A stretch of 64,000 nt of DNA from contig AP026148.1 in the NCBI GenBank assembly GCA_030295235.1, positions 62,001 to 126,000 on the forward strand, given 5' to 3'. Positions within the stretch are counted from its first letter, which is position 1. Each line of letters opens with the position of its first letter. The notes beneath the pieces are model-generated. The model saw only the letters and a list, made by a program, of their open reading frames with translations. It had not been told where the DNA came from and ran no database searches. Made by a program: the position numbers and the translations under genes. This document shows positions 1 to 64,000 of the stretch, one piece after another. Source of the DNA: Fistulifera solaris (lineage: Eukaryota).

Positions 1-2770
1 ACTGTGCGTAATGCAATGCAGCCAATCCCTTTTCTGAGATAACTCGATTCTGTGCATCCTGTCCAGAAGAAGCCAAATTCGTCAAGCTCAACAAGGCTTC
101 AAACTGTTGTAAATCTTTGGCATGAATGTCGCGTACAAGCGTAAGGAGAGGCTTGATGCTTCCAAGGCGTTGGGCGGCTGTCAACAGCGAAGGGTTGGTG
201 GTGATAAGTAACTTAGCAATAACATGACGAGCTTTGCGAAGCGTGTTGACTAGCGTGGGTGATGGCTGATCGTTTGTTTTATCGAAAGCGATACATCTAG
301 ATAAAACTCCTTGCTGAATCAATAAACCACGGACTGACGCTTCGTCGGCCATCCGCATCCATGTGGTCACAATTTGTTCCATCGTTGCTTCTGATGTAAG
401 ATTGGATTCGGATAAGCCAACCAGCGCGCGAGGCACTTGGGCTGAGGCACATTTGCGAATGCGTTCACGGCATGCTTCTGGTGTATCTGTATCTTTCTGC
501 ATTTCTAGTAAATCTTTCTCTTCTTCTGTCTTCCCCATTTTCTGTAGTTCATCGTACTGCTCCATTGTCACCTCTTTACCTTCAAATGCTTCTTTGCGCA
601 TTTGTAATTGCGTCACACATACCAGCTGAAATAAGTTTGCCATGGCAAATGCGCTTGTTGTGTTCGTCGTATTCGCGTTCTTATTGTTCGAAGCGAGCTG
701 GTCGCATAGTTGCACCAATCGTTCCAATGCAGGGCGCGATGCACCCGATGACCGAAATCCTGCAGCCAGTTCTTCTTTCATATCCGTGTGAGCCACTAGG
801 TAAGAGATCATTTCAATGCCACGCTCCATTGTGGCCGTGGTCGGGGAAGCAGCTGAAGTCAAGGCTGTCAACGACTTTTTCTTGTCAATCCCGCTCTTTT
901 CTTCCGCCTTCGTTGCCTCATCCGGGATGTCTTCTAATAAATCACATGCAGCCACAAGCAGTCCCATTCGTTCAAAATCTCCAGTTTCCTTATCACTCAG
1001 TCCCAATTTGGCGATGCAGGCTGCTGCCCCTCCTTTGATTTCACGATAGGGTGATTGCATGAGGATTGTCATCGTTCCTCCATCGACCCACTGCGCTATT
1101 TGGCCTCTTGCTGTTTCAATTGTCGATGCACCACTCAGAACTTCGCTGGCGCAATGCATTGCCGCAACATGTTCTGACCGAATCATTGCCGGTATTTCTA
1201 CATCCATCGCTTGCCAGGTCGACAGAGCCCAGGCACTTAATTCTTTTATATTGACCATCAATATGGCGGCAGTCAACAACGCATGCTGCATGGCGAGATG
1301 CAGATCCTGAGTCGAGAAACCGTACATATCGTCAATCTTTTCGTCTTCCTCTACTTCCATGATGGCTTGAATCTTTGGAGATTCTAGTAGTGGTGCCAAA
1401 ATTAGTTGAGTGTTCTCGGTTTCAACCGCTTCCAAAGCCCGAATCCAGCGACCCACAACTACAATCAATTCTCGTCGCAACGGAAATGCTGCAGGTTCGC
1501 AACACTCACGAAACAGCAGTTGTCGCAATTGACTGTTCACATCCAGTAATTGACGACTTCGCTCATACGCCCACGCCTGGTCACGTGTCTTGCGCTCCGT
1601 TTCATGTTTACGATGGACTGCCAACTCTTGGGCGGTCATCGAGCGAGTATCGGGTTGCAAATTAGGAAGTGTTGGGTCCGTATGATGATCCAAGGAAGAT
1701 CGAATCCAAACATACCGCTCTGTTCCGCACGTCCAAGTACTCAGTACATCCAACACCGCACGAACGATCAACTCGTGAGTTTCGTCTGAATTATTGCTTT
1801 CCAACGATTCCAGCACGACACGACAAGACTGCTCCAATAGATCACGCTGAACATACGACTCCTTCAAAACAACGCGGTTTGCTTCATCGTCTCTATCCAC
1901 ATGCAAGCAAATACGTGACCATAAGGCCAGACAACTAATCATGACGTCCGTTTGCTTCGCGGCAGCCGCTTCTTGCACACGTATCTTCAACCACTCCTGC
2001 GTGTCGGCTGCACGAAAGTGCTTTTGACAAAAAGCAGGGTGTTGTGCGGCGCGACTGAGTACAAGAATGACACCATGACCGTCGTAATCGATTTGTCGAA
2101 AGACATCGAGCGGCAGTTCCATGCTGACCTGGACCAAGTCGTCGTTTAAGAGAGCGAGTAGCTTTTGAAAGAGTACCGTTGCTTCCTTTTGCGATGGTCG
2201 CTGTTGCAGTTCCTTCATAATTTTTGCAACTGGACTGTTATTTTGATTCGCGTTTTGTGTTTTGTGAATCATCCGTATCGTTTGAAGCAAATCCTGTGCC
2301 TGTTTGTTCGTCGGCTCATACTGCAAAAGACGAAGCAAATCTTTCGCCGCATCTTGCAGCAAGTCATGTTTCTTACTATCGTCGCTGGGATCCTTCTGCT
2401 GATCTTGTGTTGCAGATTGAATCGTAAAGGTCATCCAGAGAGCTTTAGCTCGTCGAAACCACAATTTGCACAAAAGAGATGTCGGCAGATCTGCGTGAGG
2501 ATTCTCTTCGGTGATGCGAAATGCTTTTGAGCAGTCGTCAATGCAATCCTGATACTGCATTACATTGAGAAAGCACATGGCTCGATTCGAAAGCAGAGTA
2601 GCTTGGAGTGTGAGAGCATCTTTCGGCAAGCCACCGACACATCGATTGAGCGCGACGAGACCTTGACCGTACGACGCGATGGCCGACGACCAATCCTTGC
2701 TTTGAAAATGCGCATTGCCGATAGTTTTGGCTTGTTCGGCTTGCTCGATGTAACTTTGATCAGACGGCAT
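1..2770 (-). CDS. UNC45: UNC-45-like myosin chaperone (N-terminal TPR + UCS/ARM domain); 3' end outside window
   Basis: Not in the ORF track, consistent with no stop inside the window. Hand translation from ATG 2770 gives MPSDQSYIEQAEQAKTIGNAHFQSKDWSSAIASYGQG...LLSNRAMCFLNVMQYQDCIDDCSKA...WFRRAKA (TPR). The same frame at the window edge gives ARHVIAKLLITTNP...IKPLLTLV...LQQFEALLSLTNLAS, matching the UNC-45 UCS signature (LAKLxITxNP...LQxFEALxALTNLA). The middle was not fully translated. Confidence 0.85.
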   Translation of the reverse strand, partial: MPSDQSYIEQAEQAKTIGNAHFQSKDWSSAIASYGQGLVALNRCVGGLPKDALTLQATLLSNRAMCFLNVMQYQDCIDDCSKAFRITEENPHADLPTSLLCKLWFRRAKALWMTFTIQSATQDQQKDPSDDSKKHDLLQDAAKDLLRLLQYEPTNKQAQDLLQTIRMIHKTQNANQNNSPVAKIMKELQQRPSQKEATVLFQKLLALLNDDLVQVSMELPLDVFRQIDYDGHGVILVLSRAAQHPAFCQKHFRAADTQEWLKIRVQEAAAAKQTDVMISCLALWSRICLHVDRDDEANRVVLKESYVQRDLLEQSCRVVLESLESNNSDETHELIVRAVLDVLSTWTCGTERYVWIRSSLDHHTDPTLPNLQPDTRSMTAQELAVHRKHETERKTRDQAWAYERSRQLLDVNSQLRQLLFRECCEPAAFPLRRELIVVVGRWIRALEAVETENTQLILAPLLESPKIQAIMEVEEDEKIDDMYGFSTQDLHLAMQHALLTAAILMVNIKELSAWALSTWQAMDVEIPAMIRSEHVAAMHCASEVLSGASTIETARGQIAQWVDGGTMTILMQSPYREIKGGAAACIAKLGLSDKETGDFERMGLLVAACDLLEDIPDEATKAEEKSGIDKKKSLTALTSAASPTTATMERGIEMISYLVAHTDMKEELAAGFRSSGASRPALERLVQLCDQLASNNKNANTTNTTSAFAMANLFQLVCVTQLQMRKEAFEGKEVTMEQYDELQKMGKTEEEKDLLEMQKDTDTPEACRERIRKCASAQVPRALVGLSESNLTSEATMEQIVTTWMRMADEASVRGLLIQQGVLSRCIAFDKTNDQPSPTLVNTLRKARHVIAKLLITTNPSLLTAAQRLGSIKPLLTLVRDIHAKDLQQFEALLSLTNLASSGQDAQNRVISEKGLAALHYAQ

Positions 2771-4135
2771 GAGAGAGGTTCAGAAGAATAAAACTCAAGA
2801 TAGTTATAACAAGAATACCAACTTCATCGTGACTTTAATGAGGGCAAGAATGGCGCGAACTAGAGAGTGTCTTGACAAGGAAAATGTCCCGATGACCCGA
2901 CGGACGGGAGTACGGACGAAACTCTTCATGTCATGACGTCAGTATATTCCACGTGGACCCATTGACAGACGGCCGACCGCGCGAAGCCTTCATTCGGCAC
3001 GACTGTGTTGGCACGCGCGAGTACCATTTACGAAAGAGTAAAAGAGAGGTACGAGTGACAGGCCTTTTCTGCAAAGATCGCACCAATCAGAACCTTCGAA
3101 TGAGCAATGACGCACTTGATTGGGTTCTGCGTGTCAAGCTATGACTCCATGAAAGTGTATGGCTAATTTTTTCTACTTTCGTATTCATTCTGGATCGCTT
3201 TCTGTACATCTCGTAGAAAAGCCTACGAGAAGATCCAAACCCACGCAGAGCCATCCAACGAGATCCAGGTTTATGATGACCCTTGCAAGGACGCTCGCTC
3301 TTTTTTTCGGGGAGATTTGCATGGCCTTCATTTTCTTTTCGGTGGTGCTCCGCACACCTCGTCGCGCACAAGATCGAAAAAATCATGGCGTCGTTCGAAT
3401 TCCGTTCCATTTTATCACTCTAAATTTGTAAGTACTTTTGGTTTGTTTCACGCTCCATCGTAGTGAATTTCCTCGTCCACCAGTACCGTATCACGTCCGC
3501 CGCATCACCCAGCGAGATCACCATGGCGGCTTGGAGGGAAATTGAAGCGGCTTTTTTTCTTGTTTAGTTGAAAAGCATCGCTTCAGGAGTCTCTCAGCTA
3601 CGAAAGTGATCGGCCTTTGAAAGGAAACTCGCAAATGTTTCAACAATTCTGTCATAGAGAGATGTTGCAAAAAGGGCGGGAACTCTCATCCAGCTCGTTT
3701 GAATGCTCCACACGATTGAACTGTATGTGCTCGAGAACTGGAGCTGATCACTTTATTTTCGTTGAGGACGATGTTCTATCTGAAATAACGTTGCAGAGGA
3801 AGCCCTGGGATGCCATGGTGTCCTGAATGGGAGGATTCAGCAAGACAACTACGTTCAGATATTTTTCTCGTTGGTTTTTGTACTGCGAAGCACGTAGGGC
3901 TCCCATCGTTATCATTGATAAGGATCATCCAGTGTTTGCGAGCGAAGATGGCTATAATCATGTTTGACTTGCCCTGAAAGGCCATCGTCGATCGATTCGT
4001 TCATTTTGTGAGCGATCTTGTCAATCATTGACTCACGCTGTTCATTCTTCTCTTTTCATATCGACACGAACTTTCATCAACAGGAAGCCATTCAACTTAC
4101 TATTGATATAGAATCCCGACTTTCTATAAATCAGG

Positions 4136-7100
4136 ATGACGGTGGGAACCGCTTCTGGTGGTCCTTCTGCGACTGCCGACGTTCATATTACAAGAAGAAT
4201 CATCTCTTCGATCGTCTGTCGTGAAGATGCCGATGTCGAGGTGGACGCGAAGAACGAATACAAGCATGTCGCTCATCCTGCACATCATCTAGCACTGCGT
4301 CGACAAGTATCCAACGAGGTGCTGTCCTCCTGTGGAAGCGACGATGACAGTGTCCCACTCAAGAAACCTCCTTCCCATAACTCAGCTTCCTCGTCTCCGG
4401 TGCACTGCTGTCATCCCGCGAACACGGAGAATAACTTCTTGCCGCGCAAGCGTCTTTTCACCAATCCTCTCCATGATACGAAGATGTTTGAGCACCACAA
4501 GCGAGCCCTGCAACTTGAGGCCGAACTGCAGCCCCTTCGTCTCATTCTTTCGCGACTCATGGCTCATCCCATTCACAATCGAAAAGGGTTGTTTAATACA
4601 CCAGTTGATCCTGTAGCGCTGGGTTTGCTGGACTATTACACTGTCATCACAAAGCCCATGGACTTTGGGACGATCAAGGCGCGGTTGCATGCTCTGGCCT
4701 TTTCGTCGCGCGAGCAAGTTGTAAAGGATATTCGTCTCGTTCTTCAAAATGCGATGACATACAATCCTCCTCATCACATTGTGCATTCGTCTGCAATGAA
4801 GCTGATGGCCTTTTTCGAAGAGCAGTTGAGTGCGTTTTGTCCAGATATGGCACTCGATCCGGTTGCGGTTGGCGGATCCGCTTCAGTTGCAGCGGTGGAA
4901 CCCTCTGTACATAGTAATCAAGCCACCCGCTGCAACACCGGTTCTGAAGAATTGTTACGTGATGTACCGAACAAACGCAAGAAACGAGGCACTCGTGTCA
5001 TCACAGGACATGACTGTTTTTCTTGTCAGGGGCGCACGTGCGCTGTATGCCAACAAGGTTGTCTCCATTTGGAGCCGACGCTGCTCATTTGTAATGGTTT
5101 CGCCTGCGCAGGAGCTCGCATTCGCAAAGCTGCCACCTATTACATTGCACCGGATGGAAACCGACAGTATTGTCAGAAGTGTTACATCGGATTACCGGCT
5201 ACTCTTCCCGATAATCGTTACAAGGCAGACTTGCTCAAGCGAAAAAACGACGAAGAAACGGTGGAGCGTTGGTTGACCTGTGTCAAGTGTCAACGGGGTG
5301 TTCACGCCGTGTGTGTCTTGCACAACGAGTATTTAGATGCTGCGGATACCTTTGAATGTCCCGAGTGCGTATCGATGGTAGTTATTCACGAACCGTCCGT
5401 CAAGTGCGTAGAATCAAATACCAGTTACACATTTGCGAGTGGCGAGGATTTGCCTGTTCGAATGTCAGACCTCATGTGTTCGTCGATGCATAATTCCTCG
5501 TACACTGCGGACAGTCTTCCCGAAACGATTGAATCTGCGTTCCTCCAGTGTAAAGTCCGAGAACGGATGATTCTTCCCGATTACCCCAACGCCGAAAAGA
5601 CTGTAACGGTTCGCGTCATTTCAGATTGCGCGCGTGCCTTCACTGTCCCGGATGTGATCCGCAAGCACTTTTGCATGCCCACAACGCAAGGAATGCCGCC
5701 GCAACGTGTTCACTATAGATCGAAAGCCATCGTTTTGTTTCAAAAGATTGACGGATTGGATGTCTGTATTTTTTGCATGTACGTTCAAGAATATGACGGC
5801 CAGGACGAGTACGAAGATGCTTCGAGTCCAGTGGATACGAAGAAGCGCGTCTACATTGCGTACATTGATTCGGTTGAGCACTTTCAGCCTCGCGCTTGTC
5901 GCACCAAAGTTTACCAAGAACTGCTTGTGAGTTACCTTGCTTCAGCACGCAAGCGCGGCTACGATACCGCTCATATCTGGGCGTGTCCACCGTCTCGAGG
6001 AAACTCTTTTGTTTTCTGGAATCATCCTGCTTCTCAAAGAACACCTACACGTGAACGCCTCGTCGCGTGGTATCATGATGCACTGAGCCGCGCTGTTGAG
6101 TGCGGCGTCGTCACTGATATCCAGAGCTTGTACGAAAGTGAGTTTCAGGGACGCTTGGAACCTTTGGAAGGTACCGATGCAGTCCTTGGCTCTAAAATGG
6201 AGTGTCCTCCGCTGCTGGATGGTGACTTTTGGGTCGAAGAAGCAGTGCGCGTACATCAACTTCATTCTCAACGCGTCCTCAGAATCACCAAGATCGATTC
6301 TTGCGACAAGCGCCTTTGTCCAGCTACCGAAGTTGCTAATGTTTTGAGAGACAAGATTTTGGCCCATCCCATCTCGACTTTCTTTCGCCGGCCCGTCAAC
6401 GCGGCGGCGCTCAAGTTGAAAGACTATCATGACATTATCACGCGGCCCATGGATTTGGGCACAGTGTATTCTCAACTTGTCCTTGGTGAATACATCACGT
6501 TGCGAGATGTTGTCCGAGATGTCGAACTTGTCATATCAAATGCTACTACATACAATCCTTCCGGTAATGTGGTGCATGTGAACGCTCTTGAATTACATCG
6601 GCTATTTTTCAGAGAGATCGAAGCACTTGTGTCTAAGTGGTCGGCAACGACTTTATCTTGGGAAGTATTTGCGTCGATGAGCATGAACTTGGATCACACC
6701 CTACCGTGCACAAGTACGGAACCTTTACTCAACACTGTGGCACCTGATTCTTATGTTGAGAAAACAGAAAAGTCGTTGGATAAGCCTGAAGTGCATCTTC
6801 TCTCCGGCGGCGCTGACGCTGTTCAGAGAAGGATGGTCGGCAACGACGTTTGGCTTTTAGACAAGCGCAATCCACTCAAGAATCCCCAGCCGAAGAGCAA
6901 TCCTCGTCGAAGAAAGTCGGTACCTAATGAATTAAATGACGAGCCTCCAGCAAAGCGAAGGCGACAGTCCTGGCTAGCGGAAGAGGTCGGCGCTTCCGTT
7001 CGCTTGCATCGTACTTGTTTCTTCAGCTGTTCCCTCACACCTACAAATGAACAAGAAAAAACCTACGAACAATATACTCAAAACTACACACCTTCTACTA

Positions 7101-7483
7101 TCGATCGGCATGTGTCCTCGTCAACGATTGCAGACATGAGACATGCACTACTTGAATTCTCCCAATTTCGCAACTTAGAGTTCGACACTCTCCGCCACGC
7201 CAAGTATAGCTCCGCGATTTTGCTGTTTCATCTTCACCACGATCGAGCACCTGGAACGATCCCTGAGTGCTCCTCTTGTTCGAAGCCCATCGCTGATGTC
7301 CGTTGGCATCGTCTGTCACGTGTCACGGAACGACGATTGTTTCAAGCAGTGCGCCATCCCGTTGGACGGCGACCGAAACGCACGAAACCGTATGAACCGG
7401 AAGAACTGTGCGAGGCGTGCCACACGACGTCCTCCGATCCGGATGATTTTATTCCAATCCCGGTGTCTTTTAACGCGGCGTAG
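4136..7483 (+). CDS. p300/CBP-type (KAT11) histone acetyltransferase with two bromodomains, RING/PHD-like Cys-rich region and C-terminal ZZ-like zinc finger
   Basis: 1115 aa ORF. Bromodomain 1: LFNTPVDP...DYYTVITKPMDFGTI...NAMTYNP. HAT motifs: MYVQEY, VYIAYIDSV, HIWACPP, HPASQ, AWY, GDFW, LEFDTLRHAKYSS. Bromodomain 2: FRRPVN...DYHDIITRPMDLGTV...NATTYNP. C-terminal CxxC...LCxxC. Confidence 0.92.
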   Translation: MTVGTASGGPSATADVHITRRIISSIVCREDADVEVDAKNEYKHVAHPAHHLALRRQVSNEVLSSCGSDDDSVPLKKPPSHNSASSSPVHCCHPANTENNFLPRKRLFTNPLHDTKMFEHHKRALQLEAELQPLRLILSRLMAHPIHNRKGLFNTPVDPVALGLLDYYTVITKPMDFGTIKARLHALAFSSREQVVKDIRLVLQNAMTYNPPHHIVHSSAMKLMAFFEEQLSAFCPDMALDPVAVGGSASVAAVEPSVHSNQATRCNTGSEELLRDVPNKRKKRGTRVITGHDCFSCQGRTCAVCQQGCLHLEPTLLICNGFACAGARIRKAATYYIAPDGNRQYCQKCYIGLPATLPDNRYKADLLKRKNDEETVERWLTCVKCQRGVHAVCVLHNEYLDAADTFECPECVSMVVIHEPSVKCVESNTSYTFASGEDLPVRMSDLMCSSMHNSSYTADSLPETIESAFLQCKVRERMILPDYPNAEKTVTVRVISDCARAFTVPDVIRKHFCMPTTQGMPPQRVHYRSKAIVLFQKIDGLDVCIFCMYVQEYDGQDEYEDASSPVDTKKRVYIAYIDSVEHFQPRACRTKVYQELLVSYLASARKRGYDTAHIWACPPSRGNSFVFWNHPASQRTPTRERLVAWYHDALSRAVECGVVTDIQSLYESEFQGRLEPLEGTDAVLGSKMECPPLLDGDFWVEEAVRVHQLHSQRVLRITKIDSCDKRLCPATEVANVLRDKILAHPISTFFRRPVNAAALKLKDYHDIITRPMDLGTVYSQLVLGEYITLRDVVRDVELVISNATTYNPSGNVVHVNALELHRLFFREIEALVSKWSATTLSWEVFASMSMNLDHTLPCTSTEPLLNTVAPDSYVEKTEKSLDKPEVHLLSGGADAVQRRMVGNDVWLLDKRNPLKNPQPKSNPRRRKSVPNELNDEPPAKRRRQSWLAEEVGASVRLHRTCFFSCSLTPTNEQEKTYEQYTQNYTPSTIDRHVSSSTIADMRHALLEFSQFRNLEFDTLRHAKYSSAILLFHLHHDRAPGTIPECSSCSKPIADVRWHRLSRVTERRLFQAVRHPVGRRPKRTKPYEPEELCEACHTTSSDPDDFIPIPVSFNAA

Positions 7484-8072
7484 CTTACGATACGCTTCCA
7501 TCAGTTTAGAGTTACTACTTAGCGATTTGAGTCATTGATTTCTGATTGCCAAAAGGATGTCTTAGGAAATGATGTGCTTGATCTTCGCTCGGACCAATAT
7601 GTTCTAAAGGGGGATACATTTAATTCAGGTAGTTTTCTTTTCCATAGCGACATCACAGTGTCTCGATTTTTCGAGCTGGACTTTACTGAACTACGGTTAC
7701 TCCAGCAAAGAGTGGTAGACTGAATGTTGAAATATTGGTGCCAATACATTCAGCGGCAATTTAGACCTAGCGAAAAGCGTTGCGAATCATCGTTATGCTT
7801 CCTAATTTACTATTAACCAAACTGTACGCGGAACAATACAACGACTGTGTTTCAGTCATGAATCATGAATCACGATGCGATACTTGATTAATGATTTCTC
7901 AGTATGCCGTCTGTTTGGCGTCCGCCACAGTTCCATCACCACGAAGAAATGCCGCGTTAATGCAAACGTCACGCAACACGCAAAACATCGTCTTACAACA
8001 TTCGATTGACAAACCATCAAAAACAACAAGAACAAGAGGAAATATAATCAAGTTTTCTTTTCACCGTTCACC

Positions 8073-9167
8073 ATGAAGATGAAAAGAACACTTTTTCTAT
8101 CATTAATAAGTCTATTCTCGTGGGAAAGCGCCGATAGTTTTCTGGTCTTGACGCCTTCTTTGCAAATAATTAACAATAGTATTTCGCGTCCTGTGACCTC
8201 ACTGGGAGCCATTGCAGCTTTAGCCAAGAAAGCCAAACAAAATGAACTTCGACAATATGTAGAAGCTGGCGTTCCCGATTCTGTCATGAAGATCTATCAA
8301 GAAATGCAAAACAGATATAAGAATATTGATTTGCTCGCAACGGACTTGCCCAACAAACTGCAACAAGAATTGACACGCCGCCGAGGAACGCTGACGATTA
8401 TCGCAGAATACAATCGTAAAACCCGATTCACAGATTCGGGAATTATCAAAGATCTCTATGATCCCGAAATTGTCAGTCCTATTTTTCGGGAATATCTCGC
8501 GAGTGCGATTGCCGTGACGGCCGATGAACGCATGGGAGCGTGTGATTATTCGACCTTGGAAGCTTTTGTAAAAGAACAAAAACGAGCGCATATGGAAGTT
8601 CCTGGTCCAATTATGGTTATTAATAATGATTTGATCCTGGATGAATTGCAAATTGCGCGTACGGTTGATGTCGGAGCCGATGCGGTTGTTTTATCGGCGG
8701 CAGTTCTGGAAAAGGATGAACTTGAAAAGTTGCTCAAATGCGCTGCCGCAGTTGAAGTGGAAGCTATTGTTGCGGTCACATCGGCGGAGCAAGCCCAACA
8801 AGCCATTGATATGGGGGCACGCATGATCTCAGTACAAGGAATTAGTGACAATGAAGAGCGCGCAGCATTATTGCAAAGTTTGAAAATGCCAGAGGGACGA
8901 ATTGTCACCACCATCTGCAACTTGGGTGCAGCAAAAGGTAAAGGGGATTTACAAGAAATCGAAGATGCTTGGTTTCTCAGAGACAAAGGTTACAACTCTA
9001 TTATTGTGGGAGAAACTCTATACAAATCTGGTTCGCTAGAGATTGAACACCCCGGAGTCATTATTCGAAGTATGAAATCGAAAAGTAGTCTTAAGTTTGC
9101 GTCTCCTAAAGCATCGAATGGCCGTGGAGAGGGCGCAAGAGAGTATCTTGGTGATATTTTGATGTAA
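8073..9167 (+). CDS. Indole-3-glycerol-phosphate synthase (TrpC)-like TIM-barrel protein, probably plastid-targeted and catalytically degenerate
   Basis: 364 aa ORF. IIAEYNRK, ASAIAVTAD, DLILDELQIAR...GADAVVL and IIVGETLYKS follow the IGPS motif order. The N-terminus is a hydrophobic signal ending in SADSF, followed by an S/T-rich transit-like stretch. Confidence 0.75.
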   Translation: MKMKRTLFLSLISLFSWESADSFLVLTPSLQIINNSISRPVTSLGAIAALAKKAKQNELRQYVEAGVPDSVMKIYQEMQNRYKNIDLLATDLPNKLQQELTRRRGTLTIIAEYNRKTRFTDSGIIKDLYDPEIVSPIFREYLASAIAVTADERMGACDYSTLEAFVKEQKRAHMEVPGPIMVINNDLILDELQIARTVDVGADAVVLSAAVLEKDELEKLLKCAAAVEVEAIVAVTSAEQAQQAIDMGARMISVQGISDNEERAALLQSLKMPEGRIVTTICNLGAAKGKGDLQEIEDAWFLRDKGYNSIIVGETLYKSGSLEIEHPGVIIRSMKSKSSLKFASPKASNGRGEGAREYLGDILM

Positions 9168-9305
9168 TGCGCACTGCATTTATGAAGTGATGACGACATA
9201 CGAATTTTGTAATCGTATCGAGTTGTCTCTTGATAATTGTTGAAGCAACTTTGGCGCATAATTACTAGCATACCCATGTTAATGAGTTAAATTTGACTAT
9301 TCTAA

Positions 9306-12300
9306 TTACGTGATGTTAATCGGAGTCGCTGTCGGAACTATCGTCGTCCGCCGTTGCGGCAGTCTTCTTGCCGCTGGAGTCGACTTCGACGGAGGTGATG
9401 ATGCTGCTGCCGCCGCTTTCTCTTTGGCGGCTTTGGCTTTCTTGGAAGCACTTTCCAAAGCAGCACGTTCGGCCTTGGCTTCCGCCTCGCATTCAAGTGC
9501 CAGAATAACGACATCCTCGACAAGTTGTGCATCTCTGGATTTGTCTTGGATGGCTCCGACAATTTGGGCCATCGTCTTCTGGTACGCTAGACGAGCTTCA
9601 GCTTCCGCTAAGTAGTAAGCCTGGCGCGTCTTCAAGTCGTCTTTCAACTTCTCGAGCTGAGCCTTGTATGCTTCGACGTTCTTGATCAGTTTCGCGTTTG
9701 TGGCATTCAACTGTTTAGCGTGATCGTTCAGCGCCTGGAATGATTGACCAGCTGAGGCATTGGCTTCCATGAGTCTTTGGTTGTTCTCTTTCAAAGCCTT
9801 GAAATCCTTTCGCATCGTGTCGTTTTGATTACGAAGCTTTTGATTTTCGCGGCGCAGGTACTCGATAATCTTTCCACTTTCTTCGATCAACGACTGTTGC
9901 TGAGCGGCCTTCTTCTGTTTATCTTTATCGTTCGCCAGCTCTTCCTTGATTTTCTTTCGGTACTCTTCCATTTCTTTCTCAGCTGCTTCACGTGCATCTT
10001 GGACCTCTTTCATTCTCTTCATTTCTGCTTCGTGAACTGCGCTTTCGAGGGACTTGATCTTGTTTTTCAAAGCGTCCTTCTCTCGCTGTGCCTTCAACAT
10101 CTCCTTGAATTTTGGACGCCACAAGAAAGTACGCACGTGCGCTTGGATTTTAATCGCGGCCTTGAGTTGCTTCTTCGCCTTCTTCTTTGCTCCTTTCTTT
10201 GCTTTTTCTTCTTTTGTTAAGCTCTTTTCTGGCCATGTAGCATCGCCATGCACACTGAATTGGAATGGCAAGCTTGCCTCGAGATCGCATTTTCCTGCCC
10301 TGCGTTTTCTTACGGACAAGCCAACCTCGTGACGTACGTTGTAAGTCTAGAGCCCACTGTTCCCAAGCTTCCATGCGCTTTCCTTCCAAAAATTCAAGGG
10401 CGCCCGTCTTGAAGTATGCGCGTGTCTTACCGACGACAAAAGCCGGCTTTCCCGTTTCGTCCTGAAGTGGCTTCAACGCGGCCGTCAAAAGTTTAGTAAC
10501 TTCATCTTTGTAGTCGACTTTGGACTTGTCTTTCTTTCCTTTCGTTTTGTTGATGACCTTGAAGCGTTCGACGCACGCTCGATGGTCGAGTCGATTTGGG
10601 AAGGCGGTACGTGAAATTGTTACAGCTGCTACCACACCTGCACATCGAAGCTGTTCAACGGTTGTCATGTGGTACATGATATTGGGCCTCTTGATTGGAT
10701 TCGGCTTGATGCATCGAATATAACGCGATTGTGTCTCGTTGAGCTGCTTCATCAATGATGTCAACTGATTCTTGAACTTGTTCCACAGAGTATCAGACGC
10801 CATGTTACTTTTACCGCGTTTCGGACCAGCACGGACAGCAGTGGACTCGCCGCTTCCATCGTCTTTGGTCATACTATCGTTTTGCATATGGTTGGCAATG
10901 ATGTCGTTGCTCGATTGCTTGGCGATTTCGATCAAGTCAGGGGCGATAGTGTCCTGATTCACCTGCAGAAAACCGTTGGCATGATAGACAACCTTTCCAG
11001 CGTAGTGATGAATACCGAAGTCGAGTGGTCCAAGAAGTCGATCTTGGACTAGGCATGGGGATGTCTTGTTCGTATTACACGCCTTGTACACGAACTCTTT
11101 GTCACTACCCTTGGGTCGAACACATTCTTCGTTGAGCATGGCCAGTAACCCAGCGCGGCCTTCAATGAGATCAAGCACGTCACTATTGTCGTCATAAAGA
11201 ATGTCATCCAAAGCAATGCCTTCGAATTTGTATTCTTCCTGAACTGCTTTAAAAATATCTTTTGTGAACTTTTGCTGAAGTTTCTCGTTCGCGTAGTTGA
11301 TGGCCAACTGCTCAAACCCGTTCACTGGGAACGATTCGAAACCGAAAATATCCAAAAGACCAATGGTGCAGAAATCAGATTTGCGGGCGCCCTTGTAGTT
11401 CTTTTCAGCCATAGTAGCATCGTTGATTTCTCGAACAAGCCAAAGGAAAATTTTGGAATAAATTTCCTTTCCAAAAGCCTCGCACGAGTCTTTGGCGGCG
11501 TCGGGCTTCAAGGGTACTTTGAAGACTTCGCCACGCGCGTTCATGGTTCGTTCCACCAAAGCCTTTTCAAGCTCGGTGGGATTAATACCGATGAGCTCTG
11601 CGAGACTATTGAATTCCGACTTGCTCGTCACACAAGATTTCTCCGTATCTCCTCCCGGTGGTCCGAATGTGATATTTCCGAGTTGAAGAACGCACGCGAT
11701 AGCTCTCCACAGCGTCATCAATGAATCACCAGTAACACCGACTTTGGCAAGACCTTCCACGGTCTCATAGAAGTGATCACCATCACTCTTCCCTTCAATC
11801 GAGGTAGTGTCCGTATGACCGATAACTTTGAACGAGGCATTGGTAGTCCCCTTGAGTCCTTTCCAAATCTTCACCTTATCGGCTTCCTTGGCGGCAATCA
11901 TTTGGTAAAAAATGTGGTACGTTCGTTCCGACTCGTCGTGTGTCATAATACGACTCTTTTCAAGAAGGTAAACCTCACATTTACTTCCCGCGATTTTGCA
12001 GTGCGGGACGCGTTGACCCGGCGCAACGTTTGCGTCACGATCGAATTGCAACATGATGTATTTTCCGAAACGTGAGGAGTTGTCATTACGACGGGTCTTG
12101 GCGTTACCAAAGGCCTCCAAAAGAGGGTTGGACTCGACGACACGCTTGACGACCTCGTTGAGACCATCACCCCTTTCTGTCCCGTGGGTCCTTTTTGAAC
12201 GGACGCCATGTGATTCATGCAGATCTTGACGGTTTCCGTCTTACCAGCACCGGATTCACCGGAAACGAGAATCGACTGGTTGCAGTCATCGACAGCGAGA

Positions 12301-12962
12301 CCTTTGTAGGAAAGTGCCGACGTCTCGTATATGTGTGGATCGAGTTCTTTACGAGGATCCGAATCACCGGCCTTCCACACCATCTTGTTCGCGTATTGAT
12401 CTTGCATCTTGTCGGTGTAAAGATGCGTCAACCATTGGTAAGGGTTAATCGCGATTACGATATCACCCGTGCGAGTGTAAGGGAAACCTTGTCGATGACG
12501 TTCCTTCAAGTTATAGAGGATGGCAGCCTAAAAAACGAGACGATGTGTAAGCTCTACGTGCAACAAATAAGAACAAAATAGAAGCGTCGAAAGGCTTCGC
12601 ATCCTACTTGATATCCGCAAAGATACTTCTTCTTCGAGTGAACCGGCTAAATATGTACTCACCTCGTGCAAGAAAGGCAAGTCTACCATGTCTTCTTTGA
12701 GCGTAAGAACACCTGCCTTGTCAACGTTCGCCATCGGCAAGGTTCCTCCTTCATATTCTTTGAGTTTCACGACCTTATCGGTCCATTTCCTAGCATTCTT
12801 GCCTCCATCGTTGGCGATTGCCGCTTCGTCATCGTACGTCGGAATCGATACAACCGCTTCCTTGTCGGTTTGCGATTTCAGACGCGCCGGCAACCACGCA
12901 AGGTCTTTGTCTTTCACATACACATTGTTACTTGTGGCTACAGAGCCACCATCTTTGCCCAT
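9306..12962 (-). CDS. Myosin heavy chain (motor domain, ~3 IQ motifs, short coiled-coil tail); one intron, apparent frameshifts
   Basis: Exon 1 is 12962-12663, GT-AG intron 12662-12528. Motifs: DMVDLPFLHE|AAILYNLKER, P-loop GESGAGKTE, EAFGNAKTRRNDNSSRFGK, LLDIFGFE, INYANEKLQ, YIRCIKPN, QLRCAGV. IQ motifs: LQRTSRG, IQCAWRC, IQAHVRT. Frame changes near 12170, 10205 and probably 9370. Confidence 0.93.
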
Positions 12963-13865
12963 TTTTCAAAAGATCTTTCTTCTTTTGTGAATGAACAAGA
13001 AGACTTTTGTGTTGTAATGATGTTGTGAGAGATTTGAGGCAAGAAACAATAATAAAATGCCTTTTTTCGTTTCAAGATCTCCCCGCACGGCGCAAGAGAG
13101 GTTTGTGACGATGACCCACTCTCTGTTGCTATAGTTCGCTAACGAGAGTGTACAAGATGACGTGATCGGAATCAATTCACTAATGACTAATGACCCCCCA
13201 GACTCAAGAACCTCACGGTGCGCCGAATGACCCTTTGCTACACTTTTGTCAATAATAATTTGCGGCGTCTGTTCTTCTTCGACTTATTCTTTATCCTGTT
13301 CCCTGCTGCAGATCATTTTGTGTGCTTCCAGTGTCGATGTCGACCAACATCGCAATCTCACCAAAATCAATTCCTCCAGCCAATCAACGGTTTTTTTTAT
13401 ATTCGAGAGGTTTTGAAAACAAAAAGAGATACACTGCCTTGACTTTTTTACGTGATGTTCACGTAGCTCCCGTCGGAATTTTGTCGATGCAGGTGCGCCC
13501 TGACGCTTGTATCATTCGTCAACACGTTTTTGGGCCCGGTTTTACGCCAATAATGTGATCATCATCCCCTACGGGAAATATTTACTTTAACTGCAAACGT
13601 AAAAAAAGAGGAAAGATGCGACCTTTCAAAAGTCTACGTAGCTTGGGCTTTGTAAGGTTTAGGGAAATTTATCGACCTACCCGTATGTAAAATGGATAAT
13701 GGAACAAACCGAAATTCTATCAAACTAGAGAAGGCGAAGAGATATGAACAACTTAGAGTTGGTTATGTAGTGTGGAATTTAATTCTTTTCATGGATCTTT
13801 TCATGGAAAGTATGTGGATCATCCAAACAATGGATCGGTGGCTCGTCGGTTTAGTTTTTCTTTCT

Positions 13866-14297
13866 CTAGCCATCAAACATCCTCCATTGCAACCGCAGAA
13901 GGATGAATGATATCGTTGATAAAAATGCGCTTCCAATAAGCCATCCTCTAGTAAAAGGTCTACCCGCTTCATCGCGAATTTCTTGAGAGTTCTCTCTTTC
14001 GTTTTCGAGAGAAATTGTCATGATGGCGATAACAATTTCCAATACACCTGTCGACAACAAAATAAGTAGTCCTTCGAGAACAGTAACCGACCAAAATCCC
14101 ATGACGTAAAGGTGCTGCAGCTGAAGGATGATGCCGATGGAAGTCACCTGAGAGTATGCTCCAACGACAGATCCAAGAACAAACATAAGCTTGCGAATCG
14201 CACGATAGCCTTTCTTGTCGTTCCGATCCATTTCGTCATCGCCCCATGGGATTGTGCTCCGAGACTTCTCTGTCGTAGAGTAGCTATCGTGATGCAT
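13866..14297 (-). CDS. Hypothetical small multi-pass membrane protein
   Basis: ~143 aa from the MHHD start, with 3-4 hydrophobic segments separated by charged loops. No family recognised. Confidence 0.4.
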   Translation of the reverse strand: MHHDSYSTTEKSRSTIPWGDDEMDRNDKKGYRAIRKLMFVLGSVVGAYSQVTSIGIILQLQHLYVMGFWSVTVLEGLLILLSTGVLEIVIAIMTISLENERENSQEIRDEAGRPFTRGWLIGSAFLSTISFILLRLQWRMFDG

Positions 14298-14947
14298 GGT
14301 TAGGAAGTGAATCATCTTATCCAGCGGATGTTTAACTGAAGGAAAGAGGATGAATGAGCCGATCCTGGTGATTGCGAACTTGCAAATAATGAGCGCGCTA
14401 GTGATCGCCTTTTATATCAATCGAACTCCAAAAAAGCTTGTATGTGTCCAGCTTGCACCGAAAGCTCCTTTGAGTAGCGGATAAATGATTCGAAGTCAAA
14501 ACGTGCAGGTTATTGAACAAGATCGATCTTGTCAATCGAATTTATGCCTCATTCATCCTTCATGGCGTCTCTTCTCCGCTTCTCCGTGTGTCGTGCCCGG
14601 TTCGTGGTTTGCTCTTCCCTCTATTTTCCCCACCCGAAGTTGTCACTGAAAAGCGAAACGCTGGCGTGTTGCACGTCGCACGTTGCACGTAGCCCGCAGT
14701 ACTTATCACAGAGGGAATCGCAAGTACAGAAGGATCCCCAATCAAGTTCTGTGTTTACTCAATCTAACAACATGTGCAGCAGCTATAGCAGTGACTTGTG
14801 ACGAACGACCGGTGAATTTTTTTAGCAGTTACAAGTACTTAGTGAGAGTGCACAATTTACAGAGGCGGAGTCCGTCGCGGGTCTGGGCGCGGGTTAATGT
14901 TTCAAGTTTTCATGAGATGATTCACGGCACGGCGCGGCGCAAATCTT

Positions 14948-15219
14948 GGAACGGCGTTAAAAATCTGCCGCGGCACAAATCTGTCTCAGAATCACTGCGT
15001 CCACTAGGCCCAAGGCGTAATCTGCGAGGTGCGGAGTTTTGCATTTAGAAACATAGCAATAATTCTGAAACGTGCTCATATCTGCATTCAAATATCTATC
15101 ATTTGTACAGTACAAAAGCATTTCATAGAAGTTTGTGCGTTTCTACTATAGCTGATAATGTATCTTTTTATTGATTCTGAGACAGATTTGTGCCGCGGCA
15201 GTTTTTTAACGCCGTTTCC
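14948..15219. mobile_element. MITE-like element bounded by ~47-bp terminal inverted repeats
   Basis: 14948-14994 (GGAACGGCGTTAAAAATCTGCCGCGGCACAAATCTGTCTCAGAATCA) is the reverse complement of 15172-15219, with one mismatch and one extra T. The interior is short and partly AT-rich, with no credible ORF. No clear target-site duplication. Confidence 0.65.
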
Positions 15220-15320
15220 TCAGACTTTTAGGTCTACGTACAAAGTACCTGGTAGACAAGAATATCCACCGCCCTGTACTTTGTTTTCATCTAACAACAA
15301 ACTAGGCTGCAAAACTTATC

Positions 15321-15910
15321 CTAAACATCCCTATTACTGTTGTTTTGATGGTCGAACACCCTTTCTGCAAACATCGATGATGTCTTCTGCTCTTGTTCAG
15401 ACAATTGGGGGTCTTGGTGACTGTGTTGAAAGCAATATTTGTTTTGCATCTCACAGCGCCGACATGGCTGTCCATCAGTGCAGGTACCAAAACAAGCACT
15501 AGTCTGATCTGGTGCCTTCCTTGCATTTTGATTCCCATTCGTGCTCCCACCGTGCTCTTTTTTTCTTCGTATGAAACTCGAATTCTGATGAACGTGTTGA
15601 AAGCAGAACGTGCCTTGCTTCTGACAACGCTTACACGATTGTCCATCGGCGCCCGTACCAAAGTTGTGCTTTTCACGAGAATCTTTGGTGAAGGGTGATG
15701 ATTTCGATTTGTTGTTTGTAGATTTTTTGTTCCCTTCTCTGAAAATCGCGGATCCTGATGCACATGCTGAAAACAAAACTTGCCTTGCACCTGACAACGC
15801 TTGCATGGCTGTCCATCGGCGCGAGTGCCAAACATGTGTTCTTTATAAGATTCATTGGCGGCACTCGGTTTCGCGCGTTCCTTTTCGTCTTTATGAGCGG
15901 CTGCCGCCAT
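15321..15910 (-). pseudogene. Truncated paralog (or short gene) made of three FGTxADGQPCxRCxxxGKFCFQH Cys/His repeats, lacking the J-domain
   Basis: Repeat 1 lies in the 15302-16051 ORF frame; repeats 2 and 3 lie in the 15321-15806 ORF frame. It clearly parallels the C-terminal part of the J-domain gene at 17.3-17.8 kb. Confidence 0.55.
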
Positions 15911-15935
15911 CGATGTTGTCAGAATAAAGGCACTC

Positions 15936-16100
15936 GCCCAGATTTTATGGGGACGTAAAAACTTCACCCGCCCAGCTTTTATGGACACTTTATCTTCGTA
16001 AAAAAAAAACAGCACACTCCCAGATTTTATGGATACGAAAAGACAGCACACGCCCAGATTTTATGGAGAGGTGAAAACAGCACAGGCCCAGATTCTATTT
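15936..16100. repeat. Five spaced copies of a CCCAGATTTTATGG-like core
   Basis: Cores near 15937, 15971, 16019, 16053 and 16087, separated by short A-rich linkers. Resembles the TCCAGATTTTCTGG core of the arrays at 31 kb and 58-59 kb. Confidence 0.6.
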
Positions 16101-17266
16101 TTTTTGGACATCTTTTGGGGGCGCGTAAAAAATGAAGTTGGGAATGATACCAGGTAACACACAATAGCGACCGACACCCACAGCATTATCAACAATGATC
16201 AATGATCAATGCTCCTTTTGCATTTTGCATTTTTCATTCATGTTCATTCTTTATTCCTTCATAACTATTACGCCAATCATGAATGCTTCCAAAACTCTGC
16301 ACACCGAACAAGTAGCGCATTTTTACCGCAGCAGAAGGTCTTTCACCTACAAGCCACTTCGCGACCCGGTCGCACTCTCGAAGAACGGACAGCACTTTAA
16401 CGAAAGTTATGCCGGTCGGTAGCAATGACTCTTTGCACCTGATCAGAGAGCCTTGTGCTTGTAAATTTGCAACAAGGAAGACGAATCCTTTCATTTGGCT
16501 ATCTTCGGTGTCAGAGATAATCCATTGTCGGGACTCTTGGTGGCTTTATGAGCACCTAGACTACACTAGAGGTCTTCAAAATAATTGTCGTCGTGACAGT
16601 GCATAACGACGGCGTCGACGTTTAGTGGAGTTTGCTCCGTCGGCGGTGGGTTTTGCCAACTTAACGCTGAGTACGAAGCACACTAGTCTTCTAGCATCAC
16701 GATCTTTCACCATGGAATTGATTTTTGGAATTGTGAGTTCGGTGATCAGGGCACTCTTTTCGTCGAAAAACTCGAAAAGCGCACATCATCGTTGGTATCC
16801 TTGCATTTTGCAATCAATATACTATTAAGCGATGGAAATCTACGACGTTGATGGCACTCCGGAGTATGACATTGCAGTGCAGTCAAACATAGTCGAAAAA
16901 TAATGAATGATTTATGTCCAATGATCCGGGTCTCCCTCTGTCGATAAATTTTCCCTACGGGGGTCTGCGTGATTTTTACGAAGACAATCGCAACATGGTA
17001 TCTGTCGCCTTTTTCATGTTTGGTGTTCCCATTGATGTCGATTCTTGCTTTATAGTCTCTATGGAGGCATGTTGAATTTGCTGAAATCAAGTTTGTCTCT
17101 GTCGGACCCAAATTTTATTGAGATCGAATAATTGGATAAGTTCCGGGTGCTTTTTTACATCGATAAATTTCCAACGGTGCCTACGTGGATTTTACGTACC
17201 ATTAGTCAAATACAAGCGTTGCGTTGTAAACTTTTAAACCTTACACATATATTTGATGTCTTAGCC

Positions 17267-18536
17267 TTATAAACTTATTTGTTGGCTCTCACAGGAGCCT
17301 GCTACGAAATCAGACAAACTGGGGATTTTGTTAAGTGTGTTGAAAGCAATATTTGCCTTGCTTTTCACAACGCCGACAAGGTTGTCCATCGGTAGCGAGT
17401 ACCAAAACGAGCATGACTCTGACCCGGTACCTTCTTTGCACTTTGAAGCCAGTTTGCGCTCGCATCGTGCTTCGTGTCTTGGGCACAAAAAGTTGGAACC
17501 TGATTCACATGTTGAAAGCAGAACTTGCCTTGAGCCTGACAACGCTGACACGGCTGTCCATCGGCGCGTACCAAACGAGTGTTCTTTACGAAAATCATGA
17601 CCTGCGTCCGGAAGGTGACGGTCTCGAGTGTTCCTTTTGTTGGTAGTACGAGACTTGTTCAGGTTCTCCTTGTGAAATTCGCGGATCCTGATCCGTATGC
17701 TGAAAACAAAATTTACCATACATCAGACAACGCTGACAAGGCTGACCATCAGCGCGTGTCCCAAAGACAGCTTCTTTCTCTTGCCAGCACGGTGGTGTTT
17801 TCACATTCTTCTGTGGATTCTCACTCCAACTCCACTGGCTGTCAGTCTTGTAATTCTGTGGATTCTCATTCCAACTCCACTGGCAGTAAGTCTTCTCATT
17901 GTGTGGTTTCTCATTCCAACTCCACTGGCTGTCAGTCTTGTAATTCTGTGGATTCTCACTCCAACTCCACTGGCTGTAAGTCTTCTCATTCTGTGGTTTC
18001 TCATTCCACTGGCTGTAAGTCTTGCCATTCTGTGGATTCTCACTCTCATGGCTTTCAGTCTTCAGATTCTGCGGTTCCCCACTTGGCTGGCTGTCAGTCT
18101 TCTCATTGTGTGCTTCTCCACTCGACTGGCTTTCAGCTTCTTCAGCCCAAGCACTTGCATTTGCACTTTTCGAATTCTCGTTCTCTTTGGTACTACCACA
18201 TGAGGCGTCTTCTGCAGATGAAGGCTGGCTGCTTTCCTTGTTTGCCTTCTTGTAGAATGGGAAACCTGATTCTTGCTTTGGTTCTTCTGAATGCGATTTA
18301 GCCCCGTAGAATTTTTGTTCCCAGTCGTAATCTTCTCGATAATCACGAAGAACCTCGTAGGCTTGATGGATGCGTTGAAATGCTTCCGTGAATTCCTTCT
18401 TTTCTGCAGTAGATGCTTGAGGATGTTTGTCAGGATGCAATTTTTGCGCCCATTTCAAGAACGCCTGGCGAATTTCCAATGCAGTAGCATCTTCATTTAC
18501 TCCCAAGATATCGTAATAACTCTCTTCGTTCAGCAT
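17267..18536 (-). CDS. J-domain (DnaJ/Hsp40-type) protein with internal tandem repeats and three C-terminal Cys/His putative zinc-binding repeats; frameshifted in the 3' part
   Basis: SYYDILGV...IRQAFLKWAQKLHPDKH...FQRIHQAYEVL has an intact HPD. It is followed by ENPQNYKTDSQWSW-type repeats and GTRADGQPCQRCLMYGKFCFQH. Further Cys/His repeats continue in shifted frames (17365-17598 ORF and about 17320-17405). The true 3' end is uncertain. Confidence 0.8.
17805..18135. repeat. In-frame coding tandem repeat (45-bp and 39-bp units) inside the J-domain gene
   Basis: Unit CTGTGGATTCTCACTCCAACTCCACTGGCTGTCAGTCTTGTAATT occurs about 4 times, then as shorter, more diverged 39-bp units. Encodes 15-aa and 13-aa repeats. 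Confidence 0.9.
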
Positions 18537-19428
18537 GGTAAAGTGCGTGACAAAATGGGGAGATTGTGATTGCTTCAAGCTCAGGGAACGACTTTTTGAA
18601 AATCATTCAACAACACGAATGAATGCAGAAAGATTTTTTTCTCCTAAAAACTCAAAATAATACTACGTAATCATAACCAACGGGAGGCAGTACGGTTCAC
18701 ATTTGTTCATAATCGGTCCCGAGCAATGTGAAAAGTGATAAGATGCTTATGGGACGCTTCAAACGCTTAGTCTTGGAGATCAACGTTAGGGCCTATTTTT
18801 CGTAGATTAGTGATCAATAACCTTACGAGTACAAGTACTCCGTACTCTAGACCTATTTTAGAATTTTTTAGAATTCACTTATTCACTTACTCACTTCACC
18901 AACTCAATAAGATCGCAGATTGCAGATTTCGCGTCCTCTTTTTTCTCAAGCATGTCAAGCTTGTCGGCCTTTGACTTGTGGTAGAATAGAAAATGAAAGC
19001 CCAACTAGAGGTCTATCTAGTATCTAGTCTAATATCATTCATTTGTTGTCTTTGCCTTTCTCATTTTTTTGCCTTTTGCATCACATCAATGTTCTTCAAG
19101 ACGGAAAAGTAAGCCTACGTAGCCACCCCCGACTCAATTGGCTTCTGTCACGATGAAATGTCGTAATACGAAAAAGTCGTCTACCCTTGAAACGTTAAAA
19201 AATATACCGGTGCGATACGATCAACGAGTGATATTTAGGGCGCGGAGTCTCATCGAGACGCGTCCCCATCGCGACTCCACCGGCGCCACTGATGAAAAAA
19301 GAGAACACGAGAGTGCAAACGAATGATTGCATGTAAGTTGAAAACGCTGTATCATTGCTCTCTTCACTCTATCTTTCTTCTGAGCAACATTACACTCTAA
19401 TCGTCGCTGTAATTGCGTTGACAAGAGA

Positions 19429-22400
19429 ATGCAAGAAAGCTTTCCGTTCGATCATGTGGTGATTACATTTCCAGATACGCGAGCCGCCGAAGCGGCCCGA
19501 CAAGGTCCTTTTCTACACATTCGTCGAAAGTATCCTCATACACGTCTGATTGCGACGACCGATCCTCACGATGCGCGCGTCGGGAGTGGAGGAGGTACGC
19601 TGGCTGCCTTGCCTGTGGAAGGAAGCACCGTCTTGATGTTGCACGCGGGAGGACAGTCGAGTCGGTGTCCGACACAAATGGTACTGGGAAAGGCCTGGAC
19701 GTCACTGCCGACGAGAGAACACCAGTTAATTACTCCCATTGAAGTCTGGATACAGCAATGTCATGATTTGTTCCAGGGAATACCCAAGGGGGCGTTGGTT
19801 GTCGTGTCTTCCGATACTTTGTTGCAATTGCCGCATTCGATACGACCCCAATGGTCTTCATATGAAGGAGTTCTGGGCTTAGCGGTACCGGCTCCTCTAC
19901 ACACGGCTCAGAATCATGGTGTTTTTTCTTTAGCGACACATGATAACAATCATCATTATTACAACGACGACAGCGAACCGTACGTAGCATCGTGTCAGGC
20001 TATCTATCAAAAACCGTCTCTTGAGGTACTGGAAACCATTGCCATTCGACAACACGCTTGGATTGACACAGGGGTTATTGTATTCTTTCCATCCGTCGCG
20101 CGATCCTTACGGCGACTCGCACAAAGTACTCTTGCGGCCTGTACAGCTTCGGGTTTGGAGACCATGTGGAAACGAGAATCGTCGGGAGAATCGCTGATGC
20201 ATTTTGCGCGGCGAGCGGCGCTTCCAGTGGATCTGTATACTCATTTTCTACAAGCTTTTCGGTTAGAAGAAGGATCCTCACTCATGTCGGAGAAGAAGCG
20301 GCGGTATTGCGAGAAATATCGTGCGGACGGAATCTCCCTGGGAACGTTAGCATCCATATTTGATACGCTGCATCGGCATACGTTGCGCATTCTGGCATTT
20401 CCAAAAGGGAAATTTCTGCATTTGGGGACAACGCGCGAACTAGTGGAGTTTTACGCCATGGCACATCCGCCTACACGCCAGAAACGGAGAAAGGAGGATC
20501 GCCTGCAGCTGTGTGCTAGTTTTTGCGAACATTTGGGGCTTACCCATCGTTTACATGCACTTACAATTCTTCCGGAAGGAAGTGATTCGGACAGCAATAC
20601 AGTGAATCCTTCAGCCATTATCTACCATAGTATCATTGAGAGCACGTGCGAGGAGAGTTGTATAGGTGCCAACACAATTATTGAGCATTGCTCCATCGAA
20701 ACCGATCACGCCCTCAGAATAGGACGAAACTGTCTGATATCGGGGCTGCGATATTCTGCGAAAAATTCTACTGGTAACGGTGATATACCATTCACGGTCC
20801 CCGACGGAACCTTGATCCAGGTACTTCCCTTGCGAGACAACAAGGGGAAAACGATTCAGTTTGTTCATATGGTTTTGGGCATTGACGACGCGATTGAGCA
20901 TAAAAGAACTCTATATGGACTCGCATTCGAGCGATTTCTATCTTGGACTTTCCTTTCGGACGAAGATGTGTGGCCAGACGAGGAAACGGAATCGAAGCAG
21001 ACGTTATGGACAGCAGAGCTGCATCCCATCGTTGAAAGCGGGCTCTCTAGTGCCTCGGTTTTCTCATGGCTATTTGCATACACACAAGGGAAGAAAACGT
21101 CTGAGCTGTTAGATTGGGAAAAAATAAGTTTGAGCCGATGGAAGTCGAGTCGAAGACTTTCCTTAGCGCAGATTCGGAATATGGCAGACGCTTCCAAAGA
21201 GTTTTCCTACCGCCAGAACCTGATTGGAAGGGATCTTCCGAACGCCAAAAGACTTTTAATATCGAACATATTTGACGCCTTGATGAACCGCGAACTCAGC
21301 CCTCTGAATCTGCAATCTATCTTGAATGATTTTGCCGCAAACGGGAAATTTGACGACGTACAAAGGGTGTTACTAGTCTTGATTGAAGTCATCTCCAGAT
21401 CTTTGCGAAATGAGGCTTACGATATTTGCGGACAAGCATGCGCAGTGTCGAGCTCGTTTTTGAGCGACTTTAACTTAATCGCTTCTTCCTGTGTCCAACA
21501 GTTGAATGAGATGCTTGGCCAGATCACCTGGGAGGGTGCGTCATTTGTTGATATTGCCCGAAAGGTCATCGATGAATGTGACACAATAAAGTCAAGCAAA
21601 GATTCCTTCAACGTTCTATCATTATCAATTATGTTGGAGCAAGCAAGTTTTGCGATGACTCGAAAATGCATCTGCGATGTGGCTAGTCAATGGCAACTCT
21701 CCACTCCCACAGAATCGATACTGAATCAGTGGGTATTGGCAACTGCTCCTGCTCGGATAGATTTTGCGGGAGGTTGGTCAGATACTGCTCCCATTTGTTA
21801 CCATGGTAGTTCGGTGGTGGGGGCCGCAGTGACAATAGGTGATAATGTTTTGCCACTCTCTTGTCGCTGCAGAATCGTGTCGGGAGGCAGAGGGGTGTAC
21901 TTGTGCACGGAGCAAAGAAATCTCGTGTCGGGAGCACTTGAAGCGTGCGCAAGCCAAACCTTATCGCGTTTCCACGACTTACAAGATTTTCGTTACCCTG
22001 AGGCTTCATGTGCATTGCTCAAGTGTGCGCTCTACACACTGGGGATGATGCTTCCAGCGGACCATTCCGAGGATCTCCAGTTCAATATGAATGTTTTTCA
22101 AGAGGCACTAAACTCATTTTGTGGCAGTCGCGAAAGCGACGTGATGCTCGAAATTATTTCTACGTCTCTTCTTCCTCATGGATCGGGGATGGGTACATCA
22201 AGTATTCTTGGCGGTTGCGTTCTTGCTGCTATACTACGTTGCGTTGGGAAAGGCATAAATGACATTCGCAATTATCAGCATTATTTGATCGAGCATGTAT
22301 GTAGATTAGAGCAGCACCTTTCGACAGGAGGTGGTTTTCAGGATCAAGTGAACGGGCTGATCGGCGGTGTCAAAATCGTTCGATGTGAACCAGACACTTT

Positions 22401-22977
22401 CCCTCTACGGTTGAACATCGAACAGCTAGCCTTACCGAGCGATTTCGAGGCAACAATCAATAAGCGTCTACACATCGCATTCACGGGACAAACAAGACTT
22501 GCAAAGAATATTCTTCAAGACGTTCTGCGACGTTGGTCAAAAAGAACGAAAGAGATTACAGAGACTGTTGAAAAGCTTGTTCTTGGTGCTGAAAGCGTGC
22601 AGGAGGCTTTTCTTGACGGAGATATCGAGACAGTGGCAGATTGTGTCAACGATTATTGGAATCTCAAGAAAGTGATGGCGGGGCCGGCAAGTGGTGTCGC
22701 CCCTCCTCAGGTGGAAAACGCCATCGACAAACTAATGGAAAAGGGATTGGTAGCTGCGGCTAGCCTTTGCGGTGCCGGTGGCGGGGGATTTTTGGTTGCT
22801 ATAAGTACAGAAGAAAATGTTACAAAGGATGAGCTAGATGCAGCTTCCATTAGCGAAAGTGGATGCAATTTCGTGTGGCACGAGTGCAAAATATGTTCAC
22901 AAGGTCTATCAGTCCAAGTACTTGAAAGCAACGAGCGGGGCTATTTCGATATCAAGTGGCACAAAATTGGACTGTGA
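19429..22977 (+). CDS. FKGP: Bifunctional L-fucokinase / fucose-1-phosphate guanylyltransferase-like protein (fucose salvage)
   Basis: 1182 aa ORF. N-terminal pyrophosphorylase-like motifs DPxxxRVGSGGGT, HAGGQSSR, GKAW, FLHLGT. C-terminal GHMP kinase motifs APARIDFAGGWSDT, LPHGSGMGTSS, EQHLSTGGGFQDQ, CGAGGGGF. Confidence 0.9.
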   Translation: MQESFPFDHVVITFPDTRAAEAARQGPFLHIRRKYPHTRLIATTDPHDARVGSGGGTLAALPVEGSTVLMLHAGGQSSRCPTQMVLGKAWTSLPTREHQLITPIEVWIQQCHDLFQGIPKGALVVVSSDTLLQLPHSIRPQWSSYEGVLGLAVPAPLHTAQNHGVFSLATHDNNHHYYNDDSEPYVASCQAIYQKPSLEVLETIAIRQHAWIDTGVIVFFPSVARSLRRLAQSTLAACTASGLETMWKRESSGESLMHFARRAALPVDLYTHFLQAFRLEEGSSLMSEKKRRYCEKYRADGISLGTLASIFDTLHRHTLRILAFPKGKFLHLGTTRELVEFYAMAHPPTRQKRRKEDRLQLCASFCEHLGLTHRLHALTILPEGSDSDSNTVNPSAIIYHSIIESTCEESCIGANTIIEHCSIETDHALRIGRNCLISGLRYSAKNSTGNGDIPFTVPDGTLIQVLPLRDNKGKTIQFVHMVLGIDDAIEHKRTLYGLAFERFLSWTFLSDEDVWPDEETESKQTLWTAELHPIVESGLSSASVFSWLFAYTQGKKTSELLDWEKISLSRWKSSRRLSLAQIRNMADASKEFSYRQNLIGRDLPNAKRLLISNIFDALMNRELSPLNLQSILNDFAANGKFDDVQRVLLVLIEVISRSLRNEAYDICGQACAVSSSFLSDFNLIASSCVQQLNEMLGQITWEGASFVDIARKVIDECDTIKSSKDSFNVLSLSIMLEQASFAMTRKCICDVASQWQLSTPTESILNQWVLATAPARIDFAGGWSDTAPICYHGSSVVGAAVTIGDNVLPLSCRCRIVSGGRGVYLCTEQRNLVSGALEACASQTLSRFHDLQDFRYPEASCALLKCALYTLGMMLPADHSEDLQFNMNVFQEALNSFCGSRESDVMLEIISTSLLPHGSGMGTSSILGGCVLAAILRCVGKGINDIRNYQHYLIEHVCRLEQHLSTGGGFQDQVNGLIGGVKIVRCEPDTFPLRLNIEQLALPSDFEATINKRLHIAFTGQTRLAKNILQDVLRRWSKRTKEITETVEKLVLGAESVQEAFLDGDIETVADCVNDYWNLKKVMAGPASGVAPPQVENAIDKLMEKGLVAAASLCGAGGGGFLVAISTEENVTKDELDAASISESGCNFVWHECKICSQGLSVQVLESNERGYFDIKWHKIGL

Positions 22978-23095
22978 AAGTCGATACTTAGTTTAAGCGC
23001 GTTGACACTTGTACAAACTAATCCAATCTAAACTAGGAAGCTCGATTTTTAGGTCGCGCACAGATGGTGAAAAAGCAATGACCATGCCGTAAGTA

Positions 23096-25542
23096 TCACG
23101 TGGCAAAGGGATTCGCTGTCGGTGGCGGCGGATCGTCTTTGAAAATGCTCATCCAAAGTCCAGAGTCTAGCAACGAGGCTTCGTGGGCACCGAAACCATC
23201 GTCATGACCAAACAAATCATCGCCGTGGATCGAATGTCTGGTTGTTCCATAATGGGGTGCTTCATGCGACGCAGAAGTGCTAGGATGGTGCGTATCGGCA
23301 AATGGATTTGTTGTCTGCATATAAACATCTCCAAACAAGCGAGAAAGCGGCGCTTGATGAACCGAATGGGCATGGGATGATACAGAGTCATACAACCGGT
23401 GCGACGATCCATAGACATCGGTATTTTGATTCAAACTCAATGCACTCCCTTGGGTTGTAAGTCCACCAAATCCGGGAGGAGGATTCACTACAGCAACTCG
23501 CAAATTAGACGACGCGAGAGGGTCCACGTGCTCTAATTGACGAAGTGGTGGCCGGGGAAGGTTACTTGGCTTTTCGATGACAGGGTCGGCATCGGAAGCA
23601 TCCATGGGCGCAATACGAGAGACTGATCCTTGCCCCTTTGCCCCAAGAGATACCAAGGAAGAAGTAATTCCGGACCATCGTCAGACGACTTGTGATAAAC
23701 CACAGGGGTATTCAAAGCTTCCATGGCAATGGGAGCAGCTTGATCATCGACTCCATTAGCAGTATTGTCGAATTCATCGTCATTACATAGTAGCATACCA
23801 TCATCAGACCCGCCTTCCCTATCGTTTGATTCGGTATGAATGTAAACATTACGCTCTGCGTCAAACTGAATCGGCCGCGCGAAAGCAGAATCTTGGTCAT
23901 CAGCCCATTTGCGTCCCAGAGCGAGTAGGCGAAGCACCTTGATGCGATTCTGGTCGGCATTATCGGCGTTCGACTGCACACTGGCACCACTAGTAAGTGT
24001 AGACGCTGACTCCTGGGCTTTGCCTTTCCCTTTTCGAAGCGAGCAAAGCTCTCTGATTGCATCCTCGTCCGAAAGGCGACCCCACGATGAAAGTTCAGGC
24101 GCAAACATAGCGAACGGAAGAAATCCACGCAGCTCTAAATATTCTTTCAGTAGAAGAGCAGTCTCAGTCATCGACTCTTGTCCGGAGTAAGACGAGGACT
24201 GCATTAGAATATGGTTCAGAACATCCACAATAGCTATCCAAAATTCCTTTTCAGCTTCCGTATGTAAAGTAACGAGATTGGGCCCCGGACAGTCATCATC
24301 GAAGCTCTTCCACTCAGGAATAGGTCGCGTGGAAACGTATTCAGCAACAATCATCATGGGAACCAAGCAGCGGTAGGACGAGTGGGTCTTCTTTTGCTCT
24401 TGACCCTTGTTTCCGAAGGCCCCCAAAACCCGCTGCACTAAAGCCGTCCCCAACCACAATGTGGACACACGACAGGCCCAGGCAGTTGCTTGCATCATTG
24501 CATGGCTATTCGCTACCGATCCAGAACGTGCTCGCTCGGCGAGTGTTTCGGAAAATGCGTGAATAGTGACCAATTTACACAACAGACTATCACCTAAGGC
24601 GGAGTTTTGGAGAAGTTTCGTGAAAAACGTACGGCAATCCTCCATGTGTTGTAGAATGCCAACTTCAGGAATCTCTTCGGGTAAAAAACCATTGAAGAAA
24701 ATGGAATGCAATTCGCAAAATTTGGCTAAGAAGTACTTGCTGCTGGCGGACTTGGGATTTGATGAAGCTGACAGCTGCTGCTGGGTTTCGTGCTGGTTAA
24801 GCCATTCCTGATTGCTTTCAAATAGTCGCGCTAAATTCTTCGCCGAAGTCATGAAGGGATCGGTCGTCACCGAGATACTGCGCGCATACCAGTAGAGAGT
24901 AATCAAGCACTGCCCTGTTGGATCTGCTTGCGATAGGACGACGGCCAGCTGATTCATGGCGTGTCCGATACCTGGTCCTAGTTGGATGGCCCGATAGTAG
25001 GCTTCTTGAGCTTTTCTGGTGTCCCCACAGTATCGATACAAATCACCAAGTTGTACGATCATCGATATCAAGCATTTCATGATCCCTGCCGGTGATTTCG
25101 ACGCACGTGGACGATCTGTATCATCATCGTCGGACTCTTCTTCTTCTGAAGCTTGCGTACCGGACACTGCAGGGTACGCTTTCATCAACTTGTCCTCCAA
25201 AGATTCTATCATGAATTTGTACAGACTGATTGCTTCTGACAAAGTCTTGACAAAAGCTTTTTCATCTGACTCAAAATCTTCTCCTCTGCGCTTTAATTTG
25301 TCTCGCGATGCACGGAGGGCCCGGATTCGATCGTAAAAACACAGACGCCACAAGCGATCGACAATACCATACTCACAGGCAAATCTCGGGTCTGTGAGAA
25401 TCAAATCGGTAAGATATTCACACACTTTTATACGAAGTTGCATTGCAGCTTTATCATTCGATTTTAGCTGTTTGAGGCGGGCCTCAAATTTGAGGGAATC
25501 GTCGTGCCGCTTTTCCAGGTATTCTTCCCGTGAGACCTTCAT
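23096..25542 (-). CDS. EST1/SMG5-7-like protein (14-3-3-like TPR domain; nonsense-mediated decay/telomere factor family)
   Basis: LWRLCFY, QLGDLYRY, AYYRAIQLGPGIGHAMNQLAVV, YWYARS and PFxTSAKNL match the EST1 DNA-binding/SMG7 domain. The C-terminal low-complexity region (PPPGFG) continues in the 23096-23656 frame after an apparent frameshift near 23660. The reading frame extends upstream of 25542, so a 5' exon may exist. Confidence 0.8.
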
Positions 25543-26651
25543 CGTTTTTGAAAGCTCCAGTACAGCTATCGAATCCTGGTGGCTCAGCTCCTTTCAGAAA
25601 GGTAATAAAAGCAATCGCTTGATGTTTGGATACGTAAGAAGTATCTAGGTTCATAAGCCGGCAAACAAGGAATTAAGATTCGAAGGCGTTTTCTGGAATA
25701 AAAAATGCGATGCGTTCAACTCTCCTTCCAAAAATTCTCCTTGTTGCTCTTCGATCCACTACCAAATGAAAATACAATTAGGTACGTCAAGCAAATCACT
25801 TAGAAGATGAAGCAAACAGCTTCCCAAGTGGAGCAATGTTAAAATTATTTTTATTTATCAGTTTTGAGCGCGATCGAAGCGAAAACAAGGGGAGAGAAAA
25901 CGGTCTTGCATCTACTCGTCCCCTTCGTCAATGATCAAAGCAACGTTTGAATGCAACGTCATGCAAAAATTATGTACTCCGAGTACATAAAAAATCACTC
26001 TAGTCACACCCGTTTTCCCCTCTTAAGGACACTGTAATGTACCAGGTACCAGGTACTTTGTGGTAAACGGCTGTCACGGACGGTGCGGGAAATTGTGTAC
26101 TTTCGCGTAGGCCCCTGTAGAGAAATGTACCAAGCAGAGGTGCGTTCCCGTGTCTCCCTCACCTGTCACTCATGGAGCTTACGGGTGGAGGACAAACCAG
26201 GACAAACTGAGAAAACAAATAACCTTAACGCTTGTAATGATAGATCTTCATCTGGAATGCGGAGAAGCTGAGTTTTGTCTTTTGTCGTTATAATCGGAGT
26301 TGCAGGTCGCAGTTGCCTATTGTCTGGTACTCGTATTGACACTGAGCATTAAGCAGTGAGTAGTTCTTATTTTTTAGTCATAAACAAATAATGAAAAGAG
26401 GTAAAAACTCCGCAAGCAAACAGCAAACAAGACAACACAACACAACACTTGCACACGATTACCCATCCGTACCAGGCATTCTAGATTCTGGAGGTTGAAA
26501 GTTGAAAGCTGGTTTTGCGGTCTCTCTTTCCGTGTTTTATCTTTTATCTGACGACTAGTCTCAAGGTAAAGAGAGAAGAGAGGCTAACCAATGAGGAATA
26601 ACCTAAAGAGCTTAAGCCATCATTTTACACTTCGTCACGCCTCAGCACACT

Positions 26652-27314
26652 ATGATCTATGATACTCAAAGCGAGGAAGAGTTTTTATGCGTACTACAAG
26701 CTGATTCTCGTTGGGCCTTAAAACTTTTCAATACTAAAGGCCCTAAGAGATTTCTCGATCTTCAACTTCCGAGTAGTATTCCGTATTCCGAGTGCGAGTC
26801 GTCTGCCGTTGTGAAAGTTGAACATCCATCCTCCATCCTTCCATTCCTCAGAATTGCTTGGCCTATGAAGTCAATTTCGCTTCGAGCTCATTCATCAACA
26901 AACTTACGAGGCCAACGGCAAACGGCAAACGGCAAAAAAAGTCCAACAATGAATCCAACGTTGAGAGAATATTCACGACCTTTCCCGATCGTTTTATCTG
27001 TCCATAATGATCGACAAATGAGTTCGCTCACACAATTTTCTGACTTGTCGTTATCGGAGGAGTTTGAGGAGGCTTTCGAGAACGATGGACGACAGGGCCG
27101 CTGCCGAAGTGCGTCGTCAGCGCCTTCGCAAGATAACATTTCCTCGCACCGAAATGTCTCACAAAAAGGCTCGTTGCCTAAGATTGTTGTAAAGCCAATG
27201 ATCGCCGACTCTTTGCAGGGAAAAAGCAATCCGAATTGGAAACCTATGGCATCGCTTGACATTCCACCTCTTCGAATCAATCGATCTATTTCTGTTGAGA
27301 ATTCTACGAACTAA
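26652..27314 (+). CDS. Hypothetical protein
   Basis: 220 aa ORF with an S-rich disordered C-terminal half ending LDIPPLRINRSIS. No domain recognised; start uncertain. Confidence 0.35.
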   Translation: MIYDTQSEEEFLCVLQADSRWALKLFNTKGPKRFLDLQLPSSIPYSECESSAVVKVEHPSSILPFLRIAWPMKSISLRAHSSTNLRGQRQTANGKKSPTMNPTLREYSRPFPIVLSVHNDRQMSSLTQFSDLSLSEEFEEAFENDGRQGRCRSASSAPSQDNISSHRNVSQKGSLPKIVVKPMIADSLQGKSNPNWKPMASLDIPPLRINRSISVENSTN

Positions 27315-28215
27315 AGACAGCAACTCCCTTCTCTAATAGCACAACCAGTATCCAATAAGAAGACAACCTTCACTTAAGTATTAAAAGTGCACTGCGCATG
27401 TCTATCTACGTAGTTTCGTTGGACTCGAGACTCATTTGAAACATGAGAAGTGCGACACAAAAGAGGTACGAGACAATCACCCGCACTCCGAATCGTATCC
27501 GCGTTCGCTTTCCACAGCAACTCGGAAGCACAAAGACACTGGGCTTGTCATATTCTCTAGCTAACGTCTTAGCTTCAGTCGGTCAAAATTCGCAAGTTTG
27601 TCGTTCGTTATAGCACGCTACCTGGTAGGGGAGTCGGTTGAAGGGCAAGGGAAAGGGAAACGACTTTCGGCAATCGAAATTGAAACGTGCCCTCACTGTC
27701 ATTCGTTCAGACATGGTTGACCGAGAATTACTTTCTAAATGTTAAATACCTGTTTCTGACTTATTGTAGTCAACCACGGCAAAGCTTGCACTTGTTCCGT
27801 TATAGTTCGATGGCGAATCTGTGCACGTTTGGAATTTTGGATGTACAGTGTACTTCGTCCAACGTTCATCGGGAGCGCGTCTCAATCGTAGAAATTCTAC
27901 GGAACGTGGTAGACAAAAGATCCGACAGAAATAAACGCTACTAAGTATAACAGAGCGCGTAGACGAACGATCGTGGGAAGTTGTCTCTTCTCTTCGTTCG
28001 CAAAACCAAAACTTGTGACAGCAGTTTGTTGATGATAATATTATAAAACAAAACGAGAAAAGAAATTTTACCAACTGATACGATTGTTACTTTGAAAGAA
28101 AAAAAGGGTAAGAATGAAGACACGGACAAATTAAAACAAGAAAATGTTCGCTATGAAATGAATTGCAGCTGCTAAGTCTCATGAAATCTTTTTCCGTCAT
28201 AACAGAACAACAACG

Positions 28216-30858
28216 ATGACTACTCGAGACATAGAGAAAGGAGGAAGTGATGCTCTTCCCGAGGGACCAACGACGGCTTCCAGAGCTAGCAACAAATCGT
28301 TTCCCCTTTGGAAGATCGCAGCTGCCATTCTCGCGGTTGGACTCGTTGTCTTTGCGATTGCCTTCCCCGTGGCTCGTTCTCGCGATGATGACAGAAACGA
28401 CAACACGAGCGGTATATCCGGTACGATTGACACCGGCAATGAAGAGAATTCTCCCTCGACCAGCCAAGCGCGCGAATACACCTCCACTGGAGGTCCTTTC
28501 AATGTAACGTTGGGTCTTTTCAGCAAAGAAATTGTTGGTGGATACAGTGATTCGGAGTCGTTGGAGAATGATTTATCAAATGTTGCAATGTTTCTTCTCA
28601 ATGGTCTTATCAAACGAAATACGGGACATATAGAAAGTGACAGCGGAACTGAAATGCCAGTGGGAAGTGAGGGAGGTCCCAAGGAGGAATTTGCCGAAGG
28701 AGCTCCTGTGGCAGCAGATGGAAGCGCTGGAGGTGATACCGCAGTCGGTGACTTGGACGACTTTGGTCAAAACAACCAAGAAGATGATGTGGAAGAAGGT
28801 GACATGATGGTCTCGAACGGTGCGGTCGGTACGTTCATTGTATCAAATTGAGAGCCGACTTGCTATTTGACTCTCACTTGTTGTTATTGTGCAGTGTTTG
28901 CCGCTAATGGTGGCGAGATTGTGGCCTGGGATGCAGCCTCCGGTACATTGTTGACACGTATTGAAATGCCGCCTATTGAAGTAGAAGACACGTCGGGCGC
29001 TGTTGCCGAACCAGCAGATGGCACAGTAACTTCAACAACGAAATCATCCATGATGCCAGGATACATGAGTTACACGCCATCGGTTCGTCATCTGCTGATT
29101 GAAGAAGGCAGATTGATGGTGATCGTTGAAGGCTACGGGCAAATGTTTCGCGATGAAATGATGAAAGCGGACGGCGGATCACCGGTCATGTATGACTATA
29201 AGGCCACCAACATTCGACTCTACGATATTGTTACACCGGAAGAAGGAGTTCTCAAGTTGCATAGCGAGAAGCACGTCAACGGCCGCTTCATGAGTGTTCG
29301 TTCTATCAATGGCAACGCCCATATTGTGACACACTCTGGACTAGATACCTACACGCACTTGATTGACCCGTACGAGAGTTACCAGTATCCCGACTTGACC
29401 ACGGAGGAGTACGTTGCCTTAGTGAAAGAGAAAGCTGGAGAAGAAGCCATTCCGAATTTCGTCTCTAGCCTGATGGCAGAATTAAAGGAACCGACTGGAA
29501 CGATGCCAAGTCTCTTTCGTCTTGCTATGATGCAGTCAGAAGCATCCGATAGCAATGTCGAAGAGCAAATCTTTTCAGATGGTGTGGTCAACTCTGTGGC
29601 GTTGGTCTATTCCTTCAACATGCTAGGAGAGGATCCGCTCAGTGAACTTGCCATAACGTCTTCGGGATCCTTCATGGACTCTTGGTACATTCGCGTGTAT
29701 TCTTCGGACACAACCATGATCTTGGCGGGTGATGGATGGGAATATGATGCCGAAACTGGCGGATCCACGACATCAACTCATCTTCTCGGTATCAATCTCA
29801 GTGGTGCTACCTCGAATCCTGGTTCAATCGGAACGGTCGAGGGATACTTTCTGAACTCCCATTCACTTGATGTCGTCGATAACGTTCTTCGCATTGCCAC
29901 CACGGTTCAGGACATGATGTTCATCGAGCCGATGCCCTTGGTCATTGAAGAATCGGAGAGCGGCAGTGACGGCAGTGCCCGACGCGCACAGAGCGAGGAA
30001 TCCAGCACCGAAAACTACATTATCAATCTTGACTTGACGGCCGCCGACGGAGAAATGAAAGAACTTGGCCGCGTTCAGCTGGGAAAGCCCAACGAAGTTT
30101 TCACATCCGTGCGTTTCTTTGACAATGTTGCTTACGCCGTCACCTTTGAGCACAAAGACCCGTTGTACGCCTTGGACTTGTCGGACCCGAGTAATCCGTC
30201 CATTCTTTCGGAACTAAATGTGACGGGTTTCTCAAGCTACTTGCATTCGTTGAATCCTCCGGAAAACACTTTGTTGCTCGGCATGGGACAGGAAGCCAAC
30301 GAAACGGGTACGATTGTGGGTTTTCAAATTTCCATCTTTGACTTGGCCGATACGAACGCACCGAAACTTCTTCAGCGTCACGTTGTGGAGAATGACGAGA
30401 ACACGTATTCTTCCAGTGCTTCCGAATGGGATTTTATGTCGACTCGTGTTGTCAATGGCCGTCTCATTATTCCTCTCGACATTGATAATTGGGAAGACGA
30501 GACCAAGGCTTTCCACGGCTTTGCTGTGTTTACTGTCAGTGAGAACGGCATTCAGGAAGAGTGCCGTATTGCTCATAAAGTTCAAACGATGATTTACCCC
30601 ATGGTAGACGTGGCGCCTGACAGCAGTGTCGCGGGTGACAGCGGAACAGGTGATGCGATCGAAGGCGATGTTATGCCGGGGATGTGCTTTTGTGGCAGTG
30701 AGCTTCCACGCCGTTCAATGATCTTTAACGGTGATTTGATGACAACGCAAGAATCGACTGTAAAATCGACTGACATGGATACTTGCGCTGGAGTTTGGGA
30801 ACTCGATGTCTCGAATGAAAATGCTACCAACACAAACTGCTGCGGATACATTGCTTGA
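28216..30858 (+). CDS. Membrane-anchored beta-propeller protein (Beta_propel/PF09826-like); one intron
   Basis: Exon 1 (28216-28828) has a single TM helix (IAAAILAVGLVVFAIAFPV) and NNQEDDVEEGDMMVSNG. A phase-1 GT-AG intron 28829-28894 joins the two ORFs in frame. Exon 2 has GTVEGYFLNSHSLD...LRIATT, LGKPNEVFTSVRF and YAVTFEHKDPLYALDLSDP...GFSSYLH. Confidence 0.85.
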
Positions 30859-31039
30859 GCACGGATTGCCTGACTTGAAACGTTTCCACCTTATATCTTC
30901 CATCCATCCAATGATCCATTCATCTTTTCTTCATTTCAATTTCATGTTACGTTACTAAATAGATTAAGCTGTATTCTAACTCAAAGTGTTATTCGATATG
31001 GTTTGTGTTGTTGTTGTTGTTGCGGTGCATTTATTCATG

Positions 31040-31340
31040 ACTGAAATGCAGTCTGTCCAGAAATTCTGGACCAGGTGAATTTCATTCAAACAGAAAATAT
31101 GCAGTGATCCAGAAATTCTAAACAAGTTGTATTTCATTCAAACAGAAAATCTGCACAGTTCCAGAAATTCTGGAGCAGGTAAATTTCATTCATACAGAAA
31201 ATCTGGGGTCGGTCCACAAATTCTGGACCAGTTGTATTTCATTCATACAGAAAATCGGGGATTGTCCAGAAAGTTTGGACCAGGTGTATATTATTCATAG
31301 AGATACTTGGGGATGGTCCAGAAATTCTGGACCAATTGCT
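31040..31340. repeat. ~52-bp tandem minisatellite with near-palindromic CCAGAAATTCTGG core, about 6 copies
   Basis: Repeating CCAGAAATTCTGGACCAG.TG.ATTTCATTCA.ACAGAAAAT...; lies between the convergent 3' ends of the beta-propeller gene and protease copy 1. Confidence 0.9.
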
Positions 31341-31520
31341 CTTGAGTCTATAGTCTATGGTAAGAATAGAGGCGATGATTTTGGCAACAGTTTCGCTGTG
31401 AATAATAGAGATAATTATCGCAATTGATCTGAAGATAACGACAGGCAACGAAGATAAGTGGTCCAAGAGCAGAGTAACGAGATTTGCAGCATGATTTGTT
31501 TAGACTCTTAAATACAAGAG

Positions 31521-33142
31521 CTAAGGTCTCGCTGCGTTCTGTCGCACGACGCGAATACACCCCTGGATGTTGAGGAACCAACAGAGAATTTGATTCCATG
31601 GATTTCCTCCGCTAGGACATGGACAATCATTATCCGCCACATGATCGATCGGCCGACAGCCTACTTGCGATTGCGTCCCTAAACCCGCCCATGTATACAC
31701 TGCATCAAACATATCTTTGCTCATGACAGGACCGACGTTGGCTCCACCAGACCCTCCGGCATGATTTCCCAATGCTATATTCTCTTTAGTTAACAATGCG
31801 CTTCCTGACATGCCTCCAGCAGTATCGCAGTAATATCGCAAGTAATGCGCACCATTCGAGCGAGCTACAAACAGAAAAGACAAGTGACGCGTCTGGTGAG
31901 TTGAAAAACTCACAGTTAGCATTGATCACGCAGCACCGCTTTCCCTTTCTCACCTGGTGGAGAGCATGGCCCAGAAGTCGTCATTTCACCGCGTCTAAAG
32001 TCGTACGGGTAGCCGGTGATGGTAATATCGGCTATTCGAGGGTCAGTGACACCGTTGCTCGAGCTGATGATACTATCGATTGCAACGTAGCCCACAATAT
32101 CTCCTGGCTTTCGGGGGGAGAGAAAAAAGGCTAGAATAAGACGAGGGCGAGGTCCAAAACAAGTTTTTGGGAATCAATGAAAAGGTACGTACGTAAACTT
32201 CATCACAGCCCAAATCCGGGCGATTGATTGGCTTGTAAGTGACCACAGCCATGTCAAAAAATCTGCTTTGCGTCTCTCTATACTCTCCGAAAGCCGTAGC
32301 ATAATCCACTTCCCACATTCCAAACGGTTCGAGATGTTGATTGGTTTCCGAGTCAAAGTATCGCCCAGGCGCAATCCGGGTAATAGGCATAGGTCTTCCT
32401 TCGTTGAAATTCCACACGCAGTGTGCCGCAGTTAAAGCAGAAGTCCGTGAAATCATAGTGGCAGTACAAGAATTGTTGCCCCACCTATAATCGCTGGCAC
32501 CGATGGCTCGAAAAGGGTAGAGAGTCGTATCGGGGACCGCTGAGCGTGTATCGTTCCCTATTATAATCAGGTTTCGGTTTTTGACAATAAACTCATATCC
32601 GTCCGCAAGACCTTTGTATAACATCGTCGGTCCCATTGTATCATTGAGTAGGAATAGCGCGACGCATATTCATAGCCGTCGCTGGTAATTCGTACATAAT
32701 GCCGATCGATGCCCATCTCATCCACTTCGTATTCGTCATCAAAAGCCGTCATATTCTCCAAATTCTCTATCTTTTTGGCGTATCGCGTGCGCTTTGTAAC
32801 GAATCGAAACTCTTCTTCCGCAAATCGGGTAATAGTGGCTTCATCGATGACTTCCGAGTTCATAACGAACGCCGATTCTTCCAAGAGACTGTCACACGGC
32901 CCCAAACTATCCAATTCGATGCCCTGAAAGCCGATGAGTTAGATAAATAGGTATGAAACGCAATCTTCTGTCAGTGCACCTACTTGACACCAGGCCAAAC
33001 ACTCATTCGCGTACGTTAATCCGTCAGATCCGCAGACGGCCGGACCCATGAGGGTCGCATCCAAGCTGCATCCAGCACTACAATTGTAGTCGGCACGAGC
33101 GAGCGTGAAGGAAGCGGCTAGTATTGACCAAGTTCGAATCAT
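31521..33142 (-). CDS. Kazal + glutamyl-endopeptidase-like serine protease, copy 1
   Basis: Signal peptide; Kazal CSAGCSLD...VCGSDGLTYANECLAWC; RNL|IIIGNDTR; triad LTAAHC / FDMAVV / CDTAGGMSG. Introns 32983-32924, 32192-32108, 31953-31865. One apparent frameshift near 32655. Confidence 0.88.
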
Positions 33143-34076
33143 GGATTTCGTGTGTGTGTTTGTGTGTGTGTGTTGATTATGAACCAGAGATTTATAAACG
33201 ATTGGATAAGGAAAATGAAGGAATACTTATTTCTTGTCTGTGTTTGTGAAAGAATGAAGACATTTTTTCATTATTTTTTGTTCTCGTGTCGTGTTTTGTC
33301 AAGAATTGGCGACTTTCACTTTTTAGTAAGCCCTCGATATTTTTAGCTAGGACGCATATGTCGCAGACTCTCACAAATCGCCAAAACGATGTCAATCTTG
33401 GGTCGATCACAAAAAATCGGCCAAGCAAGAAGACCAATAAAGAACCAATTCTGATGAGATAGCAATTCAACGATCCGTCATTGCATATCTCCACACGACC
33501 ATGGCGTTGTGGTTAGGGTTGTACCGTGGCTCCTGTGACTTGGAGCAGAGAGGAATGGCAAACGCTAGCTCGGAAGGTCTCTCCGACTTGCAAGCCTCAT
33601 GAGCGTGCCAATAATGTGGAAAGCGCCTGTTGTGAGGTTGGTTTTCTCAAATTATCTCAATTTTTTTTGTTAAGTAACACTTTTCGAAGTTTGGAAACGA
33701 TAAGGGACTGTACTATACAATTGAAAATGAGAGGATGAGGTTGATGTTCAAAGAAGAATTTTATAAAAGACGACGAGGAGTCCTTGACTTGTTGATTCTC
33801 ACGAACAAGCCATCTTGATTCAAAGGACACAGGCCGCTAGTCTTCGGTTGATTTTGCTATCAGTCCTAGAAGAAATGGACTTAATTCACTTCGACGTCGA
33901 CAATCAATGGAGAAAAGAGCCTTTTTAAGCGTCGAAAGAGCGTCCGTTTCTCTGGATAAGCATCTCGTAATAGGGACCAGGATGTTTTTGTTTCAGCACA
34001 TCGCATTCGGATGGTATAACTGCCGTGATGAGAGTCATTCTATTGACTCAAAACAACATTGCTTGCAATGAGACCG

Positions 34077-35718
34077 CTACACACGACTTTGAAGTGACGG
34101 CAAACACGCTGCAAGGTTGCGGATCCAGCAACGAACGCGACTTCTTCGATTATTGGTGTATTGCGCGCAAGGACAAAAGGTGGATCGCAACTGGCAATTG
34201 AGAGGTTCTTGGTTCGCAAGTCCGGCACCTTGATAAACAAAATCAAAGTTGATTCGGCTGAATACCACCGCACCGTTCGCGCTGCCAAACCCCATATTGT
34301 GAACACCTAAGATTTGGTTTTCAGTGGTGAGCAGCCCGGTTCCGCTGCTCCCTCCTTCCGTATCACAGTAATGAAGAATGTAGTTTGGACCGTAACTTTG
34401 AGCTTTGACAAGTAACGAAGATTTTGAGCGCCAACAGCAAAGCTAACTAGCAATGAAGAGTTTTGTACGTACGTGGATCTGAGCAACGACCGGACGTGAC
34501 CATCTGTTCGTCGAAATCGTAAGGATAACCTGTTAGAGTCATAGTTTGTAATCGAGTATCGGTTACTGATGTATCAGTTCCTGCAACGAGATCAATTCCC
34601 AAATAGCCGACAATGTCACCCGGCTTATGTATCAGCGAAAGATAGAGAAAGAGTCCAAGTGAGATGAGGCGTTCCATGTAGCCATCCATCAATTGTGCTG
34701 TAAAGGGCCAAGGATACTTACGTAAACTTGGGTACTGTCACGGCAGGTATAGCGTGTTTCGTTGCGTGGCTTGTAAGTTACGACTGCGATATCCGCCGTC
34801 CTGCTCCTATTAGCGATGTATGCTTGCATCACGGTCACGTAGTCGACGTCCCACGTGCCAAAAGGTTCCGCAGTTTTGTCGGGCTGCGTAAGATCGATGT
34901 AACGACCCGGTGCTATCTTTTTCATTGGTCTCCAGGTCTTGGAGCTATAACTGTAGGCACAGTGCCCTGCTGTAAGACCCGATCGGCGCGAGATCATGGT
35001 TGCTGTACATAACGTTGGATTATTGTAATCCACTGCTCCAATGGTGCGATAGGGAAAAACCGAAGTGTTTCCTATCACGGAGCGAGTGTCAGGCCCGATG
35101 ACGTCTAACTTCCTGTGACGAAGATTGGATGAAGTATCTTCGACGACACCCCGATACGGCTGAGTTGATGTCATCTTAGTAGAAGAACTCGCCTTGGCAA
35201 TAAATTTGTAGCCCTCGTGAGTCACACGCACAATACTCTTTGTAGCGGACTCTTGAAGGGGAGAAAATATATTGAATTCATCCTCTGCCGAGCCTTCTTC
35301 AACGATCGGTTCCGTAGAAAACTCGATTTCCTTTGTAACGAAACGAAAGTTCTCTTTCGCAAACCGATTCATGATAGCACGCGTAATGATTTCGGAGTTT
35401 CCAGAGAAATCAGGCATCGCGATTCTATCGGCATCTCCCGAGCATGGCCCAGAGGTGAATTTTCTGACGCCCTGTAGTTGACGGAACAAGTGTTAGGACC
35501 GCTAATAACCTAATAGCACTCATCAGACCACTAACCTGACACGAGGCAACGCATCCGTTGACATACGTAAGCAAGTCTTCTCCGCATACTGGACCTCCCA
35601 TGATAGCGCTATCGAGAGAGCACCCAGCATCGCAGTTGTATTGTGCAACAACGCCGGCAAAACTAAAAGCGAGGATAAGGTATGCTGCAAGTACTAGATT
35701 GTTCGAAAGTTTCAACAT
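34077..35718 (-). CDS. Kazal + glutamyl-endopeptidase-like serine protease, copy 2
   Basis: Signal peptide; Kazal; RKL|DVIGPDTR; LTAGHC / ADIAVV / CDTEGGSSG. Introns 35535-35472, 34721-34624, 34472-34403. Splices into an open frame. Confidence 0.88.
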
Positions 35719-36808
35719 GTTAGGCCTTTTTGTTTCGTTTCAAACTTTCTTCTTGAATGAAAATTGTTGGCTTTCTCTTTGCGAGCAAATCTTAGTCCAA
35801 AATTATCAACTGGCGCGTTTTCAAATGCCAATGACATGGTCTCGATAATGAGGACGACAAATACACTTTTTGGTTTTCCGTTGGACTGTCATCACGATTA
35901 GATAGAAAAATTAGTACAGAGAGTCTTACCAAAAACGACGATCCGGTATTCCAACTGCGCTCAATTATTCAAAACTTGCGCTAATTATTGTATTACATAG
36001 AGTGACTAAGCCTAAGTACTTGAAAGCATTCGTCTAAGATAGGCTTTAGATTTGCTTAACAAGGGACTGCAGACACAAAAACAAGAGTGTCATCTACAGA
36101 GTTAATTGTGATGTCTCATCGTCACACAGGCGTCCAATCAGATGCAACCTATTGCCTTTTCGCGCACCTTCAATTTCGCGAACGCAACATGAGAAATGAG
36201 AGAAAGTTCGGTTGTGTTGTTATTCAAGTGATTCAAGAGAGGAAAAGCATTCGACAATCCTCTAATAATGCACTTTGCAGGTCATTTATCTGCAGGATGC
36301 GCTGCTGGCGTGACTTTGGTTGGCGGTAGGATCAATGCGACTTTCATTTCTTTCTGTTAACCAAGTTGAAGCAAGGGCTGATTAATAGAAAACTGGCAGC
36401 CCCACTTGATAAGCAAAACTATCGGAGAGCAAAGCAGAGAAAACGTTTAATCGACCACGACATGCAAGTTGAATTCACTCGAAAAACCCATCTTCGTTAG
36501 AAGTGATCCTGCCTCATCGTTCCACACGTTTCTTCGCATATATCAAGGTCAAAGATTCTGTGCAGTTTAATAGAGAATACGCTTTGCGGGGCCGGAAGCG
36601 ACCCCATCACCCATCAGCGTTCTTTGCTGGCTGTTCATCGAAAAATGGCCGCTGGGTGTTGAATAAACAATGGAACTACATTGTGAAATCGACGTTTTCT
36701 AGTGCAAAGTATTTTTCTTCGTTCGGGTGCGGTTGGTTGAAACGGGCTTAATGATGCAGATTATGAGTTATACACAAACCTCGTTGGTCAGAAGCATGAA
36801 GTTGATAA

Positions 36809-38366
36809 CTAACGGCCCAGACAAGCACCAAAGTTGCGTAGATTACATATCAGTCGTGCAATTCTTCTACTACCGAACTCTGCACATGTGCAAGTTTGGG
36901 GCGCTTGACTCGTTAGCCCAGCCCAACTGGAAACTATGTCGAAATATTCGGGAGTCAAAACCGTGGCTCCATTGACTCGACCTGGTGCTATAGGATTGTT
37001 ATGCGCTCCATTATGGACGCCCAACACTTTGTTGTCATTCGTCAAAGTAGCGGCGCCACTCATCCCGGGCATAGTGTCACTTTAAAAGTACGTCCATGAG
37101 AAGCCAGACATAACCAATATTGTTTGATCGAACCGCCATAGATCACTTACCATGTGTGATAGATATACTTGGGCTTGGTGGAGAATGCTGTGCGAAGAAA
37201 AAGTCAAAGTCATGTGAGTATAGTCGGAAATGACCAAGTATTCATTCACTTGATACTTACGTGCATTGGGACAGAGCCCTGTTGTGATCATCTTGTGTTT
37301 CATATCATAAGGGTATCCTGTGATGGTCATGTTCGAGAATCGCGCATCAGTGACGTTCGAATTATCTTCTCCTACACGGTCTATTGACAAGTATCCAACA
37401 AATTCCCCAGGGTAGACCGAAAAAATACCTAGAAAACGCCTCCTTCGTTTCTTGAACGTAACTACACCCATGTCATAGATTTCATTGCCTGATTCCTCCC
37501 ATCCCTTAAAATAGGATGTGTAATCAACATCCCACGTGCCGAAAGGCTCCGTGGTATTATCAATCTGCCCCGGATCATAAAAACGACCCGGAGCGAACCG
37601 AGTAACGTTAAAAGTCATTTTGGCCGCTCTATCGTAAAGACAATGCGCCGCGGTTATACCAGAAGTCGGACTTATCATGGTAAGAGTGCACCCGGAATCG
37701 GAGAAATCGAAATCCAACCCACCCATGGTCCGATAGGGAAAGATAGTCGAGTCTGGAACCATCGTCCTCGTGTCTTCCCCAATCACCACTAATTTTCGCT
37801 TGCGAAGACGCGGCTGATTCTCAGCAATACGACCTTCGTAAGAAGGCGTGGGACCTTGGATCTTGGCAAATGACTTGACTTTCGAAATGAACTTGTATCC
37901 CTCACTGGTGACACGTACGGTATCAAATCCATCCGGCGATACAGACGATGAAAACACATTCGAGTTGTGTATGAAATCGCGAATCGGATCCCTTGAAAAA
38001 TCAATCTCTTTCGTGACGAATCGGAAACTTTCTTTCGCAAATCGACTCATAATTTCACGCGTAATTACTTCGGTTTGCCCCGAAAGATCAATCTGTTCGA
38101 GGCGGTCTCCTTCACCCCCACAAGAGCCCGCAGTGAACTTGACGCCCTATACGAACGACACGTTAGTCTCATCAGCGATGAAACTATTCAACGGCAATGT
38201 CACTTACTTGGCAAAACGCGAGACATCCGTTTGCGTAACTTATTCCATCGGATCCGCAAACGGGTTGCCCCATTAGGGCAGGATCGAGACTGCAACCCGC
38301 ATCGCAATTGTATTGTGCCGCTGCAGGAGCGACCCAAAGGATGAGAAGAAGTAAAGCGTTCCACAT
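36809..38366 (-). CDS. Kazal + glutamyl-endopeptidase-like serine protease, copy 3
   Basis: MWNALLLL signal; Kazal; RKL|VVIGEDTR; ITAAHC / YDMGVV / CDTMPGMSG. Introns 38207-38147, 37260-37188, 37150-37080, with a 37-nt exon between the last two. Confidence 0.88.
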
Positions 38367-40342
38367 GTTGCCCGTTCCCTTGGAAGATCTCGGTTTTCGA
38401 TTTGGAAAAGCAAAGTCTTTTGGAAATGACAGCACCTGCCGATGCAACGCTGAAGAACATTTCCAACTGAAGTCATTCGGCGGGGCTGGCTCGGAGCAAT
38501 TTCGAGGGCTTCATACAAAACACGTCTAAAAACTTCGTATCATCGTGTCTGTACTTGGGCACGCTATCAAAGAAGTCCGCGAGGACATCAAACCATTTTG
38601 GCAAGACCGGTAAGTACTAAGTACTTATATTTATATTAAACAGGAAACGCGCTAACCGACCATTTCCTATCAATAAAAGTATCAACGGCTGCCAAGTATG
38701 GAGCTGGGAGAGTGAAGCATTTTTTCGCAATGACTTCCTTTCATTTTTTCTGTTTTCAAACTGGATAACAAAGACCTCGTTCTATAAATGGAGCCGTTGC
38801 TAACTATCAAACGGTCGACTCCGAAATCTATGTTCCGAGAAAAAGTAGCCGTAACAACGGAACTCGCATCATGCGTGTTTGTTTGTCGTTGTACAAGGTA
38901 TGTGCAATGTGATGTAATTGATGATGAAGGAAAAAATTGTTTGTGTCATCAAGAGCCGTGGCAGTGAGCAACTCGAAAACGACTATGTAAAGGGCCGACC
39001 ATAATATACCATCGAGGGTTTGAGAGATATTATAGCGACAATTGTACTGGTCAATCGGAAAACCATGTAGATATTTTAGGGGAACGATCTACCATCGCGG
39101 CTGTGAGACACGCAAGAGCCACCACCACCACCACCAAAATAGATTAAGTTTATGTGACTCGAAGCGGTTTGCTAATGTTCTTCAGCGAAAAAGATGTAGC
39201 GGCTTTCGTCCATCTTGTCAAAAACGCCCTGGAGAGCTCAGATTCTTTATCGACCGTGAGGAGGCGTTTACTGCCATCGAATTCTTGATCAATACCCAAC
39301 AGAAAAGGCCCCCAGACATGGATCAAGGATTTGCATTCCAATTCAAAATAGGATGCAGTTGAGCCACTCGCCTTACCGCAACGGCCCTCTGGTTTGATGT
39401 GAAAGTTCTCTTCGATCGTGCTCGTCCATCCTTCATGGTCGGCTAGAGCGTTCATGAATTTTAACAAGATCGACCCAACTGCAGTGAGATTCACGGGAAA
39501 TAGGTACATATCTTCCATTGGAGAGTCGACTACCATGGCCTTGAAACTTGATGATGCAATTTTCATTGTTCGAATAGTCGGGTGCGAAAAATTGTCCCTG
39601 TATTACCTTCTCTTCGGACTGAGTGCGAGTCGAGAAGGCATACGCTACTTCTGCTGTGAGCTGAGCTACGCCGACATTATAAAGATGCTCGATGCAATGA
39701 ATTGCAATTTAAAATTATAGCTGAATGTCTCGATTCATCTAAAAGGATCTCACAAAGATTGTGTTCGACTTGAAGCCCCAATCAGCAAGTCGCAAGAGCC
39801 CTAGTCAGCCCGCTTTGCTTTTCCGAATGAAGACTACGTCGCCAAGCCAGTATTTGACAAAAATGGTGTTGGGAGCAATGCTACCAGAAATAAATGGCTC
39901 TCTAGCCAACATTATTGCCTATTGCTTTTGATTAATTTCTGGCAATATGGCTTTTTTGTCTGAAAGACGACTGAAAGCAAGAGGGATGATAGTGGATCCG
40001 AACCGAAGATTTGGCTTTTTATGCTGATGAGGGATCAGTCACGACCTAGCGATTTGGTGAGATTCAAAACTCTTTGAAGTATACCTCGTTCAACATTCAG
40101 ATTAACCTGCTTCCTAATAGTCGAAATCGCCTGTTAGATAAAGTGTATACTTTTCGCTTTAGTTGCTAAAAGGTCGTCGATAGTTGCACATTGCAAATAC
40201 GGTTCCTAGAGTTGATAGCTCTTCTTTTGTGAAGTTAACGCGCTCATTGCTAATTTGAGTTTAATGTACAATCGCCCGCGATGAGGGAAAGTTGAGGCAG
40301 GGCTTTGAAGGGCATGATACGCAGCAGGATGCAAAGAATTCA

Positions 40343-41976
40343 TCAGATTCGGTTCGCGCTTTCCAGTGCCAGTCGCAAACAACCTCTAAAGTTAATAAAC
40401 CAACAGATTGCCCGCTGGGACGGATTGCTTTGTGATGAGCAGGGACACGTGTTTGATGCTGAGCATACGAATGCCTGTTGATTTGCTAGTCCTGCCCAAG
40501 TAAATACGGAATCATACAGTTTGTCCTTCAGAACAGCTCCTCCATTGCGACTAGATACCCAATTTCCATGAGCATGAACACCGACAGCAACATTGTTGGG
40601 GAGTAAGAAGCTACTCCCGCTCATTCCCGCAACCGTGTCGCAAAAATGCCAGATATAGTGCGAACCGCCCGACAAAGCTATCAATCAGAGAAAAAGATGA
40701 GCGTCAGTATAGATTGCAACATTTTTTCTCGTATCTTGTCGCTAATTTTTCCACTTACCTTCGCGAGAACAGGCGTTCGAGGTGACCATCTTCCAAAGTA
40801 GTCGGAAGGATAGCCAGTAACAATGAGAGCGGCCAAGCGCGGATCATTAACGACTGAACTTGTTCCTAAGACTCGATCGATACCAACAAATCCTACTACA
40901 TCGCCCGGCTTTGTAGGGAACGAAGAGCCTAGGTTAGGCCACGGAATTTCAGTGTATTGCGAATCCACATGAATGATACTTACGTAGACGTTTGAGCAAC
41001 CGAGATCGGGACGATTGGATGGCTTAAACGTGACGACAGCCATGTCAAAGTTTCCATCTTTTGAATCTTTGTACTCCCGGAAGGTTGTCGTATAATCCAC
41101 ATCCCACGTTCCATAAGGATCTATCATACTACCAGTCGAAGCATCCACGTAACGTCCTGGAGCCACTTTCATCATCGGAAGCGGTTCGTTGGTACTCGTT
41201 CGCCAAACACAGTGGCCGGCAGTTAATGCTGAACTTCGAGAAATCATTGTTACTGTGCAGACGCTAGTCCCCTTGGTATAGTTATAGTCCGCGGAGCCGA
41301 TGGCGCGAAAGGGAAAAGCGGTCGTATCGGGGACAACACTTCGAGAGTCCGTTCCGATGACAATCAAATTACGTTCACGAAGAAGCTTTCGGTCAACTTG
41401 GCCAGCAAGACCTTCGTTCGCAACACTGGAATTTGGAATGCCAGTCGATGCTGTTGACTCCAAAGGCGCCATAAACTCGTAACCTTCGCTAGTAATACGC
41501 AAAACGTGAGGATGAAGAGGGACGTCGAGGCGATCCACCAAGTCGGATTCTACGACATCTTCGTAATCATCGAGCTGTGTTGCAAATTTGACTCGCTTGG
41601 TCACAAACCGAAAGCTCTCGTGCGCGAATCGATTCATAACATCCATTGTTATCACGTCAGCACTTCCCGGAAAATCAAACCCAGACAATCGGCTTTCATT
41701 CATTCCTTCGCATGACCCGTAATTGAATTTGGTGACGCCCTGTATAACAATCCGATCAACGAACCGTTAGCCTTCTTGTCTGATCAATCACGCATTGCAG
41801 CACGTTTGCGCACTTACTTGACACCACGCCACACAAGCGTTCTGATAAGTGAAGCCATCGTCGTCGCATACAGATGGACCCATGATGCTTCCATCGAGAG
41901 AACATCCTGCGTTACAATCATACTGTGACGCCACACAGGTAAACGAAGACAGAATGAACAAGAGAGTCTTTCGCAT
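40343..41976 (-). CDS. Kazal + glutamyl-endopeptidase-like serine protease, copy 4
   Basis: Signal peptide; Kazal; RNL|IVIGTDSR; LTAGHC / FDMAVV / CDTVAGMSG. Introns 41817-41740, 40983-40909, 40758-40678. Apparent single-base deletion near 40791. Confidence 0.88.
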
Positions 41977-42909
41977 TTTGTCTCGTCCAAATTTAGATGA
42001 ACGTCAAGGAAAGCAGTAGAGACGCTAAGGAGTCGAATTATCGATCGGTGGATGATAATGACGAAATTGTTGCTGAGGGAAAGGTCTTTGCTTTTCCGCG
42101 TTGAGACCTTGGCGCGGGCCAAATTTTCTATAATTGGTGATTAGTCTTAATTACCCAAAATTACCCCTTACAAAACTGTAGAGTAATTTCGTTCGCGGTC
42201 TATTAACTTGTTTCGTAAATTGATTATTCTGTAAAAAGTACTTAAAGTATAGTATGTTTCTGTAGTATGGTGTTCGTCTCTATTCTTGTTGATCTCTTGT
42301 TATCCTGTCGTCCGTCATCGGCATTGGACATGGAGGGAGATTTTTGATTTGATGTCAACATGTGCAACGTGCACCTTCCAATCCCAACGGAAATCTATCG
42401 GATGTCGTTTCTTCGGAAGAGAACGAATAAACGTCCATCAGTCACATTCAAAACCTTGTCACCAGGATTGCGAACACCATGCAAACCTCTTTTTTTTTCT
42501 TCCAGGAACTGCAATCCATTAGAGTGGCGTTCGCCATCAATCAGACTGACATTTCAAGATGAGGGCGTTTCTTGCCGATTGCAAGGTCGAAAACAGCAAA
42601 TGCACTTTCTCTCGTGGCGAACTGCGAATTGTCCGATGATGATGACAATGACAACAGAATCAAATCGCTAGAGCTACATTGAAAAAATGCCGAGCTCCAT
42701 TTTCCTCAAGACCGAATTCACCTTCCTGTGAACCGTCTACGGGGAAAAAATATTCCGTAATAGAGAACCAAAGCGACTATGGACGAACACACCAATGCCC
42801 CCTTTTTATGACTCGCAAGGTGCAATTGCAGTTTTAACGAAAACAGGGAACTAAATGAAGAATGGTGACGATATACCTGCATCTTCCTTTTTCCTCATTC
42901 GTATCATCC

Positions 42910-42910
42910 G

Positions 42911-42958
<48 letters not shown>

Positions 42959-42964
42959 CGACGA
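42910..42964. repeat. (GAT)n microsatellite
   Basis: About 16 GAT units followed by GAC units; intergenic. Confidence 0.95.
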
Positions 42965-43217
42965 CCCTCTAGCTTTCAAAAGGTGCAAAAATACTCTTGA
43001 AACAAAGTTGTTTTGTACTGCTTTGTGCAAGTATATAAATGCGATTGAGAACATTTGAATCTTTCCACACTATAGGCGTTCAGACGATATCAAAACATTC
43101 TAGATTTCTTCGATTGCTATGCGAGTTAGTAGGCATCCTTCGGTAAGCTAATAATCGTTTACGCGATAAAGCAGACAAAAAAGTAGATTAATTCGCAGAT
43201 TATTTTTACATCAGTTG

Positions 43218-45476
43218 TCATTTCTTGCCACCTTTACCACTTGAGCTCTTCTTGTAGTGCTTATGGTAATTATCAGAGTCAGAGGCACTACTGTACTTTT
43301 TCTGTTTCTTCTTTTTACTGCTCTTGCCGTTACCTGGATAGGGTTGTAGTACCGGAGCTGCGACTGGACTCGTGGGACTTCTGACGGGTTGGGTGGGAAG
43401 AATGTCGGCAGTCGGGGCCACAAAAGCAGGTGCAGTCACGGGGCTGGCGACGGGCAATGCCTGCGGTACGGCGACAGGGAGCACAACGGGTCTGGGAACG
43501 GGCACGATCTCTGGCACGGGAGCAGGTAACGTAACGGGACTGGCGACGGGCACTGCCTGAGGTACAGGTGCTGGGGCCACAACGGGTCTGGGAACGGGCA
43601 CGATCTCAGGCACGGGAGCAGGTAGCATTACCGGGCTGGCGATGGGTACCACCGGAGGCACGGGAGAGGGAAGCACCACCGGGCTGGATACGGGCACGAT
43701 CTGAGGAACCGGAGCCGGGAGCACAATAGGGCTAATTACTTTTACTGGCTGTGACGCTGGAGCGGGCTGTGGTGCTGCTACTGGTCGAACGATAGGGCTG
43801 ATGACTTTCACTGGTTGAGACGCTGGAGCAGGTATTATTTCACGTGTTGGACCTGTAACTTGAGAAGGGGCTGGTGCCGGCAGAACGATTGGAGACAGTC
43901 CTGGTGAAGGTTGTCTCTGCGGAGTTGAGACGGGTCTCTGAACCGGAGGAGCCACAGGTTGTACAACTGGTGATAATACTTCAGTTCGTGAACACAAGGT
44001 TTGACCTCTCCCATGTCCCGCCCATTCATAGATAGATGCGTACAAGCGCGTCGTCATCATCACAGCCCCATTCACGCTTGATGATGCGGTTTGAACGCCA
44101 TGGGTGTGAACTCCCAGAGCAATATTGCCCTCGACTAAAACCGAGCTCCCAGAATTACCTCCGACGGTGTCACAGTAATGATTGATGTAATTAGGCCTGC
44201 GACTTTCAGGAGCTAGAACGGAAATTGGGAAGTTATTACGTGAGCTGGCAGCGATAGCTAACAAACCGAAGGAATACTATTGACTTACCTCGATCGCATG
44301 GACCGGATGTCGCCATCTGGCGATTATAGTCATACGGATAGCCGGTGATCACCATCGTCGACAAGCGGCTATCCACAACTCGTCCATCTACTTCAGCTGG
44401 ACGATCGAGTCCTACATGCCCTAAGGCATCTCCGGGCTGAGATGGAAAAGAGAGTGAGAGTGAGAACGTAGCCTTGCGTTGGCAAGCGCAAACCCAGAGA
44501 TACTTACGTATAGCTCCTTGCAGGTAGAAAGATTGTTGCGGATACGGGGCTTATAGGTCACAACCGCAATATCGAAATTGGTATGACCAAACTGCTGAAA
44601 GTTTCCAAACAACGAAACATAATCCACTTCCCAAGTTCCAAAGGGTTCCGCTGTCCCGTCTCTTTTCGTGGCGTCACGAAATCTTGCCGGAGCAATCGCA
44701 GTCATATTCATTGGCGCCTTCCTGTTCGTATTCCAGACACAATGCCCAGCCGTCAGTGCCGAGGTGCGGCTGATGAGCGTCAACGTGCAACCTCCTTCTC
44801 CCCACCAATAATCCGCGTTTGCTATAGTACGAAATGGGTATCGAGTTGTATCCGCAACTGGAGTTCTTGAGTCTTGCCCGATCAGGACCAACTCTCGTCT
44901 TTTGCGTGTGCCATCATCCTCGCCGTCGTCTTCCAAGCCGTTTTCGCCCAAAAGTCCCAGTTGTGGCGCAACTGGCTGGAGGAGCGCTTCCTCTTCAAAT
45001 GTTAGTGTCGTTCTGTACTCGTATCCTTCGGGCGTGAACCGATAATTTGGAACAAACTGGTCATCCATTTCCTCCAGAAAATCATCGTCTGTTTCATTAA
45101 TCATTTGCTCCTCGAGCAAGTAGCGGATATCTTCTTCAAAATTAGTCGACGGTAGGCGCTTTCCAACGAAACGATAATCCGAGAAGCGTGTCATGGTACT
45201 CATGGGGATAACTTGTGGCTCCGACGACACGAAGGACTCTTGGAAAGGATCTTCTCCTTCGCAAACACCCAAGCTAGCAACTGTAATGTTCTGGCATACC
45301 GCCAAACATTCGTTTAAATACGTGAGATTGTCTCCTCCACACACAGGTGGACCCATGAGACTAGCATCTAGACTGCAACCGACGTTACAATCATACGTTG
45401 CTTGTGAAGCAACGATTGAAAGAAGGGATGCCAATGAAACGAGATGTAGAAGAGACTCTTTCATGATGCAGTTCAC
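43218..45476 (-). CDS. Kazal + glutamyl-endopeptidase-like serine protease, copy 5, with long Pro/Val/Ala-rich repeat tail and basic C-terminus
   Basis: Signal peptide; intron-less Kazal; REL|VLIGQDSR; LTAGHC / FDIAVV / CDTVGGNSG. Introns 44507-44437 and 44288-44213. Tail of PAPVPxIVPVxSPVVL-like repeats, then KKKKQKK...GKGGKK. Confidence 0.88.
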
Positions 45477-45986
45477 TTGATTTAGCTTGTTCTTTCGATA
45501 ATAATTCCGATTGTTTTGATGTGTTTGATATATTTTTTGGTTTGTGTCTTTATTGCTGGATGTTTAGTTGATAATTCTGTAGAATGATCTGAGAAAGCAT
45601 TTTGAAATTGTGTGGACTTGTAGTCTTACTTTCGCTCCGCCTAACGCTTCATTTGTTCGCCGCTATAAATGTGCATCCGACAATTTGAATAGAAGTTGAT
45701 CTGCAGATACAGTACGTCTCTCAACCGCGAATGTTCTTTTAAAGGGTTAGCGATCGGCATCCTCCGTTGACTACCGCATACGACATCCGTCCGTCCGTTT
45801 GCTCGATTGGAGGGAGGAAGGAGAAAGGAGACACTAATTATTACCGGTACTGGTACTGTACTGGTATGGTCCGTCGCCCGCGTCGTGAACGAAAAGAACA
45901 ACAATAACACAGCAACGATGAAAGGGCCACAACATACTTTGTATTTGACCCTTTCTTTCACTCCTCTTTCAATTCTCGAGACTGCA

Positions 45987-47472
45987 ATGCCTTCAAGAAC
46001 CTTTCTTTCGCTCTACAGTCATTCAATTTTACTGCTCATCCTCTCTCTGACGCTCTCTAGCAGTCAATCGTCTTCATCTTATGATTGCGAAAACGAGGGA
46101 TGCTCATGGGAGACGGTCCCTCCTGTCTGCGGTGTGAACGGCGTTACCTATGCGAATGAGTGTTTGGCTTATTGTCAAGTGAGTACCAGGTATTTGTGCT
46201 GCTGCCTTTCAAAGCGTCTGTTTCGCTGCTTCTTTCTGTCTCGAATAGAGGATGTTCTGTTGTCAGCACAAATGTTTTTGCAGTCAGTTCTATCTGCACT
46301 TCCTAACTCATTTTCGCTTTTCATCGCAGAATATAGAGATCGCTTTCATCGGTCCTTGTTCCGAAAGCGGCAGTATTGCTTCCACCCCTTATGACGATGG
46401 GATCAATGCAACTATTTCGATCATGCAGCGGTTTCAAAAGGAGAATTTCATGCTGACAGAAAGACGGAATTTAGCTGATCTCGTGCTTCCAGAATACAAT
46501 CCAACATTCCATTCCGAGATGAGGAAAGACGAGATACCTCTCGAACAACAACCCATGTTGTGGAGTCGGTTCACGTCTGATGGTTATGTCTATACGGCGG
46601 TGGTTACAGACGAGAGTAACAAACGGTTTTTACAAGAGTTGCCAACAAATTACGAGTCACATAACAATCGCTCCTTGATTATAATTGGTGCCGATACGCG
46701 AAAGATTGTCACTAACAATCACAATCGCTTGCCTTACTCGCCCATTGTTGAGTTAGATTACGGGTTTGGAAATTCAGAAGGCGGCTGTACCGGGACATTG
46801 ATAGGGAAAAGTTCGGTTTTAACGGCGGCTCATTGTTTGTATAACTTTGGCCGCAAAGAATACACGAATCCCTTACGCATGGCACCTGGTCGATATCGTC
46901 AAGGTACTAGTACAATTGAACCTCATGGACTCTTCGGCTTTCGCTACTCGACTATTTTTAGTGTTTATCAAACGACGGGAGATGGGCGTTACGATCTAGG
47001 CGTCGCTACATACAATGCAGACAGTCAAGGTCGGTTTCCCGGTCAACTCGCAGGTACTCTTTGTTTAACAGAAGCCGCGACACAAAAGCTTACGGCGGAA
47101 ACAATTCTGGCCGGTTATCCGATGGATTTCCCCGACGGAAATCTAGTAGAATCGAGGGGCTGCAAATGGCGTCTTGAGAATGGGATCATTTCACATGACT
47201 GTGATACGACAGGAGGACAAAGCGGAAGTCCTATCGTGTCCTCGATGTCTGAAATGCTGGGACTGCACATCGGATATGATCCCAATGCTCCTACGATCAT
47301 CAACACTGCGCTCGGCTGGAACAATGCTACTTACAGCTCGGTGTACGCGTGGGCTCCCGATGCCAGAAGTTGTCCGGATCGAAGATTTTGTAGCAACTGC
47401 CCTGTCCTTGAGAGATCTTTGATGCGTGCACTGTGTTCTCTGGTCTGCCGGGTGTTCGGTAATGCAGAATGA
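45987..47472 (+). CDS. Kazal + glutamyl-endopeptidase-like serine protease, copy 6 (most divergent)
   Basis: MPSRTFL signal; Kazal CENEGCSWETVPPVCGVNGVTYANECLAYC; intron 46179-46329; RSL|IIIGADTR; CTGTLIG, LTAAHC / YDLGV / CDTTGGQSGSP. Confidence 0.88.
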
Positions 47473-47656
47473 AGTTTGAGTTTGCGTTGGTATTCTAAAC
47501 GATCTTTAGATGGAGGAAAGTAACGCACAACAGCAGAGAAACGCCAAGTCCGTGGTTGCTTTATCGCTTGATGAAAGATTATGGATTAAGCTAGATGCAT
47601 CCTAATGTTTGATTTCGAGGGAGAGGATGGTGCAATACGTACTTAACCGGAGCTGA

Positions 47657-48863
47657 TCATGCTAAGTCGCGATCTTTTCGGGTATCCTTTGGCTGCGTCT
47701 TCTCGAGTATCTTGCTGCAAACTTTCCAGGCTTGAACTGATGTTGTGTGTAACGAGCACACGGTTCGTTGCAGTTGCTGCTGTTGTCGAAGAGACTGGTC
47801 ATGCGAATAAGCCATTTGTCGCAACTCATGATGGAGCTTATGCATCTCATGTTGAAGCATCATAATTTGATTTTCTTGACGCTGCAACCGATCTTGTAGC
47901 AAAGTGATTTGGTTTTTCCTGACCATTATGAAATGGAAGATATAATGCGCGAAGCTGAGACTGAAGGAACTCTAATGATTGAGCTTGACCTGGAAACTCA
48001 CCGTTAATTAACGGTCCGAACTCATTCCCGGACGCAATATGACCCTGAGACCCATAGAATGGCTCAGCAATTCCCCCTGGGCAGATGGGTTTGGTTTGGC
48101 ATGCCTCCCGACGGCACAGCGTATCGTTGACTCGTGAACCTTTGTTGCACTGAGATCGGACGAATGGGCACTTCTCCTTGAAGTCTGCTTTTCGGTACAT
48201 CAATGGTTTCCGTAGAGTCTTTGTTCCTTGATTCGCGGTTGACAATCTTTTCTCGGGAACGTATGTCGGCTATCGCTGTCGCCCCGGACGGCTCCTCACC
48301 CGATGAATCCAAGAGATAAATTGTCGTTTTGCGCTTCCGTCGGTTGCTCTCCGTATCGTTCGCCTTTTTCTACTCGAAAACGGCATCTTTGCTTTTCTTC
48401 TTGTCAGTAGTGCTGCTCTCCTGCACATAGCACAAACACATTTGTAGGTCGCGAAGCTGGCACTGAATGACCTCCATTTGTGCTGCCAGATTTGACTCGC
48501 TTCGCCTCCGTTGTTCAAAGGCCCAAATTCATTGAGAGAGAGGCTGCCGAGTCCCGTGATGCTTAAGTTTCCGTCTACATTGTTTTGGTTGGTTATGCCT
48601 CTTAATTGTGGACGGCTGAATCCATGCACGTGGTGCAAGAACTTGAGTAGGTCGTAGTATTGAGATTGAAAGATTTCTAGCTGTTGCACCACACTCGATT
48701 GAAAGCGACTTGCATATGCTTCGGTGTTCAACGAAACAAATCCATTTAGGGGGACACCATATTTGTGAGGCCCACCGATGAATCCTGCTATTCGGAAGCC
48801 TCTGTCCGTGCTGTTTTGGTTAGAAATGCCTCCCAATTGTTTTGCGACTCTCTGTTGATTCAA
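47657..48863 (-). CDS. Hypothetical protein, fragmented across frames, with internal NEFGPL repeats and C-terminal coiled coil
   Basis: Consecutive minus-strand ORFs (48270-48863, 48064-48312, 47847-48245, 47657-47926) share the repeated motif NEFGPL(N/I)NG and LE(I/F)xQSQ, and end in heptads (LQDRLQRQENQIMMLQHEMHKL). May extend further upstream. Confidence 0.4.
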
Positions 48864-49632
48864 TCCTTGCTCAAAGGAGCCGGATTCTGAACATGGGGTT
48901 GCTGAGCGGATTCCGGATCGTCACCATTGATGGAGGGGTGCGGCTTGCTGTCTTCCCTTCGAGTTAGCGACATCTTTCTCTGATACTTTATCTATTTGGA
49001 TTTTTGGCTTCTTCGGTCGTTGAGATTTGCTTTTACTTTGACAATTATTATCTTCACGGTCTTTTTCATTTGATTCACAATCAAAAATCTGCTTTCGGGC
49101 GCCGAAGAATCTGTGTCCGGTGGCCGAAAATTCTCAATCATTGTCGGACGATTCCTGCAGCTGTACCACGCCGCGCTTCTTTTTGTCGTTATTGATCGCA
49201 TTTATCAGCTTGGGATCAGAAATGACTCGAACACAGCTCTCTTTCTTATTTGTAGTAGTGCAGGGTGCGCTGGACGTATCCATGTTGGCTCTGATGGGTT
49301 TAAAATAGAGCGAAGTGAGCTGTCGTTTTCAATCCAATCACAACACACCAGTAGTGGTGCGGAAACTATAAGTAAGTAGCTGCATGAATTCATACAATTG
49401 TTGCATGGCATGATGCGGAACGAGTATTTCCCGTGGACGCTGAGGCGGGAGTCGCCTTCAAGATGTCGCCGAATGTCATCCATTCCCATCTGTATTGACG
49501 TACCTGGACGCTTGTGCCTTATTCCTAATCATCGTTCTCTGTATCAAAGAGTCTTTCAAATGAGAAAAGATGATTTTTGAGCAATAAAGGATTTACTTGT
49601 ACACGGTCGAGTGCTCGTCGTGAAGAAAAATG

Positions 49633-49693
49633 AATGATGACGATGATGATGATAATGATGATGATAATAAAATGATGATAATAATGATGATGA
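49633..49693. repeat. Imperfect (GAT/AAT)n microsatellite
   Basis: GATGATGACGATGATGATGATAATGATGATGATAATAAAATGATGATAATAATGATGATG-like tract. Confidence 0.85.
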
Positions 49694-50169
49694 GAGATCC
49701 TCGCATCTGACGAAAGAAGGGCGAAACGATTGTATCCCGTTTACGCAAACTCGTGTTTAAATGAACTCGGTGCGACGGTCATTTGCTAGGATGTGACACA
49801 CACACTGTTATTGTACGCGAAAAACTTAGACGTGGATACCGAAAGCCCATCAATACCGTTTGGGACTCTTGCTCCCTACTCGGTACTGGAAAATTGAAGT
49901 TTGACAAAGAAATAGTACTAAGAATTTAGAAACGATGCTGTTTCCGTCACAGGAGGCAGTACCGATACTTGTAGTTGTCGTGCGAATTTGTCTTTCAAAG
50001 TCCGAAATTTTGAAGTCAACGGTCACATCGCGCTGACAAGGGCACAAGCAACGGCGCACTTCGTATGCGGCAACTAAAACGAAAAAGTCACCACGGAAAA
50101 AAAGAAAGCACAACAACAATAACGACCGAGAGCCTCGCAGTGCTTTAAATAAACACTTCCACAATCAAC

Positions 50170-51700
50170 ATGACTTGTTGTTCGTTTATCAGTATATCAA
50201 TAGCTATAATATCAGCGAGTCTGTTCGCACCGAGCTGTCTCGTTGTGGTCGTTACGGCACAAGAAGTTCAACAACCGACCTACGATTGTCGAACAGGATG
50301 TAGTTTAGATGCCAACATCAATGGACCTCCCGTTTGCGGCATCGATCAACTGACTTATTTAAATGAATGCTTAGCGGTTTGTCAGAATGTGGCGATCGTA
50401 CATTACGGTCCCTGCGATCAGGATGGTTCGCTTTCCGAAAGTGAGCTCTCCACCGATTCGGAGGTAGTTACTATGGAACTCATGACACGTTTCATATCAC
50501 GAGGATATCGTTTCGTGTCAAAAAACACCAGATTTCTTAGTCAACCAGAGAATACAGAAGAGTCGGTTGTTGTAAACGAGGCCGAAAGCGCGACTGTTAG
50601 GGTTGTGGAAGACATTGAGCCGTATTTTGTTCTATTCACTCCCGATGGATATGAATACGCCTATCGTACCACTGACTCGTTGCCTTCGTATCCTGGACCG
50701 ACACCGCTGTATATGGGCATGCAGCAGCTGCGGCGACGTTACCTAGCTATCATCGGGGCCGACACCCGCACTGCCATTTCAAATACCCAAGCCTATCCGT
50801 ATCGGACGATCGGCGAGGCCGACTTTGGAACGCTCGAAGGCGGCTGCACTTTAACCATGATTTCGCGGAATGCGGCTATCACAGCTGGGCACTGTGTCTA
50901 CAATTACCAGAACAAAGTTCCTATTCAAATGAAGCGCATTGCGCCGGGAAGGTATAGAGACAGTTCCGGTAACACGGTCGAACCATTCGGTACCTGGGAA
51001 GTTGAAACTATGCAAACCTTTGGGCAATTCAAATCCACGGGAAACATGACGTTCGATATGGCAGTGGTGACCTTCCAACCAGAGACACGTGACAACATGC
51101 AGAACTGCCCTTATGTGTATCCTGGAGACGTTGTGGGGTTTTTGTCATTAGATAGAGCGCAAACGAGCGGAGGACGCATCAGTGATAGTCGACTGGCGTC
51201 TTCCACGATTACCGGATATCCTGCAGACTTTCCGAACGGCGTCATGGCAACTTCAGGGACCTGCTCCAAAGGTAAGTTTTATGTGATTCGACTCAGTTGC
51301 GGCGTGGCTCTACGAACCGTTACCCTCACTCTTTGCATTTCCCAAAGCATGGCATTCTAATCATGAACAATTCGCCTACCATTACTGCGATACTTTCGGC
51401 GGGAACTCGGGCTCAGCCGTCATTACGAGCGGAAACGTCGTAATAGGAGAACATGCTTATGGTTTCTACGACAACAATAACGTCGCGTTGAATAACGGAG
51501 CCGTTATGCTAACAGGTCAACTCTACGACTCGGTTTATGATTGGGCTGGCTTGGGAATTTCACAGGAAGCTTGTGGATTCATCGCAGGACCAGAACCTAG
51601 TGCTGATTGTCTGTGTACTCAATTTGAGGACCGATGGTTTCTTCAAATCGTGTGCTTCATTTTGAATCGCGACACATGTTTCCGGAGAAACGCCAACTAG
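50170..51700 (+). CDS. Kazal + glutamyl-endopeptidase-like serine protease, copy 7
   Basis: Signal peptide; intron-less Kazal; RYL|AIIGADTR; ITAGHC / FDMAVV. Intron 51272-51347, then YHYCDTFGGNSGSA, continuing into the 51488-51700 ORF. Confidence 0.88.
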
Positions 51701-52349
51701 AGAACTGGTGAAAATTTAAAGGAATGCAAAGGCGCAGACCGCCAGCGATAGATTTTCCCTTACTTTTCTTATTGAACGCCGTTCTAATGACTACTAAATA
51801 TCTCTCGACTGAGTGACCGACAGAAACACGTCGTAATGGAAAACAAACTATTATATAAGTCGCTATGATTGCGCACCATGATAACTGATGAACTGTCTAG
51901 TGCGTTCATAGTAAGGTCAAAAGCCCACAAATTAAGAAAGCAGAACCCAAAGGCCATGAACATTTGTTTCGACTAGTCTATTGTGTTTTCGGCACTACGA
52001 GGCCCAAGTAAACCTTCACCTACACAAACCATCGGTAGAATAAAAATGCTAGCTATTTTTTAGTGCAAAGATGAACGCAGATCGATCGATGTCCAATCGA
52101 ATGAGTCGAATCAAGCAAGACACATAGCTTCCTTGTTGTACACCATGAAACATCGTCACTTTGTTTGTTTGGAAGTAATACGAGTAGCTAGTAATATGAC
52201 AATCTCTCTATTAGGTGGATTAAGCAATGGTGGTCTTTGTACACAGGAATGAAGCAACAACAAACGTAGAAAAAGTGTCGTGGAGTATTGGCATGACTGA
52301 TCTAATGGACACAACCGAATGGGACATTAAAGCAGGGACGTGTGCTTCT

Positions 52350-53429
52350 CTAAAGTTTCTCCAAAAGCCACATGCCGACATGACCGGGAACAAGGTTTTC
52401 GTAGCTCTTGAGTCGGAAGCCTTTTGCGTTGCCCAATTGATTATGAATGTTTCGTTGATATTCGAGAACGTACGGTTCACCCGCCAGCATCGATGGAGAT
52501 GGCTCGTAATCGGTGGTAATGTCGATAACGGCGAGAAGCGCTCCTTTCTGCAACAATCGATTGCTTTCAGCTACAATTTTTTCTCGTCCTTCCAATGGAA
52601 TTTCGTGAAAACCGTACATGATGGTCACGAGATCATATGACGCTTCAGGAAGGTTGGTCTGTTCAGCATTGACTTGCTTGAACTGTAGTTGCTTCTCGGT
52701 TTCCTCGACTGTTGATGTTTGGGGTCCAAACCACGAACGAAGATCGAGTTTGCTGCGCATGAGTTGTTTCGCCGACGAAATGTGTCCCACCATAAAGTCA
52801 GCCATGGAAACCATTTCGGCCGATGTATCGACACCAATGATCGACTGCGCCTTGGGGAAATTCGCATAAAGTTCTCGTGTCGAAGTACCAACACCGCAAC
52901 ATAGATCCACAATCTTGGCTTGTTCCGGAACTATTTCCGCGAGACGGCCGCAAACCTAATGAGCGGAGAGTAGCAGACCGGTAGGTGAGTTACATTAGCT
53001 AGACGAAAAACGTGTCATTTCCTTCTTCTTTCAGTTCATACGCACCTGCTTTCGAACATTGACTCCATCGTACGCCACAAAGTCAATGAGTTTCGTGACT
53101 CCAATAGCCATGGCGGCATGCAAAGCACCAGTCGGGCCGGTATTGCCGAGACTGTGAATGCGCTGATCGAACCAGTATTCACGGCATGTCATTGCTGCCG
53201 ATTGAGAGTCGTCTTCGTCTTTGGTACGAAACTTGGGTAACAGGGAAGGATGAATACCCGTAATCGAAGCCTTATTGTAGTAGTGATCGTGTTCAATCAT
53301 GGCTCCTTGTAGAACACGTCCTTGTTCTTTTCGAATGACTGGTTTGTTGGGTTCAAATGCGGTCACCTGATAGTGACAACTCGTCCCGAGCAATGCTCCA
53401 AGAGTAAGAATAGAGAACGATATTTTCAT
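52350..53429 (-). CDS. Class I SAM-dependent methyltransferase (UbiE/MenG-like fold) with N-terminal signal peptide; one intron
   Basis: Exon 1 53429-53046, intron 53045-52956, exon 2 in frame. Motif I IVDLCCGVG, IIGVDTSAEMV, NAEQTNLPEASYDLVTIMYGFHE, NRLLQKGALLAVID. Confidence 0.85.
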
Positions 53430-54878
53430 GTTGCGTGGGTCTGCGTTTAGTTTGTGTGGTTAGTAGAAAAGGAAAAAGGCGATTGTAAGGGTTCTAATGA
53501 TGGAAATGATACCCCCAAAGTCAGGAAGAACAAAGCAATGATCGATTTTTCAAAGAACAATTCTCAAACGAAGGGATTCGAACAAGAATGAAATAGAAGA
53601 ATGAAACAGACAGCCAATGAGAAGGCTTCAACCCGAGATGACTTACCTGGATTCATTCGCTTTCAATGCAGAACAGTTTCGAGCTTATCCATCAACAAGA
53701 AATGACATTTATGTTCTCGTTTTGGTTTCCACACCGAAGGAATTCTTTCCAAACGGTGCCATCATCCATCAAAACCGAACATCAACAAAAAAAAAGAAGA
53801 AAAAAAAGGCGCGAGCGTCTCACGAATGGACCAGACGAGGTGTCTCGGCCAATGAGTACGATCTTCTCTGTTTCTGCCGTGGACGAGCGTCAACCGCATT
53901 GGGCCCAGTACAGAACAGTCGATACGGTACTCTGACATCTCTCGTAGGCTGTAGTTGATACTCCCAGTTCGGTATTTGGGTAAAACTTCGGAAATGCTGA
54001 GTCATTCGGAAATCGGAAACCGTTGTCATCAGCCCCCAGCCCCTCTCCCCTCTCCAATTTGCTGTCATCATTGCCATGGGCCATGGTACCAGGTACCGGT
54101 ACTCCGAGCTGATTTCACAAGTCAGCAGTCGGATTTAGTGCCGGTTTCACAGTTGACACGCACACTCCCAGATGAAACGGTACTACCAGGTACAAAACGT
54201 GCTCAAGAGAGAACGCTTTGAAGTTTCGTGAATTGCGAATTGAGTAATGCGAAAAAAAAGGTGATGTTGTGAGTGCTGTTTTAAAATGACCCAAGAAAGC
54301 AATCGAGATGAAAAGAACGAAATAGAGAGAGAGAGAGAGAGGGACTTCAATAATTTATTAAAGCGTCGATGACGACGCAATAAATGGGAATGTTGTAACA
54401 TTAACTCCAAAGGGCAAACGCCAACTCACCACCTCAGTTAAGGTTGATCTTGCGTGGATTTCCCAGCTAGAAAGCTCCAATGCAGATGAACATTATGTCA
54501 TAGTCTCACCGGCAATTTCGTGGTAAATAAAGTTGATTGTTGTCGAGCCAATGCTATCAATTAAGTCGATTGAAAAAGATCCTAACGGGCTAACACTAGC
54601 GCTAGTGGAGGAACACCACGAATTATCATGTGAAGTCGGGTCAAGTCTTGTGATGTATATCAAGTCTTCTTCAAAAGCTTATACCCATTTTATGTATCTC
54701 GTATTGTGTGTTTCGTTTCCGTTGGGATTGACAGAATGCTTCTACCTGCCATCACAAAAAAAAAATCGGGACGCTCTTTTCTCACCAACACCATCGTCTT
54801 TCTTTTCGTTACAATTCATTTCCTCGAAAAAAACAAAAAAACAATCAGGATTGATTACTCACTTGACAAGAAACAGAG

Positions 54879-56572
54879 ATGAACTCCGAGGCTTTTACTG
54901 TTAATACAGTGGAAGAGAAAAAGACCGCAGATCACGACGACAATATGTCGTTGTTGTTCCGCGAAGAGCACGACTTGATTGGGGATGAACTCGTCCCCAT
55001 CGATGCCTATTACGGTATACAAACACTCCGTGCGATGCGCAATTTCGATATCACCGGTGTTCCTATTTCACATTTCCCACAGCTGATCCGTGCACTGGCC
55101 ATGGTCAAAAAAAGCAGCGGGGCTCGCGAATATGGAATTGGGGCATTTATCGAAACGAAAAGGCAACGCGATTGTTGCGGCGTGCGATGAAGTCATTGAA
55201 GGAAAACTGCACGATCAGTTTCTCGTCGATTTGATTCAGGGAGGAGCCGGGACTTCGACGAACATGAATATGAATGAAGTCATTGCCAATCGAGGATTGG
55301 AGATTATGGGTTACAAAAGGGCGAGTATCATCATTTGCATCCCAACAACGATGTCAACATGTCGCAATCGACTAATGATGTGTACCCTACGGCGGCGCGT
55401 CTGGCGATGGTCTTTAGCGATGATCCCCTCATCGAAGCTGTCGCGAGATTGCGGGAAGCATTGGATAAAAAAAGCAGAAGAGTTTGATCATGTTCTAAAA
55501 CTAGGACGAACGCAATTGCAAGATGCCGTGCCCATGACACTCGGCCAAGAATTCCATGGATGGAGTGTAACGTTGGGAAAGGACATGAAGAGTATGCAAG
55601 AAGTAGCACATGAGTTCTCGGCAGTCAACCTAGGAGGCACCGCCATCGGAACCGGCCTCAACACAGACCCCAAGTACATTTACTTGGTCATGAAGAAACT
55701 GCAACAAGTGACGGGCGTCAATGTCGTGAGTTCCAGTGATCTGATCGAAGCGACATCCGACATGGGAGACTTTATTACTTTTTCCGGTTTGCTGCGCCGT
55801 CTTGCCGTCAAATTGTCGAAGATTGCCAACGATCTCCGCCTCTTGTCGAGTGGACCTCGTGGCGGTTTCAATGATATCAACCTTCCCGCCATGCAGCCTG
55901 GATCTTCCATCATGCCAGGAAAAGGTAAGTTTGTTGAATGTTCCGACTTAATAACTCTATTTTAACTAACACAACACGGCTTTATCGTTTGCAACAGTCA
56001 ATCCCGTCATTCCGGAAGCAGTCAATCAAACAGCATTTCAAGTGATTGGAAATGACTTGGCCATCACCATGGCAGCGGAAGCAGGTCAATTGCAGCTCAA
56101 TGCTATGGAACCCGTCATAATTTACAACCTGCTGTCGAGTTTGCGCATGTTGACGAATGCGTGTGACATGTTCACCGAGCGTTGTATCAAAGGAATTACC
56201 GCCAATGTCGACAAATGCGAAAAGATGGTTCGCGACAGTATTGGTATCGTAACGGCATTTTCACCATTTATTGGGTACGAAAAGTCTTCGCAGTTGGCAA
56301 AACAAGCTTTACAGACTGGTCGGAGTGTTGTGGACATGATCAAGGAAGACAAACTGTTGGACGAAGAGAAGATTGAAATCATCATGCGCCCGGCGAATTT
56401 GACCGGGCCTAGCTCGTTGTTTAGCGAATCTCAGCTGAAAACGGTGGACAAGACGGGTACGCATCTTCGTCAGAGTTCCTTAGCAGACTTTCGTGCTTTG
56501 GAGAAGGAAACGAAGGGTGCTGCAACACACGTTCGTTACTACTCGTTGGCCGATTTGAGCGCCATCCAGTAA
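54879..56572 (+). CDS. aspA: Aspartate ammonia-lyase (aspartase); one intron, apparent homopolymer frameshifts
   Basis: REEHDLIG...YYGIQTLRAMRNF; QGGAGTSTNMNMNEVIANR (aspartase-type rather than fumarase TGSGTQ); GRTQLQDAVPMTLGQEF; NLGGTAIGTG; GSSIMPGK|VNPVIPE split by intron 55925-55997; AEAGQLQLN. Frame changes near 55110, 55318 and 55470. Confidence 0.9.
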
Positions 56573-57001
56573 CGCGAAAGATGCGTTCAAAAGCAAGTCT
56601 CAATCATAAAATGGAAGTCCAGTGTATGGCTCTCACATAAATACAATAGATAATTACAGAACTAGAGTAAAGAAAGGATAGACAAGCAAAAAATAGGCAA
56701 CTCAAAGAATGCTTTTTTTTGTGGAACGGATCCTCAAAACCCATCCAGAAATAGTGATTTGTTAAGTGGTAAGCATAGCCTGAGTGAAAGTTTCTGTCTA
56801 ATCTTAGTTTATAATTTATTTAAGCTCCTTGTTATAGCATTTCAGAATGATTCAAAGGCTACCTATGATTTAGTATAGCTCAAAGTGTTGACGACGTTTC
56901 GCCATGACTGAAATGCCGTCTTGAGACACGAATTAGCGCCGCGCTTAATTCATCGCTATGTTTTATTGCGTGGATGTTGTTGTTGACCTGAAAAGATAAC
57001 T

Positions 57002-58235
57002 ATGATCATTGATCCTCTACTACGGTGGATCTTCCAACCGTTGTTCTTCACTCAATCGCTTTGTACATCCCCGACGGCGTTTCGTTGTGTTGCTTCGAGA
57101 GCACTTGTCAACAGACTCGTCCAGCTGTGAGAAGCACAACAGCTCCGTGGAATACACTTTATTGCCAACGATGGAGCTATTTGAACGGCGAGCCTCCGTT
57201 TGATAGACAGGCGTACGGGGGCGGCATTTGAAAGATCAACGAGCTCGCAAGGTGTTTCAGCATCTGATTCAGCGTTCTCTCGAGCCTTCCGATTGCGATC
57301 ATCACGAAGCGGCTATGGATGAGGCGGCCGCTGACCAAACCACATATCATTTTTATGACATGTGGAAAGAACTAATTGACGTCTGTTGGGAATTTTACGA
57401 CCGAGCCATGTCGGAAAGTGAGCGTGAAATAGCCCGTACTCTGTTGACGCATCAGCAGTTTGCTTCTCTTTTTATTGAGCTCGCGCATAATGTTTCCGCA
57501 CGTCATCCAAAATCTTCTCTCGATCGCATAGAAGAATTCGCCATCCGGGCATGACTTTGCGAGGAAAGAGATTCGAGAGACTTTGAATGTCATAGCACAA
57601 GCAGCTCACACACGTGCAGGCAACACCAAAAATGCTGCTCGATCGTTGAAGCTATCAGTCAGGTAATCTTTCAAGAACAAGGGTTTTCGGCAACTATGGT
57701 AGAAGATTGCCGGGTTGACGATTTTATGATGCACGTTGCGTTGCAGCGTAAACAAGCTTATTCTGTGATGCTCGCTCTTGTGTACCTCTGCGTAGCGCAA
57801 AGACTGGATCTAAAACTCGACATTGTTGCTCTACCGGGTCTTGTCTTAGTGGGTGTTCGCACTGCGAAGTGCTTTATCGACGTGGAAAATGGTGGACGCG
57901 TGCTACAAAAGAGAGATCTTGTAAGCATTTGCAATTATCGCGGTGTTCCTTTTATGGAGCATTTTGTTACCTCGGTGCCTTCCCATGAAACGTTTGATCT
58001 CATCTGTACCGGAATGATGCAGGGTATTGGTAACGCCGATGAGGCGGGTGAGGAGTTCAAAGAAACGACTTTGTTACGCATGCTCATGAGAACAAATTTG
58101 AAGATGATGGTGCATGAACCTTACGAGTCCGACAAAATCTTGAAACATTGTTTGGAGACTTTGTCTCGCAGATGGATATTGATCATGAAGTCGCTTCATT
58201 GTCATCAAAGAGTGAAACGCATCTGTTTTCTCTGA
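57002..58235 (+). pseudogene. Decayed paralog of the F-box/SirB1-like gene at 59372
   Basis: Fragments DLPTVVLHSIALYIPDGVSLCCFESTC, PWNTLYCQRWS, FDRQAY, LLTHQQFA and HVALQRKQAYSVMLALVY...LPGLVLVG...DVENGGRVL are collinear with the 59372 protein but spread over several frames. Confidence 0.7.
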
Positions 58236-58429
58236 AGTCTACGGTAACGGTAATTACTATATCCTACCAGAACGATCTAGCTCAACAACTTTGAAAAAAA
58301 AAACAAGAAAGCATCGGTAACTTTGTGACATGTATCGAGAAATAGATCAACTGTTTTTGTTGATGGAAAAACGAAATTCACTGCCTTCAAAATTTCTAGA
58401 ACGTACACAGAGTTCCCGCTTTCCAAACA

Positions 58430-59236
58430 CGCCCGCTCCAGAATATCTGGAAATGACAAAAATTTCTGTATGAACAAGTACGTTTGCTGTAAGATGAAAT
58501 ATTCCCTAACACGGAATTTCTGTAAGATCAAACAACTTTTTCCAGATTTTCTGTAAATAGCGGAGAATTTCTCTGTGATCGCCTACACATACACCTATTC
58601 CAGAATTTTTGTATGACAGCAAAAACAAAAAAAATCCAGAATGCCAAAACGGTTTCAATGCCAAGACGGTTTCCCCCTCATTGGGAAACGGGCTCTGGAC
58701 TTGCCCCTACTAGCACTAGAGCTCTAGAACCAGAGCCTACTCAGCGAAGTGCCAGATTGGAATATATATGACAAAATGAAACGCAAAATGGAAAATTCAG
58801 TCGAATGTCAAAATTATATTCTGACTTAATAGGAAATTAGGAATAAGAATTTAAAAACCGAAAGTAATTGTTATTCCAGATTTTCTGGAACGCGTCCACA
58901 GAATCTCAGTATGATTGCAAACAACCTCTCCAGAATTTCTAATCCTGCCGCCGAATTTCTGTATGATCGCAACCACCGATGATTGCAGAATTTCTGGAAT
59001 AGGAACAGAGTTTTCCAGATTTTCGGGGAAGCCTACACAGAATCTCGGTATGATTGCAAACGCCGATTCCAGAATTTCTGTAACTTCAACAGAACTTTTG
59101 TTTGACAGCAAAACTGATTTCCAGATTCTCTGAAACGCGTTTACAGAATCTCGGTAGGAATGCCAACATTGAGTCCAGAATTTCTGTACCTGCTGCTGAA
59201 TTTCTGTATGCTCGCAACCATCGAATTTCTGGAACC
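58430..59236. repeat. Diverged minisatellite of ~50-bp units with TCCAGAATTTCTG / GAATTTCTGTATGA cores, interrupted at about 58650-58870
   Basis: Many cores (e.g. near 58437, 58541, 58598, 58875, 58929, 59068, 59120, 59174). It is the reverse-complement relative of the 31 kb array. Confidence 0.8.
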
Positions 59237-59268
59237 TTCCTTTTTGTCTGCCGCTCTCGACGATTTGA

Positions 59269-59350
59269 TTGTCCTTATTGCAAGAGTTACCTACGGCGAT
59301 GCTGTATTGCATCGCTTTGAACATTCCCGACGACGGCGTTACTCTCTTTC
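59269..59350 (+). repeat. Direct partial duplication of the first ~80 bp of the downstream gene
   Basis: TATTGCAAGAGTTACCTACGGCGATGCTGTATTGCATCGCTTT...GACGGCGT.ACTCT occurs at about 59276 and again at about 59379. Confidence 0.9.
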
Positions 59351-59371
59351 GCTATTCTACGAGAAAGCATC

Positions 59372-60616
59372 ATGTCAATATTGCAAGAGTTACCTACGGC
59401 GATGCTGTATTGCATCGCTTTATACATTCTCCCCGACGGCGTCACTCTTTGTCATTTCGAAAGCACTTGCCGCAATGTTCGTGCGGCCTTGCAAAGTACC
59501 ATGGATCCGTGGCATGTTTTGTATTGTAAACGATGGAGTTTCCGTGATACAGGCATGTCATTCTTCGACAAGCAAGCTTACGCAGAACGACACGCGAAAG
59601 ATCGAGAAGCGAAACATTTGTGTCAAAGTATCCTTCAGCGTGCCGCAACGGCAGATCCTTCAGAAGATGTGAAAGCAAAGGAACAAGCAAACGATAAAGA
59701 TTTTCGACGACTTTTTGCCATGGGAAAAGATATTTTCGACGAATGCTGGACCGTTCACGATCAAATTCAGTCCGCAAGCGATCGAGAACGATCTAAGACT
59801 CTCTTGTTGCATCTGCAATTTGCGGCGATCATCACCGACTTGGTCAACTCGATTCATTACCAACGACCTGCATCATCCGATGAACGATTGGAACAACTAG
59901 CTATCTTAGTAAGTTTGTTGGCTTGTAACGATGCTTATCGCAATTTCGACCAATTTGCGGAAGAAGCGATACGGGCACCGCTCGAAGCCATGGCGCAAAC
60001 GGTTCGCGAACGCTTGACTGGAAGATCCTCAACAACTGCGCAGATTATTGAAACAATCCACCAATTATTCTTTCTCGAAGAAGGCTTTTCGGGGAACACG
60101 GAAGACTACTATAATATTGAGAACTCGTTCTTGCATTTCGCATTGCAACGAAAATGTGCCATCCCGATGACGCTAGCGATTCTGTACAAAGGCGTGGCAA
60201 GGAGGCTAAATGTGGAAGTGCATATTATCGGCCTTCCGGGGCAAATTGTCGTAGGAATTCCGGCGTTGGGCTATCATGTCGATGTATTCAACGGTGGGCG
60301 TGTCTTACACAGGGAGGATCTCGTTGAAATTTGTAACAGTAATGGCCACGCATTTCACGAAGAATTGTTGGATCCGTTATCTCCGGAACGTACTGTGTCG
60401 CGTATCGGTCACAACATTATGACTTGTGTTGGGCGGGCTGCAGGCAATGTTACTGCAGCTGCTAGTCCCTCAGCATTGCGTTTGATCATGGCCATTTCGC
60501 TGAATATGACACTACGTGATCCGCGTCAAACCGAATTGGTATTCGGGCAATGTCACATGAGTCTAGTGAATAGATGGAATCGATTGTATGGAAGGAGTGA
60601 CGATGAACAGCTTTGA
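59372..60616 (+). CDS. F-box-like + SirB1/transglutaminase-like (Transglut_core2) protein, FBXO21-related architecture without an evident YccV domain
   Basis: 414 aa ORF. N-terminal LQELPTAMLYCIALYI (F-box-like). GFSGNTEDYYNIENSFLHFALQRKCAIPMTLAILYKGVARRL...IGLPG...VDVFNGG is the SirB1 N-terminal signature. Confidence 0.82.
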   Translation: MSILQELPTAMLYCIALYILPDGVTLCHFESTCRNVRAALQSTMDPWHVLYCKRWSFRDTGMSFFDKQAYAERHAKDREAKHLCQSILQRAATADPSEDVKAKEQANDKDFRRLFAMGKDIFDECWTVHDQIQSASDRERSKTLLLHLQFAAIITDLVNSIHYQRPASSDERLEQLAILVSLLACNDAYRNFDQFAEEAIRAPLEAMAQTVRERLTGRSSTTAQIIETIHQLFFLEEGFSGNTEDYYNIENSFLHFALQRKCAIPMTLAILYKGVARRLNVEVHIIGLPGQIVVGIPALGYHVDVFNGGRVLHREDLVEICNSNGHAFHEELLDPLSPERTVSRIGHNIMTCVGRAAGNVTAAASPSALRLIMAISLNMTLRDPRQTELVFGQCHMSLVNRWNRLYGRSDDEQL

Positions 60617-61134
60617 AATACGGTCATGGGTTGCGCAACTGTGTTTTCCTTTTCGCATTGCAGAAAAATAATAAAGTGAGACTGCTGTCTACGCCCCACG
60701 GCCTACAAGATAATAGATTGGACACATTCCGCACCGATAAAACCAGGTAGAATCGAAAAAAGTCCTAGCGTCTCGAACTGCTGATCAATTTGGGGCTGTT
60801 TGTTAACATTTCTTTTGAAAATGCGTTAGTACATTACAATAGATTCGTTAAGTGGTCTTACTTGAGTTAATCGCTTCACTAGATTGTTCATCGTTAAGTC
60901 GGCGGCTGGTTAAGAGACAATGATTAAACAAAAAGATCCCCAAGTGCATCATCTGCGGTGTCTGGCACGTAATATAATATTTCGCCGCTGAGAAATTAGT
61001 AAACCTCGATAAAATTTGTATCCTTATAAACACATGATTCGTGAATCTAATCCAACAAATGCCTCCCCCTCATTAATTGCTCAAGTAAGCAAATTTGTCG
61101 GAGGCTATGGAAATTAAGCATGGCTGTGGAAGTA

Positions 61135-64000
61135 CTATTGCTCGCCTAACCCAAGCTCGTCTTCCATGTCGAACTCTACGTCTTCATCATCGAACGCTTC
61201 CTCGCCATCGTCTTCTAGCACTTCATCCTCGTAGTCATCTGCGTATTCATCTTCATATTCCGATGACGCATACTCAGTGTCGTCGGTTTCATCCGGCTGA
61301 ATAACGACGCTTTTGTCTTCCATGATCTTGAGCATCTGTGTCTCAAAATCCAGTAACATCTGATCTCGGTCTTGCGGGTGTATATCCGTACAAAGGTACA
61401 TCTCTTGACGATAGTAGCTTAGCGTTTTCAGTAACTCTTGCTTTTCTTCAACGGGCCTACCCTCAATACCATTGTCGGCCAGATCCTGCATAGTAGCGCT
61501 AATTTTCGAAAAAAGTCCAGGGCCATATTTTGCTTCGTGCTCATCGGCCATTTGCGGATATCCCATCTTTCTTAACGCATATGCGTTGTCACGGCGACCT
61601 TGTTGATACCAGTAGTCCTTTACGTAATCCCAGTTGTGGTAAGGGCGCCACCAGAGCTTGGGGTCGTCGTTTGTCTCCATAAAGGGTCCATCAGCGATTA
61701 TCTTGTCGGGCAAGCCCATTGGAATGTCCACCATTTTGGCATAGTCAGGATGGCCAAAAGCGCTCAGTAAGAGTGTTTCCGATGTCATGGCTCGTTCATT
61801 GGGATCTAACGGCAATGCCATGGTTTCCGGGAACCACATGAAATCGATCATACGCAAGAGACTCACTTTTTCAGGATGGTATGCCTCTAAGAAATTCTGC
61901 AGTTCACGCAACCGCTTCACGGCCTGACCGAGTTCATAGCCCGCCAATGCTTCTGGCCACGGGTCTTCGTCTGGCATGACAAAGTCTTCGTAGACAAACA
62001 AATCACCACGAATCATGTAGTACGCATACATAGCACACATGGCTTTCTCAAAAGGAACATCCAGAAAGTATTTTTCATCACCCCAGTCGAACCTTAAAGC
62101 GTCCAACTGAGCTTTCCGCTCAGGTACATGTTTCACTTCGAGACTCCCATCTCGAATTCGACGTACTATACTACCTAGTTGCATGCCACCCAAATGTTCG
62201 GGCCACCTGTCTATTGTTTTCAGCACTTTAGGAGCCGCAACGGTAGCGACTCGTGCCCGAGCAGTGACTAATTCTTCCTCTTCTTCCACCTGCTGCTCTA
62301 AGCGGCGAATTTCTGCAGCAATTATGTCTTCACCACTGTTGTCGCGGAATTGGCTGTTTCTGCTACCACGGTCATCGTCACCAAAACTCGCAATGGCCGC
62401 CGCGGCACGCGCATCGAGATCAAATTGATCAAAAGCATCCATCCCATCTTCATAATCGTCGTCATCCTCGTCCAAATCCAAGAAACCAGTGATTTCCTTG
62501 GGTATGGGTACAACAAAGAACACATCGTCATCCTTTTCATTCTTTGTAGGCTCGAAAGTCAAATTGCCATACATAGCCTTATACACGGTAAGAGCTTCGA
62601 CGACATCTTCAAAGACAAAGTCATCACCAAAGTCATCATTGAACCATGGAATATCTTTTGTTTGTTTTCCTTTTATGACTCTCTTATTGGGAGTCAAGCC
62701 TTCGATGATATTGACCTCCAGGGCCCGTTCGGTGGCCTCTTTCAAACTCTCATCCAACGTGCGTTCTTCGATGTATTCTTCTTCGACCGAGGAAGCTGGT
62801 GTCGATGACAGAATGTCTGCCCCGGACGCCATTCCTGAAGATGTTTCCGGCATTCGCGCCCCATCAAAATTCCAGCCAGAGGCCGAGGCCGAAAAATCGC
62901 CATCCTCTGAGTACACACCATCGCCCGCATCAAACGAGCCTTCCAGTAGCGCTTTGAAACCGGCATCCTCTTCGTCCTCACCGCCCCACTGCGTCGCTCG
63001 ACGTCGCGTGCCTCTCACTGGAGGAGTCCAAGCGAATCCCAAATCGTCTAGCATCTTTCGGCGCGACGGATAGTTATTCACAAACGTTCCTTGGGATCGA
63101 ATAGCATTGACACGTGCCCCTAAACGTAATCCCCACGTTGCTTCCGGCCAGCGACGGTCATTCTTGGGCACAGCAAAGGGTTGGGGGACCAATAAATCTC
63201 CATGAATGGATTTATAAGTTTGCAGCGCTAGATACACATTTTGAAAGCGCACATCATTGGCGGAGCCTGTCGCATCGAGCTCATTGACATCATTGTATTT
63301 ACTATTGTCGGTCTTTGCGGGTGAATTCCTGCTCGATTGTTTGGGCGTAGCGGATGATTCGGTCAGATACTCCCTGGTTTCCTCTTGGTAATTACCATCA
63401 ACAACGTCCACATCCGCAGTATCATTCTCCGCATCCTGTGTTCGATATCCGACTTCCGCAAACGCTCGTTGCGCCGTTGGATTCTGCGGAATGACAGTAT
63501 CACGTACTACCGGCCAAAATCGACCCAATGGCATGCCATGCACTTCCTGTGGCCACGGATCTTGCGCGGGCACGGTGAAAGTATTGGGAATCTCCGCATT
63601 GCTGTCGCTGTTTTTATTATTATTATTATTATTCAGTTTTTGATACGTCTGATACGCCAATTTGACTTGCTGCCACGAGACTTGTTGCGGTTCCGATTTA
63701 TTCGAGCGCAATTGCCAAACAAATCCCAATTGCTCGAGGGCTTTTCTTCGTTCCGGAGTCAAGTATTTCCCCGTGGCACGAATTTCGGCCACAACTTTTC
63801 CCAATTTGAGTTCATGAGCAGCTTCTGGCCATGGTTTAATATTGGGAACGACGAACCGTTGCGGTACTTTAAGATCACCGAACGCGGCTTTGTATAAACG
63901 AAAGGCTGCGAAAATTGCTTTCCATTCGGCTTCGTCGTCGTTGTCGGCGTTGTTATTATTATTAGCGTTACCGTTTGATTGACTCAAGCGTGTTCTCCAT
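61135..64000 (-). CDS. Protein with about four helicase-associated (HA)-like repeats and acidic tail; 5' end outside window
   Basis: >950 aa, frame open to the window edge. Repeated YK..xGDLxVPxxFxVP...WPE...xLG..V..IR...R...L..LGFxW units. Confidence 0.75.
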   Translation of the reverse strand, partial: WRTRLSQSNGNANNNNNADNDDEAEWKAIFAAFRLYKAAFGDLKVPQRFVVPNIKPWPEAAHELKLGKVVAEIRATGKYLTPERRKALEQLGFVWQLRSNKSEPQQVSWQQVKLAYQTYQKLNNNNNNKNSDSNAEIPNTFTVPAQDPWPQEVHGMPLGRFWPVVRDTVIPQNPTAQRAFAEVGYRTQDAENDTADVDVVDGNYQEETREYLTESSATPKQSSRNSPAKTDNSKYNDVNELDATGSANDVRFQNVYLALQTYKSIHGDLLVPQPFAVPKNDRRWPEATWGLRLGARVNAIRSQGTFVNNYPSRRKMLDDLGFAWTPPVRGTRRRATQWGGEDEEDAGFKALLEGSFDAGDGVYSEDGDFSASASGWNFDGARMPETSSGMASGADILSSTPASSVEEEYIEERTLDESLKEATERALEVNIIEGLTPNKRVIKGKQTKDIPWFNDDFGDDFVFEDVVEALTVYKAMYGNLTFEPTKNEKDDDVFFVVPIPKEITGFLDLDEDDDDYEDGMDAFDQFDLDARAAAAIASFGDDDRGSRNSQFRDNSGEDIIAAEIRRLEQQVEEEEELVTARARVATVAAPKVLKTIDRWPEHLGGMQLGSIVRRIRDGSLEVKHVPERKAQLDALRFDWGDEKYFLDVPFEKAMCAMYAYYMIRGDLFVYEDFVMPDEDPWPEALAGYELGQAVKRLRELQNFLEAYHPEKVSLLRMIDFMWFPETMALPLDPNERAMTSETLLLSAFGHPDYAKMVDIPMGLPDKIIADGPFMETNDDPKLWWRPYHNWDYVKDYWYQQGRRDNAYALRKMGYPQMADEHEAKYGPGLFSKISATMQDLADNGIEGRPVEEKQELLKTLSYYRQEMYLCTDIHPQDRDQMLLDFETQMLKIMEDKSVVIQPDETDDTEYASSEYEDEYADDYEDEVLEDDGEEAFDDEDVEFDMEDELGLGEQ

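Follow-up and report, generated by a model that had tools for sequence, protein, structure and literature searches.

Organization of the gene cluster

The stretch of Fistulifera solaris DNA analysed here (64,000 nucleotides, called the window below) contains a cluster of genes whose products combine a Kazal-type domain with a serine protease of the S1B type (Table 1). A tblastn search of the window with eight family proteins as queries returned seven loci, all inside positions 31527-51691, and no locus in the rest of the window. This agrees with the seven paralogs of the initial annotation, which placed five on the minus strand and two on the plus strand; they are numbered G1-G5 and G6-G7 here, respectively. 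The genes flanking the cluster were ordinary eukaryotic nuclear genes. In each of the seven gene models the N-terminus, the Kazal domain, the pro-region and the protease follow one another in the order proposed earlier, and every predicted protein starts with a hydrophobic N-terminus and has six Cys in the Kazal order, the motifs TA(A/G)HC and CDTxxGxSG(S/A/T), and an Asp within (F/Y/A)D(M/I/L)(A/G)V. The His/Asp/Ser triads, previously described as intact, were indeed complete in all seven. The hydrophobicity of the N-termini suggests signal peptides, in which case the seven proteins would be secreted. About 110 residues separate the Kazal domain from the protease in each protein. Local amplification, also suggested earlier, was supported by an unrooted family tree, in which all paralogs but G6, together with their homeologs, formed one clade (support 95). 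A bacterial origin of the protease, likewise suggested earlier, would be a hypothesis that this unrooted tree neither favours nor opposes.

Table 1. Genes, exons and diagnostic sites of the Kazal-S1B protease cluster (window positions)
Feature	Position	Strand	Description	Exons	Kazal	R-x-L codons	His	Asp	Ser
G1	31521-33142	-	Kazal + S1B protease, 462 aa, 4 exons	31521-31864, 31954-32107, 32193-32923, 32984-33142	32894-33082	R-N-L 32568-32576	32421-32423	32253-32255	31806-31808
G2	34077-35718	-	Kazal + S1B protease, 469 aa, 4 predicted exons	34077-34402, 34473-34623, 34722-35471, 35536-35718 (predicted)	35442-35634	R-K-L 35106-35114	34962-34964	34791-34793	34344-34346
G3	36809-38366	-	Kazal + S1B protease, 450 aa, 4 exons incl. 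37-nt micro-exon	36809-37079, 37151-37187, 37261-38146, 38208-38366	38120-38306	R-K-L 37790-37798	37643-37645	37472-37474	37058-37060
G4	40343-41976	-	Kazal + S1B protease, 466 aa, 4 exons	40343-40677, 40759-40908, 40984-41739, 41818-41976	41710-41916	R-N-L 41365-41373	41212-41214	41044-41046	40619-40621
G5	43218-45464	-	Kazal + S1B protease, long Pro-rich Lys/Ser-ended tail, 699 aa, 3 exons	43218-44212, 44289-44436, 44508-45464	45261-45389	R-E-L 44889-44897	44742-44744	44571-44573	44151-44153
G5 repeat	43438-43733	-	Tail-coding tandem repeat, 48 nt (16 aa), 6.2 copies (Tandem Repeats Finder)						
G6	45987-47472	+	Divergent Kazal + S1B protease, 444 aa, 2 exons	45987-46178, 46330-47472	46086-46359	R-S-L 46669-46677	46831-46833	46993-46995	47221-47223
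G7	50170-51700	+	Kazal + S1B protease, 484 aa, 2 exons	50170-51271, 51348-51700	50287-50415	R-Y-L 50737-50745	50890-50892	51055-51057	51407-51409

Gene structures and transcripts

We took the contigs of runs X2-X4 as cDNA, with their RNA origin presumed, because they contain GT..AG joints that are absent from the DNA-like run X1. These contigs showed that the genes are expressed as spliced transcripts and contained the joints of nine introns in G1, G3, G4, G5 and G7. All three introns of G1 were present as GT..AG joints, and the one at 32924-32983, whose removal links the Kazal exon with that of the protease, was spliced out in three of the three cDNA-like runs, which supports the earlier view that the two parts are joined by splicing. 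The other joints were those of G3 (37188-37260, in three runs, with loose contig ends at 37151 that are consistent with the micro-exon), G4 (40678-40758 and 40909-40983), G5 (both introns) and G7 (in three runs; joint 51265/51342, cut +6). For G2 and G6 all introns, and for G3 and G4 the Kazal intron, were predicted solely by GT..AG sites and homology (Kazal introns 41740-41817 in G4 and 46179-46329 in G6). Intron 3 of G2 is ambiguous (34403-34472 or 34396-34468), and one X2 contig (33811-34555) reads through it unspliced.

The fusion is also visible without splicing, since single open reading frames of G5 (44421-45563, minus strand) and G7 (50149-51360, plus strand) contain the Kazal domain, the pro-region and the protease up to the first intron and up to the intron, respectively; a single frame of G6 (46249-47472, plus strand) covers the entire pro-region and protease. 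As assembled in the window, G1 and G4 are frameshifted. The frame was restored in G1 by one A inserted after 32649 in contigs and in G4 by an additional T behind position 40790, present in the DNA-like X1 as well as in the cDNA-like X4, and these positions are read as X in the translations. The G3 model was identical over 450/450 residues to protein P0176, named FisN_9Lh369 [Fistulifera solaris] at NCBI, and G4, G5 and G7 were 92.5%, 90.9% and 92.4% identical to FisN_9Hh368, FisN_9Hh367 and FisN_9Hh364, respectively. One X2 contig omits 144 nt (43525-43668) of the G5 repeat, corresponding to three repeat units.

The protease domain

The initial annotation had assigned the protease part to the V8/Bacillus type and not to S1A trypsins or HtrA, and the profile and fold matches both pointed to S1B. 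A family profile built from 24 diverse members was closest in sequence to the Bacillus intermedius glutamyl endopeptidase (BIGEP, 1p3c; E 5.8e-47) and to V8/Esp (MEROPS S1B; E 8e-30 for V8), whereas the S1A enzymes among the matches listed ranged from E 7e-12 (TMPRSS13) to about 1e-8. The alignment with 1p3c started at chain residue 2, from which the V-I-G-D-x-R block is aligned with the mature enzyme. BIGEP was also closest by fold: 1p3c was the top Foldseek match (E 8e-17, TM 0.86 on target) of an AF2 whole-chain model (pLDDT 78, pTM 0.79), and every match listed was of S1B type. HtrA chains were absent among the matches listed for the family profile and for Foldseek. In Pfam, the single frame of G6 exceeded the cut-offs of Trypsin_2 (34.5 bits) and Trypsin (32.2 bits), and no NCBIfam protease family was matched at E 0.1.

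The paralogs share with BIGEP and V8 the order of motifs, the Thr at Ser-5 (in CDT) and the His of G-x-H, both present in all seven, and with the Bacillus enzyme a Cys pair at the His loop. The segments lining S1, namely DT..G.SGS, G.H and NG(G/A), agree with those of this Glu-specific enzyme, and the pocket of the paralogs looks Glu-type. According to the cited part of PMC5508998, Glu- and Gln-specific proteases have a conserved His213, and this residue does not fix Glu specificity alone; because of the latter, the mature enzyme could also prefer Leu. Unlike the BIGEP and V8 genes, the diatom genes are eukaryotic, nuclear and intron-bearing, and their products differ in the pro-region of 150-170 residues with its Kazal domain and R-x-L junction, in an extra Cys pair (C351/C367, P0007 numbering), in the Cys-rich or Pro-rich C-terminal tails and in lacking an NCBIfam family match for the protease.

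Breadth of the family

The Kazal-S1B architecture is not unique to the cluster and is widespread. It was found in at least 52 distinct proteins among the fetched relatives, named green-algal ones included, and a Kazal domain was present in 56 of the 78 fetched proteins that begin with Met and have a complete protease domain preceded by more than 120 residues. The earlier statement that no such family had been described held insofar as our literature search gave no study of the architecture among its ranked results; it did not hold for public records, in which the architecture is machine-annotated in a diatom and in green algae.

The Kazal-like domain

For the individual genes the Kazal call was weakly backed by Pfam, since, unlike in Kazal inhibitors, the scores were mostly below the gathering cut-off, which was reached by two of the six Kazal-bearing pieces scanned, those of G1 (24.9 bits) and G3 (23.5 bits), with the Kazal exon of G4 outside the scan. 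The family profile gave a clearer result, and its best matches for the Kazal part were true inhibitors, namely leech-derived tryptase inhibitor (1an1_I, 2kmo; E 3e-9), ovomucoid (third domain, 1cho_I; E 1.9e-7) and rhodniin. The six Cys of these inhibitors recur in unchanged order in the diatom domain, where they are invariant across all 24 aligned family proteins, together with the core V-C-G-x-D-G-x-T-Y-x-N-x-C and a Cys1-Cys2 spacing as short as in the leech inhibitor. Kazal inhibitors are free or occur in inhibitor arrays, whereas the diatom domain is fused ahead of a protease. Between Cys2 and Cys3, the loop is 11 residues long in six paralogs and 8 residues long in G6 versus the canonical 7, which is kept in 21 of the 52 Kazal-bearing family proteins. 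In classical Kazal families the reactive sites are hypervariable; in contrast, the loop is the best conserved part of the six paralogs (71% identity, compared with 47% in the protease and 14-26% in the linkers). P1, which is the Cys2+2 position of Kazal domains, is Leu in six of the seven paralogs and Trp in G6; across the 52 distinct family proteins it is Leu in 31 and acidic in 2.

Kazal-like modules that are not inhibitors are known from agrin, follistatin, SPARC and OATP transporters, and the diatom module could likewise be a disulfide-rich structural or binding element that aids folding or tethers the zymogen to the wall or matrix. The 11-residue loop may not be inhibitory at all, a single-sequence search also matched agrin (E 3e-6) and OATP transporters (E 2e-3 to 2e-2), the OATP Kazal-like segment was the only NCBIfam match to the Kazal-bearing pieces scanned (G5, G7), and the G5 tail resembles a wall-anchoring region. 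We nevertheless consider this role unlikely, given the true inhibitors at the top of the profile matches, the canonical loop length in a part of the family and the reactive-site-like C-S-L-D, similar to C-T-L-E of ovomucoid.

The propeptide junction and a model of activation

R-x-L immediately precedes X-[VIL][VIL]G-x-D-x-R in all seven paralogs and occupies the junction in 34 of the 52 distinct Kazal-bearing proteins, being absent from 18; the -1 residue is Leu in 36 and Glu in 5. The sections cited of earlier studies describe N-terminal RXL sites as markers of pro-peptide cleavage, found only in biosilica-associated proteins (PMC5647440), with RXL domains removed "by a yet unknown protease" (PMC5525289) and with typical RXL pro-regions of ~30 residues (PMC5525289, PMC5647440). 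The pro-regions of the cluster end like those of silaffins, cingulins, silicanin-1 and SAPs; unlike them, they are far longer and folded, and their cargo is an enzyme. In the named green-algal copies with a junction match, the conserved block is preceded by R-x-L-K, R-A-L-S or R-R-L-L, not by R-x-L at -3 to -1, and the match may be a lineage habit. Like the diatom proteins, BIGEP, V8 and Esp have a propeptide. Its removal is required there: the cited part of PMC5508998 reports that the zymogen is already inactive through its unprocessed N-terminus, that the S1 pocket is formed only after processing and that the final activation is heterocatalytic.

We propose, with a probability of about 0.6, that the cluster arose when an uncharacterised algal family of secreted S1B zymogens expanded in this lineage, and that these zymogens would be activated after R-x-L and have a Kazal domain that would most likely target another protease. 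The chain would be made as a signal peptide, a Kazal-type domain, an acidic pro-region with two conserved structured motifs and the protease. The N-terminal extension would prevent activity, as it does in V8, BIGEP and Esp, where the S1 pocket is completed by the free amino group at the N-terminus of the mature chain. A cut directly after R-x-L would leave X-(V/I)-(I/L)-G-x-D-x-R, with an N-terminus that is homologous to residue 1 in the Bacillus enzyme, and since R-x-L is the diatom cell-wall "RXL" processing signal, this cut would probably be made by the Leu-directed secretory protease that acts on that signal rather than by the enzyme itself. The mature enzyme would probably favour acidic P1 residues. 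The Kazal domain would most likely bind a conserved Leu-directed protease, either the activating enzyme or chymotrypsin/subtilisin-like enzymes; alternatively, it could serve as a folded part of the pro-domain.

Less likely, the Kazal loop would insert into the Glu-type pocket of the protease itself, either that of the same chain or that of sister molecules, and inhibit it until the Kazal part is removed or displaced. Such self-caging would fit an old and retained linkage of the two domains, a loop conserved as if for an endogenous partner and a pTM that suggests one predicted arrangement of Kazal domain, pro-motifs and protease. However, a P1 that is commonly Leu and rarely acidic does not match a pocket that keeps the residues found in Glu-specific enzymes, the N-terminal extension by itself already makes V8-type zymogens inactive (PMC5508998, part cited), and six paralogs have a loop of non-canonical length. 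Self-caging is not clearly supported by the sequence, and we regard it as improbable. Still more doubtful is that the proteases are themselves Leu-directed RXL-type enzymes, self-activating after R-x-L and with the P1-Leu Kazal domain as cognate inhibitor, as might be suggested by the unidentified state of the diatom RXL protease (PMC5525289, part cited) and by the co-occurrence of Leu at -1 and at the Kazal P1 (26/5/10/11, odds ratio 5.7, Fisher p 0.013, relatedness ignored), since this association is explicable by shared descent, the S1-lining segments are those of the Glu-specific enzyme and the Glu at -1 in five members is expected of a self-cutting Glu-specific enzyme.

Other Kazal-containing proteins

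HtrA1/3/4 consist of IGFBP, Kazal-like, S1C protease and PDZ domains. They resemble the diatom proteins in having a Kazal-like module N-terminal to a chymotrypsin-fold serine protease in one chain that is secreted, as is predicted for the diatom proteins, and differ in that the latter are S1B, not S1C, and have no IGFBP or PDZ domain in Pfam. Secreted stramenopile Kazal domains (EPI1/EPI10) inhibit subtilisin-type proteases of another organism. In the part of PMC3790786 cited here, stramenopile Kazal-like proteins are, unlike those of the cluster, stand-alone or arrays, some with two disulfides, and none is described as protease-fused. The secreted Kazal-like inhibitors EPI1 and EPI10 of Phytophthora (PMC1236909, in the part cited) are similar to the proteins of the cluster, whose secretion is predicted, in being secreted stramenopile Kazal domains.

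Organization and splicing of the seven genes

The motifs that had been noticed in repeated form on both strands were recovered in the stop-to-stop ORF list of 31000-52500. A tblastn search of the 64-kb window with eight family proteins as queries gave seven loci between 31527 and 51691 (G1-G5 on the minus strand, G6 and G7 on the plus strand) and no further locus elsewhere in the 64 kb. The G5 and G7 ORFs each run, unspliced, from a hydrophobic N-terminus through a six-Cys domain and a pro-region into the protease, and a complete protease domain lies within a single G6 ORF (Table). The proteins encoded by G1-G7 are 462, 469, 450, 466, 699, 444 and 484 aa long, respectively.

Contigs from four runs of one study cover the stretch; that these runs are RNA is only a guess of the record. 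One run (X1, DNA-like) covered 31521-51520 fully and without joints, whereas the contigs of the others (X2-X4) lay mainly over the genes and had joints with GT..AG ends on the strand of the gene, and these three runs were taken as cDNA-like on the basis of such joints. Nine introns were placed by contig joints (Table), and the positions of the others were predicted from GT..AG sites and homology; the placement of the third G2 intron is ambiguous, and one X2 contig runs unspliced through it. The initial annotation had made its fusion proteins depend on splicing of the Kazal exons to the protease exons, and this is what was found for G1, where the joint at 32924-32983 is present in three of the three cDNA-like runs. 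The G3 model includes a micro-exon of 37 nt (37151-37187), coding for P-F-S-T-K-P-K-Y-I-Y-H-T, which is backed by the joint 37187/37261, by loose ends at 37151 and by the deposited protein.

A phase-0 intron behind the fifth Kazal Cys and the Gln next to it (C-Q/G-V) is common to five genes, including the distant G6, but not to G5 and G7. By this distribution the Kazal intron seems to be old and to have been lost either twice, or once with gene conversion.

In two genes the reading frame is broken in the assembly, which is one base short in comparison with the contigs: an extra A follows 32649 in the X2 and X3 contigs (G1), and an extra T follows 40790 in the X1 and X4 contigs (G4). With these bases in place no frameshift is left in the cluster, and the breaks thus have the look of errors in the assembly. 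For annotation, this means that nothing but single-base errors disrupts G1 and G4. Pseudogene status was rejected, as all seven genes read through and both frameshifts are absent from the reads. Ten more single-base differences between contigs and assembly are non-coding.

Positions of features in and around the gene cluster
Feature	Position	Strand	Basis or remark
G1 introns	31865-31953, 32108-32192, 32924-32983	minus	contig joints
G3 intron	37188-37260	minus	contig joint
G4 introns	40678-40758, 40909-40983	minus	contig joints
G5 introns	44213-44288, 44437-44507	minus	contig joints
G7 intron	51272-51347	plus	contig joint
Kazal-splitting phase-0 intron	32924-32983, 35472-35535, 38147-38207, 41740-41817, 46179-46329		five paralogs
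G5 ORF	44421-45563	minus	unspliced
G6 ORF	46249-47472	plus	complete protease domain
G7 ORF	50149-51360	plus	unspliced
Cys-rich tail	31521-31650, 34077-34200, 36809-36900, 40343-40470, 47380-47472, 51580-51700
G5 C-terminus with Pro-rich 16-aa repeat	43218-44000		repeat of 6.2 copies
Non-coding single-base differences	33262, 33319, 33984, 35866, 38595, 38839, 42490, 45599, 48073, 48955		contigs against assembly
Beta_propel ORF, 668 aa	28852-30858	plus	PF09826, E 1e-78
Transglut_core2 ORFs	57555-58235, 59321-60616	plus	adjacent
X2 contigs in G6-G7 spacer	47841-48439, 48768-49362
X3 contig in G6-G7 spacer	48792-49218
Spacer ORF, 216 aa	48270-48920	minus

The protease domain belongs to the S1B group

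An alignment of 24 diverse full-length family proteins (A1) was used as a profile and searched against all PDB sequences. The lowest E-value was obtained for the Bacillus intermedius glutamyl endopeptidase (BIGEP, 1p3c; 5.8e-47), with V8 protease at 8e-30, Esp at about 1e-25, and the exfoliative toxins and Spl proteases between 1e-11 and 1e-23; the best S1A entries, TMPRSS13 and factor XI, were at 7e-12 and 2e-10. For structural comparison we used an AF2 model, made with the A1 alignment, of the G4 homeolog P0007, which is 92.5% identical to G4. The pLDDT of the model exceeded 90 over the Kazal domain, the two pro-region motifs and most of the protease, and its pTM was 0.79. Its top Foldseek match was again 1p3c (E 8e-17, TM 0.86 on the target), and all of the matches listed were of S1B type (exfoliative toxins, V8, Esp, Spl, YdgD, Anisep). 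The profile and the model thus bear out the earlier assignment from motif order, i.e., the protease is S1B, and neither S1A nor HtrA.

The catalytic His, Asp and Ser occur in order, with the conserved motifs, in all seven paralogs, and H229, D284 and S374 are invariant in A1 (24/24), as are the six Kazal Cys, the Cys pair of the His loop and G372-x-S374-G-S. The S1 residues of Glu-specific members, G-x-H (His213) and C-D-T (Thr at Ser-5, the Thr/Ser190 position; chymotrypsin numbering), are also found in 7/7 paralogs. PMC5508998 describes His213 as common to Glu- and Gln-specific enzymes and not as the sole determinant of specificity.

With Pfam, the uninterrupted G6 ORF scored above the cut-off (Trypsin_2, 34.5 bits; Trypsin, 32.2 bits) and the intron-interrupted pieces among the 13 ORF pieces gave sub-threshold Trypsin matches only. 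Among the NCBIfam matches of the five ORF pieces scanned (E up to 0.1) there was no protease family, and the Protein Atlas returned only generic trypsin-like clusters without structure. Compared to S1B enzymes of the V8/BIGEP kind, the cluster proteins agree in fold, triad, sequence and S1 residues; of the features compared, only a match to a bacterial NCBIfam model is lacking. They differ from HtrA by having neither a PDZ nor an IGFBP domain (Pfam, 13 pieces) and by a protease that matches S1B, whereas that of HtrA is S1C.

The predicted pro-region ends in an R-x-L junction

In the A1 profile the V-I-G-x-D-x-R block was aligned from residue 2 of mature 1p3c. Directly before the mature N-terminus predicted in this way, all seven proteins have an R-x-L tripeptide (RNL, RKL, RKL, RNL, REL, RSL and RYL in G1-G7), which is present at the junction in 34 of 52 family proteins; five have Glu at position -1 instead. 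The pro-region contains two motifs conserved in A1, M-x-R-F..(E)GF-x-F-V-G and V-R-x-T-x-x-G-x-E-Y (in P0007, residues 80-100 and 130-146), and an acidic linker with 16-32 Glu+Asp in 106-124 residues.

According to PMC5508998, the mature N-terminus of Glu-V8, BIGEP and Esp is part of the S1 pocket, which forms only after processing, and these enzymes have a long 'folding assistant' propeptide as well as a short activation piece, the latter being removed heterocatalytically. We infer that the cluster proteins would work like zymogens of the V8/BIGEP type. In diatoms, N-terminal RXL sites are described in passages of PMC5647440 as the pro-peptide cleavage site, found so far only in biosilica-associated proteins, and a passage of PMC5525289 has RXL domains removed 'by a yet unknown protease'. 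In sequence, the cluster proteins have the same order of parts as the diatom proteins with an RXL propeptide, i.e., a putative signal peptide, a pro-region ending in R-x-L and a mature part. Because the junction R-x-L is the diatom RXL motif, we propose that the proteins may be secreted as zymogens, that the acidic linker could then be trimmed, and that the last cut would be made after R-x-L by the RXL convertase.

The Kazal domain and its possible partner

The Kazal domain was judged against Pfam PF00050 and PF07648 and against MEROPS I1. Six Cys in the Kazal order around V-C-G-x-D-x-x-T-Y-x-N-x-C were found in 7/7 paralogs and in 24/24 aligned proteins. Kazal_2/Kazal_1 matched each of the six Kazal-bearing pieces in the scan, which came from the genes other than G4, and two of the six reached the gathering score of 22.8 (G1, 24.9 bits; G3, 23.5 bits; the other four, 18.6-19.5 bits), the pieces being incomplete in five genes, where the sixth Cys is on the next exon. 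The family profile matched leech-derived tryptase inhibitor (E 3e-9), and the G5 Kazal segment alone matched ovomucoid (1.9e-7), leech inhibitor (1.9e-5) and rhodniin (4e-4), as well as agrin (3e-6) and OATP transporters. The Cys pattern and the similarity to solved inhibitors are therefore shared with Kazal inhibitors, but in this lineage the canonical loop length is not: instead of seven residues between Cys2 and Cys3, there are 11 in G1-G5 and G7 and eight in G6. Among the 52 family proteins the loop has 7 residues in 21, 11 in 20, 8 in 10 and 9 in one.

In Kazal inhibitors the P1 residue is the second after Cys2, a rule that is consistent with the ovomucoid loop C-T-L-E. By this rule P1 is Leu (C-S-L-D) in six paralogs and Trp in G6; over the family it is Leu in 31/52 and acidic in 2/52. 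These residues bear on the idea of the initial annotation that the Kazal loop inhibits the protease of its own chain. To judge from the pTM of 0.79, AF2 puts the domains into a fixed mutual arrangement, as such self-caging would have it, but a P1 that is mostly Leu and so rarely acidic is ill suited to a Glu-type pocket, and we consider self-caging a live but unlikely alternative.

Among the six closer paralogs, identity is 71% in the Cys2-Cys3 loop, 60% in the Kazal domain, 47% in the protease and 14-26% in the linkers. A loop so well conserved points to a single, conserved endogenous partner of the Kazal domain and speaks against an arms race with proteases of foreign origin. A Leu at P1 also tends to co-occur with a Leu at the junction (26/5/10/11; Fisher p 0.013, relatedness ignored), which would fit a Kazal domain whose target is the Leu-directed enzyme cutting the junction. 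In a bolder reading, the association would also fit a protease domain that is itself Leu-directed and is the target of its own Kazal domain.

In a further, speculative reading, the family would be part of the missing RXL processing machinery of diatoms. In one form, the mature enzymes would be Leu-directed endopeptidases of wall proteins, among them silaffins and cingulins, which they would cleave after R-x-L, with the P1-Leu Kazal domain as a built-in cognate inhibitor; in the other, the Kazal domain would be a dedicated convertase inhibitor that controls when it is itself released and when wall proteins mature. Taken together, the two forms are a long shot.

Family members in other organisms

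When 1.84 billion representatives were scanned with P0007, 837 proteins matched at E up to 1e-3, 149 of them at E up to 1e-10. Among the fetched proteins, 78 have a near-full protease, start with Met and extend over 120 residues upstream, and 56 of these contain a Kazal domain; it is present in none of the 56 with at most 120 upstream residues, a group that includes many truncated contigs or short forms of bacterial type. By regex, 52 distinct proteins with both a Kazal domain and the junction were counted. The same build, precomputed as Kazal_1 plus Trypsin_2, is present in the green algae Raphidocelis subcapitata and Tetradesmus obliquus; Monoraphidium minutum and M. neglectum have related records, and P0177, cited alongside the green-algal records, has a Kazal sequence. 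Because these named records have the same build, the family is not a diatom oddity and spans at least diatoms and chlorophytes, a range that rests on few named records.

In an unrooted FastTree tree built from 140 protease domains, one clade (support 95) united the homeologs with G1-G5 and G7, and G6 was placed on a different, older branch. The tree has only two named bacterial rows (a Geminicoccaceae bacterium and a Candidatus Brocadia species), and many of its rows without Kazal are N-terminally truncated contigs. Pairwise identity among the seven paralogs is only 29-47%, so that the duplications are not recent. The G6 protease domain gave 64 pattern matches in 185,579 prokaryote genomes, none of them confirmed; such a single-protein query reaches close relatives only.

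A protein search with the G7 ORF retrieved 35 proteins, the best of which bear the name 'hypothetical protein FisN_9Hh364/367/368 [Fistulifera solaris]' or, in JGI, 'V8-like Glu-specific endopeptidase'. The G3 model is identical in 450/450 residues to FisN_9Lh369 (in UniRef, 'Kazal-like domain-containing protein'), and G7, G5 and G4 share 91-92% of their residues with the 9Hh proteins, as fits a cluster with a second copy that is homeologous. Entries for the genes thus exist in the databases under machine-given names, as uncharacterised proteins. Kazal plus V8-like protease was not described in the top-ranked literature matches, the closest being papers on oomycete Kazal inhibitors and a glutamyl endopeptidase review. 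The view that the architecture is undescribed thus stands for this literature, but not for the databases, which include machine-annotated records from a diatom and from green algae.

The family is real, expressed, conserved and apparently unstudied, and of the new leads the RXL junction lends itself best to testing. Secreted chains that combine a protease with a canonical inhibitor domain are rare, and here the pairing has been kept across at least diatoms and green algae, apparently without ever being studied. It offers a tractable test of what an inhibitor module does inside a zymogen, be it a self-latch, a guard against the activating enzyme or a shield against foreign proteases. The proteins, enzymes themselves, are also candidate substrates of the RXL convertase, which bears on the biogenesis of the diatom silica cell wall. 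Diatoms attacked by algicidal bacteria release protease, and the family members are candidate secreted effectors in alga-bacteria interactions.

C-terminal tails and neighbouring genes

G5 alone has about 270 Pro-rich C-terminal residues built on a 16-aa repeat, followed by a Lys/Ser-rich tail (K-S-S-K-K-K-K-Q-K-K...), which we take to be reminiscent of wall or silica-targeting regions. If the family did belong to the RXL machinery, these Pro-rich repeats and the Lys/Ser-rich end would put this member into the wall itself. A stretch of 144 nt of the repeat, equal to three units, is skipped by one cDNA-like contig. A Cys-rich tail, C-x-C ... (I/L)-C-(W/F)-x-(I/L)-(N/R) ... C, is conserved in six of the seven proteins, with a variant form in G6; it also occurs in some distant members (P0042, P0008), and in the model its pLDDT is below 50.

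Base composition is even over the window (GC 0.42-0.50), and the genes next to the cluster are of an ordinary eukaryotic kind (bromodomain acetyltransferase, IGPS, myosin, DnaJ, fucokinase/pyrophosphorylase, Est1, fumarase and transglutaminase-like proteins). Contamination by bacterial DNA was rejected on account of the spliceosomal introns and of the myosin, bromodomain and fumarase genes around the cluster.

The G6-G7 spacer is covered by cDNA-like contigs and probably contains an unannotated expressed gene; the ORFs of 47841-49362, such as the one of 216 aa, have no Pfam family. Directly upstream of the cluster, an ORF contains a full Beta_propel domain, of a family best known from secreted proteins of prokaryotes. 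Two adjacent ORFs, both with Transglut_core2, represent a second small local duplication in the window.
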